This document shows, one piece after another, positions 1 through 64,000 of a DNA stretch of 64,000 bases. The notes under the pieces were generated by a model. That model saw only the letters and a program-made list of their open reading frames with translations, made no database searches and had not been told where the DNA came from. The translations under genes and the position numbers were made by a program. The stretch is from positions 37,834-101,833 of the forward strand of contig JAITVV010000048.1 in assembly GCA_031285625.1 (NCBI GenBank), written 5' to 3'. Numbering within the stretch: the stretch's first letter is position 1; each line of letters begins with the position of its first letter. The DNA is from Prevotella sp. (GTDB lineage Bacteria > Bacteroidota > Bacteroidia > Bacteroidales > Dysgonomonadaceae).

Positions 1-2
1 AT

Positions 3-803
3 GCTGGCTGGTATGGCGGCGGCTGGTATGGCGGACACCATCACCATCGTTCTAATTACTCATACTCAGGAAGACCACGTTACGGATATGGCTCCAGTGG
101 ACGCTATTCAGCATCTAGCGGACGTTATGGTAGTTCATCAGGAAGATATTCTTCATCATACAGTGGAGGTAGAGGTTCGTCAGTTGGCACTCGCCCATCA
201 TACGGAACAGGAGGTAGAGGCTCATCTGTAGGTACTCGTCCATCTTATGGTTCAAGTGGCAGAGGCTCATCTACAGGGGTAAGTACAAGACCAACTACAC
301 GTCCTAGTTATAATACAGGAACATCAACGGGCAGAGGGTCATCTAGTGGTGTAAGCACAAGACCGACAACTCGTCCTAGTTACAATACCGGAACTTCAAC
401 AGGTAGAGGTTCATCTAGTGGTGTAAGTACAAGACCGACTACACGCCCTAGCTACAATAGTGGTAGTTCTTCGACTGGCAGAGGATCCTCCAGTTCAGGT
501 GTAAGTTCAAGGCCATCTACTCGTCCAAGCTATAACAGCAGTGGATCAAGCAGCAGTAGCTCGCGTCCAAGTTATAATAGTTCGTCTAGTTCACGTCCTA
601 GCTATAACAGTAGCTCATCAAGTAGATCAAGTAGTTCTAGTTCACGTCCTAGCTATAATAGCAGCAGTTCTTCGTCAAGTAGGAGTTCAAGCTACAGTAG
701 TCCTTCAAGCAGTTCTTCTAGAGGCTCTTACAGTTCAGGAAGTTCTTCCTCTGGTCGTTCTTCCGGTGGTGGAGGTGGCAGAAGCGGTGGCGGACGTCGA
801 TAA
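3..803 (+). CDS. 5'-truncated CDS: C-terminal Ser/Gly/Arg/Tyr-rich low-complexity tail of a Bacteroidetes hypothetical protein (missed by the ORF track)
   Basis: Frame +3 is open from the window edge to TAA at 801-803 and reads AGWYGGGWYGGHHHHRSNYSYSGRP...GRGSSSGVSTRPTTRPSYN (repeated)...GGRSGGGRR; a terminator follows. The two frame +1 ORFs in the track are shadows. Confidence 0.85.
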   Translation, partial: AGWYGGGWYGGHHHHRSNYSYSGRPRYGYGSSGRYSASSGRYGSSSGRYSSSYSGGRGSSVGTRPSYGTGGRGSSVGTRPSYGSSGRGSSTGVSTRPTTRPSYNTGTSTGRGSSSGVSTRPTTRPSYNTGTSTGRGSSSGVSTRPTTRPSYNSGSSSTGRGSSSSGVSSRPSTRPSYNSSGSSSSSSRPSYNSSSSSRPSYNSSSSSRSSSSSSRPSYNSSSSSSSRSSSYSSPSSSSSRGSYSSGSSSSGRSSGGGGGRSGGGRR

Positions 804-831
804 ATTATGAAACTAAAAAACTGAAAATACT

Positions 832-871
832 AAAAAAGCTGTTTCAATGAATAAAACTGGAACAGCTTTTT
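832..871 (+). terminator. Intrinsic terminator
   Basis: AAAAAGCTGTTTCA...TGGAACAGCTTTTT inverted repeat after the stop at 803. Confidence 0.7.
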
Positions 872-903
872 AAGGAAATATACAAACGTTAGATATTATA
901 ATT

Positions 904-2514
904 ATGAGAAAGATATCATTCTTAATGTTAGCATCTCTATTTTCATTTGCAACTATCAATGCCCAGAATGAGATGGATGCTTATAAATGTTCAAAAAATG
1001 ATTTGACCGGTACAGCCCGTTCTGTAGCTATGGGAGGAGCTTTTGGCGCCTTAGGTGGAGATATCTCCGGTATTGCAATTAATCCTGCAGGTATAGGAGT
1101 TTATCAAAAATCAGAAATTGTGACTACTATTAATTTTCAGAATACGAAGTCACAGGCAGAGCTAAACGTTGGAAAAGACAGTGAAAACAAATTTAAATTT
1201 ACGTTTGATAATTTAGCCTTTGTTACTGTTTTCCCTTTGAATAGTGATGTTGTACCTACATTAAATATAGGATTTTCTTATAATCGTTTGAAAAGTTTTG
1301 ACCGTCAATATCTAATGAGAGGTGATTATACTCAATCATTAACAGATTATATTGCAGGAAGGGCAACCAGTAATGGTATCTCTAGTGATAATATAGCACT
1401 AAAAGGAAATGATCAATGGAATGTCTGGAACAATCAGGACTGGTTAACAGTACTGGGATATAATTCTTTCTTAGTGAACGAAACATCGACAGGAAAATAC
1501 TCGACAGCGATACCTGATAATATTCCTGTATCCAGTGATTTATTCGTACAGGAAAAAGGTGCTATCGACTCATATGATTTTAACATAGGTGCATCTATTT
1601 CAGATGTAGTAAATGTTGGTGCTACTATATCAATGACTGATATAAACTACCGTCTTTATTCTCAATATACGGAGTATATGTTAGACGGTAACGGTGGTAT
1701 TGCAGATAATCGTAGATTTGATTTATACAACTGGGATAGAACAGATGGGACAGGCTGGCAGGTTAAAGCCGGAATAATTGTAAAACCGGTACAGGAACTT
1801 CGTATCGGACTATCTTACCATTCACCGACTTGGTATAAAATGACCGATCATTTCGCTGCTGATTTGGTACACAACTTATCAGGTGTACAAGGAGCTAATT
1901 TAGGTCAGGACTATGCCCCAGGGGAAGTCTTAAGCTACGATGGAGATGAAGATGCAGTTTATGACTACAAGCTGCGCACACCTGATAAATGGACATTCAG
2001 TCTAGCCGGAGTAATTGCTTCCAAAGCTATTATTAGTGCTGATTATGAGTTGACTAATTACAAAAACAATATGAGATTACATGATCGCAATAGTAATACT
2101 CTATCTCCAGACCCGAATGAGTATATTAAAAATGATTTTAGAATGTCATCATCTGTTCGCGTAGGATTAGAATATCGTTTTACAAGTAAGTTTCTTGGTC
2201 GTGTAGGTTATTCCTGGGTACAAAGCCCTTTTGAAACAACTATAAAAAATAGCGGAGAAGAAGTTACCACAGATCCTCGCCCTGTTACACAATATGCATT
2301 TGATGGAGACACACACTATATTACATATGGCTTAGGGTATCAGTTTATTCCTCAAAGGCGTTCGGATGACAGAGAAGTCGGCTATTTCTATACAGATATT
2401 GCTTTTGTAATGAAAACTCAAAAGGATGACTTGTATGCTTTTAACGGGGCTGAAAAAGCAACTCTTAAAACAAACTCTTTCCGAGGTTTATTAACTGTAG
2501 GATATAAATTCTAG
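904..2514 (+). CDS. Outer-membrane beta-barrel, OmpP1/FadL-like transporter family
   Basis: Signal peptide; GTARSVAMGGAFGALGGD..NPAG N-terminal motif typical of FadL/OmpP1; C-terminal GYKF. Confidence 0.8.
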   Translation: MRKISFLMLASLFSFATINAQNEMDAYKCSKNDLTGTARSVAMGGAFGALGGDISGIAINPAGIGVYQKSEIVTTINFQNTKSQAELNVGKDSENKFKFTFDNLAFVTVFPLNSDVVPTLNIGFSYNRLKSFDRQYLMRGDYTQSLTDYIAGRATSNGISSDNIALKGNDQWNVWNNQDWLTVLGYNSFLVNETSTGKYSTAIPDNIPVSSDLFVQEKGAIDSYDFNIGASISDVVNVGATISMTDINYRLYSQYTEYMLDGNGGIADNRRFDLYNWDRTDGTGWQVKAGIIVKPVQELRIGLSYHSPTWYKMTDHFAADLVHNLSGVQGANLGQDYAPGEVLSYDGDEDAVYDYKLRTPDKWTFSLAGVIASKAIISADYELTNYKNNMRLHDRNSNTLSPDPNEYIKNDFRMSSSVRVGLEYRFTSKFLGRVGYSWVQSPFETTIKNSGEEVTTDPRPVTQYAFDGDTHYITYGLGYQFIPQRRSDDREVGYFYTDIAFVMKTQKDDLYAFNGAEKATLKTNSFRGLLTVGYKF

Positions 2515-2531
2515 AAAATAACATAGTAAAG

Positions 2532-2566
2532 AAGCAGCGATTTCGTTTTGAAATTGCTGCTTTTTT
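2532..2566 (+). terminator. Intrinsic terminator
   Basis: AAGCAGCGATTTC-GTTTT-GAAATTGCTGCTT followed by T tract. Confidence 0.8.
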
Positions 2567-2605
2567 ATTATTGTGAGATATATTTGTATTTTATAAATTA
2601 ATTAT

Positions 2606-3064
2606 ATGAAACTTGAAATAAGAAAACTTGATAAAAGTGAACCTGTTCCTTTCGACCTGCTATATTTGGCTGATCCATCAAAAGAAGCTGTAAATGACTA
2701 TTTAAACAGAGGGACTTGCTATATAGGTCTATCAAATGATAAAATAATCGGAGTTTATGTTTTACTCCCTACCCGGCCTTTTACGATTGAACTCGTAAAT
2801 CTGGCTGTTGATGAGGCATTCCACAATAAGGGATTAGGCAGAAAACTTATCGATCACGCAATAACTGTTGCCCGGGATGGAAATTATCAGGTACTTGAAG
2901 TTGGTACCGGTAATGCCGGAATAGGACAAATGGCACTTTATCAGAAATGCGGTTTTTCAATTGTACATGTTGATTTCGATTTTTTCAGGAAACATTATGA
3001 TGAGCCAATTTTCGAGAATGGTATTGAATGCCGCCATATGATCCGTCTAAGTATGGATTTGTAA
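2606..3064 (+). CDS. GNAT family N-acetyltransferase
   Basis: AV..HNKGLGRKL acetyl-CoA motif; LYQKCGF. Confidence 0.85.
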   Translation: MKLEIRKLDKSEPVPFDLLYLADPSKEAVNDYLNRGTCYIGLSNDKIIGVYVLLPTRPFTIELVNLAVDEAFHNKGLGRKLIDHAITVARDGNYQVLEVGTGNAGIGQMALYQKCGFSIVHVDFDFFRKHYDEPIFENGIECRHMIRLSMDL

Positions 3065-3095
3065 TAGACTCAGATTAATCATAGACAATAGAATA

Positions 3096-3656
3096 ATGAC
3101 TGAAAAAGAGAAAGCAGAAAGAGGTCTTTTGTATGATGCAAATTCCGATCAGGAAATTCTTGCCGACAGGCAGAGAGCAAAAGAAATACTTTATGAATAC
3201 AATAATCTGCATCCTAAAAAGCAAGATGAAAGGAAGCAAATATTAAGGCTATTGCTAAATAAGACTGGAAATGAATTCATTTTTGAACCTCCTTTTTATT
3301 GCGATTACGGATATAACATTGAAGTTGGAGAGAATTTTTTTGCTAATATGAATCTGGTTATTCTGGATGGAGCGAAAGTAAGTATAGGAAATAATGTTTT
3401 TATTGCACCTAATGTAGGCATTTATACTGCAGGGCATCCTTTAGATGAAATACAACGAAATGAAGGTCTGGAGTATGCATATCCTGTTACTATAGGCAAT
3501 AGTGTATGGATAGGTGCGGGTGTGAGCATTCTGCCCGGAGTAACTGTTGGTAATAACGTGGTAATAGGTGCAGGGAGTGTAGTAACAAAAGATATACCAG
3601 ATAACTGTGTTGTCGCAGGAAACCCCGCAGTTATAAAAAAGAGATTGGATAAATAA
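3096..3656 (+). CDS. Sugar (maltose/galactoside) O-acetyltransferase
   Basis: PPFYCDYGYNI, YTAGHP, hexapeptide repeats, AGNPA. Confidence 0.9.
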   Translation: MTEKEKAERGLLYDANSDQEILADRQRAKEILYEYNNLHPKKQDERKQILRLLLNKTGNEFIFEPPFYCDYGYNIEVGENFFANMNLVILDGAKVSIGNNVFIAPNVGIYTAGHPLDEIQRNEGLEYAYPVTIGNSVWIGAGVSILPGVTVGNNVVIGAGSVVTKDIPDNCVVAGNPAVIKKRLDK

Positions 3657-3659
3657 TCC

Positions 3660-4247
3660 ATGGAGCATATTTTAGAAATAGCAAAGCGGAATGAACAACG
3701 TGCATGGAAAATCATAAATGATTCCGATGTAATCAATATATGGCAGTCGGTAGGGGCAAAAATAAATCTTGTCGGTTCTTTAAAGATGGGACTTTTAATG
3801 AAACATCGTGATATCGATTTTCACATATATACAGACTCCCTGAATATTTCTGACAGTTTTGCAGCCATGAGGAAACTTGCTGAAAATCCTTTTATAAAAC
3901 GCATCGAGTACAACAACTTAATAGATACAGATGAAAAATGTATAGAATGGCATGCATGGTACCTTGATGAAGATGAACAATTATGGCAATTAGACATGAT
4001 CCATATACTGAAAGGGTCTTTTTATGACGGTTATTTTGAGAAGATGGCCGACCGTATATGCGAGGTGTTAACGCCAGAAACAAGGCTGACTATATTGAAC
4101 TTGAAGAATGAAACTCCTGAAAGAAAAAAGATAATAGGGGTAGAATATTACAAGGCTGTTATTCAGGATGGCATTAAAACATATGATGAGTTTTTAGAAT
4201 GGAAGAAAAATCATCCTAATAATGGAATTATAAATTGGATTCCTTAA
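3660..4247 (+). CDS. Hypothetical protein with a Pol-beta-type nucleotidyltransferase motif
   Basis: LVGS...HRDIDFH (GS + DxD) and a third Asp in WQLDMIH. Confidence 0.55.
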   Translation: MEHILEIAKRNEQRAWKIINDSDVINIWQSVGAKINLVGSLKMGLLMKHRDIDFHIYTDSLNISDSFAAMRKLAENPFIKRIEYNNLIDTDEKCIEWHAWYLDEDEQLWQLDMIHILKGSFYDGYFEKMADRICEVLTPETRLTILNLKNETPERKKIIGVEYYKAVIQDGIKTYDEFLEWKKNHPNNGIINWIP

Positions 4248-4258
4248 TTTATAGTAAA

Positions 4259-4291
4259 TAAAAAGGGTTTTGCAAATTGCAAAACCCTTTT
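4259..4291. terminator. Bidirectional terminator
   Basis: AAAAGGGTTTTGCAA-A-TTGCAAAACCCTTTT between convergent genes. Confidence 0.85.
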
Positions 4292-4309
4292 CTATTATTA
4301 GCTGAAATA

Positions 4310-4813
4310 TTATTTTTTCAGAGCATTAATTGCTGCATCATAATTTGGTTCGTTAGTAGTTTCTGCTACCAGTTCATTATAAAGTACTTTCCCTTCAGTA
4401 TCAAGAACAACAACCGAACGGGCAAGTAGACCTTTCAATGGACCATCAAGAGTCAATACACCATATGCTTTAGCAAATTCAGGATTTCTGAAAACTGATG
4501 CAGGGTGTACATTTTCAATACCTTCTGTTGTACAGAAGCGTCCTGCTGCAAATGGTAAATCTGCTGAAACAGCAAGTATTACTGTATTGGGAAGATTAGC
4601 AGCCTCTTTGTTGAACTTACGTACTGATGCTGCACAAACACCTGTATCCAGGCTAGGAAAAATATTAAGAATTACATTCTTTCCTTTAAGGTCTTTTAGA
4701 GATACTTCAGACAGGTCTGATTTAACCAAAACAAATTCAGGGGCTGTTGTGCCTACTGCCGGAAGTTGTCCGCTAATATTTACTGGAGAACCTTTAAATG
4801 TTACTTGTGACAT
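4310..4813 (-). CDS. tpx: Thiol peroxidase (Tpx-type peroxiredoxin)
   Basis: FPSLDTGVCAASVRKFN, SADLPFAAGRFC, EPNYDAA. Confidence 0.95.
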   Translation of the reverse strand: MSQVTFKGSPVNISGQLPAVGTTAPEFVLVKSDLSEVSLKDLKGKNVILNIFPSLDTGVCAASVRKFNKEAANLPNTVILAVSADLPFAAGRFCTTEGIENVHPASVFRNPEFAKAYGVLTLDGPLKGLLARSVVVLDTEGKVLYNELVAETTNEPNYDAAINALKK

Positions 4814-4844
4814 AATTTTTGTTTTTAATTGTTTGTTAATAGTT

Positions 4845-5480
4845 TTATTTTATTTCAATAAGAAAATCTTTTTTAGGATGACGAATCTTTTTCAGGTTTA
4901 CCAACCAGTCATTTGTTGAATCCCGATAACCTAAAGGTAATATTGTAACACTTTTAAGCCCACGTTCGTTCAATTTTAATAATTTATCTAATGCTTCATT
5001 ATCAAATCCTTCCATTGGGGTAGAATCGATTTTCAGATCGGCAGCCATCGCCATTGCAAAACCAAAAGCAATATATGCCTGACGGGCAGCATGTTCGAAA
5101 TTTACTTCGGCCGGACGACGTAAATAGGCCTTCTTCAGCCTGTCTGTGTAATCTTTATATTGGTTAGGGTCCTGTGCCCGGCCTTCAGTAATATATTTAT
5201 ATATTGTATCTATACGTTCTTCTGTATAATTATCCCATGCAGCAAATACCAATAAATGAGAACTATCTGCTATTTGTTGCTGATTGAATGCAATTGGTAC
5301 TATCTTGTTTTTTATTTCCTGATTTGTAATTACGAAGATCTCAAAAGGTTGTAAACCTGATGAAGTTGGTGCCAACCATGCTGCTTCAATGATTTCATCT
5401 ACTAATTTTTGATCAACTTTTTTCGCCGAATCAAATTTTTTTGTTGCGTATCTCCATTGTAGTGCGTCTATTAAGCTCAT
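4845..5480 (-). CDS. NAD(P)H-dependent nitroreductase family protein
   Basis: WRYATKKFD, APTSSGLQP, DSTPMEGFD. Confidence 0.9.
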   Translation of the reverse strand: MSLIDALQWRYATKKFDSAKKVDQKLVDEIIEAAWLAPTSSGLQPFEIFVITNQEIKNKIVPIAFNQQQIADSSHLLVFAAWDNYTEERIDTIYKYITEGRAQDPNQYKDYTDRLKKAYLRRPAEVNFEHAARQAYIAFGFAMAMAADLKIDSTPMEGFDNEALDKLLKLNERGLKSVTILPLGYRDSTNDWLVNLKKIRHPKKDFLIEIK

Positions 5481-5526
5481 TTTATTCCTTATTTTTGTTA
5501 TTCTTTATTTTAGTATGAATGATAAT

Positions 5527-5976
5527 TTATATCAGGTTATCATTACATTTTCCTGTTATTTTTAATAATGACTTCAACTGTTCACGTAATAGAACTAACT
5601 GCTCGTCATTTGTTTCTAAGGCTTTTTTTATTGCAGGAGGAATTGACTCCGCTTTTTTCTCCAATTCTTTGCCTTTATCCGATATTATAATATCTACCAC
5701 TCTCTCATCTGCACTCGAACGTTTTCTTATTAATAACCCATTAGCTTCCATCCTTTTCAGCAAAGGTGTTAACGTTCCACTATCTAGCCATAACAATTCA
5801 CCCAGATGTTTTACTGTAACAGACTTGCGTTCCCATAAAACCATAAGTACAAGATATTGGGGATATGTAAGTCCTAATTTTTCCAAATGGGGACGGTATA
5901 TTGCGGTTATCTGCCTCGATAAAGCATATATCGGAAAACAGAGTTGGTTTTTTAATTTTAAACTTTCATTCATCAT
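5527..5976 (-). CDS. MarR family regulator (OhrR-like)
   Basis: QLCFPIY with N-terminal Cys, LTYPQYLV, LDSGTLTPLLKRME, DER; heads the nitroreductase-tpx operon. Confidence 0.9.
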   Translation of the reverse strand: MMNESLKLKNQLCFPIYALSRQITAIYRPHLEKLGLTYPQYLVLMVLWERKSVTVKHLGELLWLDSGTLTPLLKRMEANGLLIRKRSSADERVVDIIISDKGKELEKKAESIPPAIKKALETNDEQLVLLREQLKSLLKITGKCNDNLI

Positions 5977-6336
5977 TTTAATTTCTTAAAATTCGATTGT
6001 ACAAAATTAAATATTTTAAAATTATATTGCAGGCTTCTTTTTGTTAAATAAGATTAATAGGTTAGCCTTTTCCTTTTTCGTCATGAAAATGAAAAATATG
6101 AAAAGCTTTAATTGAAAGGCTCTAGGAATAAAATGTAAACAGATAAGCTGGAATGATAAGAATTGTTGGCATTCGTTTTGACAATTGTCGGACAACTTTA
6201 GTGTTGAACTTATCTAGTCTGACAGATTAGGAGAACATATCGTATCGTCTTTAGCAAAAGATTCAATATCTTCCATTAGCAAAAGCTATATTTTAGGAAA
6301 TAGAGATTATAACTTGCTATAAAAGTTTTTCAAAAA

Positions 6337-6747
6337 TTAGGGATTAAATGTTTTCTCCATTATTATATAGTCATAGCCATTTTGAACAAAAGACTTATCA
6401 GTTTCTTTATATCCAAACTTTTTGTAAAAACCTGTGGCATTAGTTCTGGCATTGCACCATAAACGATCAAATTTCATATCATTAGCATAGTCTGTAAGCC
6501 ATTGCATCAATGCAGATGCATACCCCTTCCTTTGCATATCAGTACGGGTAGCTAATTTACGAAATTGCACTTCCCTGCCATGCAAGAAGACAGACATCAC
6601 TGACATTAACTCTTCGTTTTCATATACGCCGATATGCAGCCCCATATCGTCGTCGGGAAGTTTTACAAATTCAATACTTTTGTCAGGATACATTACTTGT
6701 TGACGCATAGCCAGTACTTCTTCATATGGTGCTTCTGATATAATCAT
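6337..6747 (-). CDS. GNAT family N-acetyltransferase
   Basis: QRKGYAS, LWCNAR..A.GFYKKFG. Confidence 0.85.
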   Translation of the reverse strand: MIISEAPYEEVLAMRQQVMYPDKSIEFVKLPDDDMGLHIGVYENEELMSVMSVFLHGREVQFRKLATRTDMQRKGYASALMQWLTDYANDMKFDRLWCNARTNATGFYKKFGYKETDKSFVQNGYDYIIMEKTFNP

Positions 6748-6751
6748 TTCT

Positions 6752-8230
6752 TTAAAATTTATAAGTTAACATTAAGCGTCCTTCTGATGTTTGAGAAAAA
6801 ACATCATCAAAATATTTATAGTTCGTATCACGGGTATAATTATATACAATACCTGTAAGGAAAAGATGATCTCTCAACTTCACATCCGCCCTAAGGCTTA
6901 TAGCATGCAGTATAGCCTGCGACTTATCTCCCTGATAATCGAATTCATGTACATCGATAGTGTCCCAGTCTATATCCTGTGGATATCCCTTCCAAGTAAA
7001 CATCCGATATATTTCGTAATTTCCGGACAAACTGATCCGATCTTTATATGTAAGGTTGAATCCAGCCTTTGTGCTAAAACCACTAGCCAGATTATAATTA
7101 CGCATATCCACTACATAGTGATCACTCAACGCACCTCCCAATAAAACCAGATTAGCATGTAAATATGCATCAAATCCTACATTTCTTACACGCTTGCTCT
7201 GATAAATAAGCCCTGTACCAAAGGATGCAGGGGTGCAGAATTTATAAGGGATCTTCGCCGAAACATCAGATATTGTATCCGAATCATAATAATCAAAGTG
7301 CTGATAAAATCCCAAACTTAAAAAATCATTTTTTGTATCTACCAGATCGGTCACATATAGCCGTCCGATTATATTTAATTGGCTAAGCATTGGCTGAGAA
7401 CTATGAATATTCAGATTACTCTTAAAAGTAAAATAATCATATGGCTTCTCATTTTCATCCGAAAATCGATCACCATATTCAATATTTATATCCATTGCAG
7501 CCCCTACCCCCTTGTCCAGAATTTCTCCTTTTAATTCAAGAATGCGTACTCCGGCCGATAATTCAACACTTACATCAGGTACTCCAAATTGTTTTCCGGA
7601 TGTAGACCGTCTACGCCAGGCATCACCATTTAGGATACGTGTAAGACCTCTGGTTGGAGCAATCAGAAACCCGGCTAGCTCTCGCCCAAAACGGTGCGTA
7701 CCTTCTCTTCTATCATCAAGAACTAAATCTGATGTACGATATAGTACTTCCCCAAGAGACAATCCGCCTATAGGTGTAGCTATAATATCATTGAATGATG
7801 GGTATTCATTTTCCATAAACAATTCCCACATAGCACTACCGCCAAATGCAAAAAGTCCTGACTGCCAGTAATTATAACCTCTCGATCGAGCTGAATTATA
7901 GTATAAACTACCATGATATGGATGCAGGAACATATTTGTACCCATCTGGTCATTGTCCCAGACAAAACGGTGAGAAAGATTTTTCTTTATTGTATGCATA
8001 TTTATATATGCAAACTCTTCTTTCATAATAAACCGATCAAATCCCCATATCCCCATATTTAAAGTGAAATTCTGAGCAGCAGCTCCCCATCCATTTTTTT
8101 TGGAATAATAAGCTATATCAAGAGAGTCTGCAGGCTTGGGGGGTGCAACCTGATACCGTATAGCAAACTGTGCTTGTGCAGAGAAAGATATTAATAGAAA
8201 TATTATTAATAGGTGAAGCTTATTTTGCAT
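6752..8230 (-). CDS. DUF3943-like outer-membrane protein
   Basis: Signal peptide; WDND..TN..HPYHGSLYYNSAR, WE...E.EYPS.ND motifs; C-terminal YKF. Confidence 0.75.
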   Translation of the reverse strand: MQNKLHLLIIFLLISFSAQAQFAIRYQVAPPKPADSLDIAYYSKKNGWGAAAQNFTLNMGIWGFDRFIMKEEFAYINMHTIKKNLSHRFVWDNDQMGTNMFLHPYHGSLYYNSARSRGYNYWQSGLFAFGGSAMWELFMENEYPSFNDIIATPIGGLSLGEVLYRTSDLVLDDRREGTHRFGRELAGFLIAPTRGLTRILNGDAWRRRSTSGKQFGVPDVSVELSAGVRILELKGEILDKGVGAAMDINIEYGDRFSDENEKPYDYFTFKSNLNIHSSQPMLSQLNIIGRLYVTDLVDTKNDFLSLGFYQHFDYYDSDTISDVSAKIPYKFCTPASFGTGLIYQSKRVRNVGFDAYLHANLVLLGGALSDHYVVDMRNYNLASGFSTKAGFNLTYKDRISLSGNYEIYRMFTWKGYPQDIDWDTIDVHEFDYQGDKSQAILHAISLRADVKLRDHLFLTGIVYNYTRDTNYKYFDDVFSQTSEGRLMLTYKF

Positions 8231-8348
8231 CTAAAGATTTACTAAGTTATCTTAAAGGGTACAAAGATACAATATTTAATAAATTGGGAAACAGTACTAT
8301 CAAGAATGTGAACCGAGAATTATTTTTTCTATCTTTGATTATAACTTT

Positions 8349-9236
8349 ATGGAATCAGGGGCAATGAAGAATCGTATTGAAGAAAGAAACAGGCAACTAA
8401 GAGAAAAAGGATTTGAAAAAACACTTAACTATGCCTGTGCTATAAATGATATTATTCAAGTAAAGAAGAAGCTCGAAAATATCAAACCTACAGAACTGAA
8501 TAAGAAAGCTAGTTATTTTGGAACTGCTCTACATATAGCATGTGATGATAATAATATTGAAATTGTAAAACTATTACTTACAGCAGGGGCTGACCTGGAA
8601 ATAAAAGACGTTGCCAGCAATACGGCTCTTGCTATTACAATAGAACGAGGATATGAGGATTTAGCACATTTCCTCATTGATGCCGGTGCAGATATACATA
8701 CATTAGGAACACACCGAACTACTATGATACATCTGGCTTGTTTAAGATGTAGTCGCCAGATGATAGAATATCTGATAAGCAAAGGACTTGATGTAAATGC
8801 TTTGGCAAGTGACAAGCGTAGTGCGCTGATATACACGACAAATAATGGAGGAAACATTGAAGCTGCCAGAACATTGATTGAAAATGGGATAAGTTCAGAC
8901 CATTTTTCGGAAGCCTTTAAAGAAGCCTGTTGGCGGGGAAATCCCGATATTGCTCAGTTACTGCTTGCACATGGTGCTGATAAGAATGTTATCATGGGTA
9001 AAACCGGAAAAAAACCTGAGACACTTTTCTGGATATGCAATAAAGGAACTTACCTAGACGTAATAAAGAAAAGATACCTTTCGGTTATAGAACTGCTTTT
9101 AGCCAATGGTTTCGATTTTATGTCCAAATACAAATTTAAGGGGCTGATGATATCTTATGACGGCTCACCTCTGGATAAAGCAATCGATTCTGGTTTCACC
9201 GAAGCCGTTAAATTGATTGAAGGTTATAAAAGCTAA
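8349..9236 (+). CDS. Ankyrin-repeat protein
   Basis: GTALHIAC...IVKLLLTAGAD and further ankyrin repeats. Confidence 0.85.
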   Translation: MESGAMKNRIEERNRQLREKGFEKTLNYACAINDIIQVKKKLENIKPTELNKKASYFGTALHIACDDNNIEIVKLLLTAGADLEIKDVASNTALAITIERGYEDLAHFLIDAGADIHTLGTHRTTMIHLACLRCSRQMIEYLISKGLDVNALASDKRSALIYTTNNGGNIEAARTLIENGISSDHFSEAFKEACWRGNPDIAQLLLAHGADKNVIMGKTGKKPETLFWICNKGTYLDVIKKRYLSVIELLLANGFDFMSKYKFKGLMISYDGSPLDKAIDSGFTEAVKLIEGYKS

Positions 9237-9248
9237 TATAAAAAGATT

Positions 9249-9986
9249 GTGATGAAGCATATATCCTGGTTATTGATATTTATAATCTCCTCCATTTATG
9301 GAAATGCACAAATAGATACTAACGACAGTATACCCCGAATTCAGATGGATAATATATATTATCCAAACCCCTATAGAAATAATAATTTATCTGAATACTA
9401 CAGTCCTGATCAGATCGACTTTAGTAAAGATTTTCTATTTTTGGAAACTAAACGAACTGAGGCTAATGCATTTCTTATAGATGTCAGTAAATACAGTTTC
9501 GAGCCGGATATATTCTGCACCGGAGACTCCGGGCAGAATGGGATATTTGACAAAGATAATCAACAGATAAAAATACATATTACCAAGACTGAAAAGATAG
9601 ATAGTGACAGTCTGGCTTTCCATATAGTAGGAAAATCCGACATGAAAGGAGTCATCTGTCAGCTTGAAGGTAAGATTACAATTTTGTCCGTATATAAGTA
9701 TATGGCCGACCGGGTTTATCCGGGTCAAGGGATTATTTTCGCCAAATATGAATTCTTTGAAAATAAGGGACAGGAACACCCCGGTATTTTCAGAGGAATT
9801 TTTAAAGCCACTATAAGAATTAATCCAAAGATTCAGAAAATCAAACTGGATGAAAGGCTTAACCGAGGAAACTTATATAATAACCGTACTTATGTGGGTA
9901 CGTGGACCACATATGATGGTGAAACTATAAAAAAGTGTATCTGGGGTGATAATAGATTACCTTTTACTTTCGATTCAGCAGACTAA
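9249..9986 (+). CDS. Secreted hypothetical protein
   Basis: 245-aa ORF with signal peptide, co-oriented with its neighbours. Confidence 0.65.
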   Translation: MMKHISWLLIFIISSIYGNAQIDTNDSIPRIQMDNIYYPNPYRNNNLSEYYSPDQIDFSKDFLFLETKRTEANAFLIDVSKYSFEPDIFCTGDSGQNGIFDKDNQQIKIHITKTEKIDSDSLAFHIVGKSDMKGVICQLEGKITILSVYKYMADRVYPGQGIIFAKYEFFENKGQEHPGIFRGIFKATIRINPKIQKIKLDERLNRGNLYNNRTYVGTWTTYDGETIKKCIWGDNRLPFTFDSAD

Positions 9987-10031
9987 ACTTATCAATAAGA
10001 AAATGGTTCTATATTTAAATCTACATATAAA

Positions 10032-11015
10032 ATGAATACAGATCCTGATAAGATAAAACAACGCGTTCAAACCATAATAGTAACCTGCGGCGTTATATTG
10101 ATGGCTGGCAAATTTACGGCATACTTTCTGACCAATTCTGTTGGTATATTAACGGATGCTATGGAAAGTATTGTAAATGTCACTGCAGGATTTATCAGTC
10201 TTTACGCTATTCGTCAGGCCGCAAAACCTAAAGACGAGGACCATCCTTTCGGACATGGCAAAATAGAATTAATCTCAGCATCTATAGAAGGTATCCTTAT
10301 ATTTATAGCCGGAGGTGTAATTATATATGAAGGTATACAACGACTATTTACTCCGTCAATTATCGAAAAATTAGATATAGGTATTGTTGTTATTGCCACC
10401 GCAGGAGTTGTTAACTATCTACTGGGATGGTATAGCATACGGCAAGGGAAAAAATATGATTCGATCGCTCTAGTCGCCGGAGGTAAACATTTACAATCTG
10501 ATACTTATTCTACAATTGGGTTAGTTGTCGGACTAATCATGCTTTACTTTACCGGATTAGCCTGGATAGACAGTGCTCTGGCCATAATATTTGGCGGCAT
10601 AATATCCTTTACCGGAATAAGTATCTTACGCAAAACTATAAACAACCTGATTGATACAGCTGATAAAGAAGCATTGGAAATAATAACCAAATCAATCAGT
10701 GAAAACCGGAAACAAGATTGGATCGATATCCACAACCTGAAAGTACTAAAATATGGAGGCGACTATTTTATCGACTGTGACCTTACACTACCCTGGTACT
10801 ACAACATAACAGAGGGACATCAATCTTGCGAAGAGTTGAGAATGTGCCTCGTCAAATTATTTCCTCAGGGCGCACTTATTTCTATACATTCAGATTCCTG
10901 CCTCGAAAAATATTGTGCTGTATGCCCTGTAAAGGACTGCCAATACCGTAAAAAGGCCTTTACCGGCCTTGTACCATTTACGATGGAAAAACTAATTACA
11001 CAGGAAGAAAGCTGA
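10032..11015 (+). CDS. Cation diffusion facilitator (CDF) transporter
   Basis: TDAMES, DEDHPFGHGKIE, HLQSD; Cys-rich C-terminus. Confidence 0.9.
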   Translation: MNTDPDKIKQRVQTIIVTCGVILMAGKFTAYFLTNSVGILTDAMESIVNVTAGFISLYAIRQAAKPKDEDHPFGHGKIELISASIEGILIFIAGGVIIYEGIQRLFTPSIIEKLDIGIVVIATAGVVNYLLGWYSIRQGKKYDSIALVAGGKHLQSDTYSTIGLVVGLIMLYFTGLAWIDSALAIIFGGIISFTGISILRKTINNLIDTADKEALEIITKSISENRKQDWIDIHNLKVLKYGGDYFIDCDLTLPWYYNITEGHQSCEELRMCLVKLFPQGALISIHSDSCLEKYCAVCPVKDCQYRKKAFTGLVPFTMEKLITQEES

Positions 11016-11151
11016 AACTATTCTTTAAACAATTTACTCATTTTAAGTGTTTTTACCTAGGCAAAGGTTGTTACACCCTACCCTGCTATTTCTGATTATT
11101 ATTAAATATTTCACATCTTAAAAATTACCTTTGCACATATTTTACCATAAA

Positions 11152-12564
11152 ATGAAATTAAGCAAATCACATACCGTAGCATTAATAGTTGCCATAGCAT
11201 TTTTTATGCAGGGCTTAGATACTACTGCAGTAAACACTGCGATTCCGGCTATGGCCCGCTCTTTTGGAACAGATGTTGTGCACCTGAGTTCGGGGGTCAC
11301 ATCATATCTTATAGCCCTAGCAATCTTTATCCCGGTAAGTGGATGGATAGCAGATAGATATGGAATCCGGAAAGTATTCTGTACAGCAGTAATACTATTT
11401 ATACTGGCATCCGCATTATGTGGTATATCCCAATCACTTACACAATTTGTGATGTTCCGCATCTTTCAGGGAATGGCCGGAGCTATGATGACCCCTGTCG
11501 GACGTCTGGCTGTATTAAAGTCTTCAACGAAGGAAGATTTAGTAACAACAATGGCCTACATTACCTGGCCTGCACTTGTTGCCCCTATATTAGGCCCTTT
11601 AGTCGGCGGATATCTTACAACATATTGGTCATGGCATTGGATATTTTATCTGAATATCCCTATCAGTATAATATGTGTTGTTTTAGCATGGCATTTTATA
11701 CCCGAAGAAAAAGACGATGGCTTACCTAAGCGGAGATTCGATGCTGTCGGATTTGTTTTCAGCGGACTTGCCCTGGCAGGATTCATGTATGGAGTAGAAC
11801 TGCTTAGCCGTTCAGAAGTCCCCTATTATGTATCGGCTATAATTATCATTATTAGTGTATGTCTGCTATTATTCAATATCCGCTACTCAAAGCATATCTC
11901 TAATCCTCTGATAGATTATTCAATTGTGAAGATACCTACTTATAAAATTACAATATTTACAGGTTCTCTTTCCCGTATGGTGATTGGAGTAGCTCCATAC
12001 CTTGTCCCTCTGATGTTTCAGGAAGGTTTTGGATTAAATCCATTCCAATCGGGTATGCTGTTTTTGGCAACTATGGCTGGTAACCTGACGATGAAACCTG
12101 CTACAATTTGGATAATGAGGCATTACAATTTCCGCACGGTTTTGGTCGCTAACGGGTTCCTGGTTGCACTGTTTACATTCTTCACGGCCTTGCTGCTACC
12201 AACCACCCCTGTTATATTGATCGTAGTAGTTATGTTCTTGTCAGGTATGTTCCGCTCCATGCAGTTTAGCGCCATTACAACATTAGCTTTTGCCGAAATA
12301 CCTCAAAAAAGCATGACTGCAGCGAATACATTATATAGTACAGTACAACAAATGTCGACAGGTATGGGTATTGCAATGGGAGCTGTATTCCTCAGATTCT
12401 CCAATATGATAAATGGACATACCGAGCATTACACTGTAGCCGACTTTCGTCTTGCGTTCATATTTGTAGCCGCCCTTGGAATAATCTCACTATATGGCTT
12501 TACCAAACTTGCTCCGGATGCAGGTGATGCAGTAAGAGTAAAGAAAAGGGACAGGAATGCATAA
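11152..12564 (+). CDS. MFS transporter, DHA2-like (14 TM)
   Basis: LDTTAVNTAIP, GWIADRYG, WIFYLNIP; ATG at 11152 lies downstream of a TACCTTTG box. Confidence 0.9.
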   Translation: MKLSKSHTVALIVAIAFFMQGLDTTAVNTAIPAMARSFGTDVVHLSSGVTSYLIALAIFIPVSGWIADRYGIRKVFCTAVILFILASALCGISQSLTQFVMFRIFQGMAGAMMTPVGRLAVLKSSTKEDLVTTMAYITWPALVAPILGPLVGGYLTTYWSWHWIFYLNIPISIICVVLAWHFIPEEKDDGLPKRRFDAVGFVFSGLALAGFMYGVELLSRSEVPYYVSAIIIIISVCLLLFNIRYSKHISNPLIDYSIVKIPTYKITIFTGSLSRMVIGVAPYLVPLMFQEGFGLNPFQSGMLFLATMAGNLTMKPATIWIMRHYNFRTVLVANGFLVALFTFFTALLLPTTPVILIVVVMFLSGMFRSMQFSAITTLAFAEIPQKSMTAANTLYSTVQQMSTGMGIAMGAVFLRFSNMINGHTEHYTVADFRLAFIFVAALGIISLYGFTKLAPDAGDAVRVKKRDRNA

Positions 12565-12570
12565 ATTGAA

Positions 12571-12706
12571 AAAAGTAACAAAAGTGACACTTTTATGATA
12601 CATTTTTAAGTGTCACATTTTCTTGTTAGCTATTACGCTTCTCTTAGTAATTCTTAAAAAAGTAACAAAGGTAACAGTTCCGAATATGTTTTATTTGTTA
12701 CTTTTT
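12571..12706. repeat. Dispersed palindromic element of AAAAGTRACA pairs, two units
   Basis: AAAAGTAACAAAAGTGACAC...GTGTCAC and AAAAGTAACAAAGGTAACA...TTTGTTACTTTT; related copies at 32590 and 60353. Confidence 0.65.
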
Positions 12707-12911
12707 TCCTATACGATATCAAAGACCTCTTTATATAAGATAATTTTACAATTTAAATACTCCTCTCGTAAGACTATAAAATATCATGCTTTATTAAACA
12801 TCTAATATACTGCAAAATAACCTTGATATAAATTAATTCAAAACAAACGGATTCTTTGGTGAAGTAAATACCAACCCCCAATAAATATTAAAAACTTAGT
12901 TAATTAACTAA

Positions 12912-13016
12912 ATAGCCTGAACATAATATTATTATATGTGGTTATAGGCTATGTAGTTTTGTAAAGTTTGTGTTAAGGTATGAGAAAGTCCTGCGACGTG
13001 AGGTTGCGGGCTTTTT
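12912..13016 (+). ncRNA. Candidate sRNA, copy 1 of the 28-nt-core family
   Basis: 5' hairpin ATAGCCT..AGGCTAT, core TGTAGTTTTGTAAAGTTTGTGTTAAGGT (12952-12979), GTGA-loop terminator plus T tract; 5' end approximate. Confidence 0.65.
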
Positions 13017-13722
13017 AATTTATAATACTACTATTTCTTATTTTGCTTAGATCTACAATTTTTGTTTCCTCCATCGCCTCCTCATTCCGAAATGTGATCT
13101 CTATCTTATGATCAGGCATCTTTTTTATAACATTCTCATCTCCGTTTTCAAATTGCCATTCCCAAACAGGAAAATCAAAAAGATTATTCCATTTGTTTTC
13201 TTTATAGCTGAAAATATAATATGTATTGGTACTCGACCAATCTGCATAATTGACTAAATATAGTAATTCATCGCCTCCATCGCCATCCAGATCTCCTTTA
13301 TTATCCATAAAATACAGACCAAACAGTTGTCCTCCGGCATCAATAGTAGTAACAGTATCCGTTACATTATTTTTGTTGATAATATAGATTACGGGATCTA
13401 GTTTCATTGTCCGCTCCACCAATTCATCATAACTTATTTTATCTCCATATAAAAACAATGGAGAAGCTATCGCTCTATTGAGAACCCGGCTATAATAACA
13501 TACATACAATGTATCTGTTTTCCCATCTCCCTTCCAATTACCAGTAACCATTTCCGGAGTATAACCACTCAGAGATTGCGGAACTTCTTGAATATCCCAG
13601 TTTAAAGGAACTTTATTATCTGCAAGGCAAATCGAATCAATAATTACATTTCCGTTATTTGCTGTTTGATTTTTATTGCAGGATATAGTTGCTATAAAAA
13701 GTAAAATAATAATTTTTTTCAT
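13015..13722 (-). CDS. Hypothetical lipoprotein
   Basis: Lipobox ATISC; DLDGDGGDEL Ca-binding-like motif. Confidence 0.7.
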   Translation of the reverse strand: MKKIIILLFIATISCNKNQTANNGNVIIDSICLADNKVPLNWDIQEVPQSLSGYTPEMVTGNWKGDGKTDTLYVCYYSRVLNRAIASPLFLYGDKISYDELVERTMKLDPVIYIINKNNVTDTVTTIDAGGQLFGLYFMDNKGDLDGDGGDELLYLVNYADWSSTNTYYIFSYKENKWNNLFDFPVWEWQFENGDENVIKKMPDHKIEITFRNEEAMEETKIVDLSKIRNSSIIN

Positions 13723-14249
13723 ATTTAATTATCCGTTATTGATAAATAAACTTTCAGAGCATGTGTTATTATGTGTTTTCAAAAATAAAATATCAGGTAA
13801 ATTCGTAAATAAGCTTTCTTTTTCTTTTAGTTTCTTTGTAAATATATAAAAAAGAAAATATATCTCGCCAATATAGTAATAAACTATCAAATAAGCACTT
13901 ACTTAACCGGCATATATGTATAAAAAAAAATATAGCAATCCCTCCTGACATTAACTTATTAATAACTTACTTCAAATGAATGTAATACAGATTTTATAGA
14001 TATAAAAAAAATCAACCTATATAATTTTAACTTTTTTCTTCAATTATATTAATCTATATTTGCATTATAATCAAAGATTTGAGTAATTTTTTTACACTTT
14101 TCTAAATGCCATTACCTGAAACTAAAAGAATAGTTGAAGTGAAATGAAGTGTTAATATTAAGTACACAAATTGCTTTTGGACGGAATGATGCAAAGTCCG
14201 GGATCATTGATCCAGATTTCCAGCCGAAGCAAACTTTATAATCCTCCTC

Positions 14250-14278
14250 AGCCTCCGAACCCTCGGAGGTTATTTTTT
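14250..14278 (+). terminator. Terminator-like hairpin in the leader upstream of the metalloprotease gene
   Basis: AGCCTCCGA-ACCC-TCGGAGGTT then ATTTTTT. Confidence 0.65.
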
Positions 14279-14322
14279 AGATAACTTTACGATTAATGTT
14301 TTTTCTTCTGTAATTTAGCTGA

Positions 14323-15069
14323 ATGAATGGCAGACTACTTAAATATATAGTAATATTTTCCGCTTTTTCAGTGATACTACTCATTAGTATATGGGTATAC
14401 CGGGATGAACAAAGCAAGAAGGCTGAAAGCTTTAATAGTGAGTCGTTCAAAGCTATTGGATATACTAATAATGAATTTGACCTGTTTTGTGATATTGCCT
14501 TTAACAGAAATGGTGAACGAATAAGGAAATGGAGTACAGACATAAAGGTAGAAATAAAAGAACCACATAGACTGAATAGTAGCTCGATAGCTGAGGTTGA
14601 CTCTGTAATTGCTATATTGGGGCCATTAATAGCTCCGTTAAAAATAGAACGTGTGTGGAATAATGGAAATGTATATGTATACAGAAAAGTTGACAAGGTT
14701 AGACTATCCGATTATCATGCAAATGTACCGGTTGCTTTGAAAGGTCTTACCCAGAAGAATAAAGAGTCAGATTCTTCGTGGGAAATTAATTTTGCCAGCG
14801 TATATGTCAGAGAAGGTGCCAATACCCAGACTCTTCTCCATGAATTTGAACATGTACTGGGCCTGGAGCATCCATTGAGGATATACCCTTTTTATATAAC
14901 AATAGGACGATCCATAATACCTGAATTATTTTATTCAGAAACAGAACAGATTTATCTCAAACATCCTTTTTACATCTCTGAACAAGAAAAAACAGTAATA
15001 AGAATGTTATACTCTTCTGAAATAAAATCAGGACTGCACAAGGACAATTTTTTGAATAAAATGAGATGA
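14323..15069 (+). CDS. Membrane-anchored zinc metalloprotease-like protein (DUF2927-like)
   Basis: N-terminal TM segment; HEFEHVLGLEH matches HExxHxxGxxH. Confidence 0.7.
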   Translation: MNGRLLKYIVIFSAFSVILLISIWVYRDEQSKKAESFNSESFKAIGYTNNEFDLFCDIAFNRNGERIRKWSTDIKVEIKEPHRLNSSSIAEVDSVIAILGPLIAPLKIERVWNNGNVYVYRKVDKVRLSDYHANVPVALKGLTQKNKESDSSWEINFASVYVREGANTQTLLHEFEHVLGLEHPLRIYPFYITIGRSIIPELFYSETEQIYLKHPFYISEQEKTVIRMLYSSEIKSGLHKDNFLNKMR

Positions 15070-15178
15070 AAATATTGATTATTTTCCCCATCATCATGCT
15101 TCCCATCTGTTTACGACACATAGATTTGTGTGATATAAACGAAAAACTATATCTTTGATATCTCTAAATCACATAAAT

Positions 15179-16507
15179 ATGAATTGGCAACAGCTCTTAT
15201 CAGCAAAACGTTTTGGGATGGAACAGTATCATGATGACAAACAACATGACCGTACTGATTTTCAGAGGGATTATGACCGATTGATTTTTTCATCCCCTTT
15301 TCGCCGGCTCCAAAACAAGACTCAGGTATTTCCTTTACCTGTTAGTATTTTTGTTCACAACAGATTAACACATAGCATAGAAGTATCATGTGTGGGACGC
15401 TCTTTAGGGGTGGTGGTTGGCCGCGAATTAAGACGTAAATATCCTGATTCCACAGCTGACTTTGAAGAGATAAGCTCTATTATTGCTGCAGGATGTTTAG
15501 CTCATGATCTGGGAAATCCACCATTCGGTCATTCCGGAGAGACAGCAATATCAAGTTATTTCTCGGAAGGAAAAGGGAAACATCTGGAGAAAAAAATAAG
15601 AGAGGAAGGTAAGCGTTGGGAAGATTTTACCAATTTTGAGGGGAATGCTAATTCAATCCGTTTACTGATCCATCAGTTTAACGGACGTCGTAAAGGCGGA
15701 TTTGTGATGACTTATTCGATGCTGGCTTCCATAATCAAATATCCATATTCATCAGTTGCAGCAAATGGTAAAGGGAAATTCGGTTTTTTTGAATCGGAAG
15801 AGAATGATATCAGACAGATTGCAAACGAGTTGGGAATGCATTGCATCCAGAAAACCCCATTGAAATATTCAAGACATCCACTGGTTTATCTTGTAGAAGC
15901 AGCAGATGATATTTGTTATAAAATAATGGATATAGAGGATGCTCATAAATTAGGTTTACTCACTACCGATCAGACAAAGGAACTGTTTCTTGACTTCTTT
16001 GATAAAGAGAGGCAAGAGAAGATGCAAAAAACAATGCTGGTTGTGAGTGATATTAATGAGCAAATTGCTTATCTGCGTTCCAGTGTTATAGGACTACTTG
16101 TAAACGAATGTGCAGAAGTATTTATCAATAACGAACCTGCCATCCTGGATGGAAAGTTTGAAAGTTCATTAATCAAGCACATTTCAAGTTTACCGGATAA
16201 AGCTTATCGTGCAGCAACGGATATCAGCTACAAAAAGATATATAAAACAAAAGATGTGGTAGATATTGAATTAGCCGGACACCGTATTATAGGTTTTCTA
16301 CTAGATACATTTATAACAGCAATAGAGAATCCTGATGCAAAATACTCACAATTGATACTTAGCCGCATTCCCGAGCAATATGAAAAAGATGCTCCTTCTC
16401 TTTATCAGCGTATCTTATCTATACTGGATTTTGTTTCGGGTATGACAGATGTTTATGCCCTTGATTTGTATCGCAAGATTACAGGCATAAGTTTACCTAC
16501 TATTTAA
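15179..16507 (+). CDS. dgt: Deoxyguanosinetriphosphate triphosphohydrolase (HD-domain dGTPase)
   Basis: RDYDR..FRRLQNKTQV, HNRLTHS, HDLGNPPFGHSGE, EAADDICY, SGMTD. Confidence 0.92.
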   Translation: MNWQQLLSAKRFGMEQYHDDKQHDRTDFQRDYDRLIFSSPFRRLQNKTQVFPLPVSIFVHNRLTHSIEVSCVGRSLGVVVGRELRRKYPDSTADFEEISSIIAAGCLAHDLGNPPFGHSGETAISSYFSEGKGKHLEKKIREEGKRWEDFTNFEGNANSIRLLIHQFNGRRKGGFVMTYSMLASIIKYPYSSVAANGKGKFGFFESEENDIRQIANELGMHCIQKTPLKYSRHPLVYLVEAADDICYKIMDIEDAHKLGLLTTDQTKELFLDFFDKERQEKMQKTMLVVSDINEQIAYLRSSVIGLLVNECAEVFINNEPAILDGKFESSLIKHISSLPDKAYRAATDISYKKIYKTKDVVDIELAGHRIIGFLLDTFITAIENPDAKYSQLILSRIPEQYEKDAPSLYQRILSILDFVSGMTDVYALDLYRKITGISLPTI

Positions 16508-17288
16508 TTTCGTTATATAAAAATAATGTATTTTTAAGTTGTAAATCATAAATGAAAATGTCATTTTTTGACAAAATACTTGCCTCATAACAATTTAATA
16601 GATATATTTGCATTTGACAAGACAACAAGAACAACAATATCTAGACGAGACAGAATGCGGAATAAACGCCTTTTAGGGTTGAACACACTATCTTTTCAAG
16701 AAAATATTATAATCAATTCTCTAAAGGAATTGGTCATAATTTCTATTTTTATAAAAAAACAAATTTTATCAAAAATTGAGAATTTGATAGTTAGATTTAT
16801 CTTATTAGGAACAAAAAATGAGATTTATAAAAAATTATCCTAACACATTCTTTGTATACATTGCGAAGCAAATACATTTTGTAATTGGTAAATCAAACAA
16901 AGTTGTATTATTTCAGCAGCAAAAAATTAATAAAAATTTTAGTATATCAAAGTATGTTTTATCCTTTATCAAGAGAGATAAATATACAAATTCAATGCCT
17001 GGAGATGAGTGGAGATGTCATAAACTATTCACATTTGTATTTGTCTTCAATGTTTGTCCCTCCTATTTTCGTTCTAGAGCTTGTGAAAGTATTGAAAGGA
17101 AATCTCAGGTGTTGGATTTGTTTTTAATACAAAAACGTTTAATATAATTATATAAGGCCCTAAGCGTAAGGTCAGACAACAAGATTACATACTTCTCAAC
17201 TTGCAACGTTAGAAGTTACATACGATAAAAAGACAACAATAAAGACAACAAGTATATTATATCCACAAGCTTCAAAGACAAATTGACT

Positions 17289-18554
17289 ATGAAACTAAAA
17301 CTTTACTTATTACTATGTTTGGGCATATTCTGTTCCAAGCATACAAGTGCTCAAGTGACCATGGGGTCGAATAATCCACCAGAGGATTTTGCTATATTGC
17401 AACTTGACGGAACAAGCCAGGGATTACGTTTATCCAGGCTAGATACTAATCAGAGAGACCAGTTGACAAATACATTAGACGCAACAGGAAAACTGACAGC
17501 CCGCGGATTGATGATTTTTAATACAGAGACAGGGTCTATTGAATTCTTTGATGGTGCAGACTGGAAAGGTCTCTCTAAAGCTCCGACCTTTGACAATGGT
17601 ATTGAAAAAGATGGCGTAACCGGAAATGTTATTTTAGGGGGTAACCTACGTGAGGACACTGAAATATCACAAGGTGCAAACAAATTGAATTTTACAACTA
17701 CTACAGGCCTGTTCACTGTTAATACAGATCTATTACAAATTGGTAGTACAAATGTGACTGCCAGTAATGCCAATTTTTCCATCAATAATGGAACTAATGA
17801 TGTCATTAAAATAACAAAAACTTCTACCGGAAGCCAGATAGATGCTATAGTCGGAACAACAGGATTGAATGTTAATAATGGCGTATTTACAGCTGCAACA
17901 GGGAAAGTAACGATGGCTGGTACCGGAGGCAAACTGTCTTATACTTATCCTGTAGCATCAGGTGCTGCCGGTGACGCAATCAAGCCAAAAGCAGGAAGGA
18001 TTATATTTGCTGCTGATACAAAAGGATTGGCCAGATGGGGAGATATAACTCCTTCAACAGAGATTCAACCATTTAATATAACCAGAAATCAGGGATATCA
18101 TGGCACGAATGGTACGCCAAGTAATCAGGATAAAATAACTTCGACGACCACAGAACCTAACCTCACTTTTCAGGCTATAACAGATCCATTGACATTATCA
18201 AAGGGAAGGTGGCTTATAGCTGGAATGGTTTATACATATACATATGCATATGCAACATCAGGTACTGCTAATAAATTTGTATGGACCAGGATTTGCAGAA
18301 ATAACAGTGGAACATATTCACCTTTATTTACTACTGCCAACTTGGCCGAGCTTAAGACTGGGACTTCGACTAATGCCAACTCAGGAGCATATACAGCTAT
18401 TCAGATAATGTATATACTGAATGTAGAAACAGCAGGGCAATACAGAGTAGAGATGACTACTGCAATGCCTAACACGACTATGGTTGCAGGGTGGACAGGT
18501 ACCAGCCAGTTAAGAGCTGTTAAGGTAAGTGACAGAGCCGCAAGTGAGGACTAA
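17289..18554 (+). CDS. Secreted fibre/adhesin-like protein, paralog 1
   Basis: Signal peptide; QVTMGS..P..FAILQLDG..QGLRL, FFDGADW, LGGNL; Thr/Gly/Asn-rich beta shaft; LSKGRWLI head. Confidence 0.65.
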   Translation: MKLKLYLLLCLGIFCSKHTSAQVTMGSNNPPEDFAILQLDGTSQGLRLSRLDTNQRDQLTNTLDATGKLTARGLMIFNTETGSIEFFDGADWKGLSKAPTFDNGIEKDGVTGNVILGGNLREDTEISQGANKLNFTTTTGLFTVNTDLLQIGSTNVTASNANFSINNGTNDVIKITKTSTGSQIDAIVGTTGLNVNNGVFTAATGKVTMAGTGGKLSYTYPVASGAAGDAIKPKAGRIIFAADTKGLARWGDITPSTEIQPFNITRNQGYHGTNGTPSNQDKITSTTTEPNLTFQAITDPLTLSKGRWLIAGMVYTYTYAYATSGTANKFVWTRICRNNSGTYSPLFTTANLAELKTGTSTNANSGAYTAIQIMYILNVETAGQYRVEMTTAMPNTTMVAGWTGTSQLRAVKVSDRAASED

Positions 18555-18572
18555 TAATCTTATACACAAATT

Positions 18573-19778
18573 ATGAAAGTTATGAATAAATTATATATAT
18601 ATACATTAATTTTATTGTTTACAGTATTTTCTGTGAACGAGACCTTTGCTCAGGTTACTGCCGGGTCGAATAAAGTTCCTGCCAGCTTTAGTGTACTACA
18701 GCTTGACGGTACTACGGGAGGTTTACGCTTACCTCAGATATCAAATAAAAGCCTTATCAATATCAATTCCTCATCTTCTGCAGCCAGAAAACTTCTGGCT
18801 AGAGGACTTACCATCTATGACACTAACACCGGATGGGTAGAATATTGGAACGGGACAGACTGGGCTCCTGTATCTCAATCTTTATCAGTAACAAATGGCA
18901 TAAAGGAATATACAAACTATATCGGTTTAGGAGGTAATCTAGCTGAAGATACGCCTATAAACCTAAAGACATTTAATCTGAATTTAAAAACAAACTCGAC
19001 ATTAGGCAAATTCATTGTTAATACTAACGTATTACAGATTGATAACAGAAACATCCGCTTTCAGCCATCCCGTTTCTCTGTAAACACGAATCTTCTTTCT
19101 GTAACAAGTGATGCAATTACTTTAAATCCATATCTAGGTGGTACCGGTATTTACACCCTTAAATCAGTAAAAACTGATGGAACAGATACTGGAAATTCTA
19201 TAGTGGTGACAAATAATAATGTGCAAGTAAACGGAGATCTTTCGTACCGAGATAACGGGGACAATCCTGTAACTGTTGGTCATGCAATGGTTTCTATGGA
19301 TAATGGTGATGCTTATTGGGCACCATTAAAACCCGAAACCAGTTTTAGATATGGAACATTTCTATCAAGTGTAAGTATCACAAGAACTTCGACAAGTGAT
19401 ACATATTATACGAATATGACTACAACTCAGATCTCAGATACTCCTCTAACATTAACTCCAGGAAAATGGATGATATTTGCTTCTTATGCCACTACTTCTA
19501 CAGGCACTGCAGCTCAGAATGTAAACTATGTCTGGACATATTTGTATAAGCAGCCAACGAGTGGAGGAACAAAAGAATTAGTGACTGTTATGGGAAAGCC
19601 AACATCTTCGAATGATGCAAGCAGGACAACATTTCCCAATCTTGTATATGTTGTAGATGTTACGGAAGAAACAAATTTTACTCTCGAAAGCGGAACAAGG
19701 AATTATACTACATCTTTATCTTATAGCTATGATGCACCTTCATTCTTCGCAATGTCGATCATTGAAGCAGGTAAATAA
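18573..19778 (+). CDS. Secreted fibre/adhesin-like protein, paralog 2
   Basis: Same N-terminal motifs (QVTAGS..PASFSVLQLDG..GGLRLP, YWNGTDW, LGGNL); LTPGKWMIFA. Confidence 0.65.
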   Translation: MKVMNKLYIYTLILLFTVFSVNETFAQVTAGSNKVPASFSVLQLDGTTGGLRLPQISNKSLININSSSSAARKLLARGLTIYDTNTGWVEYWNGTDWAPVSQSLSVTNGIKEYTNYIGLGGNLAEDTPINLKTFNLNLKTNSTLGKFIVNTNVLQIDNRNIRFQPSRFSVNTNLLSVTSDAITLNPYLGGTGIYTLKSVKTDGTDTGNSIVVTNNNVQVNGDLSYRDNGDNPVTVGHAMVSMDNGDAYWAPLKPETSFRYGTFLSSVSITRTSTSDTYYTNMTTTQISDTPLTLTPGKWMIFASYATTSTGTAAQNVNYVWTYLYKQPTSGGTKELVTVMGKPTSSNDASRTTFPNLVYVVDVTEETNFTLESGTRNYTTSLSYSYDAPSFFAMSIIEAGK

Positions 19779-19798
19779 TAATACAAAATAAAATAATC

Positions 19799-21010
19799 AT
19801 GAAATATAATATATATATACTGAGCATATTATTTACATTCCTATGTGTAAATAAATCATATAGTCAGATTACAATAGGATCAGATATAGAACCTGCAAGT
19901 TTTTCCCTTGTTCAGGTAGAGGGTAGTGATGGAGGAGTACATTTACCGCGGATGACATCAAGTGAGATGACCACACTCGGTGCATCGATGATAGGTAATA
20001 GCGAATCACAAGCACTCGTTGTATACAATACATCTGATAACAGAATGGAATTCTGGGATGGCAGTGTATGGGTACCTCTAACAGCCACAAGTATATCAGG
20101 TAGCAATGCAATCACAAGTGTAGTTACGCCACAAGGGTTAAAGCTGGGTGGGGATTTAACGAAAACAACAGAAATTGACATGAAGGATTTCAACTTTAGC
20201 TTCAAATATAATACAGGTACATCCGAACAGCTTTCGATAGGATCTGTTAAAGTAAAAAATGATGAAGTTGATCTTACTATCCCTGCAACAGGTGCTTTTA
20301 CAGTTAATACCAACGCTCTGAATGTGAATTCATCCAATCGAAATATTGGTATGGCAGCCGAAAAGGTTACTGTAAATCAGGATCTTTTAACTATAGAAGA
20401 TGCTAGTGTAGCAGGAACAGGAGTAAAAGGTACCTTAAATTACCCGCATTCATCAAAAGGCTCCGGTTATTTACTGGTAAGCGATGATACAAATGGAAAT
20501 ACTTCCTGGGGTGCTGTCAGACCGATGGGTACAATTGAAACGGGAACATTAAGTGATAATACCTTTTTCTGGAATGGCAACGATCAAAATATTACGACAT
20601 CATATCTTAAATTATCACCTGGGCAGTGGATGATATTTGCTAAATATACAGGAAGAATGGTGTCTGCAACTGCCTTAATGTACCAATGGCTACAATTAGA
20701 AAAAACTACCACTAACCCTAACAGTGGAAGTCCAACATGGACATCATTAGGACGAGGAGGAGCCAACCCTGAGTTAATAACAACAGGAAGTACTTCAACT
20801 TTTTTGTATTGTACACCATCTTATAGTCGTATGGTCAATATAACAGAAACTACTTATTACAGGGTGGTTGCAATGACTAGTAATCCTCGAAATACTACAA
20901 GTACTAATACAACGACTATGCAGCGTAATACAAGAACAGTCCCTGATTTTGGAGGTTCATATTTCTATGCTGTCAGAATAGATGTGGAAGATCCTTCAAA
21001 TCCATATTAA
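19799..21010 (+). CDS. Secreted fibre/adhesin-like protein, paralog 3
   Basis: QITIGS..PASFSLVQVEG..GGVHLPR, FWDGSVW, LGGDL; LSPGQWMIFA. Confidence 0.65.
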   Translation: MKYNIYILSILFTFLCVNKSYSQITIGSDIEPASFSLVQVEGSDGGVHLPRMTSSEMTTLGASMIGNSESQALVVYNTSDNRMEFWDGSVWVPLTATSISGSNAITSVVTPQGLKLGGDLTKTTEIDMKDFNFSFKYNTGTSEQLSIGSVKVKNDEVDLTIPATGAFTVNTNALNVNSSNRNIGMAAEKVTVNQDLLTIEDASVAGTGVKGTLNYPHSSKGSGYLLVSDDTNGNTSWGAVRPMGTIETGTLSDNTFFWNGNDQNITTSYLKLSPGQWMIFAKYTGRMVSATALMYQWLQLEKTTTNPNSGSPTWTSLGRGGANPELITTGSTSTFLYCTPSYSRMVNITETTYYRVVAMTSNPRNTTSTNTTTMQRNTRTVPDFGGSYFYAVRIDVEDPSNPY

Positions 21011-21031
21011 TTTGATTATAATCTCGATATC

Positions 21032-21066
21032 TAAGCCTAATCAGAATTGATTAGGCTTATTTTATT
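21032..21066 (+). terminator. Intrinsic terminator of the three-gene cluster
   Basis: TAAGCCTAATCA-GAAT-TGATTAGGCTTA then T-rich tract. Confidence 0.8.
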
Positions 21067-21099
21067 TTCTATATTTGTTTATTATAGAGACCATCAAAT

Positions 21100-21861
21100 A
21101 TGAGACAAACAATATTCATAATACTACTATTTACATGCTTAGTCGTATGTCAATCACAAACCAATTACCCGGTTGGAGTTCAGAGACTATTAGAAGCATA
21201 TTCATCTAGTATAACAGGATACGATGGAACTTCCATAATACTGAGAGATGGCAGTAAAATAGCTTATTCAGAGGGAGAAAATAAGTCTCATAATGAACTG
21301 ATGAATAGTAATGACATAGGAGATATATTCACTTATCCATATATAAAGGGAGAAGTTAAACATATACCGAAGAATTATGATCCGGGACGTATTCGAAATG
21401 AAGAATTATTAAAAAAGATGTATGGTTCTACTTCTGCAGAAGTTCAGAAAAGTTTGGTTACAATTATTTGGTGTCCAAAACTTGTGAACCAAAAATTAAG
21501 GATTACAAATATCAATGGTGTTGCAGAACAATTACAGAAAATCTCAAAAGAGTTAGACAAACATCCTGAGCTAAGAGATTATTTATATAGTGCCGGAACA
21601 TTTAACTGGCGCAAAGTCAGAGGAACAGACAGACTAAGTTCTCATAGTTTTGGTACAGCTATCGATCTGAATGTAAAATACTCTAATTATTGGCAATGGG
21701 ACTGTCGCTGCACATCTGAAGATACTGATTTAGAGTATAAAAATAAAATACCGCAACTAATAGTAGATATTTTTGAAAAGTACGGTTTTATATGGGGCGG
21801 AAAATGGTATCATTACGACACTATGCATTTTGAATACAGACCCGAATTATTAGTAAATTAG
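21100..21861 (+). CDS. M15 family metallopeptidase (cell-wall peptidase)
   Basis: LSSHSFGTAIDLN (SxHxxGxAxD) and WGGKWYHYDTMHFE. Confidence 0.88.
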   Translation: MRQTIFIILLFTCLVVCQSQTNYPVGVQRLLEAYSSSITGYDGTSIILRDGSKIAYSEGENKSHNELMNSNDIGDIFTYPYIKGEVKHIPKNYDPGRIRNEELLKKMYGSTSAEVQKSLVTIIWCPKLVNQKLRITNINGVAEQLQKISKELDKHPELRDYLYSAGTFNWRKVRGTDRLSSHSFGTAIDLNVKYSNYWQWDCRCTSEDTDLEYKNKIPQLIVDIFEKYGFIWGGKWYHYDTMHFEYRPELLVN

Positions 21862-21935
21862 AAGCCCTTTTCTATTTAATAAAAATTGTCTTTCCTGTAA
21901 TATTTTGTAGCTTTGTTTGTCCAAAAATCAAAGCC

Positions 21936-23795
21936 ATGAAAAAACTGATCGTATTAACTTTCTTCCTCATCTCATTTTTTACTTTATATGCCCAACAAGT
22001 ACTTTTTCCCAGAGAAGAAAACACATGCAGGATAATGTCGTATAACATTAGGAATGCAAGAGGGCTCGATGAAATAACTAATTATCAACGGATAGCAAAT
22101 ATTATAGAGAAAGTTTCTCCCGATGTTATTGCTTTACAGGAACTGGATAGTGTAACACAACGAAGCAATAAGGCTGATGTATTGAAACAACTAGCCGACA
22201 TCACCAGAATGCATGCGATATATGGTGCTGCTATACCTTTTCAGGGAGGTAAATATGGTATTGGCATCCTTTCCAAAAAACGTCCTTTATCATGGAAAAA
22301 CATTCCTCTTCCGGGACGGGAAGAAGTACGGGCACTGCTCATGGTCGAATTTGATAAATATATTGTTTTTGCTACCCATTTTTCGCTTACATCAGAAGAT
22401 CGTATAACATCAATAAAGATAATAAATGAGCTGGCAAATCATTCTGATAAACCGGTATTCTTAGCTGGAGACCTCAATGCAGAACCAGATTCATCCGAGA
22501 TAAAGACATTAGCTACGAATTGGAAAATTCTGAATAATACTAAAGATGCGACCTTCCCGGCAAATAATCCTGTAAATAAAATAGATTATATTATGGGATA
22601 TGCAAAAGGAGGTAAGACTTACTCGGTGCATCAGGCCAAGGTTGTGGATGAGCCTGTAGCGTCGGATCACAGGCCATTATTTGTAGATGTACGATTAAGT
22701 ACAAGCGAAGATAAAGTAATGCGTACACAGCCATATCTGCAAAATCCGTCCACAGATGCAATGACTATAATGTGGATGACAAATGTGCCTTGCCGTAGTT
22801 GGGTCGAATATGGGACAGATAGCACTAACATGCAGCGTGCACGTACATTTGTGGAAGGGGAAGCTATGGCAAATAATACTATTAATCGTATCCGGCTGGA
22901 AGGACTTAAACCCGGTACAAAATACTACTACCGTGCTGTATCACAGGAAATAACTCTTTATCAACCATACAAGAAAGAATTCGGAGATACTGTACGCACA
23001 ACTTTATCTTCCTTTACAACATGGAATGATAATCTAAAAGATTTTACAGCTCTGGTATTTAATGATCTTCATGACAATTATGATCTTTTTGATAAGTTAT
23101 ATGCCCAGGTAAAAGATAAAAAGATTGATGTTATTATATTTAATGGTGATTGCATTGCAGATGTACAAAGTGAGGATGTTGCCGTAAAGAGCATTTCTCA
23201 TTACTGTGAGGTAGCTGGCGGAAATAATATACCAACAATCTTTATCAGAGGAAATCATGAGACAAGAGGAGCATACTCGATGTTTTTATGGAATCTGCTG
23301 GAGAAAAAAGGAGGAACACATACTTATGGTGCGTTTAATCTGGGAGATACACGTTTTGTTTTGCTTGACTGCGGAGAAGACAAGCCGGATGATCACTGGG
23401 TATATTATGATATGAATGACTTTACCCATTACCGCCAGGAGCAGGCTGACTTCCTGCGAAAGGAGTTGGCTTCCTCTGAATTCAAAACGGCTAATAAACG
23501 CATCCTTATTCACCATATACCTCTCTTCGGGAAAAATATGGATGAGTATAATCCGTGTAAAGACTTCTGGGAACCGATACTGGCAAACGCTAAGTTTGAC
23601 GTTTCGCTGAATGCACATACTCATGAGTTTGAATACATTCCAACCGGGAAGGAGCAAAATAACTACCCGGTAATGATAGGTGGAGGTCCTAGTGAGAAAA
23701 GTGGCGTAGTTACTGTTTTGGAAAAAAAAGGGAATAGCATGACTCTCACTGCTATAAATGTAAATGGAGCGGAAGTACTAAAGCTTGATTTGTAA
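21936..23795 (+). CDS. EEP (endonuclease/exonuclease/phosphatase) domain fused to an FN3-like domain and a metallophosphoesterase
   Basis: SYNI, LQE, GDLN, SDHRP (EEP); DLH, NGD, RGNHE, HTH (calcineurin-like). Confidence 0.88.
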   Translation: MKKLIVLTFFLISFFTLYAQQVLFPREENTCRIMSYNIRNARGLDEITNYQRIANIIEKVSPDVIALQELDSVTQRSNKADVLKQLADITRMHAIYGAAIPFQGGKYGIGILSKKRPLSWKNIPLPGREEVRALLMVEFDKYIVFATHFSLTSEDRITSIKIINELANHSDKPVFLAGDLNAEPDSSEIKTLATNWKILNNTKDATFPANNPVNKIDYIMGYAKGGKTYSVHQAKVVDEPVASDHRPLFVDVRLSTSEDKVMRTQPYLQNPSTDAMTIMWMTNVPCRSWVEYGTDSTNMQRARTFVEGEAMANNTINRIRLEGLKPGTKYYYRAVSQEITLYQPYKKEFGDTVRTTLSSFTTWNDNLKDFTALVFNDLHDNYDLFDKLYAQVKDKKIDVIIFNGDCIADVQSEDVAVKSISHYCEVAGGNNIPTIFIRGNHETRGAYSMFLWNLLEKKGGTHTYGAFNLGDTRFVLLDCGEDKPDDHWVYYDMNDFTHYRQEQADFLRKELASSEFKTANKRILIHHIPLFGKNMDEYNPCKDFWEPILANAKFDVSLNAHTHEFEYIPTGKEQNNYPVMIGGGPSEKSGVVTVLEKKGNSMTLTAINVNGAEVLKLDL

Positions 23796-23919
23796 AGCCT
23801 TCAATCTCTGCTTATCTTTCATATTTCACAAAAATATTTTTCGGACAAAATATACTATTATATTTCTTTTTAGTTTTTTTGGTATAAATTTTGTTGCTGT
23901 TCATTCTATACACTTCATT

Positions 23920-25050
23920 ATGAAACAGAAAACAAAAACAAGACTAAAAAAAACTATGTTAATAGCTATATCTATCATTGGCATTCTAATCATTGCCGGA
24001 ATCATATTCTTAAACTCACCTAGATTTGGAAAGACTCCGTCCGGCGATCGACTGGAAAGGGTGAAGAGCTCGCCTAACTACAGGGAAGGTAAATTTCAAA
24101 ACCAGAGCTATACAATTCAATTAACCGGTGATAAGAATATGTTTCTTACAGGTTTAGATTTTCTATTCGGAAAAAAAGAGAGGTTAACCCCTACTGTAGC
24201 ATTACCAACAATAAAAACCGATCTTATAAACTTGAATAGGGAATCTGATATTTTAGTTTGGTTTGGTCATTCATCTTATTTTATGCAAATTGATGGTAAA
24301 CGAATCCTTGTAGATCCGGTATTCAGCGATGTATCACCTGTTTCTTTTATAAATAAACCGTTCAAAGGTACCGATATCTATAAACCAACCGACATGCCTG
24401 ATATCGATTATCTGTTTATATCCCATGATCACTGGGATCATCTGGATTATAATACAGTTATGGAGCTAAAAGATAGAACAAGTAAGATCATTTGTGGTTT
24501 AGGTGTTGGCGAACATTTCGAACATTGGGGTTTCGACAAGAATAAAGTAATTGAATTAGATTGGAATGCAGTCTCTACCCTGGATGAAGGATTTAGTACA
24601 TACTGTCTTCCCACCCGTCATTTCTCCGGCAGAGGATTATCCCCGAACCAATCACTCTGGGCATCGTTCTTATTACAAACTCCCACAATGAAAATATATA
24701 TTGGTGGCGATAGCGGATATGATGCTCATTTTGCAAAAATAGGCGAACAATTTGCAGAAATAGATTTAGCTATATTGGAAAATGGACAATATAATCAGGA
24801 TTGGAAATATATTCATATGATGCCCGAAGAGGTAATACAGGCCGCAAAAGACCTACATGCTAAAACTCTACTTCCTGTTCATTCTTCTAAGTTTGCTCTT
24901 GGGTATCACTCTTGGGACGAACCTCTGAAAAGAATTACTGAAGCAAACAAGAAAGAAAACCTGCGTTTACAGACACCTATGATTGGAGAAATCGTAAATT
25001 TGAAGGATAGCACACAAACCTTTAAAGAATGGTGGGCTGGTATTGATTAA
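23920..25050 (+). CDS. MBL-fold metallo-hydrolase (RomA/NAPE-PLD-like)
   Basis: WFGHSS, SHDHWDHLD, RHFSGR, GDSGY; ATG at 23920 more plausible than the TTG in the track. Confidence 0.88.
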   Translation: MKQKTKTRLKKTMLIAISIIGILIIAGIIFLNSPRFGKTPSGDRLERVKSSPNYREGKFQNQSYTIQLTGDKNMFLTGLDFLFGKKERLTPTVALPTIKTDLINLNRESDILVWFGHSSYFMQIDGKRILVDPVFSDVSPVSFINKPFKGTDIYKPTDMPDIDYLFISHDHWDHLDYNTVMELKDRTSKIICGLGVGEHFEHWGFDKNKVIELDWNAVSTLDEGFSTYCLPTRHFSGRGLSPNQSLWASFLLQTPTMKIYIGGDSGYDAHFAKIGEQFAEIDLAILENGQYNQDWKYIHMMPEEVIQAAKDLHAKTLLPVHSSKFALGYHSWDEPLKRITEANKKENLRLQTPMIGEIVNLKDSTQTFKEWWAGID

Positions 25051-25071
25051 TACACGAGATAATATAAATGC

Positions 25072-25140
25072 AAAAAGGTCCCGATATCACATCGTAGACC
25101 TCTTCAACCTTAACACAAACTTTACAAAACTACATATATA
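25072..25140 (-). ncRNA. Candidate sRNA, copy 2 of the 28-nt-core family
   Basis: Reverse complement of the core at 25107-25134, then AGGTCTACGAT-GTGAT-ATCGGGACCT-TTTT terminator on the minus strand. Confidence 0.65.
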
Positions 25141-25282
25141 TAACGCCTGTTTCCTGAAATTGTTTTATCAAAACCACCAATTTATTACTAAATAAGGATT
25201 ATTTTTGCTAAAAAGTGTTTATCTTACTCTATTGATAAAACTCAAGTTGTATATATTCGCATGACATCTTACTTTTAAAACG

Positions 25283-26020
25283 ATGAACGAACTATCATAC
25301 TGCCCTTATTGTAACCAAAAAATAGAGATCGGTAGCGAAAAGTGCCCTTACTGTCAACGTATTTTTACTTCAATGAAAAGACGCGTATACGAACCGGGTT
25401 ATGCACTGATAAGACAAGATTTTGGCCTGATAAAAATAGTTTCTGTAACACTCACTTTCTTAATGGTATTATTGTGCCTCTATCCATTCTTAAATAGAAA
25501 TGTTTATATATTGCAGTCTTTTGATGAAGGTACAATACCCCTGTTTGTAATAACTCTGATTATTATATTGTCATTGTGGCAGATATCATTTGTATCTAAA
25601 TATTTACTTAATTTCTACCATCCTTTTTCAAAGATTTTTACAAACATCAGATGGGAAATGATAGCTATAGTTTTTTTTCTACTGCTAGGTATCTCTGCCA
25701 TAATAGTTGACACACTCAATAACTCAGACTTACAAAGTGGCATGCCTATCTATAAAGATATGATCAGCCATCAGAATATGCAGATTATTACATCACTTTT
25801 TATTGCAACATACGTATTTTGGGTTTTTGTTCATGCTATAACAGGATGGACACTTGCCGATTCTCGTAAACTTGACTTTGTGGGAGGGCTTCCTTATTTA
25901 GGATATATTTTGTTGGCGTCTGCAATTATCCCTTTATTCATTATATTTGTGCCAATGTTTGTAACAAATATATTCTTTAAAGCCGGAGAATATTCAAAAA
26001 AGTATGGATTTCTGACATAA
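25283..26020 (+). CDS. Membrane protein with N-terminal zinc ribbon
   Basis: CPYC-x10-CPYC followed by several TM helices. Confidence 0.75.
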   Translation: MNELSYCPYCNQKIEIGSEKCPYCQRIFTSMKRRVYEPGYALIRQDFGLIKIVSVTLTFLMVLLCLYPFLNRNVYILQSFDEGTIPLFVITLIIILSLWQISFVSKYLLNFYHPFSKIFTNIRWEMIAIVFFLLLGISAIIVDTLNNSDLQSGMPIYKDMISHQNMQIITSLFIATYVFWVFVHAITGWTLADSRKLDFVGGLPYLGYILLASAIIPLFIIFVPMFVTNIFFKAGEYSKKYGFLT

Positions 26021-26027
26021 ATTATGC

Positions 26028-26064
26028 ATCATCGCCTCGAAATTTAGGACTCCGAGGCGATGAT
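26028..26064. terminator. Terminator-like hairpin
   Basis: ATCATCGCCTCG...CGAGGCGATGAT perfect 12-bp stem. Confidence 0.7.
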
Positions 26065-26074
26065 CAAATATTTG

Positions 26075-26191
26075 TCACCTTTGTGACAAAGAGAACAGTA
26101 TATTAAGGTTGTGAAGCCTCCGTTCCTCACATAGGAACGTTGCTTTGAAGTGTCTGAAATAATTTTGTTGAATTTGTCTCATATCATTCAT
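26075..26191 (-). CDS. Putative 38-aa small protein
   Basis: MNDMRQIQQNYFRHFKATFLCEERRLHNLNILFSLSQR between a TATTTTTG box (26233-26240, minus) and the 26028 hairpin. Confidence 0.35.
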   Translation of the reverse strand: MNDMRQIQQNYFRHFKATFLCEERRLHNLNILFSLSQR

Positions 26192-26339
26192 CTTAAAGGT
26201 TATGAGCTCAGAATATTGCGATATCCTTATAACAAAAATACAAATTAATCTAATAAAAAAGCAACGTAAAGTGTTAATAAAACACATTGAAAACACAAAA
26301 CATTAAAATATATTAATTTGCATACTAAATATTTATTTG

Positions 26340-26510
26340 TACATTTGTTCGCAAACAATTTTATGATTTCTATAACTAAGAATATATTGGTGCTGTAAAT
26401 AATCTGTAAATTCTACTACAGATTATCCTTTCGTTTTATTTCTGAATAACCTTTCAGAAATATTTTCATATTTACATAATTTCAAGTTGCAGTAACTAAT
26501 TTACTGTAGT
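26340..26510 (+). promoter_or_regulatory. Promoter plus leader with uORF MISITKNILVL (26363-26398) and hairpins
   Basis: TACATTTG at 26340; ATAATCTGTA/TACAGATTAT hairpin directly after the uORF stop. Confidence 0.45.
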
Positions 26511-26535
26511 TAATAACATCAATATATTTAAAGAA

Positions 26536-27852
26536 ATGGAAAATAAACATACAATAATTTACGACTTTGATCATACACTAATCGCTGATTTCTTCAGAGG
26601 ACTAAAAAGGCAGGGGCCTGAAAGTGACGAAATAACAAAACTAGCTTTACACTTTATCAATGATTTACCAAATAATCCATCTATAGCAGATATTGGTTGT
26701 GGCACAGGAGGACAAACAATAACTCTGGCACAATCAACAAACGGAAAAATTAAGGCAGTGGACTTAATGCCCGAATTTGTTGAGAGCCTGAAAGAGAACA
26801 TTAAACAGTTAGGATTAGATAAAAAGATTTTTCCATCTCTGGAGTCAATGACTGATCTCAGTTTTGAAGAAGCCGAATTTGATCTGATATGGGCCGAAGG
26901 CTCCATATATAATATCGGATATCAAAAAGGCCTTAAAGAATGGCGCAAATATTTGAAAACTAACGGATATATCGCTGTATCAGAAGTATCATGGTTTACC
27001 GATAGCCGTCCTCAGGAAATCTCAGATTATTGGGAATCAAGCTATCCGGAAATAGATACTATCCCCAATAAAATAAAACAAATGCAACAAGCAGGTTATA
27101 CACCTGTGGCACATTTTATATTTCCGGAAATTTGCTGGTGGAATTATTTTAACCCTATGCTGAATAATATCGAGCCTTTTCTACAAAAACATAATTATAG
27201 TGAGGGTGCAAAAGACCTTGTTGATCATTTGACAGAAGAAATAGCATTGTATAGAAAATACAAATCAGATTATGGTTATGTCTTTTATATAGGACAGAAA
27301 TCTGATCTGGTAAATGGTAAAGATTACATTGATACAGAAAATATTCGTATAAGAGCTGAAACCGAAAAAGATCTTTCCGGAATTTATGATCTCATACAAA
27401 CGGCTTTCAAAACAGCAAAGGTCAAAGATGGTGATGAGCAGGACTTTGCAGTAAAACTAAGGAACAGTGACCGGTATATTCCTGAGTTGGCACTTGTAGC
27501 TGAATACAATAATAAATTGATAGGTCAAATAATGCTAACAAAGACTTATCTGACCACAGAAAGTAATAAAGAAGAATATCTCCTTCTTGCTCCAATATCT
27601 GTTTTAATAGAATACAGAGATCAGGGTATTGGTAGTAAACTCATTCATAAAAGCCTGGATAAAGCAAGAAAATCAGGATACAAAGCTGTATTTTTATGTG
27701 GAGATCCGGCATATTATCAGAGATTTGGATTCAGACCTACTAGTGAATTTGGAATAAAGCCTGCGCTGGATATACCTGTACAATATGTAATGGTATATGA
27801 GTTGGAGCCAAATGCATTAAAAGATAGATCCGGCATTGTTGAGTGTTGTTAA
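26536..27852 (+). CDS. Class I SAM-dependent methyltransferase fused to a GNAT acetyltransferase
   Basis: ADIGCGTGG, FDLIWAEG; C-terminal LAPISV..YRDQGIGSKL, GDPAYYQRFGF. Confidence 0.88.
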   Translation: MENKHTIIYDFDHTLIADFFRGLKRQGPESDEITKLALHFINDLPNNPSIADIGCGTGGQTITLAQSTNGKIKAVDLMPEFVESLKENIKQLGLDKKIFPSLESMTDLSFEEAEFDLIWAEGSIYNIGYQKGLKEWRKYLKTNGYIAVSEVSWFTDSRPQEISDYWESSYPEIDTIPNKIKQMQQAGYTPVAHFIFPEICWWNYFNPMLNNIEPFLQKHNYSEGAKDLVDHLTEEIALYRKYKSDYGYVFYIGQKSDLVNGKDYIDTENIRIRAETEKDLSGIYDLIQTAFKTAKVKDGDEQDFAVKLRNSDRYIPELALVAEYNNKLIGQIMLTKTYLTTESNKEEYLLLAPISVLIEYRDQGIGSKLIHKSLDKARKSGYKAVFLCGDPAYYQRFGFRPTSEFGIKPALDIPVQYVMVYELEPNALKDRSGIVECC

Positions 27853-27869
27853 TTATTTAATTAAGATAA

Positions 27870-28409
27870 ATGAATATAGAAACTACAAGATTGAAAATTG
27901 TTCCGCTCACAGTGGAACAATTTCACTTGTTGTTATGTGATATCAATAAAATGGAGCAAGAATTAGACTTGATACCATCTAATGAATTACTTGATAAACA
28001 TACACAACAGGCAATGGAAGGATTGTATAAAGAGGCTGTAAAACATCCTCAAAGCTATATATGGTACACCAATTGGCAAATTATACTTAAATCGGAAAAT
28101 ATAGCGATAGGAAGTGCTTGTTTTACAGGAGAACCGGATAAAAATGGTCAAGTTGAGATAGGTTATGGCATCAATAAGGATTACAGGAACTGCGGATATA
28201 TGACAGAAGCAGCAGAGGCTATGTGTGCGTGGGCTTTTAAACAAGAAAATGTAAAAAGTATAATTGCTGAAACAGAACCAGATAATTATGCATCACATAA
28301 GGTCCTACAAAAATGTAAAATGGAGAAATACCTCGAATCGAATAATAGTTTTTGGTGGAAAATAGAAAAAGAAAAATATGAGAATAATATCAATAAGAGA
28401 AAATTCTGA
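27870..28409 (+). CDS. GNAT acetyltransferase (RimJ/RimL-like)
   Basis: IETTRL, EIGYGI..YRNCGYMTEA, NYASHKVL. Confidence 0.85.
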   Translation: MNIETTRLKIVPLTVEQFHLLLCDINKMEQELDLIPSNELLDKHTQQAMEGLYKEAVKHPQSYIWYTNWQIILKSENIAIGSACFTGEPDKNGQVEIGYGINKDYRNCGYMTEAAEAMCAWAFKQENVKSIIAETEPDNYASHKVLQKCKMEKYLESNNSFWWKIEKEKYENNINKRKF

Positions 28410-28845
28410 ATATAAAGATATAGCCATAAAGTATCTTCAATCCAAGTGGCCTTCCGTATCACCTATAATATATGAAGACAGTATCAATCATAGCTTAAAT
28501 ACCAGTAATCCCCTACCCCAATGGTATCTATTAGAAAAAGAGACTGAAATAATAGGTTGTGCCGGATTGATTACCAATGATTTTATTAGCCGAATGGATC
28601 TTTATCCTTGGGTGTGTGCCGTTTATATCGAAGAAAATCACAGAGGCAATGCGTATAGCAGCCTTCTTCTGGATAAGGCCAAAGAAGACACAGCAAAATT
28701 TGGCTTCAAGAACCTTTATCTATGTACAGACCATATAGGCTTTTACGAAAAATATGGATTTAGCTATATCGGACAAGGATATCATCCATGGGAAGATGAA
28801 TCACGTATATATGAATTTAAGGTAGAAACGGAACAAAATAAATAA
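28378..28845 (+). CDS. GNAT family N-acetyltransferase
   Basis: PWVCAVYIEENHRG, FYEKYGF. Confidence 0.85.
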   Translation: MRIISIRENSEYKDIAIKYLQSKWPSVSPIIYEDSINHSLNTSNPLPQWYLLEKETEIIGCAGLITNDFISRMDLYPWVCAVYIEENHRGNAYSSLLLDKAKEDTAKFGFKNLYLCTDHIGFYEKYGFSYIGQGYHPWEDESRIYEFKVETEQNK

Positions 28846-28904
28846 AACAGATACTTCAAGTAAGAATAAAATTTATCTTTGTCTTTTACTATTCCTTAAA
28901 TCAT

Positions 28905-29588
28905 ATGGCAGAAAACACGTTCAAACCATATATTCAAATACCAAATTTGAGTCTGGCACTAGCTATAGTAGCAACTGCAATGTTGGCCCAGTTACTTTTC
29001 AGCACACTATTTGGCAATATTATAGGTACTACCTGGGTAAACAATAGCATCGGAGCGTTGCTAATGACAAACCTGCTCCAGATATGCACTCTATATCTTT
29101 TTGCTCAATACCTGCGTAATTTTAGTGTAAAAAGGCTAGTCACGGTTTTTTATATAATCATCGCTTGTATTGGGCTTATGACTTTAGCCCCTTTGATGTC
29201 ATATGCTCTATTAGGTATCTTCCAGGCATCCTCTATAATTTCATTCACCTCTCGACTGGCTAATTTATCAATCATTATCCTATTTTTTATGGCAGGGTTC
29301 CGATTGATGCGGTTTGATAAAGACTTTGTCGGAGGGATGAATTTATTAGGAAAGGCTTTCATCCTTGAAGGAATTACCGCTTCTATAACTTTTATATATT
29401 ACTACTATCAGCTATTTACAGCTATTCCAATGTCAACAAGAGACCGGTTGCTTAAAGCTCCCGATCTCGTTACATTAGTTGTAAGTACAATGACATTGAT
29501 ATCTACCATACTTATCTTTATTTGTATGATAAACATCTATAAAAGAGCGATAAAATATAATAATACAGTTGACAGGGATGAAAACTAG
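28905..29588 (+). CDS. Membrane protein, distant paralog of 25283..26020
   Basis: Multiple TM helices; shares YLxNF and DFVGG motifs. Confidence 0.65.
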   Translation: MAENTFKPYIQIPNLSLALAIVATAMLAQLLFSTLFGNIIGTTWVNNSIGALLMTNLLQICTLYLFAQYLRNFSVKRLVTVFYIIIACIGLMTLAPLMSYALLGIFQASSIISFTSRLANLSIIILFFMAGFRLMRFDKDFVGGMNLLGKAFILEGITASITFIYYYYQLFTAIPMSTRDRLLKAPDLVTLVVSTMTLISTILIFICMINIYKRAIKYNNTVDRDEN

Positions 29589-31183
29589 CCTCCTGCGAGT
29601 ATAATCTCTTTATCAACCTCAACCTCTTTTATAAAATAGGCATCATGTGATATTATCAATAATGTTCCTTTGTAGTCTCTGATTGAATTGGTAACGATCT
29701 CCAAACTCTGTATGTCCAGATTATTTGTTGGTTCATCAAGTATAAACATATCAGGAGCATTATCATCTATCTGCATACAGCAAAATATTAACCTCATCTT
29801 TTCACCACCGCTTAATTTGTCACATGTTTTATTCCACATTTCATAAGTAAAAAGGAAACGATGTAATATTACACGAAGTTCGTCATCTGTCAGCTTCCGC
29901 GAGTTAAACTGTTGTACCTGCTCAAATACAGTCAGACCATTATCAATAAGGTAATAATCCTGATCGATGTAGAGATATCTGAAATGAGCACGACTTATCG
30001 TTCCCTTTGTCGGTTCTAACTGTCCTAGTATAAGCTTCAATAGGGTTGTTTTCCCTGCTCCATTTTGCCCTGAAATAACAAGGCGATCTCCACTTCTTAT
30101 CTGAAATTCCAAAGCCTCTTGCCACAGTACCTTATCGGAATAACCAAAGTTTACACCTTTAGCTGTTATCAATATTTTACCTGAATGCAAACTCATATCC
30201 TCGAAATCCATTTTTAGATCCTTTTTATCTGGTAACTGCTGTTTTATTTGTTTCATATCAGCAACTATATCATCCATCTTATTGGTATGCATATCATTCA
30301 GTTTTGCTGTACTTGTTTCAGCCTTGTTTCGGATAGTATTCATCATAATACGTGGAATCCCCTCTTTTATAGCCTTCTTTTTACCTCTCACATCTCTCCG
30401 TTGCTTTTTTTCAGCAACTTCCCGTGCAATATTTCGTGCTTTGCGCAATTCTTTCTGTTTCTCTTCAAACTGAGCTTGTAATGCATACATCTTCTCTTCC
30501 TTTTGCTGTTTATAGAATTCGTAACTTCCTCCATATACTTCAACTTTATCAGCACTTAGTTCATACGTCAGGTCCAACAAATTAAGTAATGTTCTATCAT
30601 GACTAACAACAATTATTGTTGCATTACTATTTTGCATAAGCTCATACAATTGCTTACGGCTTTCTTTATCTAAATGATTAGAAGGCTCATCAAATAAGAT
30701 AACTGAGGGGTTATGTATATAAATACCCGAAAGGAAAACTTTTGTTTTTTCTCCGCCACTAAGGCTATCCATTCTTTGAAAAAGTGTTATATGATCCAGA
30801 TTCCATTTAGACAATGCAGCTGTTGCCCTGTCTTCTATGTCCCACTCATCATTCAACAAAGAGAAATTCTCTGCAGAAGCATTGCCTTTCAGTATATCAT
30901 TCAGGGCAACGATCTTTTTATCGATATGAAGGGACTCAGCAACAGTCATCTTATCGTATTGTCCAAAATGTTGCGGTATATAATAGGGATGTTCCTGATA
31001 TATAATCTCGCCTGAAGCAGCTTGCAAATTCCCGGCAATAATACGCAGAAGGGTAGACTTACCTGTGCCATTATTGCCAATAAGGGCTACCTTTTGTCCC
31101 TTAGCAAGTGAAAAACTAATATTCTGAAACAGCGATTCTCTGTCCGGGTGTATATATGTAATTTGTTTTATAATAATACTCAT
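29585..31183 (-). CDS. ABC-F family ATPase (possible ribosome-protection type)
   Basis: Two ABC cassettes (GNNGTGKS/LSGGE/DEPSNHLD; GQNGAGKT/LSGGE/DEPTNNLD), no TM segments, long charged linker. Confidence 0.85.
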   Translation of the reverse strand: MSIIIKQITYIHPDRESLFQNISFSLAKGQKVALIGNNGTGKSTLLRIIAGNLQAASGEIIYQEHPYYIPQHFGQYDKMTVAESLHIDKKIVALNDILKGNASAENFSLLNDEWDIEDRATAALSKWNLDHITLFQRMDSLSGGEKTKVFLSGIYIHNPSVILFDEPSNHLDKESRKQLYELMQNSNATIIVVSHDRTLLNLLDLTYELSADKVEVYGGSYEFYKQQKEEKMYALQAQFEEKQKELRKARNIAREVAEKKQRRDVRGKKKAIKEGIPRIMMNTIRNKAETSTAKLNDMHTNKMDDIVADMKQIKQQLPDKKDLKMDFEDMSLHSGKILITAKGVNFGYSDKVLWQEALEFQIRSGDRLVISGQNGAGKTTLLKLILGQLEPTKGTISRAHFRYLYIDQDYYLIDNGLTVFEQVQQFNSRKLTDDELRVILHRFLFTYEMWNKTCDKLSGGEKMRLIFCCMQIDDNAPDMFILDEPTNNLDIQSLEIVTNSIRDYKGTLLIISHDAYFIKEVEVDKEIILAGG

Positions 31184-31487
31184 AAACCAATCAATTAAAA
31201 GGTCTCAAACCTATTCAATAACTATTTTGAAAACATAAGTGATGTAAACAAGATATTTGTTTACACATGGGAAAAGCGCATAAATGCAGCTCTTGTTTTA
31301 GAAAATTATTGATTACATGATATCTAAGTTTGCCATTATAAAACCGGATGGTCTATATATGGTATGTTGAAAAATAAATTAACCAAAATGTACCGAGAGG
31401 TCGGTTATCAGAATGGTCATTACAACCATTTTCTTACTTAGATATTCTCATTGGAGTGGTTTATTCGTTATTACTGATGCAAATATA
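31184..31487 (-). promoter_or_regulatory. ~290-nt leader with uORF MRISK (31434-31451) and alternative helices; candidate attenuator
   Basis: TATATTTG at 31480-31487 (minus); uORF segment ATATCTAAGT complementary to downstream ACTTAGATAT; GTAAACAA/TTGTTTAC hairpin near the gene. Confidence 0.55.
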
Positions 31488-31522
31488 TAGTATTAAGGTG
31501 AGATAAGAAAATTATGCACAAA

Positions 31523-31552
31523 AAATCGCCTCTATATAATTAGAGGCGATTT
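31523..31552 (-). terminator. Intrinsic terminator of the aldo/keto reductase gene
   Basis: AAATCGCCTCTA...TAGAGGCGATTT with T tract on the minus strand. Confidence 0.8.
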
Positions 31553-31567
31553 ATCTTTGCTTTATCT

Positions 31568-32521
31568 TCAACCTAATATTTTCTCAATCAAAGCCAATTC
31601 ATCACCAGAGAAATCTGAATTTTCTTTTGCCTTCAGATTATCCTTTAATTGATTTAATGAACTTGTGCCTATTATAACAGACGTAACATGTTTGTTATGT
31701 AAAAGCCATGCCAAAGCCATTTCAGCTAAAGTTTGTCCACGTTTCAGAGCCAGATCGTTCAAGGCAGATACTTTCTGTATAACATCCGGTGTTATTTCGC
31801 TCTCTTGCAAGAACCCATGGCTTTTATGGGCTCTCGATGCTTCAGGAATTCCATGCAAGTATTTATTGGTAAGAACCCCCTGGGCCAATGGAGAAAAAGC
31901 AATAAAGCCAACCCCATATTTTTCATTAAGGGCCATATGCTCTGCTTCGGGTTCGCGAACCAGCATGCTATATTTATCCTGATAGATAAGGCATGGTACA
32001 TGTGCTGACTTTAATATTTCATAGGCCTCTATCAACTTTTGAGGTGGATATTTTGAAATCCCCACGTATAGAGCCTTCCCTTGACGAACAATATCAATCA
32101 AAGCCTGCATTGTTTCCTCAACTGGTGTTTGAGGATCGTAGCGATGAGAGTAGAATATATCAAAATATTCCAGTCCTGTACGTTTTAGACTCTGATCGAT
32201 GCTGGCCATTATATATTTACGTGAACCTCCATCTCCGTATGGTCCATCCCACATCAGATGCCCGGCTTTGGAAGATATGATCAACTCATCTCTATGTCCT
32301 TTAAGTTCTTTAGCCAATACTTTCCCAAAATTAGTTTCAGCACTGCCGGGAGGTGGCCCATAGTTATTGGCCAGATCAAAATGAGTTATTCCACTATCAA
32401 AGGCATGCAATATCATCGATGTAGCCATTTCAAAATCATCTACATCTCCAAAATTATGCCATAAGCCTAATGATATCTCGGGCAACTGTAGCCCGCTATT
32501 TCCGCAAAAATTGTATTTCAT
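31568..32521 (-). CDS. Aldo/keto reductase (YghZ/L-glyceraldehyde-3-phosphate reductase-like)
   Basis: SLGLWHNFG, FDLANNYGPPPGSAE, YFDIFYSHR, FSPLAQG. Confidence 0.9.
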   Translation of the reverse strand: MKYNFCGNSGLQLPEISLGLWHNFGDVDDFEMATSMILHAFDSGITHFDLANNYGPPPGSAETNFGKVLAKELKGHRDELIISSKAGHLMWDGPYGDGGSRKYIMASIDQSLKRTGLEYFDIFYSHRYDPQTPVEETMQALIDIVRQGKALYVGISKYPPQKLIEAYEILKSAHVPCLIYQDKYSMLVREPEAEHMALNEKYGVGFIAFSPLAQGVLTNKYLHGIPEASRAHKSHGFLQESEITPDVIQKVSALNDLALKRGQTLAEMALAWLLHNKHVTSVIIGTSSLNQLKDNLKAKENSDFSGDELALIEKILG

Positions 32522-32589
32522 GGGTTCTAAAATTTATTGTTGATAAAGTTAACAGATTTTCCTATATCAAGTATATTATTAAATAAGTA

Positions 32590-32643
32590 AAAAGTGACAA
32601 AAGTAACACCTTTTATACTTTTTTATAGTAACTTTTTGTCACT
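32590..32643. repeat. Dispersed palindromic element of AAAAGTRACA pairs
   Basis: AAAAGTGACAAAAGTAACA...GTAACTTTTTGTCACT. Confidence 0.65.
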
Positions 32644-32766
32644 CTATATATCACATCAAATCATTTATATACAGATAATTAAATTTACATTTCACAACAT
32701 CTTAAAATATAAGAAAACAAAAGCCCGATATTACTACCGGGCTCTCTTATATTAATCTCTTTCTAT

Positions 32767-34467
32767 TTAAAACAGCATGTTACGAATATCAGGATTTGTC
32801 AGGAATTTGGCAAACTCTATATCATTTGCAATATCTGTCGGAGAAGCTCCTTTTTGAATAGCAGATTTTAAATTACCAGCTACCCCCGATATACTATTTG
32901 TTCTTGCAGCAACTATTGCAGCCAGATAATAAGTAGTAGCATCCTTATCAGGTACAGCATCCAATACTTGCTGAGCCTTACTATAATTTTTAGTTAAGAT
33001 CTGAGCCAGGGCTGCATTATTTGATACTGTATTACCAAATGCCTGTACAGCTCTGTTATAATCACCTTTCTGGATATACATCAACCCCATAGTTTCACCT
33101 AATGAACTTGCACCGGATGCATTACCCAAAAGTTGCTCTGCTTTTGCTGTATTTCCATCTGCCAACGACACAAGAGCCAGATTCATATTAGCTTCCGGAG
33201 CACGTGAAGATATTTCAGAAGCTTTATTGAAAGCCTGTAAGGCTCTGCTACTTTGACCATTCTGATAATAGTATGCACCTAAGTTATTCCAACCACGGTA
33301 ATCATTAGGATATTTCTGTGTGATGAATGTATAGATTTTTTCTTTCGATACACCATCCAGATTAGCAGCATATAATAATTCCTCCACTGTAAGATCACTA
33401 TAATTATTACTTAAAGCTAATTTGGTAAGTTCTTCATCAGTTTTACCGATTACTTCTACGTTTGCCATCAAGCGTGAACGACGAAGTTTAGGAAGAATTG
33501 TTTCCGCCAGATCAGAATATACAACAGAAATATTCTTTATTTCTCTTTCTCTAGTTTCCGGATCAGGATACATAGATAATACTCTCAATACAATATCTTT
33601 ATCCTGAAGGCTCGATGCCTGTACCAGTTTTTGGAAACCATCCCAGTCCTGAGCAGTATATTTGGCATTGATTTCAGCATAAATCTCGTTATCTTTGAAT
33701 TCCTTGTTCAGGTAAGCAGTTGTATTTCTTTCGCGTTGTTCTGCTAATCTGTCATTCAATTGAAATCCTCCGTCTGGTGAAGCATAAGCAGATACTTCTA
33801 CATCCACTCTCTTACGTTCATTATTATCAGCTTCTTTAACCAGTTCTTTCCATGCGTTCATATTTGTTGAGTTCAACTCACTTGAACGTAATTCTGCGCG
33901 CTGGATAAGGAACATGATATCTGCATCGTATGTTTCCTTTATAATGCGTTGGAAAGCATCGGGAGCAACAGCAGGAGTTGATGTTTCGGCACTAGCTAAT
34001 CCCTGAGTAGCGATAACTCCATCAGCAATTTTCACATCGCTGAATCCAACTACCTGTTTACGGTCTCTATAAAAGTCGAAACGTAAAAACAATTCTGATT
34101 TTCTCATTGCAGGTATATAGTCGAATTCTGATCTCATCGTAATAGCGCTACCAGTTTCGTATGGCACAGAAATTCCGTTTCCAGCTACATTTTCTCCTTG
34201 ATAAGTATAAGGTGTTCCAAGCGCTTCACCTCCCTTATATTTCAATACTGGAGTAACTACTATTGTAGTACCTTTTTCAAACCATTTGGCAGGGAAACGT
34301 CCGTTTATAGTTACAGGAACTTTATTTCCTACAAGTTCTAATGGAGACGGGTTAGTTGTGAATAACGAATTTGCTAAAGGTGGTATTGTCTTTTTTCCGC
34401 ACGATGTCGCAATTATGGCCACAAGCATAATCAGCGAAAGAAATTGTATTAATTTCAGTCTCTTCAT
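32767..34467 (-). CDS. TPR-repeat lipoprotein with a central OmpA-like segment
   Basis: Lipobox ATSC; AYASPDG..LN..LA..R; C-terminal TPRs (WNNLGAYY, YYLAAIV). Confidence 0.8.
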   Translation of the reverse strand: MKRLKLIQFLSLIMLVAIIATSCGKKTIPPLANSLFTTNPSPLELVGNKVPVTINGRFPAKWFEKGTTIVVTPVLKYKGGEALGTPYTYQGENVAGNGISVPYETGSAITMRSEFDYIPAMRKSELFLRFDFYRDRKQVVGFSDVKIADGVIATQGLASAETSTPAVAPDAFQRIIKETYDADIMFLIQRAELRSSELNSTNMNAWKELVKEADNNERKRVDVEVSAYASPDGGFQLNDRLAEQRERNTTAYLNKEFKDNEIYAEINAKYTAQDWDGFQKLVQASSLQDKDIVLRVLSMYPDPETREREIKNISVVYSDLAETILPKLRRSRLMANVEVIGKTDEELTKLALSNNYSDLTVEELLYAANLDGVSKEKIYTFITQKYPNDYRGWNNLGAYYYQNGQSSRALQAFNKASEISSRAPEANMNLALVSLADGNTAKAEQLLGNASGASSLGETMGLMYIQKGDYNRAVQAFGNTVSNNAALAQILTKNYSKAQQVLDAVPDKDATTYYLAAIVAARTNSISGVAGNLKSAIQKGASPTDIANDIEFAKFLTNPDIRNMLF

Positions 34468-34800
34468 AACATCTTAAAATATTAGTTTATATATAATTAT
34501 TTTTAATTTCCTCACATTCATACAAAGCTATCGTTTTTCTTTCCTCGAAAAAATAATGTAGACATAATATTTCAGGAAAAATTAACAGTTTTAATTTTTT
34601 TTAATCTTTCGATATTTCAGATTAACGCAAGTATTTCTTTTTAAGGCAAAACGTTTTAATTACAACTAAAATAAAGGATCTGGATTTTTGAAATCAAGCC
34701 TTATTATTGCTATTTCAATTCTTCGATACATCTGATTTTACAGATGGGGCAAGGTGCTATAATAAGCTCTCGAGAAGGATTCAGGATATTTTCATTTTAT

Positions 34801-35436
34801 CTAGTTATATATCCACATCAAAACAGGCTTCTTTGTGTCTTTCAATAATGCATCTACTTTACGCATTATGTTATTGCTTATTACAGGGCATCCCTGGCTC
34901 CAGCCAAGCGGCAAGTGGTTTGGATATATTTCTTCTTCGGGTACAGGATTATGAGAATGAAGCACAACTATACGCTTAAAGGCATTATTGTTTGTCTTTT
35001 CCAATCCGTGCATTTTGTAGTGTGCATTTATTCCCCAACTACTATAGGAGCGTATTCCCATCTTATACTTACCCAACGATGAGCAGTAACTACCCTCTAC
35101 ATTGCTGAATACAGGTTTAGACTGGGTACTTTCTTTTCCGTACCCATGACAGCAAAGACTCTCATGCCTGATTGTATCTTTAGCAAAATCCCATACAAAA
35201 AAACGGTTCTTACCTGAATGAATACTAAAGTCTATCAAGATGCAGTATTGCATATTGTAGTCTTTTTGTTTATAGAACATTTTGGCGGAGTCGGCTTTGG
35301 CTTTCAATCGTTTGAAAGCCAAATTCTCCTCAACAAGTTTTTGTTCTTCTGTTTTCTTATCTGTATTACTGCACATTACAAAGGATATTGATGCTGCAAA
35401 AGCGATAAATAGTATGTATAGAGCTGATTTTCTCAT
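34801..35436 (-). CDS. Murein L,D-transpeptidase catalytic-domain protein (YkuD_2-like), probable lipoprotein
   Basis: IDFS.HSG..RF, FSN..GS..SSLG, IVVLH...SQGC catalytic His/Cys. Confidence 0.82.
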   Translation of the reverse strand: MRKSALYILFIAFAASISFVMCSNTDKKTEEQKLVEENLAFKRLKAKADSAKMFYKQKDYNMQYCILIDFSIHSGKNRFFVWDFAKDTIRHESLCCHGYGKESTQSKPVFSNVEGSYCSSLGKYKMGIRSYSSWGINAHYKMHGLEKTNNNAFKRIVVLHSHNPVPEEEIYPNHLPLGWSQGCPVISNNIMRKVDALLKDTKKPVLMWIYN

Positions 35437-38400
35437 TGTTTCTCTTTTACAGTTACTTTTATTCCTTGTGTATGTGATACAAATTCAGGTGCATACATAC
35501 ACTGAATCGTTGTTATGCCATTGGCATACTCACCACTACGGTTTACATATACCGAATATTCCAGGACATAAGTACCTTTTGGAAGATGATCGAAATAAAA
35601 ATTCGTAGATGCATCTTTAGGTATTTGATAATAAGATAATCTTTCAGCCCATTTCATACCTGAAATACTTTGTATCGGCTCGAAACAAGGAGCGCGCATA
35701 TCTTTTAATTGAACAAATTCAAAATCGCGTTCTGCTTTTATAGTCAGGCGAACGATTACCTTGTCACCTATTGTGAGTGAATTGTTCTCTGTAATTTGTG
35801 TCAACCCCTTTCCTGAAGATATATCACTTTCTTTGAACAATTGCTTCTCGATGTTCAGCTCTCCTTTTTGTGAGGTAATCTTATCCAGATTTTCGTAATA
35901 CTGCCAGTACAAAGCTCCAAAAGCAGGTTCTAGGCCGGTAGAATTTATTTCTACTTTAGCCATGCTATTATCGATTTTCGACTTGTCCCAGGTTTGTTTG
36001 ATATATCCTGTTCCCAACTCTTTATTCTGAGGTTCAATTTTTGTTTGTCCAACTGTGATCGCTACCGGATTTGATTCTCCCGTGAACCAATCAGTTCCAG
36101 TACCTAATAAGGCACTGATTGCATCAATAGATGCATGGGTTGTTTCCCATATCTGAGTACGCTTCTGATTTAGCAACCATTGTTTCATCAGATTCATTTC
36201 TTCCTTTGTTGCACCGTTTTCTTTAAGGGCATCCATCAGGAATGTATGCACACTTATAGCAGACATTGACATAAATACATTACTACGGTTATTTGGCCAG
36301 TACATGCCTTGTTTATCTGTCACAGCATGCTCTTTGATCGATTTAGTGATTTTATCAGCAAGTTTTTTATCTCCATTACGTTTAAGGATAACAGATAAGA
36401 TAGAACGCTCATAAAGGCCTAGTTTAGTCCAGTTTTTGCTGGCTACATCCGTATAAAAACGTTCTGCTGCACGAGCTTCCTGATTGATTGGTATATCACG
36501 GTAGAATGAACGGACATATGCAAATTCAAGTTGATTAGTAGACACGGATGATGTTTTTTCCCAATTCTTGTTGTACTTTTTCAGATTCTCAAAGTCCTCG
36601 GTAATTTTCTTATCGATAAACTTTAATGCATCCATCTGCATCATTTTTATTTCTTGCGGGTATTGTACCTGCCCCACAAGCTGTAAATTAGCATATCCAT
36701 ACAATATGTACTGAGTGATAGAACGGCTAGGGTACATTCCTTTATACCATGACCAGCCACCATCAGTTTGCATCAGTTCTTTTAACTTGTTTGTTGCTGC
36801 ATCGGTTTGCTGTTTTGTATTATTCAGATCAAACAATAAAGATAACCGCTGCATCTGTTCTGTTTCCGTCTTTGCTTCCAAAACCCATGGAGTTTCTTCC
36901 AGAAGAACAGCTTTTAGTTCCTCATCTTTTTGCAGTTTTGAAATCAGCGTTTGCTTGTCTCCACCCTGCTTTTTCCATGAATTGATCATATTGGTAATTT
37001 TCGGGTATTGATGTATGATAGATGCTCCGAGCTGATTTACATAATAGCTGGCAAACCAGTTAACTGCATTCTCGTTTGTCGGGTTACTTAGCGTAGGCAA
37101 TGCCTGTACCGCATACCATGCAGGATTAGATGCGTACTCAAGGGTCAGCTTATAGTTACTTGAAGTAGCAGATGTATTGTTATACAGCTTATCAAATGTA
37201 AATGTGCTTGTTCCGGCTTTCGTCACATCTATAGGCATACTTTCTGTTACCAGCATACGGTTTGATAATACAGGTAATACATGTTGTTCCCCATCGCTGA
37301 AAGTGGCATTTTGCGCAATGATACGGCAGCCAATGAGTTCAATATCATTTGGTATATCGAATGTCCAACTGGCAGAGGTTGAAGCTTCTTTTTCAACAGA
37401 GAATGTCTGTTTCTGATTCGCTATATTCAAATTGATAGTTTTATCTGTGGCAGGATCAAAAAATTCGATGTGCACATCGCCTGATATAACGTTGTCTGAT
37501 AGATTTGATATCTTCGTAGAAATACTGGTCTTATCGCCCTGACGAACAAAACGCGGCATATTAGGCGTCACCATCAATTCCTTCTGTGTAACAACAAACT
37601 CCTCCAATGAGCCCACTCTGGCATTCTTATCATGAGCTATTGCCCTGAATCTCCATGTTGTATTGCTTTCCGGTACAGTAAATGAGATCAGCGTTTCCCC
37701 TTTCTCATTTGTTCTGAGCTGAGGGAAGAAGAAGGCTGTTTCGTTAAAATTCTGGCGGATTTGTGGTGTAGAAGATTCTTCTTCAATCCCTGCTCCGCCA
37801 GCATCTGCAGAGTCCATTGACATGTATCCGTCAAGTTTACTTTTTTGTCTAGCCATTCTTGGTGCAGGAGCAGCTGTCACAACTGATTCCTGCATGATTA
37901 CTTTATTTTCACTTAGTTCGGCAATATCCACTCCGGATGCGCTTGTTCCTTTCACATCAGCCACAGATATTATTACGCCATTTTCATCTCTTTCACCTTC
38001 TCCGTATATGTATTCTTCAACATTCTGATAGATATAGCCAAACCAGTTCAATTGATCAAATCTAATCGCAGTTTTTAATATCTCATGCGATAATGGAGGC
38101 AGCTCATTTCCTGAGACCATTTCCGATCCCTTAGCATATGTAGTAAACCATCTTTGTTGATTATTACTCCAAGAATATCTTGACTGATAGTCATAATGTA
38201 TAGGAGAAACCGGCTCTGTATAGATGGGTGGATGTTGGAAAAACCATGCTCTGGACGGATATAGCATATCAAGAGAAGTATCATACATAGAGGCTAAGAG
38301 TTCGGCTTTCACAGGATTATTTGTGGTATCTTTCACACTGATAGTCCATGTCTCATCCTGGCCCGGACGTAATTTGTCGCGGAATACTTCTGTTTTCAGA

Positions 38401-41400
38401 ATTAATTTTGTGTCCTTTTCCTCTTCTTCTTTTTTGATCGATACATTTTGATTATACATTTTTCCATCTTTCACATAGATAAATGACATGTATATTTCAT
38501 CTCCATATTCAGCTTTGTATGGAACAGAGAATAATTGGTTTGCATCGCTCATTTTTATAAAACGACGATCAAATATATTCTGATTATTGTTTAATTGGTA
38601 TAGCACATAAATATCTTGATCAGATACACCGTATATAACTTCTGCAGGTTTATTTTTGCTGAAAGTAAGATTCTTTTTAACTAACCAGTTATTTGTTTTA
38701 ATAGGAGGTTTCTTATCACTGTAACTATATAGTATAAAATTTTTATTATCAATTATTTCATTATTTTTATTATCCAAAGCCTTTACCTTTAATCGATATT
38801 TACCCGAACTTAGATTTCTTAAAGTAGATTTTAATTCAGATTGTTCTCCTGACTTAAAAGCACCTGTGGAAACCTGGCTTTGTATAGAATCATTTTTATC
38901 AAGATTGTATAGATTATACGTTCCTGATGTTTCTATATCCTGCCCTTGAAGGTTTTTAGCTGTTATGCTTATTTTTTCCTCACTTGATTTCTCCAGTTGA
39001 AGAGGTATATCTATTTTGATCGCCATAGATATATTACCTACAGTAATAGAAGATTTATTCGATTGAGTTTCGCCATTTGTATCAGTAACTGTGGCAGTAA
39101 CCTCAAACGTATAATTTTGCATGTTGTCAGACAGGGGCCTTACACTATTTCCTTCACCGGGTTGTGGTGTGAATGTTATTTCAAAAGAACCGTCATCATT
39201 TGTTTTTACAGAACCTTTGTCAAAAGGAGATTTATAACCTCCACCCCATCGCCAGAAGCTAAATTGTTCACGTGTGATTGTATATTTTACATCTGTATCC
39301 TGTAAGTTCACTCCTGAGAAGTTTTTCGCATAGCCTTTTAACTTGATTTCTTCTCCAAAGCCATATGTTTCGTTTATCTTGTCGAATGTAATCTCAAATG
39401 TAGGACGCTTATATTCTACAACTTTGAAATAATATAATTCCGAACCATTAGTTCCACTTACCATAAGTGAATACTGACCTAATAATCCTTTTTGAGGTAA
39501 GACAAACTCACCAGATATGGAACCAAACTCATTAGTAATAATTTCTTTCTTTGAAACAATCTCATTATTACTGTCAAATAAAACTACCCCATTAGATGTA
39601 TTGGCTAATGGTTTGTAATTATTGTCAGTTACTATTGCTTTGAAATAAATAGTTTGTCCGGGGCGGTAGATACTTCGGTCTGTAAATATATTAATGATAT
39701 TTTTATCAATATCCTGTGGGGTTACTCTGTTCCATCGGTATGAATTTCCACTCAATGTTTCTTGTTGCAGACAAGAATCTATTCCTAATTCGACTTTATA
39801 TGTAGCAACATAATAAGAATCTTTACGATCACGGGTATCCTTGAATGTTGTTATGCCCAATTCGTTTGTTTTCAAACTCGCAAGTAATGGCTTTTGTTTT
39901 GTATTTTCATCCGTTTCGTATGAGTATACTTTTATGGTAGCATCTTTAACCGGTTTGCCTGAATTACGGTCTACTACAAATATTTCATATTCGTTCTTTG
40001 CACTGTTGCGGGAAAAAGACATTAAAGCAGATACTGTAAAATCAAATCGGTTATCATTCAATGGATCATAGTTTGAATAATAATCCACATCTTTCTCCCC
40101 TTCCGGATCCTTTCCTTTTTTTAGTTTATCTACAGATAAAGTACTGAATACATATCTACCTGATTGTAATTTCCCAATACTTATAGGTAGTGTATCAGCA
40201 TTATATGTTGTTCTGGATATAAGCTCCAATGGATATTCTTTGATCAATGTATAGTTTTCACTCTCAACCTTATAAAGTTTGAAAGAAGGAATATCTTCTG
40301 TTTGGGTATTTTTATATTCTATACTTAATTTTATTTCTGAATCGGGGTGTTCCAGGCTTTTACCTTTTATAACCAGAGAAGATGATTCCAAGGTAACCAG
40401 TTTTGATTTTAGTAATCTGGCACCATATGAATCCGGATATTTATCTATTCCCTTCTTTAGCCAGTCATATTGAACTTTATTTATTTCTGCCCGTGTCATA
40501 TTATCAATACCATAATTGTATGACTCTACGATCTTATTTATTATCTCGGCACAAGCATTATTCTTTTCATACTCTTTTTCCAGAGCAAAGTATGTATTTA
40601 GAACATCCTTTTGAGTATAGAAGCGGGATTTATTTCTCAGGAACTCTATCTTGCTTATTTCGGTCAATACTTCTGTTTGAGGCATATTCCGTTGTAAAAT
40701 ATCCTTAAAGTATTGTTGATAATAAGTAAAGGGAAGTAACTTATATGTTGAGTCTGATTTTATATTGAGTTTTATATATTCATTAGCCGGTAATACCAAT
40801 TGTTCTATACTAAGCCCTATAGCTTTCGGGTTAAACTCTTCTTGTACTAAGTCACTTAAGTTTTGTGATATCTCTATAGCCCTCTTCATCAGGAAGTCGT
40901 AAAGAGTAGGATATGTCTCCGTGTCTTTACCCAAGCTTATTATGTCATCAAACTCCTTGGTGGTATGTTTTTTTAATGTCGAAACATCTTTTACGGATAA
41001 GTTTATATTTTCCCTAACCTTATCGCAGAATATATTTCCGGTCCATTCTTTAATATCGGCAGGAACAAGATCTGTAAGTGCTGTACGACGATTTATTTGC
41101 CAGTTGTCATTGCTATAATAGTTAAGAAAAGCTTCTGCCAGCATAGATTGCAATAACGCTTTTTCACTGACATTATTTGTTTTATCAATCAGTTCCTGAA
41201 GATCATTTAGAATGCCTTCATTATCGTTATAATCAATATCTCTTTTATACTTATTCTTGTATATCAGTGCTTTTATTACCTGCGTATTATTCTTTTCAGA
41301 AATAGCTTTTTGTAATATCTTGTTTACTTCCGTTAAAGCAGACTGAGGTAAATCGTCAGTACTAAACTGCTCGACCTGTTTCCATTCATTTTCATATTTA

Positions 41401-41474
41401 TTGTTAGATTTTTGTGCTACCATTGTGATGCTCAATAAAAAGAGTAATCCGGTTAATAATAACTGCTTTCTCAT
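35433..41474 (-). CDS. Bacterial alpha-2-macroglobulin family protein
   Basis: 2013 aa; FTDRSIYRPGQ, EYKRP, RQNFNETAFFFP, PRFVRQGD, MYAPEF. Confidence 0.92.
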   Translation of the reverse strand: MRKQLLLTGLLFLLSITMVAQKSNNKYENEWKQVEQFSTDDLPQSALTEVNKILQKAISEKNNTQVIKALIYKNKYKRDIDYNDNEGILNDLQELIDKTNNVSEKALLQSMLAEAFLNYYSNDNWQINRRTALTDLVPADIKEWTGNIFCDKVRENINLSVKDVSTLKKHTTKEFDDIISLGKDTETYPTLYDFLMKRAIEISQNLSDLVQEEFNPKAIGLSIEQLVLPANEYIKLNIKSDSTYKLLPFTYYQQYFKDILQRNMPQTEVLTEISKIEFLRNKSRFYTQKDVLNTYFALEKEYEKNNACAEIINKIVESYNYGIDNMTRAEINKVQYDWLKKGIDKYPDSYGARLLKSKLVTLESSSLVIKGKSLEHPDSEIKLSIEYKNTQTEDIPSFKLYKVESENYTLIKEYPLELISRTTYNADTLPISIGKLQSGRYVFSTLSVDKLKKGKDPEGEKDVDYYSNYDPLNDNRFDFTVSALMSFSRNSAKNEYEIFVVDRNSGKPVKDATIKVYSYETDENTKQKPLLASLKTNELGITTFKDTRDRKDSYYVATYKVELGIDSCLQQETLSGNSYRWNRVTPQDIDKNIINIFTDRSIYRPGQTIYFKAIVTDNNYKPLANTSNGVVLFDSNNEIVSKKEIITNEFGSISGEFVLPQKGLLGQYSLMVSGTNGSELYYFKVVEYKRPTFEITFDKINETYGFGEEIKLKGYAKNFSGVNLQDTDVKYTITREQFSFWRWGGGYKSPFDKGSVKTNDDGSFEITFTPQPGEGNSVRPLSDNMQNYTFEVTATVTDTNGETQSNKSSITVGNISMAIKIDIPLQLEKSSEEKISITAKNLQGQDIETSGTYNLYNLDKNDSIQSQVSTGAFKSGEQSELKSTLRNLSSGKYRLKVKALDNKNNEIIDNKNFILYSYSDKKPPIKTNNWLVKKNLTFSKNKPAEVIYGVSDQDIYVLYQLNNNQNIFDRRFIKMSDANQLFSVPYKAEYGDEIYMSFIYVKDGKMYNQNVSIKKEEEEKDTKLILKTEVFRDKLRPGQDETWTISVKDTTNNPVKAELLASMYDTSLDMLYPSRAWFFQHPPIYTEPVSPIHYDYQSRYSWSNNQQRWFTTYAKGSEMVSGNELPPLSHEILKTAIRFDQLNWFGYIYQNVEEYIYGEGERDENGVIISVADVKGTSASGVDIAELSENKVIMQESVVTAAPAPRMARQKSKLDGYMSMDSADAGGAGIEEESSTPQIRQNFNETAFFFPQLRTNEKGETLISFTVPESNTTWRFRAIAHDKNARVGSLEEFVVTQKELMVTPNMPRFVRQGDKTSISTKISNLSDNVISGDVHIEFFDPATDKTINLNIANQKQTFSVEKEASTSASWTFDIPNDIELIGCRIIAQNATFSDGEQHVLPVLSNRMLVTESMPIDVTKAGTSTFTFDKLYNNTSATSSNYKLTLEYASNPAWYAVQALPTLSNPTNENAVNWFASYYVNQLGASIIHQYPKITNMINSWKKQGGDKQTLISKLQKDEELKAVLLEETPWVLEAKTETEQMQRLSLLFDLNNTKQQTDAATNKLKELMQTDGGWSWYKGMYPSRSITQYILYGYANLQLVGQVQYPQEIKMMQMDALKFIDKKITEDFENLKKYNKNWEKTSSVSTNQLEFAYVRSFYRDIPINQEARAAERFYTDVASKNWTKLGLYERSILSVILKRNGDKKLADKITKSIKEHAVTDKQGMYWPNNRSNVFMSMSAISVHTFLMDALKENGATKEEMNLMKQWLLNQKRTQIWETTHASIDAISALLGTGTDWFTGESNPVAITVGQTKIEPQNKELGTGYIKQTWDKSKIDNSMAKVEINSTGLEPAFGALYWQYYENLDKITSQKGELNIEKQLFKESDISSGKGLTQITENNSLTIGDKVIVRLTIKAERDFEFVQLKDMRAPCFEPIQSISGMKWAERLSYYQIPKDASTNFYFDHLPKGTYVLEYSVYVNRSGEYANGITTIQCMYAPEFVSHTQGIKVTVKEKQ

Positions 41475-41567
41475 ATCGTTATATTTTGTATTTTCTATTC
41501 AATATATAATAGACGGGATTTGTCTCTGAAATTCATACCGACAAATGTTAATTTTATAAAAGATGTG

Positions 41568-41924
41568 CTATTTTGTAATATACATACCCAGCCATACAGC
41601 TGATATTCCTATAACACAGCTTGCTAATGTATAAACAAAAGCTTGAGGTGTTTGGTTGTTGTTCATCAGCGTTAAAGTTTCGCTGGCAAAAGTAGAGAAA
41701 GTTGTAAATCCTCCACAAAACCCTGTAATAAGTAATAAACGAAGGCTATTGGAAGGTATAAGATTGGATAGCATGCCAATACATAGACACCCGATAATGT
41801 TGACTGCAAATGTAGCCACAGGAAGCGGAAAAGACTCTAACCTGACAATAAATGTCGAAGTAAGGAATCTTAAGACACTCCCTACTGCTCCTCCGGCACC
41901 AACTAATAATATCTGCTTAATCAT
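41568..41924 (-). CDS. crcB: Fluoride efflux channel Fluc/CrcB
   Basis: GGAVGSVLR, N..GC, TGFCGGFTTFSTF. Confidence 0.93.
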   Translation of the reverse strand: MIKQILLVGAGGAVGSVLRFLTSTFIVRLESFPLPVATFAVNIIGCLCIGMLSNLIPSNSLRLLLITGFCGGFTTFSTFASETLTLMNNNQTPQAFVYTLASCVIGISAVWLGMYITK

Positions 41925-42049
41925 TCTTCAAATTTAGATGAATATTTCCGAATCAGTAAATTTTGAGGATATTAATTAAGTAAACGATGAAATCTTTTGG
42001 TTTGTTCGGCGAAGGAAAATATCTTTGTTTTTATAAAATATTGTAAAGG

Positions 42050-42892
42050 TTGAGAGATAATAGTAATTTGCATTTAAATCGATATAATCAGAATCAGCTT
42101 ATTGAGATATTCTCATTAAAAGATTTGGAGGATGACGCTATATTCAGCAATTATCAGCGTTACGACTTTTACCAATTACTTTGGTTTACGAATGTGGCAG
42201 GAGATAGCTCATATTTCCTCGATTTTAATGAATATACAATTGAAAACAATCAGATAGTATTAGTTTTTCCAGGGCAAATAGACAGACTGGATGTGAGACA
42301 GAAAGAAGGCTATCTTTTTACTATAAACAACGATATTCTCTTTACAATAAATCAACGCCTGAATTCAGATTACCTGAATGGATATTTTTCCAATGTTTTT
42401 ATTTCACTCAATGATAATGAAATAATAATACTTGAAAATTTATTGTCATTAATGGTGTTAGAATATGCAGATGAGAATCGTATCACATTGATGCAAAGCT
42501 ATATGGAGGCATTTCTTTTTCATGTAGCTTCACTTTTTGAAAAATCCGATTTCTTTAAGAATTTGCAGAAACATATAACTGATCCCCTTGTTGCCGGACT
42601 GATGCGACTAATAGATGCAAACTTCATAATTCATCGTGAAACGGATTTTTATGCAAATAGTTTAGGTTTAACTAACAGAAGGCTAAACGAAATATCAATG
42701 AAGGGTACAGGGAAAACTGTAAAACAACATTTGCAGGAGAGACTAATCCTCGAGATAAAAAAAGAAATCCGACTACATAGAAAAAACCTTAAAGAAATAG
42801 CTTTTGATCTGGGATTTAGTGAACCAGCATATTTTACACGTTTTTTTAAACTTCACACAGGGCAAACACCAAGCCAATTTAGAGATAATTGA
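42050..42892 (+). CDS. AraC family transcriptional regulator (start uncertain)
   Basis: C-terminal KEIAFDLGFSEPAYFTRFFKLHTGQTPSQFR. Confidence 0.9.
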   Translation: MRDNSNLHLNRYNQNQLIEIFSLKDLEDDAIFSNYQRYDFYQLLWFTNVAGDSSYFLDFNEYTIENNQIVLVFPGQIDRLDVRQKEGYLFTINNDILFTINQRLNSDYLNGYFSNVFISLNDNEIIILENLLSLMVLEYADENRITLMQSYMEAFLFHVASLFEKSDFFKNLQKHITDPLVAGLMRLIDANFIIHRETDFYANSLGLTNRRLNEISMKGTGKTVKQHLQERLILEIKKEIRLHRKNLKEIAFDLGFSEPAYFTRFFKLHTGQTPSQFRDN

Positions 42893-42898
42893 TAATTA

Positions 42899-43154
42899 GT
42901 ACAAGTAATTAGACGAAAAGTACAATAAAAATATGGATTTTTATTGATATTTTTATTGTGTATTAATGACATGTTCTGCACTCTCAAACACACAATCTTT
43001 GCGGACTACATTTATGACATGCACTAATTTAATTATTGGAGGGACAGGAGAAAGATTTTGGAGTTCTCCTGTCCCTTTTATAATTTGATAAACAAATGTC
43101 CAAGTAATAGGCCCATATGTGCAATTAAGCAGCAAATCATCTTTCCTACTTTTG
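42899..43154 (+). promoter_or_regulatory. Two tandem AraC-type promoter modules
   Basis: GTACAA(42899)/GTACAA(42920) and GTCCAA(43098)/GTGCAA(43119), both with 21-bp period and both 28 bp before a -7-like box (TATTTTTA 42948; TACTTTTG 43147). Confidence 0.6.
42960..43079 (+). ncRNA. Candidate short RNA (or 18-aa ORF 42971-43027) ending in a strong terminator
   Basis: Own promoter module; AGGGACAGGAGAA/TTCTCCTGTCCCT 13-bp stem plus T tract; segment 42990-43011 complementary to the sRNA core. Confidence 0.45.
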
Positions 43155-43173
43155 CATCACAAAAAAAGTAAGG

Positions 43174-44385
43174 ATGAGAAATTTTAGTTTAGCACAGTGG
43201 ATTGTGATCTTCATTTTGTCGCTGCTTACAGCGCTTGAACCATTAAGTATCGACCTGTATTTACCCGGATTTATACTTATCTCGGATGCATTTAATACAA
43301 ATGTATCGGCAGTACAGATATCATTATCTACATTTCTGGCAGGTTTTGCTGTTGGGCAATTGATTTGGGGCCCTTTAGCTGATAAATTCGGGCGTAAAAA
43401 GCCGATATTGGCATCTCTTGTTATTTTTATTATTGCTTCTATTGCTTGTATCTATGTAAAATCGATAGAGCAGTTATGGGTTGTTCGGTTTATCCAGGCA
43501 ATTGGCGGTTGTGCAGGTGTTGTAATATCCCGCGCTATTGTTACTGACTATTTTGATAAATCAAAAACATTGAAAATATTCGCACTCCTGGCTCTTATTA
43601 TGGGTATTGCTCCCATTCTGGCTCCATCCATCGGCAACGGGGTACTAAAGATATTTAGTTGGGAAGGATTATTTGGTGCAATGGCCACTTTAGGTATTAT
43701 TCTGTTTATACTTACCCTGTTCTTCTTACCAGAAACGTATAAAGCTCAAAAACAAAAGAGGGAAGCAAATGTTTTGGCAAGTTATTGGGAAATATTGAAA
43801 AACAGAAAGTTTGTTGTTTATTCCCTTATTGCAGGGATAGTCAATGGCGCCCTCATGATTTATGTCGCAAATGGTCCTTTCCTCATAATGGAAAAAGGTG
43901 GCTTTTCAAGTAATGCATTCAGCATTATATTTGCAGTGAATGCCTTTGGCCTGATGGTAGGTTCATATCTTACCAGTGTATTACAGAAATATATTGCTAC
44001 AAATAAACTGGTAAAACAAGCATTGTTATTTATGTCTGCAGCGGGCTTAATTTTGCTTATAGCCATGTATGCAAATGTTAGCATTGTGATTATTCTGTTT
44101 ATCCTATTCTTTTATGTTTTCCCAATTGGTGTATTGTTTCCTACTACAACCGAATTGGCTATTACTCCTTTTGCCAATACAAACAATAGCGGAACAGCCT
44201 CAGCTCTTTTTGGCTCAATACAATTAGCAACAGCATTCATCTGTACTTTAATATCCAGTTTTATAAGCGACGGTTCTATGGTAACTGTAGGTATTACATT
44301 CTTTCTGTGTAGTATGCTGGCTTTTGTCATCGTTTTCAGCCGGATTAATATAAAAGAAGAATATAGCAAAGAATCTGTTTCATGA
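43174..44385 (+). CDS. Bcr/CflA family multidrug MFS transporter
   Basis: SIDLYLP, GPLADKFGRKKP, APILAP.IG, LPET. Confidence 0.9.
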   Translation: MRNFSLAQWIVIFILSLLTALEPLSIDLYLPGFILISDAFNTNVSAVQISLSTFLAGFAVGQLIWGPLADKFGRKKPILASLVIFIIASIACIYVKSIEQLWVVRFIQAIGGCAGVVISRAIVTDYFDKSKTLKIFALLALIMGIAPILAPSIGNGVLKIFSWEGLFGAMATLGIILFILTLFFLPETYKAQKQKREANVLASYWEILKNRKFVVYSLIAGIVNGALMIYVANGPFLIMEKGGFSSNAFSIIFAVNAFGLMVGSYLTSVLQKYIATNKLVKQALLFMSAAGLILLIAMYANVSIVIILFILFFYVFPIGVLFPTTTELAITPFANTNNSGTASALFGSIQLATAFICTLISSFISDGSMVTVGITFFLCSMLAFVIVFSRINIKEEYSKESVS

Positions 44386-44403
44386 TCCTGATCATAATAA
44401 AGT

Positions 44404-44435
44404 AAAAGAGGAAATTAGTATTTCCTCTTTTTTTT
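44404..44435 (+). terminator. Intrinsic terminator
   Basis: AAAAGAGGAAAT-TAGT-ATTTCCTCTTTT plus long T tract. Confidence 0.8.
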
Positions 44436-44440
44436 AACTT

Positions 44441-44498
44441 ATATTGTCTAAAAAAATAGACAATATATTTTTATGTCTAATTTTTTAGACTAAATTTG
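44441..44498 (+). promoter_or_regulatory. Palindromic operator-like sites overlapping the GLPGLI promoter
   Basis: ATATTGTCTA-N6-TAGACAATAT and GTCTAA-N4-TTAGAC abutting TAAATTTG. Confidence 0.45.
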
Positions 44499-44519
44499 CC
44501 TCATAACTTTTAAATTACT

Positions 44520-45404
44520 GTGAACATGAAAAGATTTATATTGTTTTTTTTATTCGTTGTTTGTTGTACATCAATGTTTTCTCAACGAGCGATAAAGGTG
44601 GTATCAAACAAAATATCAGAGGAAAAGCTTGATGAAGCAACAATTCGTTGTTATTATAAGTTTTCTCAACCTTTAATAATTGATAGGCAGACTCTACTTC
44701 AGGAAAATACTCTTACCCTTGATGTTGGAGCAAAAATTTCGCGATATTATGATGCTGCCAGGGCAATGAGGGACTCTCTATTTGGAGACTTTATGGCAAA
44801 CGGGCTTAATGCAAATACCATACAAAGCGTTACAGTACTCAAAAACACCGATATGTCAGCTTTTGACACCAGTTCAGGAACAACAACTGAATCCGGATCA
44901 AAAGGAGAAACAGCTCTACTATACAAGAATCGTCAGACTAATGAAGTAACGATTATAGAGAGAGTCGATAATACTCCGGATCGTTATAAGTGTATAGATA
45001 AAATAATACCTCAATGGAATATAGCTTCTGATACATTAACTGTATTAGGATATTTATGTCAAAAAGCAACTACCAATTTTAGGGGGCGGGCTTATGAAGC
45101 ATGGTTTACTTCTGATATTCCGGTGAATGATGGCCCATGGAAATTATATGGATTACCAGGACTTATATTAAAAGCCCAGGATTCGGAAAATCTTTTTTCT
45201 TTCGAGATTATCGGTCTCGAACAACTAAATCCATCTGTAGATATTATGATGGCTAAAAGTGATTATATCAAAGCAAGTAGAAAAGATCTGAAAAAACTAA
45301 AGAAGAAGCAATCCGGAGGAACGGCTGTCAATGTAAATGGTGGGAACGTCACTATTATTCAGAAAAAGAATAACAGTGAGTACATCTCTTTAGAAACAGA
45401 ATAA
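44520..45404 (+). CDS. GLPGLI family protein
   Basis: GPWKLYGLPGLILKA; signal peptide. Confidence 0.92.
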   Translation: MNMKRFILFFLFVVCCTSMFSQRAIKVVSNKISEEKLDEATIRCYYKFSQPLIIDRQTLLQENTLTLDVGAKISRYYDAARAMRDSLFGDFMANGLNANTIQSVTVLKNTDMSAFDTSSGTTTESGSKGETALLYKNRQTNEVTIIERVDNTPDRYKCIDKIIPQWNIASDTLTVLGYLCQKATTNFRGRAYEAWFTSDIPVNDGPWKLYGLPGLILKAQDSENLFSFEIIGLEQLNPSVDIMMAKSDYIKASRKDLKKLKKKQSGGTAVNVNGGNVTIIQKKNNSEYISLETE

Positions 45405-45445
45405 GCCTATCATCAAATATTTACCCAATCTATCCTGATCAGGCT

Positions 45446-48076
45446 ATGAAAAAAATCTTACTAATTGTTCTTTTCTTTATATCCGGTTTTATACAGGCTC
45501 AGATCATTATCAGAGGTATTGTAATTGATAAAGATCAAAAGCCTGTATCAGATCTTAATATCACTATTCAGGAAAAATCAAAACTTATAACCCTGGGGTA
45601 TGTGATGACTGATGACAATGGAAGGTATAAACTTGAATATAAAGGGAAGAATGATAGTATTGTGATAACTATCTCCGGGTTTAATGTAAAGAAACAGTCA
45701 AAAACAATAGCAGCCCATAATCAGAATGTTGATTTTATAGTAAAAAATGAATCTATTGTTCTCAATGAAGTAAAAATAAACCCTCCTAAAATAAGGCAGA
45801 GTGGAGATACTCTCAATTACTTAGTTGATGTTTTTTCAGATGCTAATGACAGGACGATAGGCGATGTCCTGAAGAAAATGCCGGGAATAAAGGTGCAGGA
45901 TGATGGAGCCATCCTCTACCAGAACAGACCTATCAATAAATTTTATATAGAAAACGCTGATTTGCTGCAAGGCCGTTATGGTATAGCTACAAATAATATT
46001 GAGGCAAAGGATGTTTCCACAGTACAGGTGATGGAGAATCATCAACCTATAAAAGCTCTTAAAGATAAAGAGTTTTCAGAAGATGCTGCCATTAATCTCA
46101 GATTGAAAGATTCGGCAAAGGGTGCTGTCATAGCAAATGCTCAAGTGGGGGTTGGAGCTTCCCCTTTGCTATGGAACAACGAGTTGACAAGTATGTATAT
46201 TGCTAAAAAGAAGCAAAATATAACGACTTACAAAAGTAATAATTCAGGAGATGATACAACCCGTGAGCTAAACTCTTTTTATTCTGGTGATGCATCGCAA
46301 ACCAAGAATAAAGATATATTAAATGTACAAAGCCCGGCTTCTCCGTCCATCAGTGAGAAACGCTATCTGGATAATCAGGCTAACATTTTATCCTTTAATA
46401 ATTTATGGACCCTGAAAAATGACTATCAGCTAACTGCTAATGTGAGTTATCTGAACGACCTACAGCAAAAGAGTAGTCATTCATGTACAGAATATTATTT
46501 ACCAGGAGACAGCGCGTGGAGAATAGATGAGTTACTCAGTTCCAGATTGAGAAAAGAAAGAGTAAAAGCAGATATACAATTAAACGCAAATAAAGATAAA
46601 TTTTATTTAAATAACCTGTTGAAAATGGATGGAATATGGGATCGGGAACGAGGCGACGCTATTTCGGAGGATAGTGTTTATCAATATTTGAAGAAGCCGA
46701 CCTATAATATAAGTAACACTTTTAATATGGTAAAAACTGGTGAGAAATATACTTGGAATCTTTACTCTTTTAATGCTTATAATACATCTTCACAAACATT
46801 ACATATACAACCTGTATTGTATGAACAGTTATTTGAAGATCCCCCTACTCTATTCAAAATGGTTCAAAATGTTGAACAAGGTAACTTCTCTTCTTACAAT
46901 AGATTTTCCATAGGATTAGGAAAAGGCTCATTCAAACAGGATTATACCTTGGGCTTCCGGGCTGATATTCAGAATATAAAATCGGAATTAGGCACTCATA
47001 AGGTAAGTGACATCGCGGATTCTTTAAAAAATAATATACAACAGAATAAATTTGAGTGGGTATTTACGCCTAATTATACCTATGCTAAAGGCCATAAACT
47101 AAATATTTCATTAACATTACCGCTTCGTTTTATTGTCTTGAACACGACAAATAAAATAAACGATAATAAAACAAATAAAAGTTATTTATATTTCAACCCT
47201 ACACTATTCTTACATTACAAACTATCAGGTCATTGGACTTCGTATCTGAATTACAGATATAATAATTCTCTGGGGGAAATTGATCAGATTTACACAGGCT
47301 ATATAATGTCATCATATCGCAATCTTTTACGTAATGACAATAGTCTCTTTAAGCTGCAAACGCATAATGTAACTCTTTCTTTAGGTTATAGAAATCCGAT
47401 TACTACATTATTTGCAATGACCAATATCAGCTATTTCAATAATAGAGCAAACCTTTTGTATGACTATAATTATCAAGGAATACTCAGGGTTCGATCTACC
47501 ATAAATATCCCTAACACTATACAGGGGGGTAATGTAGATCTTCATACAAGCAAAGATATAGAATCACTGAATTCAACATTATTTTTAGGTGGTAATTATA
47601 CTATCAGTAGCTCCTCTCAGATTAATATGGGAGAACTCATCAATTATACTAACCAAAGCTTTTCCGTCTCGCCACGTATTTTGACAAAAATAAATTCAAT
47701 AGCAAGTGTACAGTATGAATTCAGATATTCCCAGAGTATGAGTAAAGTAAAAAATGAAGATAAAAAACTGGATCCCATACGATCGATTGTTCAAAATGTA
47801 CAATTGAATCTCTTCCCTACAAAAGGACTCACCGTAAACTTGAAATACGAGAATTTTTATAACAATGCTATTCTTTCCGGTAGCCGTTCGATGTCATTTG
47901 GTGATATAAGTATGAAATACAAATGGAAACAGGCAGAACTGATACTTGATTATACAAATATATTTAACTCAGGAGAGTTTGTGTCAGCATCATATAATGA
48001 TGTCAGCCGCTACTATTCTTCATATAAATTACGCCCAGCTGAAATACTACTTAAAATACGCTTCAAGGTGAAGTAG
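45446..48076 (+). CDS. Outer-membrane beta-barrel with carboxypeptidase-regulatory-like N-terminus (TonB-dependent-like; GLPGLI partner)
   Basis: GDTLNY, DVLKKMPGI.V, VQVMENHQP, INLRLK; aromatic-rich barrel. Confidence 0.8.
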   Translation: MKKILLIVLFFISGFIQAQIIIRGIVIDKDQKPVSDLNITIQEKSKLITLGYVMTDDNGRYKLEYKGKNDSIVITISGFNVKKQSKTIAAHNQNVDFIVKNESIVLNEVKINPPKIRQSGDTLNYLVDVFSDANDRTIGDVLKKMPGIKVQDDGAILYQNRPINKFYIENADLLQGRYGIATNNIEAKDVSTVQVMENHQPIKALKDKEFSEDAAINLRLKDSAKGAVIANAQVGVGASPLLWNNELTSMYIAKKKQNITTYKSNNSGDDTTRELNSFYSGDASQTKNKDILNVQSPASPSISEKRYLDNQANILSFNNLWTLKNDYQLTANVSYLNDLQQKSSHSCTEYYLPGDSAWRIDELLSSRLRKERVKADIQLNANKDKFYLNNLLKMDGIWDRERGDAISEDSVYQYLKKPTYNISNTFNMVKTGEKYTWNLYSFNAYNTSSQTLHIQPVLYEQLFEDPPTLFKMVQNVEQGNFSSYNRFSIGLGKGSFKQDYTLGFRADIQNIKSELGTHKVSDIADSLKNNIQQNKFEWVFTPNYTYAKGHKLNISLTLPLRFIVLNTTNKINDNKTNKSYLYFNPTLFLHYKLSGHWTSYLNYRYNNSLGEIDQIYTGYIMSSYRNLLRNDNSLFKLQTHNVTLSLGYRNPITTLFAMTNISYFNNRANLLYDYNYQGILRVRSTINIPNTIQGGNVDLHTSKDIESLNSTLFLGGNYTISSSSQINMGELINYTNQSFSVSPRILTKINSIASVQYEFRYSQSMSKVKNEDKKLDPIRSIVQNVQLNLFPTKGLTVNLKYENFYNNAILSGSRSMSFGDISMKYKWKQAELILDYTNIFNSGEFVSASYNDVSRYYSSYKLRPAEILLKIRFKVK

Positions 48077-48216
48077 GTTAATGGATATTTGACCCTTATT
48101 TAGAAAAAAAGGAAAAAAAAGCACTATATAACATAAATGTTATACCAAAAGTCTACTAATTTTCACTCATAAAAAAATAGTTATATATTTGTATTCGATA
48201 AGAGGAATTATATCTT

Positions 48217-49113
48217 TTGATGAAAAGCAAAGGGCAAATATACCTTAAAAAAGATAGGCTACAAAAGGAAAAGAGAGAAACTGAGTATTCGTTAGAGGAC
48301 GATTTTAAATTATTCAGCAATGCCTCCTCTATTCCAATCCCAAACACGCCATTTTATACGTCTTTTGGTATAATGGGTATATGTAAAAACGGAAATGTGA
48401 CAATTGGTACACACCAACAAGAACATCGCTTTGTAAAGGGTGAGTTGATGGTGATATTGCCAAAACAAACATTTTTCTTAAAGGAACAAAGTAATGATTT
48501 TTTAATGGATTATTTTATTCTGTCTCAGCCTATCATAGATGATGTTCTTAGTGGAGTATCGCGTCTTTCGCCGCTTTTTTTTATACATATGCGAAAGAAA
48601 ATGTTTTACAAGTTGGATAAAGATGAAACATACAGATACTCTGAATATTATAATCTAATGAATAATAGACTCTTGTCCGCAGATTGCATTTTTCAACGAG
48701 AATATATAGTGAGTGTGTTGAGGCTTTTTTATCTTGATCTTTATAATAGTTTCAAAAACAGTATAATGTCGATAAACTCGGCCCCTGACTCCAGAAAAGA
48801 GAAGTTAGCATATAAATTTTTTCTTTTGATTTTGAAACACTATAAAGAAAAACGGGACATTACGTTCTATGCAGATCAATTATCTATTACGCCTAAATAT
48901 TTATCTAAGGTCATAAAAGAGGTAAGTGGCAGATCTGCTAAAGATTGGGTGGTAGAATATATACTATTGGAAATAAAATCATTATTAAATAATACATCAC
49001 TAAACATACAAGAGATCACTATTGAAACGAATTTTTCGAATCAGGCTTCACTGGGACGTTTTTTTAAAAAACATACAGGTATATCCCCTTCCCAATATAG
49101 AGAAGCAAATTAA
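48217..49113 (+). CDS. AraC family transcriptional regulator
   Basis: FYADQLSITPKYLS, NFSNQASLGRFFKKHTGISPSQYR. Confidence 0.92.
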   Translation: MMKSKGQIYLKKDRLQKEKRETEYSLEDDFKLFSNASSIPIPNTPFYTSFGIMGICKNGNVTIGTHQQEHRFVKGELMVILPKQTFFLKEQSNDFLMDYFILSQPIIDDVLSGVSRLSPLFFIHMRKKMFYKLDKDETYRYSEYYNLMNNRLLSADCIFQREYIVSVLRLFYLDLYNSFKNSIMSINSAPDSRKEKLAYKFFLLILKHYKEKRDITFYADQLSITPKYLSKVIKEVSGRSAKDWVVEYILLEIKSLLNNTSLNIQEITIETNFSNQASLGRFFKKHTGISPSQYREAN

Positions 49114-49169
49114 TGATAGAGTAAATATAGTTAGGTAAAACACTTGTTAAAAAAGGAAAAAATATATCA

Positions 49170-49248
49170 ACTAAATATTGTGTAGTTTTGTAAAGTTTGT
49201 GTTAAGGTTAGGGTCCTGTAAGTCGTGAGACTTGGCAGGATCTTTTTT
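49170..49248 (+). ncRNA. Candidate sRNA, copy 3 of the 28-nt-core family
   Basis: Core at 49181-49208, then GGTCCTGTAAGTC-GTGA-GACTTGGCAGGATC-TTTTTT; 5' end approximate. Confidence 0.65.
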
Positions 49249-49449
49249 CTAAGTATTTTCTTGGAATTTTACGGTAAATAAAAAAGGGCCATAAGCCCTT
49301 TTTTGTTAAACTATATTGAATCTTGTAACTTTCAAGCAAAGGTACCCCATTTGACAATTTTTACTATATTTGTTTTATTCAATAATGACTGGCAACTATC
49401 TTTTCTTCTCAAAAGAAGAACTTGATCAAAGCCAAAATTTAAATTTACA

Positions 49450-49956
49450 ATGAAATATATTCTGATTATAATCTGCCTATTAGGCATGTTTAAAAATACT
49501 TATGCGCAAAATGTAATTAAGGAAGACCTGCTCAAATACGAACAAGTATATGATTATCTAAAAAAAGATTCAACCATAAATAATCATAGTTTTTCTGTTT
49601 CGGATACCTTAGTATTTATGGAAAAAAGTTTGTTCTGGAAGTTTTTTCAGCAAAAAGACGAAACATCGCTAGAATGCCTCAATCGTATAGATAGTATTGA
49701 TCAACAGGAAAGGTTTACCAGAATATATTCGAGCGAATTAGCAAATAGATTCAGTTCTGATACAGGAAAATCAAATCTCTATTTTTCAAAAGTTTCAGAG
49801 AATATATTGTTTGCAGAGTATTTTTATCGCTTTGGGATGACTCCGGGTGGAGTGAATTTATCAGGTAAATTTAATGCAGGTTGCCGTTATTTGTTTGTCT
49901 TCGATGAGAACAATAATATTCAAGATGTTTTAAGGCAATTTATAGCTTATAAATAA
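49450..49956 (+). CDS. Secreted hypothetical protein
   Basis: Signal peptide; TATATTTG box upstream. Confidence 0.65.
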   Translation: MKYILIIICLLGMFKNTYAQNVIKEDLLKYEQVYDYLKKDSTINNHSFSVSDTLVFMEKSLFWKFFQQKDETSLECLNRIDSIDQQERFTRIYSSELANRFSSDTGKSNLYFSKVSENILFAEYFYRFGMTPGGVNLSGKFNAGCRYLFVFDENNNIQDVLRQFIAYK

Positions 49957-50072
49957 GCTTAATTCAGAGTAGTACAATACTTTTTTAGCTAGTCTTTTGA
50001 GAGGGTGTTTTTTCCTGACTCATATTAGAAATCTTCAATATGAATTTAAAACAGGAGTTGCTTTTCTATTTT

Positions 50073-50306
50073 TTAGCTTTCGACTAATGATATAAAATCA
50101 TTGAATTTAAGAATAACATCCGGGTATTCTTTGTCTTTTACATAATAAGAAATTTTCACTTCCTTTTTACTAAAATCAAAGTCCAGATCGGACAGATTAA
50201 GTGTTATTTCTTTATCAGATTGTGAGTCAATATTTTTTATTAATCTCTCTCTAATTCTTTGCGAATTCGAAATTCCCTCTTTGAACGTAAGAAGCGTTTT
50301 GCTCAT
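50073..50306 (-). CDS. Small hypothetical protein
   Basis: 77-aa ORF with protein-like composition; TATCTTTG box at 50341-50348 (minus). Confidence 0.6.
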   Translation of the reverse strand: MSKTLLTFKEGISNSQRIRERLIKNIDSQSDKEITLNLSDLDFDFSKKEVKISYYVKDKEYPDVILKFNDFISLVES

Positions 50307-50520
50307 CGTTTATCGTTTTATTGAATTAACCAGTCTTCGGCAAAGATAATTTTTTAATATAAAAATCAATAAAAACATCTTAATTAGTTATTAACAGAAG
50401 TGTAATTTTTTTTTATGATGGTCTAATGCAATTGAAAAAACATAAAATATTTGCTTCACTTAAAAAATACGTTTATAATTGCGTAACTAATTATATATCC
50501 AATTACCAAAATATCTAAAT

Positions 50521-51477
50521 ATGGATTTTTTCAATCAAACAGGCCAAATGGCTATAGGAAGCAGACTAAGAATGTTAAGTGATAAAATAACAGAAGATAC
50601 CTCTTTAGTTTATAAGCTTTATGGAGTCGAGTTAAAAGCAAAATGGTTTCCCGTTTTCTTTATTTTATCAAAAGGAGAACCGAAAACCATTACATCTATC
50701 GCTAAAGAGATAGGACATTCACACCCTTCAGTTAGCAATATTATAAAAGAAATGTCTGCCAAAGGCCTTGTAGAAGAGCATAAAGATCAGGCTGATGGAA
50801 GGAAAAATGTAATTTCTCTTTCTCCAAAAGGAAAAACCTCTGCTAAAAAATTAGTAGATCAGTATGTTGATGTAACTGCAGCTATCGATAATATTTCCAA
50901 ACAGACCAAGTATGACCTATGGAAAGCCATTGAAGAATGGGAATTCCTTCTGTCAGAGAAACCTCTTTTCAAAAGAGTCACAGAAGAAAAGAAAGCAAGA
51001 GAAAGCAAGCATGTGAAAATAGTTGATTATAAACCTGATTACCAATCTATATTCAAGGCTTTAAATGAGGAGTGGATCAAAACAGACTTTGAGATGGAAG
51101 AAGTGGATCATAAAGCATTAGACAATCCTCAGGAATATATTATCCAAAACGGAGGGTATATCTTTGTGGCTTTATACAAAGATGAACCGGTTGGAGTTTG
51201 TGCTTTGATTAAGATGACGGATGGGCATTACGATTACGAATTAGCAAAAATGGCTGTCAGCCCTAAAGTTCAGGGGAAAAATATAGGGTTCATTCTGGGA
51301 CAAGCGGCTTTAGAAAAGGCAACAAAATTAGGAGCATCCAAAATTTATTTAGAGAGCAATACAATCCTAAAACCTGCAATTAATCTTTATCAAAAATTAG
51401 GTTTTCAAAAAATAGCAGGACATGCTACTCCATACAAACGCTGCAACATACAGATGGAACTAATATTAAACAAATAA
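50521..51477 (+). CDS. MarR-type HTH fused to a GNAT acetyltransferase
   Basis: SIAKEIGHSHPSVS..DGRK; ELAKMAVSPKVQGKNIG, LYQKLGF. Confidence 0.9.
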   Translation: MDFFNQTGQMAIGSRLRMLSDKITEDTSLVYKLYGVELKAKWFPVFFILSKGEPKTITSIAKEIGHSHPSVSNIIKEMSAKGLVEEHKDQADGRKNVISLSPKGKTSAKKLVDQYVDVTAAIDNISKQTKYDLWKAIEEWEFLLSEKPLFKRVTEEKKARESKHVKIVDYKPDYQSIFKALNEEWIKTDFEMEEVDHKALDNPQEYIIQNGGYIFVALYKDEPVGVCALIKMTDGHYDYELAKMAVSPKVQGKNIGFILGQAALEKATKLGASKIYLESNTILKPAINLYQKLGFQKIAGHATPYKRCNIQMELILNK

Positions 51478-51528
51478 ATAGTAGTCATTAAGGCAAATAT
51501 TCTTTCTTACAAATAGCTTATATACCAT

Positions 51529-51557
51529 AAAAAGAGTCCTTTAAAGGACTCTTTTTT
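51529..51557. terminator. Bidirectional terminator
   Basis: AAAAAGAGTCCTTTAAAGGACTCTTTTT palindrome between convergent genes. Confidence 0.8.
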
Positions 51558-53973
51558 AACTATTAAATGGAATGCGTATAAAAACTTGGATATTACGCCC
51601 CTGTTCAGGAATATTCAAACGGCGATATAAGCTCATATGATTAAGATATCGTGTGTCAAATATATTTTTCACCTGCATATTTATATCTAAAGAACATTTT
51701 CGATTGATTTTATAAATTATTCCTGCGCTCAGATTGAATAGATTTGTTCCTTTCGTCTTTTCTTCACCAAAACCCACACAGTTCTGGTCAGCATACCACT
51801 GATGAGAAACCGAGATCTGATAATAACTGATATCTCTATGGCTTCGGGTATTGTCAGAGAATTTAATTTCGTTCATCATCGTAAACGGAGGCGTAAACGG
51901 TAATGGTTTATCGCCATCGATATTTCGGTTCAAAACGATGCTTCCTGATGTCATTAATTGTAGTTTTTTTACAGGACGCCACGATATTTTATACTCTCCA
52001 CCACCATATATAGCTTCAGCTTCGGAGTATTTATAAGGTTGTTCTTCATACAATTCAATCGCCGGTTCAGCAATGGGTTGCAAAAAAATGAAGTTGGAAT
52101 AATATGTAAGAAACGGATTAAACAATATATCTAACTTAGAATCGTTCACATAGTGTGCTTCAAAATCGATAGTATATCCATGCTCAGCTTTCAGATTTGG
52201 GTCTCCGATTTCATAACGGAAGGCGGCATGATGTACTCCGTTGGCAGCTAATTCATTAGCCGAAGGTAAACGCAGGCTTTTTGCCAGATTTAGTTTGAGT
52301 GATAGGTATCCGTTAGCATCAATATCAGGTAGATATTGTCCTGATATACCCCCCGAAAAGCTTCCGAAATTTCGGTTTACATCATAAGCCCTCTGTGCAT
52401 ACTGTTGTATAATAGAAGATTCGTAGCCTTCTTCTTGTAGATGTTCGGCCAATATATTATCATAGAATCCGGTAATATCAGTGTGTGCCAGATCATAACG
52501 TACTCCCGCTTGAAATTTCCAAGTTTCTACCGGCTCATAAATATTTACAAAAGCCAAACCTCCGGATACCTGGTTGTAACGGGGTAGGAAATATTCAAAC
52601 CCACCCACTCTATTTTGTTGATATTCAATATTAGCACTAATTGCTTTTTTCCAATTCTTATCTTCGTCCAGACTCAAACGTATATTTGATGAATAAGTTT
52701 GTAGTTTGAAGTCAACGGACAGATCATTGCTTGTATCGGGAGCTGGCTGACCTTCATAATGTTCGTGAAAGTGTTCAAATTCTTTACGATGATTATTTTG
52801 ATAACCAGTATTTATAGTTAATCGTGATGCTGAAGTTTTCCATTCTGTAATATTTGAAACCGAAAAATGATTTGAAGTAGAATAGGGCATACCTATATTG
52901 CTATGAGATGTATCCGGGCTATCGTGGTCATGATCGTGGTCATGATCATCTTCACCATGTTCGTGGTCATGATCATGCTCTAGTTCAAATAGTCCGGTCT
53001 TCTGATAATTATTACTTACAGTAAAAAGTGTGGTTACATTGCTTTTTCTGTATCCGATTGCACCTGAAATACTTTGCTCTTTTCCTGCAGTATTTGGCAC
53101 ACGCTTATTAGTTAGAGCTATATCTTCATCCTGATATGAGACTCTATCTGTTGGTACCCGATAATCGTTGTATTCCATAAAACGATACGAACCTCTTATA
53201 TACCAGTTATTATTATGCCAGTCAGCCTTAAATGCTGAACCCAATTGGTCATTATTGGATGCTCCCCACAAAACCGCCTCACCTGTAATCTGCGGATATT
53301 TATTCGGAAAGCTAAATGGAGTGATTTCAAGAGCTGCTATATTAGATGTTCCTAATAATAGGGCATAAGACCCCTTATGTATAGTAGCACTCTCTATATC
53401 AAATAGATTTGTTTCTAATCCATGATCTGCTCCCCATTGCTGGTTTTGCTGTATTACCCCCCCACTAATTACACTTACTCTGTTGGAACTAACTCCCCTG
53501 ATTACCGGTTTTGCTACTCCGGCACCTATGTTCATTGTTGCTGCTCCAGGCAGGTTGTTCAATACCCGCAGAAAATTTGCATCAGGATTATCTCTTTCCG
53601 GTCCTCTGATAATTTCTGTTTTTGTTACAGCTATATTTGTTTTTACTTCAACTTCTTTGAGAGCTATATCAGTTGGAGTGAGTTTTATATCGAATTGTTT
53701 ATCAGAATTTAGGCTGATATCAATTATCTCATTTCTATAACCAATATAATTGATTAACAGTGTATAGTTTCCCTCTCTTAAATGACATAATTCATAATGT
53801 CCTATGCTATCGGTAAATGTTCCTACCGAAGAATTACGGATTGATATCCCTGCTGAGGGTATACCCACCCCGGTATTTTTATCAGTTATAGTACCTGAAA
53901 TAGTATATGTTTGTTGTGCCTGTAAAAATATAAAAGAGACAGTGAATAGAATGAGAATGGCTATTTTTTTCAT
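51556..53973 (-). CDS. TonB-dependent receptor with His/Asp-rich loop (probable Zn/Ni/Co uptake)
   Basis: KPVIRG..RV, QQWGADHG plug, HDHDHEHGEDDHDHDHDHD loop, ANGVHH, C-terminal GRN. Confidence 0.88.
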   Translation of the reverse strand: MKKIAILILFTVSFIFLQAQQTYTISGTITDKNTGVGIPSAGISIRNSSVGTFTDSIGHYELCHLREGNYTLLINYIGYRNEIIDISLNSDKQFDIKLTPTDIALKEVEVKTNIAVTKTEIIRGPERDNPDANFLRVLNNLPGAATMNIGAGVAKPVIRGVSSNRVSVISGGVIQQNQQWGADHGLETNLFDIESATIHKGSYALLLGTSNIAALEITPFSFPNKYPQITGEAVLWGASNNDQLGSAFKADWHNNNWYIRGSYRFMEYNDYRVPTDRVSYQDEDIALTNKRVPNTAGKEQSISGAIGYRKSNVTTLFTVSNNYQKTGLFELEHDHDHEHGEDDHDHDHDHDSPDTSHSNIGMPYSTSNHFSVSNITEWKTSASRLTINTGYQNNHRKEFEHFHEHYEGQPAPDTSNDLSVDFKLQTYSSNIRLSLDEDKNWKKAISANIEYQQNRVGGFEYFLPRYNQVSGGLAFVNIYEPVETWKFQAGVRYDLAHTDITGFYDNILAEHLQEEGYESSIIQQYAQRAYDVNRNFGSFSGGISGQYLPDIDANGYLSLKLNLAKSLRLPSANELAANGVHHAAFRYEIGDPNLKAEHGYTIDFEAHYVNDSKLDILFNPFLTYYSNFIFLQPIAEPAIELYEEQPYKYSEAEAIYGGGEYKISWRPVKKLQLMTSGSIVLNRNIDGDKPLPFTPPFTMMNEIKFSDNTRSHRDISYYQISVSHQWYADQNCVGFGEEKTKGTNLFNLSAGIIYKINRKCSLDINMQVKNIFDTRYLNHMSLYRRLNIPEQGRNIQVFIRIPFNS

Positions 53974-54011
53974 TTACAATTATTATTACAAAAATGATGG
54001 GGAATTCTGAA

Positions 54012-54416
54012 TTATTTTTCTTTGCAATCAGGACAAATTCCTTCTAACAGAACTTGAGCTGTATCTATTATAAAACCTTCTTTGAGATTGACTGCTACAT
54101 TTACCTGTGTTTCTACACAAACTACATCATCACATTTAAGACAATGAAAATGTGCGTGCTCACCTTTTGGTAATGCTTCATTATTTAATGCATATTTCAC
54201 TGTAGAATCATGAAGAACAACACGATGTATAATATTGTTCTCTTCTAATGTTTTCAAAGATCTGTAAAATGTAACTCTATCGAACAGATCTGGCAATGCC
54301 TGCTTTATTTCATGCTCTGATAAAGCAGAACTATTATTCAGCAATTCACTGATAATGAATTTTCGACAACCGGTATTCTTTAGGTTGTGGTGTTTTAATA
54401 TTTGTTCGGCATCCAT
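54012..54416 (-). CDS. Fur family regulator (Zur-like)
   Basis: DRVTFYRSL, HAHFHCLKC, CPDC; upstream of the metal TBDR. Confidence 0.88.
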   Translation of the reverse strand: MDAEQILKHHNLKNTGCRKFIISELLNNSSALSEHEIKQALPDLFDRVTFYRSLKTLEENNIIHRVVLHDSTVKYALNNEALPKGEHAHFHCLKCDDVVCVETQVNVAVNLKEGFIIDTAQVLLEGICPDCKEK

Positions 54417-54530
54417 ATGTAATTATATTGCAAATGAAACAATATTGCAAATATAACAATGTTTCGCTAAAAAGGTTTATATGATAGTATAAAAAAATAA
54501 AATAATTTATTGCAAATTCTACAAAAGTCT

Positions 54531-54650
54531 TACCTTTGCGCCACATTTCGCGGGTGGGCAACTGGTGTTGCCGATAATATCAACTGCTCCGGATATCTGT
54601 AAATGTGAGTTCATCCCAAAAACTTTTCAGGTGTGAATATGTTTTTGTAT
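54531..54650 (+). promoter_or_regulatory. Promoter and structured 5' leader of mgtE
   Basis: TACCTTTG at 54531; CACATTT/AAATGTG closing helix, GGCAAC-TGGT-GTTGCC hairpin, downstream hairpin plus T tract. Confidence 0.5.
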
Positions 54651-54677
54651 TGTTTATCTAATTAACTGTCTCGATGG

Positions 54678-56069
54678 ATGAAAGAGAATATTGTACAACT
54701 GACAGAAGAAACAAAACTTCTGATTGACGCCGGCGACATCAATATGTTGCGCGTTTATCTCGACGATCTTAACATTTCCGATGTAGAAGATCTGATCGAC
54801 GAGTTACCTGAATACGGCTCTTTATTAATTGATACGATGAGTATCAATAGGGCCACCAACGTATTCCGTATATTGGACGTTCCTACACAAGAACGTATAA
54901 TTAATAAACTTTCGGCAAGTAAGATATCCGAAATTGTCAATGGATTACCTCCCGATGACCGCACATCATTTTTGGGAGAATTAAGAAATCAGGAATTACA
55001 GCACCGTTTGATATCCTTACTCAGTCCTGAGGACCGTAAGGAAGTGTTCACTTTACTTTCATATCCCGAGGATAGTATCGGACGTATGATGACGCCTGAT
55101 TTCCTTGCTATCCCCAAAGATTTTACAGTAGAGGAAACCTTGAAATATATACGTCTGAACGGAAAGAATTCCGAAACAATCGATGTCGTATATATATTGG
55201 ACAAAGATGGTGTCTTAATAGATGACTTGCGGATAAAAGAATTGCTTATAAGTGATCCTAAAAAAAGGATAGAAGATCTTATAGATGGACGTCTTATTTA
55301 CCTGAATGCTCAGGACCCGTTAGAAGAAGGCATTAAGATATTTAAGATGAATAACCGGGTCGCCCTTCCGGTAATCGATTCCGGGGGTATGCTTCTGGGT
55401 ATTGTTACTATCGACGATATACTTTGGGCTGCAGATGAAGAGTATGCAGAAGACATGCAGCGAATGGGGGGTACAGCCGCGCTGGATGAGCCATATCTGG
55501 ACTTACCTGTATATAAGTTGGTATGGAAACGCGCCGGCTGGCTTATTGTACTCTTTGTGGGAGAATTACTTACGGCATCTGTCATGCAATACTATGAAGA
55601 ACAGTTAGCTCAGGTTATTGTATTAGCTTTATTTTTACCTCTCATGATATCGAGTGGAGGAAACAGTGGATCACAGGCTTCAACCCTGGTTATCCAGGCT
55701 ATGGCAACTGGTGAGGTAAAACTTAGAGACTGGTGGCGGGTTTTTCGCCGTGAGGTGGTTTCCGGATTGAGCTTAGGTATAATATTAGGAACAATTGGTT
55801 TTTTCAGAATCTATATATGGCACCTGATATTTCCAAGTCTGTACGGCGAACATTGGATTATGGTAGGTTCTACTGTATCTCTGGCCTTGGTAGGTATTGT
55901 GTTGTGGGGATCTTTGATCGGCTCCATGCTTCCCTTTATCCTGCGTCGGTTGGGAGCTGATCCGGCAACATCCTCTGCTCCTTTTGTAGCTACAATAGTG
56001 GATGTAACAGGACTAATCATTTATCTGACAATTGCAAGCTGGATTTTTGGTCCGTTAATGCATGGATAA
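54678..56069 (+). CDS. mgtE: Magnesium transporter MgtE
   Basis: N domain, CBS pair (GRMMT, GIVTIDD), SGGNSGSQ, DPATSSAPFVATIVDVTG. Confidence 0.95.
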   Translation: MKENIVQLTEETKLLIDAGDINMLRVYLDDLNISDVEDLIDELPEYGSLLIDTMSINRATNVFRILDVPTQERIINKLSASKISEIVNGLPPDDRTSFLGELRNQELQHRLISLLSPEDRKEVFTLLSYPEDSIGRMMTPDFLAIPKDFTVEETLKYIRLNGKNSETIDVVYILDKDGVLIDDLRIKELLISDPKKRIEDLIDGRLIYLNAQDPLEEGIKIFKMNNRVALPVIDSGGMLLGIVTIDDILWAADEEYAEDMQRMGGTAALDEPYLDLPVYKLVWKRAGWLIVLFVGELLTASVMQYYEEQLAQVIVLALFLPLMISSGGNSGSQASTLVIQAMATGEVKLRDWWRVFRREVVSGLSLGIILGTIGFFRIYIWHLIFPSLYGEHWIMVGSTVSLALVGIVLWGSLIGSMLPFILRRLGADPATSSAPFVATIVDVTGLIIYLTIASWIFGPLMHG

Positions 56070-56225
56070 TCAAATAACAGAATAGAAAAGAGTAAGGGTT
56101 ATGTTTTTTCATAACTCTTATTTTTATTATACTAATAGCAAACAAGTTTAACCTTTTATCTGTTATAAATATATGCCCAGTTGTTTTAAGATATTTCATA
56201 TGAAATATCCCTTAACCTGTAACCG

Positions 56226-56771
56226 ATGAAAACAAGAAAACAAATACCGGATGCCCATATGGCAGTTGAATCTCAGCTGACGACCGGTAGTCATGCTAAA
56301 AGTATTATTCAGGAATATAATAATTTGTATGCATCCCAAAAGAAACGACGTCAGCAACTTTTGCAAAAACTCTTTGGCCGTTTTGGACTGAATTCTGCTA
56401 TTGACCAACCATTCCAATGTGAATATGGCTATAATATTTATATAGGAAAGAATTTTTATGCCAATACAGGATGTCTATTTGATGACTATGCCCGAATTGT
56501 AATTGGTGATAATGTAATGTTGGGGCCTAACGTTGGTATTTACACTTCTGCACATCCTTTTTCTGTGAAAGAAGGTGTCATAAATCTAATAGCTCCGATT
56601 GTAATAGGTAATGATGTGTGGATTGGAGGTAATGTTATCATTATGCCTGGTGTTATTATCGGAAATAATTCGATGATTGGTGCCGGTAGTGTTGTGTTAA
56701 ATAATATCCCTCCAGACGTGATCGCAGTGGGAAATCCGGCAAAGCCTATAAAGAAGATGATTGATTTATAA
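56226..56771 (+). CDS. Sugar O-acetyltransferase (maltose acetyltransferase-like)
   Basis: PFQCEYGYNI, hexapeptide repeats, VGNPAK. Confidence 0.85.
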   Translation: MKTRKQIPDAHMAVESQLTTGSHAKSIIQEYNNLYASQKKRRQQLLQKLFGRFGLNSAIDQPFQCEYGYNIYIGKNFYANTGCLFDDYARIVIGDNVMLGPNVGIYTSAHPFSVKEGVINLIAPIVIGNDVWIGGNVIIMPGVIIGNNSMIGAGSVVLNNIPPDVIAVGNPAKPIKKMIDL

Positions 56772-56810
56772 AAATAAGAAAGAGTGGATTAAATCCACTC
56801 TTTCTTATTT
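56772..56810. terminator. Bidirectional terminator
   Basis: AAATAAGAAAGAGTGGATT-A-AATCCACTCTTTCTTATTT perfect palindrome. Confidence 0.9.
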
Positions 56811-56819
56811 ATGTATTAC

Positions 56820-58250
56820 CTATTTTACTTCAAAAGCAAAAGCCAATGCAGCCTGATCATCAGGAAGCCCTTTAGGGATAGAGACTTCAATGCCTTCCGT
56901 TGTTTTTTTCCAGCCTACAGATTTACCAGTTTGCAGGAATTTCATTTTAGCGCCTTTTACGGGTTCATTGCCTTTCCATACAATACTTTTAGGCATAGGT
57001 TTTCCTTCTTCCAGGCAAACTATAGCATATATGGTCTTTCCATCTTTACTTTGTGTAAACCATGTCTTACCGTCATTATATACAGGGGTGATACGTGTAT
57101 TAAAGATTGCATCTCCGTTTTTCAAAGTCCAGTCACCAATTTTTTCCAGACGCTTAGAGACTTCATCCGGTAATGTTCCGTCAGGTTTTGGACCGATACC
57201 CAAAAGTAAATTTCCTCCTTTGGCTACGATTTCTATGAGGGTATGTATGACTGCAGCCGGCGATTTATATTGATCGGTAGGTACATATCCCCAGTCCCAC
57301 CCCAGAGTGATACAGCTTTCCCAAGGATGATCGAGTTGAGTTTCCGGAATACCGCGTTCAGGAGTCTGATAGTTTTCAAATTCTCCGGGAACCGTTCTAT
57401 CCACGACTAAAATACCCGGCTGATGACGGCGTGCCATAGCTGCTATTTGGGGCATATCGATATCCTGTGCACCTTTGTAGCTCTTTCCTGTTCTTTCTGC
57501 TTCTCCCTTACGAGCCGGGCGCACCCAACCTCCATCGAGCCAAAGAATGTCAATATCTCCATAATCACCATTCATTAGTTCTTCTATCTGGTTATAAGTG
57601 AATTCCTTAAATTTATTCCATCTCCATGGATTTTTTACTATATCGTAGTTATTATTACGGTTAGGAGTAGGATATCTGTCCCACCAGTAATATTGTGTGT
57701 GCCAATCGGGTTTGGAAAAATATGCACCAATCATGTAGCCTTCATTACGAAATGCGGAAAATACTTCTTTGGCTACGTTATTACGAGGATCATTCTTAAA
57801 AGCTCCTTTTGTGATGGAAAAATCGGACTGCTTGGTATCAAACATATTAAATCCATCATGGTGCTTTGTTGTAAATACGACATAATTCATTCCGGCTTTT
57901 TTTCCATATTTGGCCCATGATGCAGGATCTAACTTATCCGGCTTGAATTCGTTCATTGTATTCCAGTAGTTTCTTTTATATGTATCGTAAGTGATGGTTG
58001 AATCACGGGGAATCCAGTCTTCTTCTTCGCCACATAACGACCATGACTCAACTATTCCCAGCTGTGAGTACAAGCCATAGTGAATAAGCATTCCAAATTT
58101 CTGATCCTGCCACTTATCCAGTTTTTGCAATACTTGTTGGTCTTTTGGCCATGTATACGAATCTGAGCGTCCATGGGCAAAAGTTTGAGCCAATGCAGTT
58201 GATGTTATCAAAAAAGACAACAATAAAAGAGTAAGGGTTTTCTTTTTCAT
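56820..58250 (-). CDS. Alpha-L-fucosidase, GH29
   Basis: KFGMLIHYGLYS, TTKHHDGF, LWLDGG, GGNLLLGIGP. Confidence 0.92.
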   Translation of the reverse strand: MKKKTLTLLLLSFLITSTALAQTFAHGRSDSYTWPKDQQVLQKLDKWQDQKFGMLIHYGLYSQLGIVESWSLCGEEEDWIPRDSTITYDTYKRNYWNTMNEFKPDKLDPASWAKYGKKAGMNYVVFTTKHHDGFNMFDTKQSDFSITKGAFKNDPRNNVAKEVFSAFRNEGYMIGAYFSKPDWHTQYYWWDRYPTPNRNNNYDIVKNPWRWNKFKEFTYNQIEELMNGDYGDIDILWLDGGWVRPARKGEAERTGKSYKGAQDIDMPQIAAMARRHQPGILVVDRTVPGEFENYQTPERGIPETQLDHPWESCITLGWDWGYVPTDQYKSPAAVIHTLIEIVAKGGNLLLGIGPKPDGTLPDEVSKRLEKIGDWTLKNGDAIFNTRITPVYNDGKTWFTQSKDGKTIYAIVCLEEGKPMPKSIVWKGNEPVKGAKMKFLQTGKSVGWKKTTEGIEVSIPKGLPDDQAALAFAFEVK

Positions 58251-58470
58251 GTTAGATTATAATTTCTAAATTATTTAAGGTTATAATGTATTTGAGTAAT
58301 ACATTATATTTAATATTAAGTATTTCAAAGTCAGATTATCATTGCTTAAAAGAAGGCGTAAACTAGCCTTTTTCCTAACATGACAAAAATGAAAAACAAA
58401 TGTTTTCATTTAATTTATATTGATTGCTTTACCTGGGCAAAAGTACAAAAAAATGGCAAATGATGAAAAA

Positions 58471-60030
58471 CTACTTCTTTATTGTTGCAGCCAATGCTTC
58501 GGCACATCGTTCTCCATCCATTGCAGCCGAAACGATTCCTCCTGCATAGCCGGCTCCCTCTCCGCATGGATAAAGACCTTTGACCTCTATATGTTGCATT
58601 GTCTCCCTATCTCTGACAATCCGTACCGGAGATGAAGTCCGGCTTTCTACAGCCAGTAGAATAGCATCATTTGTCAGATATCCTTTATAGCTATTACCTG
58701 CTTTCTTAAATGCTTCCTGCAGCCGGGAGGCTACAAATTTAGGCATCCATTCATGCATTGGAGAGGAAACTACACCGGGAGAATAGGATGTCTCCGGTAA
58801 GCTGGCACTCTTCTTACCATTTACAAAATCATACATACGTTGGGCTGGCGCTACCTGTGTTTTACCTCCATGTATCCAGGCTAATTCTTCTAGGTCTTCA
58901 ACAAATTTGAGAAGAGATAATTCATTATATTTTGAATATTCCGGAAAATCTTGCGGATGTATTTCGACTACTATACCTGAGTTTGACCAGCGTGAGCCCC
59001 GGTTGGATGGGGACATACCATTTACGACTACTTGTTTAGGTCCGCTTGCCGATGGTACGATTGTTCCTCCCGGGCACATACAGAAAGAATATACTCCACG
59101 TCCTCCTGCTTGTACTACGAAGCTATACTCGGCAGCCGGCAGATATTTACCTCTTCCTTCCTCACAGTGATATTGTATCTGGTCGATAAGGTGCGAAGGA
59201 TGTTCGATCCGGAAACCGACAGCTAATCCTTTAGCTTCTATTTTTATTTTCTGATCGTGAAGCATATAATATACGTCACGTGCAGAATGGCCGGTAGCAA
59301 GAATTACCTGACCTAAGAATATTTTACCTGTATTGGTCTCTATTCCTTTTACTTCATTATCTTCCAGTATAAGTTTGTCCATACGTGTCTGAAAATGTAC
59401 TTCCCCACCGGACATAATTATCTGCACACGCATCTTTTCGATAATACCCGGCAATTTATCCGTACCAATATGAGGATGCGCATCTATAAGTATAGAAGAT
59501 TCTGCGCCATGCTGGCAAAAGACATTTAATATTTTTTCTACATTACCCCGTTTTTTACTTCGTGTATACAATTTCCCATCCGAATAGGCGCCAGCCCCTC
59601 CTTCACCAAAGCAATAGTTCGATTCAGGATTTACAACATGCTCCCGGTTCATCAGGGCTGTGTCGCGTTTGCGGTCTCTTACATTCTTTCCTCTTTCTAC
59701 TACTATGGGGCGGATGCCTAATTCTATCAGTCGAAGAGCTGCAAATAACCCTGCCGGACCCGCTCCAACAATAATTGCCTGTGGACAGTCTTTTACATTC
59801 GGATAATATGTACTTATGAAATCGGGCTCATTCTGCTCTTCATTAACATAGCCTCTTACCCGTAGATTGACAAATATATTGCGTTGCCGGGCATCTATTG
59901 AGCGGCGCAAAATACGTATAGAATTAATGTCTTTGAGTAAAATACCGGATTGCGATGAAAAAACACGTTTGACTTTTTCTATATCTGACGCCTGTTCTGG
60001 CGTAATGCGTAAGTCTATATCTTTTTGCAT
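58471..60030 (-). CDS. FAD/NAD(P)-dependent oxidoreductase
   Basis: IVGAGPAG, GEGGAGAYSDGKL, FCMCPGG, GEGAGYAGGIVSAA. Confidence 0.9.
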   Translation of the reverse strand: MQKDIDLRITPEQASDIEKVKRVFSSQSGILLKDINSIRILRRSIDARQRNIFVNLRVRGYVNEEQNEPDFISTYYPNVKDCPQAIIVGAGPAGLFAALRLIELGIRPIVVERGKNVRDRKRDTALMNREHVVNPESNYCFGEGGAGAYSDGKLYTRSKKRGNVEKILNVFCQHGAESSILIDAHPHIGTDKLPGIIEKMRVQIIMSGGEVHFQTRMDKLILEDNEVKGIETNTGKIFLGQVILATGHSARDVYYMLHDQKIKIEAKGLAVGFRIEHPSHLIDQIQYHCEEGRGKYLPAAEYSFVVQAGGRGVYSFCMCPGGTIVPSASGPKQVVVNGMSPSNRGSRWSNSGIVVEIHPQDFPEYSKYNELSLLKFVEDLEELAWIHGGKTQVAPAQRMYDFVNGKKSASLPETSYSPGVVSSPMHEWMPKFVASRLQEAFKKAGNSYKGYLTNDAILLAVESRTSSPVRIVRDRETMQHIEVKGLYPCGEGAGYAGGIVSAAMDGERCAEALAATIKK

Positions 60031-60071
60031 GATTTATAATATTGGAAAGCAAAGATAATGCATTTATAAAT

Positions 60072-60102
60072 ACAAAGCACAAGCAATAAGCTTGTGCTTT
60101 GT
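60072..60102. terminator. Orphan 13-bp hairpin in a divergent intergenic region
   Basis: ACAAAGCACAAGC-AATAA-GCTTGTGCTTTGT. Confidence 0.6.
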
Positions 60103-60352
60103 GGGCATCAGTTATACTCTGTTTACTCAAAAACTATTACCATTAAAACATTATAGTGTAACTCTTAATGATCTCCTATATATGTATTGATGAATGCGGA
60201 GGAATAAAAGTTGCATCGATTAGAAAAATATTACGCACACCTCTAGAATACTCAACAAATATTTCAGTAGGAATCGGTATTTCTACAACTCTTACTATCT
60301 TTACTCAAAAAAACAGCAAGCTTTTAATATTACTTTATCTATTATAAGAAAT

Positions 60353-60410
60353 AAGGTAACAAGAAAGTAACAATGAAAATGATCAAAAACCTGTTACTTT
60401 TGTCACTTTT
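60353..60410. repeat. Dispersed palindromic element of AAAAGTRACA pairs
   Basis: AAGGTAACAAGAAAGTAACA...TGTTACTTTTGTCACTTTT; the right arm is the exact reverse complement of 32590-32608. Confidence 0.65.
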
Positions 60411-60424
60411 TTAGAAAACAACAA

Positions 60425-61207
60425 ATGGAATTAAGAACTGTAAATGTAACGAGATACATCACTCCTTTGCGTGAAGGAGGTTCTTTGCCCGCTTTGGCTG
60501 AAGCAGACGACGGGTTTAAGTATGTTGTCAAGTTCAGAGGATCAGGGCATGGTACCAAGATGCTTGTCAGTGAACTTATTGGCGGAGCTGTGGCTCAGCT
60601 TTTAGGCTTTCGCATACCGGAAATGGTTTTTATTAACCTTGATGAAGCATTTGGACGTACTGAAGGCGATGAAGAAATTCAAGACCTACTGCAAGGTAGC
60701 CGGGGACTGAATATGGGTTTACACTTCCTCTCGGGGGCTTTAACCTATGATCCGGTAGTAACATCTGTGGATGCAAAAACTGCATCACAAATTGTCTGGA
60801 TGGATGCATTGTTAACAAATGTGGACCGTACTGTAAAAAATACAAATATGTTGATATGGCATAAAGAACTATGGCTGATAGACCATGGCGCATCACTTTA
60901 TTTCCACCATTCGTGGGTAAATTGGGAAAAGTATGCTCTTAGTCCTTTCACCCAGATAAAGGATCATGTTATGTTACCATATGCTACAATGCTGAACGAG
61001 GTGGATGAGGAATTCAAGAAAATATTAACCGCAGATAAAATAGCAGAGATTGTCGGGCTGCTACCGGATGACTGGTTGCATTGGGGTGGCAGTGAAGAAA
61101 CCCCAGAGGATATAAGACAAGTGTATATTGGTTTCCTTACCGAAAGACTAAAACATTCTGAAATATTTATAAAAGAAGCACAACATGCCAGGGAAACACT
61201 TATATGA
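60425..61207 (+). CDS. HipA-like kinase
   Basis: REGGSLP, YVVKF, SELIG, NVDRT..NTN (catalytic loop), LIDHG. Confidence 0.85.
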   Translation: MELRTVNVTRYITPLREGGSLPALAEADDGFKYVVKFRGSGHGTKMLVSELIGGAVAQLLGFRIPEMVFINLDEAFGRTEGDEEIQDLLQGSRGLNMGLHFLSGALTYDPVVTSVDAKTASQIVWMDALLTNVDRTVKNTNMLIWHKELWLIDHGASLYFHHSWVNWEKYALSPFTQIKDHVMLPYATMLNEVDEEFKKILTADKIAEIVGLLPDDWLHWGGSEETPEDIRQVYIGFLTERLKHSEIFIKEAQHARETLI

Positions 61208-61568
61208 TTATGCTGTTATTCGTGTTGTACCAAGAGTGGAGCGCGAAGAATTTATAAATGTAGGCCTTATTATGTATTCTAAGCGGGCAAAATATCTAAA
61301 GGCACATTATAAAGTGAATGAGGATAAGTTGCGCCTATTCTCCACAGAGGTGGATATCGATTCATTATATGCCAACCTGAAAGTCTTTGATAAGGTATGC
61401 TCCGGCTCTAAGGATGGAGGACATATTGCCTCACTGGATATTCCCGACCGGTTTCGCTGGCTTACTGCTGTACGCAGCACATCTATACAGACATCCCGTC
61501 CCCATTCGGGATTTACTGATGATCTGGATGCTACATTCGACAAACTATTTGAAGAGCTTATACTATAG
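61185..61568 (+). CDS. DUF3037 domain protein
   Basis: YDYAVIRVVPRVEREEFINVG, RFRWL; overlaps the end of the kinase gene. Confidence 0.85.
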   Translation: MPGKHLYDYAVIRVVPRVEREEFINVGLIMYSKRAKYLKAHYKVNEDKLRLFSTEVDIDSLYANLKVFDKVCSGSKDGGHIASLDIPDRFRWLTAVRSTSIQTSRPHSGFTDDLDATFDKLFEELIL

Positions 61569-61636
61569 ATATAAACAAAAAAGTATATTGAAAGATAATT
61601 CTCTCAATATTCTTTTTTAGGTTTAAGTAGTATACT

Positions 61637-62308
61637 TTATTCCGGTGATATATAAGTTCCGTAAGATGTGGTATTCGATGGTTTTACCTCATATTCCGAT
61701 TCTGTAAGTATTTCACCTGAATCGGCATTGAATGTAAACATTTTGTATTTTGAGTTCTTCTGTAGTTTCACTCCCCATTGGCGCGAATTATCATTGAACC
61801 AGACTACAAAGCTCCAGTTGCCCTGTCCCGTACTTGTATTTATATAGCCTTTATCTGCTAATGTTTTCAATAAACCATTATATCCGAACGAACCTCTGTT
61901 CGCATCATAATTAACAACATTGCAATAGCCTCTTTCGTCGCACTGCAGCCATTTCCCTATCCTGAATTGTTGAGATAAGTATAAACCTTTTTGCTTCATA
62001 TTACCATTTGGATAGAATTCTTTGAAGATGCGATGTACAGCGGGAGCAGGAGGTGTTATATAGACTTCGATAGGTTGTCCTCTACGCTGACAGGTTACAC
62101 GTATTTGGGTACCGTCATATTCGGTATATGCATAATCAAGACTTCCGGAAGCATAAAATTTGTCCTGATATGAACTAAGATTAAATTTTTCGTAGTCCAG
62201 GGTAATCGTTCTGTTGGGATATATCTCAACCTGTACACTATTTTGGCCTTTTATAAATAAACTCCCCAGGACAAAGAAGAGCAATAGATAGAATTTAATT
62301 CTGTTCAT
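61637..62308 (-). CDS. Secreted hypothetical protein (MORN-like YPNG.MK..G motif)
   Basis: Signal peptide; FYPNGNMKQKG..IGKW. Confidence 0.65.
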   Translation of the reverse strand: MNRIKFYLLLFFVLGSLFIKGQNSVQVEIYPNRTITLDYEKFNLSSYQDKFYASGSLDYAYTEYDGTQIRVTCQRRGQPIEVYITPPAPAVHRIFKEFYPNGNMKQKGLYLSQQFRIGKWLQCDERGYCNVVNYDANRGSFGYNGLLKTLADKGYINTSTGQGNWSFVVWFNDNSRQWGVKLQKNSKYKMFTFNADSGEILTESEYEVKPSNTTSYGTYISPE

Positions 62309-62494
62309 AATTAAAGAATGTAAATGTTAAGGTTCTAATCGTTTGTGTAATTAATACTTCAAATATATAAAAAATACAATCAAGAAGACTATTTTTTGTT
62401 AAAAAAGACTGTATCTTTAGATTTAGAATGTCATATAATGTGAAGAAAAATATCTATATTTTACGATTGTATAATAACTTCAATACACAATAAA

Positions 62495-63157
62495 ATGCTA
62501 AAAAAAGACACCCTAAAATTTCTGGAAACTCTTAAAAAAAATAACAACCGTGAATGGTTTACTGAAAATAAAGCCTGGTACGAACGTTCACGGAAAGATA
62601 TGGAGGTATTAGTTGCACAGATAATTCAATCTATAGCTGCTTTCGATCCTGAAATAAGTCGGCTTGAACCTAAAAAATGTATTTTCCGTATCTATCGTGA
62701 TGTGAGATTTTCGGCAGACAAATCACCATATAAAACACATTTCGGCGCAATTTTCCGTCCTCATACAGCAGAACGGATCTCTGGTTATTATTTGCATATC
62801 GATCCTCAGGAAATATTCCTCTCGTATGGATATTATATGTCCGACTCTGAACAATTGAAGAAGATCCGTAGAGGGATATATAATGATTTCGAAACTTTCA
62901 GTGAGATATTAAATGAGAAAACTTTCAAGAAAGAGTTTGGAGATCTATATCGTGATGAAGATGCTTTGCAGCGTGTCCCCAATGGGTTTGACAAAAGCCA
63001 TCCTGCCGCAGAATATCTTAAATTAAAACATTTTTATGTATATAAAGCTGTATCTCAAGATAAACTACTGAGTGAAGGATTTGTACAATATGCAACCGAA
63101 ATGTATAAGATTATGCAGCCATTAGGGCGTTTTTTAGATGATGTTCTGACAGAGTAG
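62495..63157 (+). CDS. DUF2461 family protein
   Basis: NNNREWF..NK, FRIYRDVRFSADKSPYK. Confidence 0.88.
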   Translation: MLKKDTLKFLETLKKNNNREWFTENKAWYERSRKDMEVLVAQIIQSIAAFDPEISRLEPKKCIFRIYRDVRFSADKSPYKTHFGAIFRPHTAERISGYYLHIDPQEIFLSYGYYMSDSEQLKKIRRGIYNDFETFSEILNEKTFKKEFGDLYRDEDALQRVPNGFDKSHPAAEYLKLKHFYVYKAVSQDKLLSEGFVQYATEMYKIMQPLGRFLDDVLTE

Positions 63158-63805
63158 TTAATTAAATTCCACATTTGAGAAATAGGCTGTTTCCAATATA
63201 TTATCTTCATGTGAACAAATATAAATTCCAACATAACATCGGGATGGTAATTTAATTTCAATTTCCCCATCACTTCTATCAGGTATTATATTTGTTCCTG
63301 TTTTCATTATTATATGGTCTCTCTGCCGTTTTAGTTGTACTTGGTTTGGGGCTCTGTTGACAGAAACCAATTCTTCGGTAACACCTCCTTTTGTCATTCT
63401 GTATTGAAGAGAGGTCAGACCGTCTCCGTGCACAGCTATATCCGCATAGCGGGAGTTGGCATCAAGGCTCTCGCGTATCTGTATCCCAATTTTTCGGTGT
63501 GTATTTACACCTTCTCCTTCAAATGCTATAGTCGAACTTAAGGAGAAATCACCATCTACTTCTTTCCATACAAAATGAAAAGCATCCTTTTCGCCCCACA
63601 TATTGGCTCCTGCTCCTGTCAAAGCATATATCCCTTTTACAGGATCATAGGTCATATATCCCTCCAGTTTACAGTCACCAATATCGCCAGAATCAGTAAA
63701 AAACTGTTCGCTCTGCTTTTTAGTTCCATCACAGCTATACATCAAAATAGAGAAACATAATAATATGATAACAAAAATCATTAATTGCAAAAGCGGAGTC
63801 TTCAT
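63158..63805 (-). CDS. Lipoprotein with a beta-sandwich domain (as found N-terminal to TolB-like proteins)
   Basis: Lipobox MYSC; GAGANMW..DAFHF, HRKIG..IRESLD, HGDGLTSLQYR. Confidence 0.65.
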   Translation of the reverse strand: MKTPLLQLMIFVIILLCFSILMYSCDGTKKQSEQFFTDSGDIGDCKLEGYMTYDPVKGIYALTGAGANMWGEKDAFHFVWKEVDGDFSLSSTIAFEGEGVNTHRKIGIQIRESLDANSRYADIAVHGDGLTSLQYRMTKGGVTEELVSVNRAPNQVQLKRQRDHIIMKTGTNIIPDRSDGEIEIKLPSRCYVGIYICSHEDNILETAYFSNVEFN

Positions 63806-64000
63806 AGGTTGCTGGTTTGGGTTCAGATTTATCAGATAAATATAGTGAATCTTTTATATTGTCAGAGTATTCTATACAACAAAAAAGTTCCTATGTTTAA
63901 AATCGGAAGCGATGGATAGATAGCAAAAATATAAGCTATAAGTTTTAGTTAATTTTGGTAATGGAGATTACTTACTTATTAACTTGAAACAATATAGCTT

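Follow-up and report, generated by a model that had tools for sequence, protein, structure and literature searches.

The 28-nt sequence that occurs three times in the window (the whole stretch of 64,000 nucleotides analysed) forms the unpaired 5' part of an element ending in a terminator hairpin. This element probably represents a family of small RNA (sRNA) genes of the Dysgonomonadaceae that is derived from the thiol peroxidase gene tpx, has been duplicated in Dysgonomonas, is driven by promoters of its own or by upstream transcripts, and acts in the manner of the FopS and GibS sRNAs of Bacteroides. All three copies in the window match the 28-mer without mismatches, at the positions given by the initial annotation (Table 1). 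No additional match with up to three mismatches is present in the 64 kb, and none of 100 dinucleotide shuffles contained one. The core is predicted to be unpaired in all three copies, with the hairpin beginning 1–4 nt 3' of it, and folding bears out the earlier observation of a hairpin and T run behind each core, with GTGA in all three loops. The hairpins of copies 1, 2 and 3 have free energies of −17.8, −15.2 and −19.5 kcal/mol, respectively (z-scores of −3.0, −2.5 and −4.2), against −6.3, −8.2 and −10.4 kcal/mol for the opposite strand, i.e. the strand of the element folds about twice as well in each case. In copy 1, the region 12990–13010 of the hairpin is terminator-like by scan, and the covariance model R1 scores this copy at 75 bits.

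Table 1. Location of the predicted RNAs, the promoter-like motifs and the tpx-like edge in the window.
Feature	Positions	Strand	Description
RNA predicted for copy 1, about 66 nt	12952..13017	+	Core 12952-12979; terminator hairpin 12983-13016, loop CGTGAG; then T run
RNA predicted for copy 2, about 65 nt	25070..25134	-	Core 25134-25107; hairpin loop GTGAT; then T run; 72.5 bits (R1)
RNA predicted for copy 3, about 68 nt	49181..49248	+	Core 49181-49208; hairpin top AAGTCGTGAGACTT; then T run; 67.4 bits (R1)
Promoter-like motif of copy 1	12919..12946	+	GAAC 12919-12922, 18 nt, GTTATA 12941-12946; ends 5 nt before core
Promoter-like motif of copy 2	25139..25165	-	AAAC 25165-25162, 17 nt, GTTATA 25144-25139
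TCAACTAAATATTG, upstream edge of copy 3	49167..49180	+	Likeness (by eye) to the last codons of tpx, ATCAACTCTATTG, before the founder copy

The limits of the element are well defined. When 128 unique copies from Dysgonomonas records are aligned, conservation sets in sharply at positions −2 to 0 and ends at the T run; as with all copy counts given here, these copies are not independent, being related by kinship within and between species. Core positions 0–3, which were left free in the search, are 94–98% identical among them. A hairpin with a free energy of −8 kcal/mol or lower is present in 127 of the 128 copies and has the loop G-N-G-A in 112 of these 127. The alignment used for covariation was fitted to a model and is biased towards the given structure, and slid and shuffled controls serve for comparison: for 90 distinct sequences, 95.2% of the cells are paired, versus 71.2% when shuffled and 46–55% when the partner is slid. 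All 15 stem pairs are altered on both sides, with 260 double-changed cells versus 63.7 in the shuffles. G-U pairs make up about 340 of 1315 cells (summed from the per-pair table) and would become A-C mismatches on the other strand. RNAalifold, run on a MAFFT alignment, gave no pairs, as the hairpin types are out of register. The description of an invariant, unpaired U/G-rich part joined to a terminator conserved in structure only therefore agrees with the covariation, the strand asymmetry and the near-universal hairpin, and the covariance-model check proposed with it finds that the stems do covary across copies. The element can be regarded as a predicted sRNA gene of about 62–72 nt, occurring across the Dysgonomonadaceae, of which the 28-mer would be the likely base-pairing seed, a protein-binding part, or both.

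In the assembly that contains the window (4.84 Mb, 94% complete), the 28-mer occurs exactly five times. The covariance model finds seven strong matches (58 bits or more, core plus hairpin) and about four weak relatives, and four of the seven strong matches cluster inside 60 kb of contig C23. Many more copies had been expected genome-wide, which is only partly borne out: extra copies exist, in modest number. A pattern search found the element in 24 of 24 genomes of the same genus, and the covariance model found it in 90 of 100 genomes of the Dysgonomonadaceae, a set with 17 Dysgonomonas genomes in it, representing all 21 genera; in 139 genomes from other families of the order, the model search yielded one weak match, to the hairpin only. 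Dysgonomonas, a genus from insect and termite guts with occasional human isolates, contains from 2 to 14 or 15 copies per genome, depending on the search, while the other genera are mostly single-copy. Some genomes hold tandem and convergent pairs of the element. Literature searches with strings of the core sequence matched unrelated papers only, and a blastn search of phage records with copy 1 gave chance-level matches (E of at least 2). Ten public sequencing runs contain the locus, as assembled contigs with one depth figure each, and one of these runs, labelled as possible RNA, may be DNA; in the four runs compared over positions 12700–25400, the contigs end or branch at the repeat.

The family seems to have arisen as the 3' untranslated region (UTR) of tpx, with the stop codon of this gene located within the core. 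At 15 of 20 loci from other genera, the element follows an intact Tpx carboxy-terminus (...ELVPEIxQEPxYxxAINSIV*), the TAG stop codon being core positions 3–5, and the open reading frame at the founder locus scores 242.8 bits against NF001808 (thiol peroxidase). The 26–28 nt on the 5' side of the stem are invariant across genera, while the adjoining coding sequence drifts. In species without tpx at the founder locus, the element is still kept, together with about 75 nt of non-coding tpx remnant. The founder would still be the sole copy in most genera, and in Dysgonomonas the element at the tail of tpx would have been duplicated to other gene ends and to intergenic regions. The upstream edge of copy 3, TCAACTAAATATTG, resembles the last codons of tpx and is therefore probably a remnant carried along in the duplication. 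MicL, CpxQ and DapZ are 3'-UTR-derived sRNAs of enterobacteria; like them, the founder copy starts at a stop codon on the same strand and has its terminator in common with the coding gene, and its promoter-like motif lies inside the coding end or its remnant. Unlike them, the UTR element of Dysgonomonas has multiplied into free-standing paralogues. Together, these loci would form an unusually clear series, from a single element in the tpx 3' UTR, via an element with a dead tpx remnant, to free-standing paralogues with promoter-like motifs, in which the conversion of a UTR into an sRNA gene family can be tested directly. A reading of the region upstream of the element as an RNA domain or operator was dropped, as this region is tpx coding sequence. 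Long-range pairing of GAGTTGGTT with AATCAACTC, at the end of tpx or in what remains of it, is at most weakly indicated: the helix is 93.8% paired, its columns are nearly invariant, it shows 11 double-changed cells versus 4.7 in shuffles, and it is broken in two genera.

The window copies lie next to genes for an MFS transporter, an unassigned ORF, an MBL-fold hydrolase, a weak zinc-ribbon protein, an AraC-type regulator and a second unassigned ORF; these neighbours are unrelated, and copies 1 and 2 each converge on the gene downstream, both as initially described. What had been missed is that copies 1 and 3 share the orientation of the upstream gene and are located 388 and 68 nt past its stop codon, respectively; for copy 3 this is the AraC-type gene (48217–49113). 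No terminator was found between the upstream gene and copy 1 or copy 3. Copy 2 is antisense to both flanking genes and therefore needs its own promoter. By position, a 3'-UTR origin is possible for copies 3 and 1 and excluded for copy 2. Family-wide, 81 of the 90 copies with an upstream open reading frame are co-oriented with it. Between convergent genes 35 copies are found, versus 3 between divergent ones, and between co-directional genes the element is sense in 41 cases versus antisense in 5. The claim that the copies are not part of a UTR thus holds for the downstream gene but ignored the upstream one; given a founder in the tpx 3' UTR and the upstream co-orientation, production of copies 1 and 3 from upstream transcripts is a live option. 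Where a copy directly follows a co-oriented gene, as copy 3 does, the transcript of that gene is a further possible source.

The 5' flanks had been described as largely unrelated. The regions upstream do differ among copies, but copies 1 and 2 share the motif (G/A)AAC-N17/18-GTTATA and copy 3 retains its tpx-end remnant. In promoters of ECF sigma factors, the −35 element contains AAC and is separated by 16–18 nt from a −10 element GTT or CGT. The shared motif is a putative promoter of copies 1 and 2. The form [GA]AAC-N16-19-GTT, at −37 to −28, is present in seven of the nine copies that have a divergent upstream gene (window copy 2 and eight others), against 15 of the 81 co-oriented copies (Fisher p = 0.0006). 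The letters GAAC begin between −34 and −31 in 44 of 128 copies, versus 2 of 128 control windows; in tpx-linked copies these letters are Glu-Pro codons, and about 23 of the 44 are neither tpx-coding nor tpx relics. Genome-wide, GAAC-N17/18-GTTATA is not enriched (28 matches versus 19–35 in controls), a further regulon search for the promoter motif gave 17 matches versus 33 in the control, and no sigma factor could be tied to GAAC-N17/18-GTT. An upstream promoter of the ECF-sigma type, GAAC-N17/18-GTT(A)TA, is probable for copies that stand alone, copies 1 and 2 of the window among them, and would place the transcription start on the first core base or beside it.

Two other readings concern the position of the 5' end and the dependence on neighbouring genes. 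The RNA might have the same family and function and be shorter, which we regard as doubtful: it would start about 5 nt past TAGTTTTG, be about 50 nt long and begin with GUUUGUGUUAAGG, which would make the first 13 core nucleotides promoter and not seed. The −7 box of the primary sigma factor, sigma-ABfr, has the consensus TAnnTTTG (PMC7366714), which TAGTTTTG, at core positions 3–10, fits perfectly in 125 of 128 copies. It is followed on the 3' side by TAAA-G, and in the FopS-type copies of the same genome, discussed below, TATCTTTG is followed by TACT-G (in full, TATCTTTG-TACT-GTGTTTTT). The box and the FopS-like layout would allow a start near core position 15. Variant copies retain core positions T3 and A4 more often than T1 and G2, and copies of class B show TTG at 21 nt 5' of the box; class B copies are also the only ones with TA..[TA]TTG at −8 (26 of 128). 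However, invariance extends to the two free positions of the box and to the TAAA spacer as fully as to the rest, even across genera, and the length of the T run in the core varies among otherwise intact copies (TTT in two other genera and at C23:27002; TTTTT in one further genus), which breaks the spacing of the box. A start at the first bases of the core also places UUAAGGUU, a sequence common to this element and FopS, about as far from the 5' end as in FopS, and the copies that need a promoter have the GAAC-GTT motif upstream. Unlikely, too, is that the element is a purely cis-acting 3'-end module, in which box and terminator serve the upstream mRNA in termination, 3'-end protection or docking of an RNA-binding protein, its spread being reuse of a terminator cassette. 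Such a module would give the same co-orientation (81 of 90) and the same preferences (35:3 and 41:5), the founder copy is itself the 3' UTR and terminator of tpx, copies 1 and 3 have no terminator separating them from the upstream gene, and target prediction came out empty. Yet ordinary terminators do not hold 26–28 nt 5' of the stem invariant across genera, nine copies, including window copy 2, belong to no upstream gene (seven of them with the promoter-like motif), the element and its tpx remnant are retained where tpx is lost, and the similar FopS RNAs of B. thetaiotaomicron are trans-acting (PMC11697453).

Explanations without an RNA function of the element's own fit less of the evidence. 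A mobile or selfish nature, with the element being a REP- or MITE-like repeat or travelling as a passenger on integrative elements, is very unlikely. The element is multicopy in one genus only, mainly at gene ends as REP elements are, it occurs in the tandem and convergent pairs mentioned, and its 22-mer is found on three IMG/VR contigs, with one copy adjoining the 3' end of a tRNA and another 2.4 kb from an integrase; but the 128 copies lack inverted-repeat termini of the MITE type, in keeping with the initial argument against a mobile repeat, and conservation is bounded by about position −5 on one side and the T run on the other. Moreover, the hairpins have drifted apart through compensatory changes and are not faithful copies, and a single-copy, syntenic founder is kept behind tpx in 21 of 21 genera, which fits vertical descent under selection. 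A protein-binding site at the DNA level, i.e. an operator or recombination site that merely lies next to terminators, would account for 26–28 bp being invariant across a bacterial family and is highly improbable: the core is not palindromic, its orientation and distance are fixed relative to the strand-specific, G-U-rich hairpin and T run, it begins inside the stop codon at the founder locus, and its neighbours do not suggest a binding protein.

The preferred reading, a family of sRNA genes, invites comparison with known sRNAs. Qrr1-5 of Vibrio and LhrC of Listeria are sibling sRNA families with long invariant seeds. The Dysgonomonadaceae element resembles them in having unlinked paralogues with an identical single-stranded stretch and different flanks and terminators, and differs in belonging to another phylum and in lacking an Hfq context. 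The discussion of the FopS paper mentions Listeria (PMC11697453). FopS is a 'family of paralogous sRNAs' of Bacteroides thetaiotaomicron, about 65–70 nt long, with a single-stranded conserved 5' region, a Rho-independent terminator and a sigma-ABfr promoter (TAnnTTTG) just 5' of the RNA, and one member is derived from a 3' UTR (PMC11697453). The parent gene of FopS-14 is BT_4331. FopS acts in trans, pairing with and repressing the translation start regions of susC-type mRNAs; it governs sugar-uptake genes in gut Bacteroides and is bound by the RRM protein RbpB (PMC11697453). The element described here matches it in architecture and size (63–68 nt predicted if the first base of the core is the start), and has UUAAGGUU and GUGA-type terminator loops in common with it. 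The seeds are different: local alignment to the 35-nt, 70% consensus of the R1' seed given in the Methods of the paper (PMC11697453) scores 22, versus 15.3 ± 3.0 for shuffles, of which 76 in 2000 reach 22. The element also differs in being confined to one taxonomic family, in the promoter-like motif GAAC-N17/18-GTT that many copies carry instead of an upstream TAnnTTTG, and in that no SusC-directed complementarity was found. Separately, the same genome contains six loci that match 22 nt of the FopS consensus with 0–2 mismatches; none of these is a copy of the core family, and model R1 misses all six. With its different seed, and beside separate canonical FopS-type copies, the element is not FopS proper and looks like a sister family of FopS.

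A scan of the window against Rfam at gathering thresholds matched no family, so the Rfam comparison proposed at the outset led no further than a weak match to RF04180 (BTnc231), obtained when E-values up to 10 were admitted. A search for an Rfam family named FopS gave no match; the FopS preprint gives the accession as 'pending' (FopS preprint). The RF04180 match is present in one of five copies: copy 3 aligns over UUAAGGUUAG and the hairpin top AAGUCGUGAGACUU, at 26.4 bits versus a gathering threshold of 80.4. BTnc231 is an RbpB-bound sRNA of Bacteroides that differs from the element in its length of 154 nt and its second domain, and RF04180 gave nothing above the cut-off in five other genomes.

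Among 141 genomes of the order, 20 have at least two matches to the FopS seed, each from another family except for two from the family of the window, which indicates that the published seed is spread well beyond the Bacteroidaceae. The FopS consensus is also found in tpx 3' UTRs of three of 28 other Bacteroidales families, where 0, 3 and 0 of 2000 shuffles reached the score. As a tentative extension, all multicopy UUAAGGUU sRNAs of the Bacteroidales, FopS and the Dysgonomonadaceae family alike, might descend from RNA of the tpx 3' end, having become independent genes at least twice and having multiplied separately in each lineage, with the free copies of Dysgonomonas driven by a stress-type (ECF) sigma factor via GAAC-N17/18-GTT. 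If tpx ancestry and ECF drive were both true, oxidative or envelope stress would be relayed to many mRNAs through identical seeds of tunable dosage. To our knowledge, very few examples of sRNA regulation are known in Bacteroidota, nearly all from one species; the family described here would be a second, distinct multicopy sRNA family in the phylum, beside FopS-type copies in one genome.

By analogy with FopS and GibS, the RNA would act by pairing with translation-initiation regions of mRNAs. The target prediction that had been suggested, comparing duplex energies of the real seed and shuffled seeds, produced no candidates: strong duplexes number 31 for the real seed and 29–61 for the shuffled ones. 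Using a crude method with guessed start codons, the mean duplex energy is −12.39 kcal/mol for 54 SusC-type 5' regions versus −12.49 kcal/mol for 2796 others (p = 0.31). No pairing with the 5' region of tpx was found. ACCTTAA is more common upstream of susC genes, in 5 of 54 versus 45 of 2796 cases (p = 0.002, with the same crude method and guessed starts). Complementary 12-mers number 62 genome-wide with the copies excluded, versus 33 in the reversed control, several of them being degenerate copies of the family. In further likeness to the FopS system, the Dysgonomonas genome contains a gene for an RRM-domain protein, which may, by analogy, bind the RNA of the family; it is the single RRM_1 gene of the genome (G000:C5:2143-2352(-), 82.1 bits).

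The 28-mer element holds up as a genuine finding that chance repetition does not account for. In the best reading of the sequences, it would mark a Dysgonomonadaceae-specific sister family of the FopS-type sRNAs, paralogous sRNAs of Bacteroides thetaiotaomicron, born as the 3′ UTR of the thiol peroxidase gene tpx and expanded in Dysgonomonas; some copies carry an ECF-like promoter motif, and others are placed for production from upstream transcripts. The core, TGTAGTTTTGTAAAGTTTGTGTTAAGGT, occurs exactly three times in the window, and neither the remainder of the window nor any of 100 shuffles contains a further match with up to three mismatches. In all three copies a GC-rich hairpin begins 1–4 nt past the core, with a T run behind it, and all three loops contain GTGA. 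The predicted folds of the element-strand RNA have energies of −17.8, −15.2 and −19.5 kcal/mol for copies 1, 2 and 3 (z −3.0, −2.5 and −4.2), with the core unpaired in each; the opposite strands fold more weakly (−6.3, −8.2 and −10.4 kcal/mol). The flanking ORFs share no kinship. Coordinates and strands, hairpin with T tract, loop motif and unrelated neighbours are thus all as the initial annotation had described them.

Coordinates of the family members and associated features
Feature	Record	Position (strand)	Remarks
Copy 1, core	window	12952-12979 (+)	upstream MFS transporter; downstream unassigned ORF
Copy 2, core	window	25107-25134 (-)	downstream MBL-fold hydrolase; upstream weak zinc-ribbon protein
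Copy 3, core	window	49181-49208 (+)	upstream AraC-type regulator; downstream unassigned ORF
Second hairpin, GGGCcataaGCCC	window	49286-49305 (+)	between A and T runs, 38 nt past copy 3 terminator
tpx	window	4319-4813 (-)	245.5 bits; 69% identity to L201 Tpx
Strong R1 match	C23	27002-27072 (-)	one T fewer
Strong R1 match	C28	104846-104916 (-)	
FopS-type locus	G000:C69	75627-75648 (-)	outside window
FopS-type locus	G000:C69	75356-75377 (-)	outside window
FopS-type locus	G000:C52	52359-52380 (-)	outside window
FopS-type locus	G000:C52	55419-55440 (-)	outside window
FopS-type locus	G000:C91	14962-14983 (-)	outside window
FopS-type locus	G000:C75	26589-26610 (-)	outside window
Paired members	L024	1501-1570 (+) / 1585-1653 (-)	L038, L059, L082 likewise
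Paired members	L069	1535-1605 (-) / 1656-1721 (-)	
Paired members	L088	3654-3714 (+) / 3777-3847 (+)	
Near-palindrome, AACCTGACTAGGTT	L002 (G000:C10)	1460-1500	~25-38 nt upstream of core
22-mer, predicted viral/proviral	L205	10206-10227 (-)	directly after tRNA 3′ end
22-mer, predicted viral/proviral	L206	2262-2283 (+)	
22-mer, predicted viral/proviral	L207	850-871 (-)	integrase (phrog_1) at 2.4 kb

From the fetched loci, 145 copies with adequate flank were gathered, 128 of them unique. In these 128, identity begins abruptly at −2 to 0, positions 0–3 and 26–27, left free by the search, are 91–98% conserved, and a T-rich stretch lies at +58 to +69. A downstream hairpin with a dG of −8 or lower is present in 127, its loop having the motif G-N-G-A in 112 and GTGA in 71. 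RNAalifold predicted nothing on a MAFFT alignment of 120 of 124 sequences (L052, L072, L104 and L118, with quick folds lacking a clear hairpin, were omitted), because MAFFT set differing hairpin types out of register; a covariance model of core and hairpin with a 15-pair stem, R1, was therefore built. To this model 107 matches from 100 loci were aligned, and statistics were calculated on 90 distinct rows. An alignment fitted to R1 favours the given structure, but the controls are nonetheless far off: 95.2% of cells are paired against 71.2% in shuffles (reached by none of 500), and only 46–55% pair when the partner is slid by 1–3 columns. The stem covaries, with both-sided changes in all 15 pairs and double changes in 260 cells, where shuffles give 63.7, and the terminator is conserved in structure only, as had been claimed, its sequence diverging while the pairing is kept. 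By our own summation over the individual pairs, G-U accounts for about 340 of 1315 cells, so only the strand running from core to hairpin supports this pairing, in agreement with the window folds; this favours an RNA transcribed from core to hairpin.

The assembly of this genome (4.84 Mb, 94% complete), in which the window is C23:37834-101833, contains five core matches at up to three mismatches, every one exact. Core matches are also carried by all 24 other same-genus genomes searched, taken as Dysgonomonas (2–15 each), and are absent from 16 genomes of 16 other families. The inner 22-mer occurs in at least 115 stretches of named genome records; 72 of 80 among the matches listed are titled Dysgonomonas, a genus that NCBI assigns to Dysgonomonadaceae (Bacteroidales). 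R1 finds seven strong matches in this genome (58–88 bits), namely the five exact copies and the two listed in the table, plus about four weaker relatives (27–35 bits) with visibly related 5′ parts. Across the taxonomic family it matches 90 of 100 other genomes and all 21 genera, with 2–14 matches per genome in Dysgonomonas and a single one in nearly all others; outside it, one genome from each of 139 other families of the order was scanned, and the lone match (28 bits) covers the hairpin half only. Four of the seven strong members and tpx lie within 60 kb of one contig (C23:27002-87085), comprising the members at window 12952-49248 and one located about 10.8 kb ahead of the window start. Several Dysgonomonas records contain paired members 15–60 nt apart, convergent or in tandem, one partner usually being more diverged (30–49 bits). 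The 22-mer is also present in three predicted viral or proviral IMG/VR contigs, where it may be plain host flank.

In other genera, where the element is single-copy, the conserved upstream region is coding sequence. At locus L201 a 166-aa ORF ends at a TAG formed by core bases 3–5 (...ATT GTG TAG) and matches the thiol peroxidase model NCBIfam NF001808 with 242.8 bits (cut-off 123). An intact C-terminus, ...ELVPEIxQEPxYxxAINSIV*, ends in the core at 15 of 20 loci from seven other genera, the other five having remnants only. In three other genera tpx lies downstream of a UvrA-like ORF (the names UvrA and PrfA were read from translations), and the founder-position copy of this genome, C6:31659, sits between those same two ORFs; tpx is absent there, with about 75 nt of frameshifted remnant kept. 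The Tpx encoded in the window ends in ...AAINALKK*, and its gene has an ordinary, unrelated hairpin terminator without the core at about 4270–4295. The remnant is also present in about a dozen Dysgonomonas records. Since it is conserved in blocks although non-coding, beside unalignable sequence farther upstream, it suggests a role other than coding, for instance as a promoter. Copies of class B, a subset of the family (e.g. C10:29818), and window copy 3 retain recognisable last tpx codons. Class B copies also carry the near-palindrome listed in the table, which lies upstream of C10:29818 and of at least 17 orthologous copies and could be a regulator-binding site. GAGTTGGTT and AATCAACTC could form a helix within the terminal part of tpx or its remnant (columns 61–69 with 114–122 of the tpx-end alignment A3; −59 to −51 with −14 to −6 from the core); a few both-sided changes and some G-U pairs are seen, but the columns vary little and the helix is broken in two genera, so that the case for genuine pairing is weak.

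According to the main text of PMC11697453, B. thetaiotaomicron has 14 FopS RNAs of about 65–70 nt with canonical promoters, a single-stranded conserved 5′ seed and a terminator; RbpB, an RRM protein, binds them, they inhibit the translation of susC-type mRNAs, and a 3′ UTR is the source of one member. The architecture of seed plus terminator is the same in the Dysgonomonadaceae family, and this genome has one RRM_1 gene. The seeds differ: the core scores 22 against the published 35-nt consensus, where shuffles score 15.3 ± 3.0 and 76 of 2000 reach that value. A 22-nt part of the FopS consensus occurs with 0–2 mismatches at six other loci of this genome; at each, a TAnnTTTG box lies 4 nt upstream, and both the published 5′ sequence and a terminator with a GTGAT loop are present. 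This genome therefore has FopS-type genes besides the core family, and the six loci argue decisively that the two are distinct. They are also the source of the weak matches in this genome to BTnc231 (Rfam RF04180). Rfam reports no family in the window at gathering thresholds; at relaxed thresholds only copy 3 matches RF04180, with 26.4 bits against a gathering score of 80.4, and the second hairpin past its terminator, which looks like a bidirectional terminator, contributed to this match.

Both families have UUAAGGUU, GUGA-type loops and one genomic position in common. Of the tpx loci from 28 further families in the order, three (L230, L236 and L256) have a FopS-like sequence right behind the stop codon (FopS scores reached by 0, 3 and 0 of 2000 shuffles), the variant common to L230 and L236 being single-copy in both genomes. 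The Dysgonomonas core does not align significantly with either of the two tested, L230 and L236 (384 and 550 of 2000 shuffles reach the scores), so the link to FopS is positional and architectural, not one of sequence. The words "tpx", "peroxidase" and "oxidative" are absent from the main text of PMC11697453, and titles and abstract beginnings in the literature revealed no Dysgonomonas small RNA, core sequence or comparable tpx UTR-derived sRNA. Across the order, the FopS consensus part matches in 34 of 141 genomes, twice or more in 20; a reversed-pattern control gave 20 matches in 17 genomes, so lone three-mismatch matches count as noise. The distribution of FopS-type seeds seems to reach well beyond Bacteroidaceae.

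The chief alternative is a 3′-end module acting purely in cis, and the genomic positions bear on it. Among the 94 of 128 copies flanked by 1.3 kb or more at both ends (34 with short flanks were left out), using crude ORF calls of at least 120 aa, the upstream ORF is co-oriented in 81 (median gap 142 nt), divergent in 9 and lacking in 4. Convergent intergenic regions outnumber divergent ones 35 to 3, and between co-directional genes 41 copies are sense and 5 antisense (binomial p < 1e-7, overstated as the copies are related). The elements therefore occupy terminator positions, and many may derive from the upstream transcript or act on its behalf. The proposal that copies 1 and 2 are not UTRs of the neighbouring gene covers the downstream side only: both are convergent with their downstream genes, as claimed, but copies 1 and 3 are co-oriented with their upstream genes, 388 and 68 nt past the stop, whereas copy 2 runs antisense to the genes on either side. 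A mobile repeat or a DNA-level site fits poorly beside the covarying, strand-specific stem.

Clues to possible promoters of their own come from the upstream flank. A GAAC begins between −34 and −31 in 44 of 128 copies, against 2 of 128 in each of two other intervals and 2 of 128 for GTTC in the same interval; scrambled CAAG is found there in 15 of 128, mostly in tpx coding sequence. By our own sorting, about 20 of the 44 belong to tpx coding sequence or its remnant, GAAC there representing Glu-Pro codons; in about 23 others, 17–18 unrelated bases follow and then GTT(A/T)TA, ending 5–7 nt before the core. Copy 1 reads GAAC-N18-GTTATA and copy 2 AAAC-N17-GTTATA. The consensus for ECF sigma factors is AAC at −35 and GTT or CGT at −10, which the motif GAAC-N17-18-GTT(A/T)TA resembles. 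The strongest point is that [GA]AAC-N16-19-GTT is at the right place in 7 of 9 copies beyond upstream read-through versus 15 of 81 co-oriented ones (Fisher p = 0.0006; 0.004 without tpx-type copies). A genome-wide search for the promoter motif gave no enrichment.

From an ECF-like promoter, transcription would begin at about core base 1 and yield an RNA of 62–72 nt. Alternatively, a start inside the core from a primary-sigma −7 box would give about 50 nt: a perfect box, TAGTTTTG, is present in the core of 125 of 128 copies (consensus quoted in PMC7366714), in the same layout as in the FopS-type genes of this genome (TATCTTTG-TACT-G). However, the free box positions and the spacer vary no more than the rest of the core, even across genera, the T run ranges from 3 to 5 in otherwise intact copies, and UUAAGGUU in the longer RNA is as far from the 5′ end as it is in FopS; for these reasons the 62–72-nt RNA is favoured.

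Targets were predicted with guessed start codons for 2850 ORFs, 54 of 56 TIGR04056 matches being used as SusC-type. These 54 pair with the seed no better than the remaining ORFs, the real seed gives no excess of strong duplexes over shuffled seeds, and the 5′ region of tpx is not a target. Complementary 12-mers of the core are only mildly over-represented. ACCTTAA, the complement of the UUAAGGU common to the core family and FopS, lies upstream of 5 of 54 SusC-type genes versus 45 of 2796 other ORFs (p = 0.002, with guessed starts). It is located 12–44 nt before the guessed starts (e.g. C13:32420, C4:138795, C28:9474, C39:10152 and C71:8020), a hint at possible targets.
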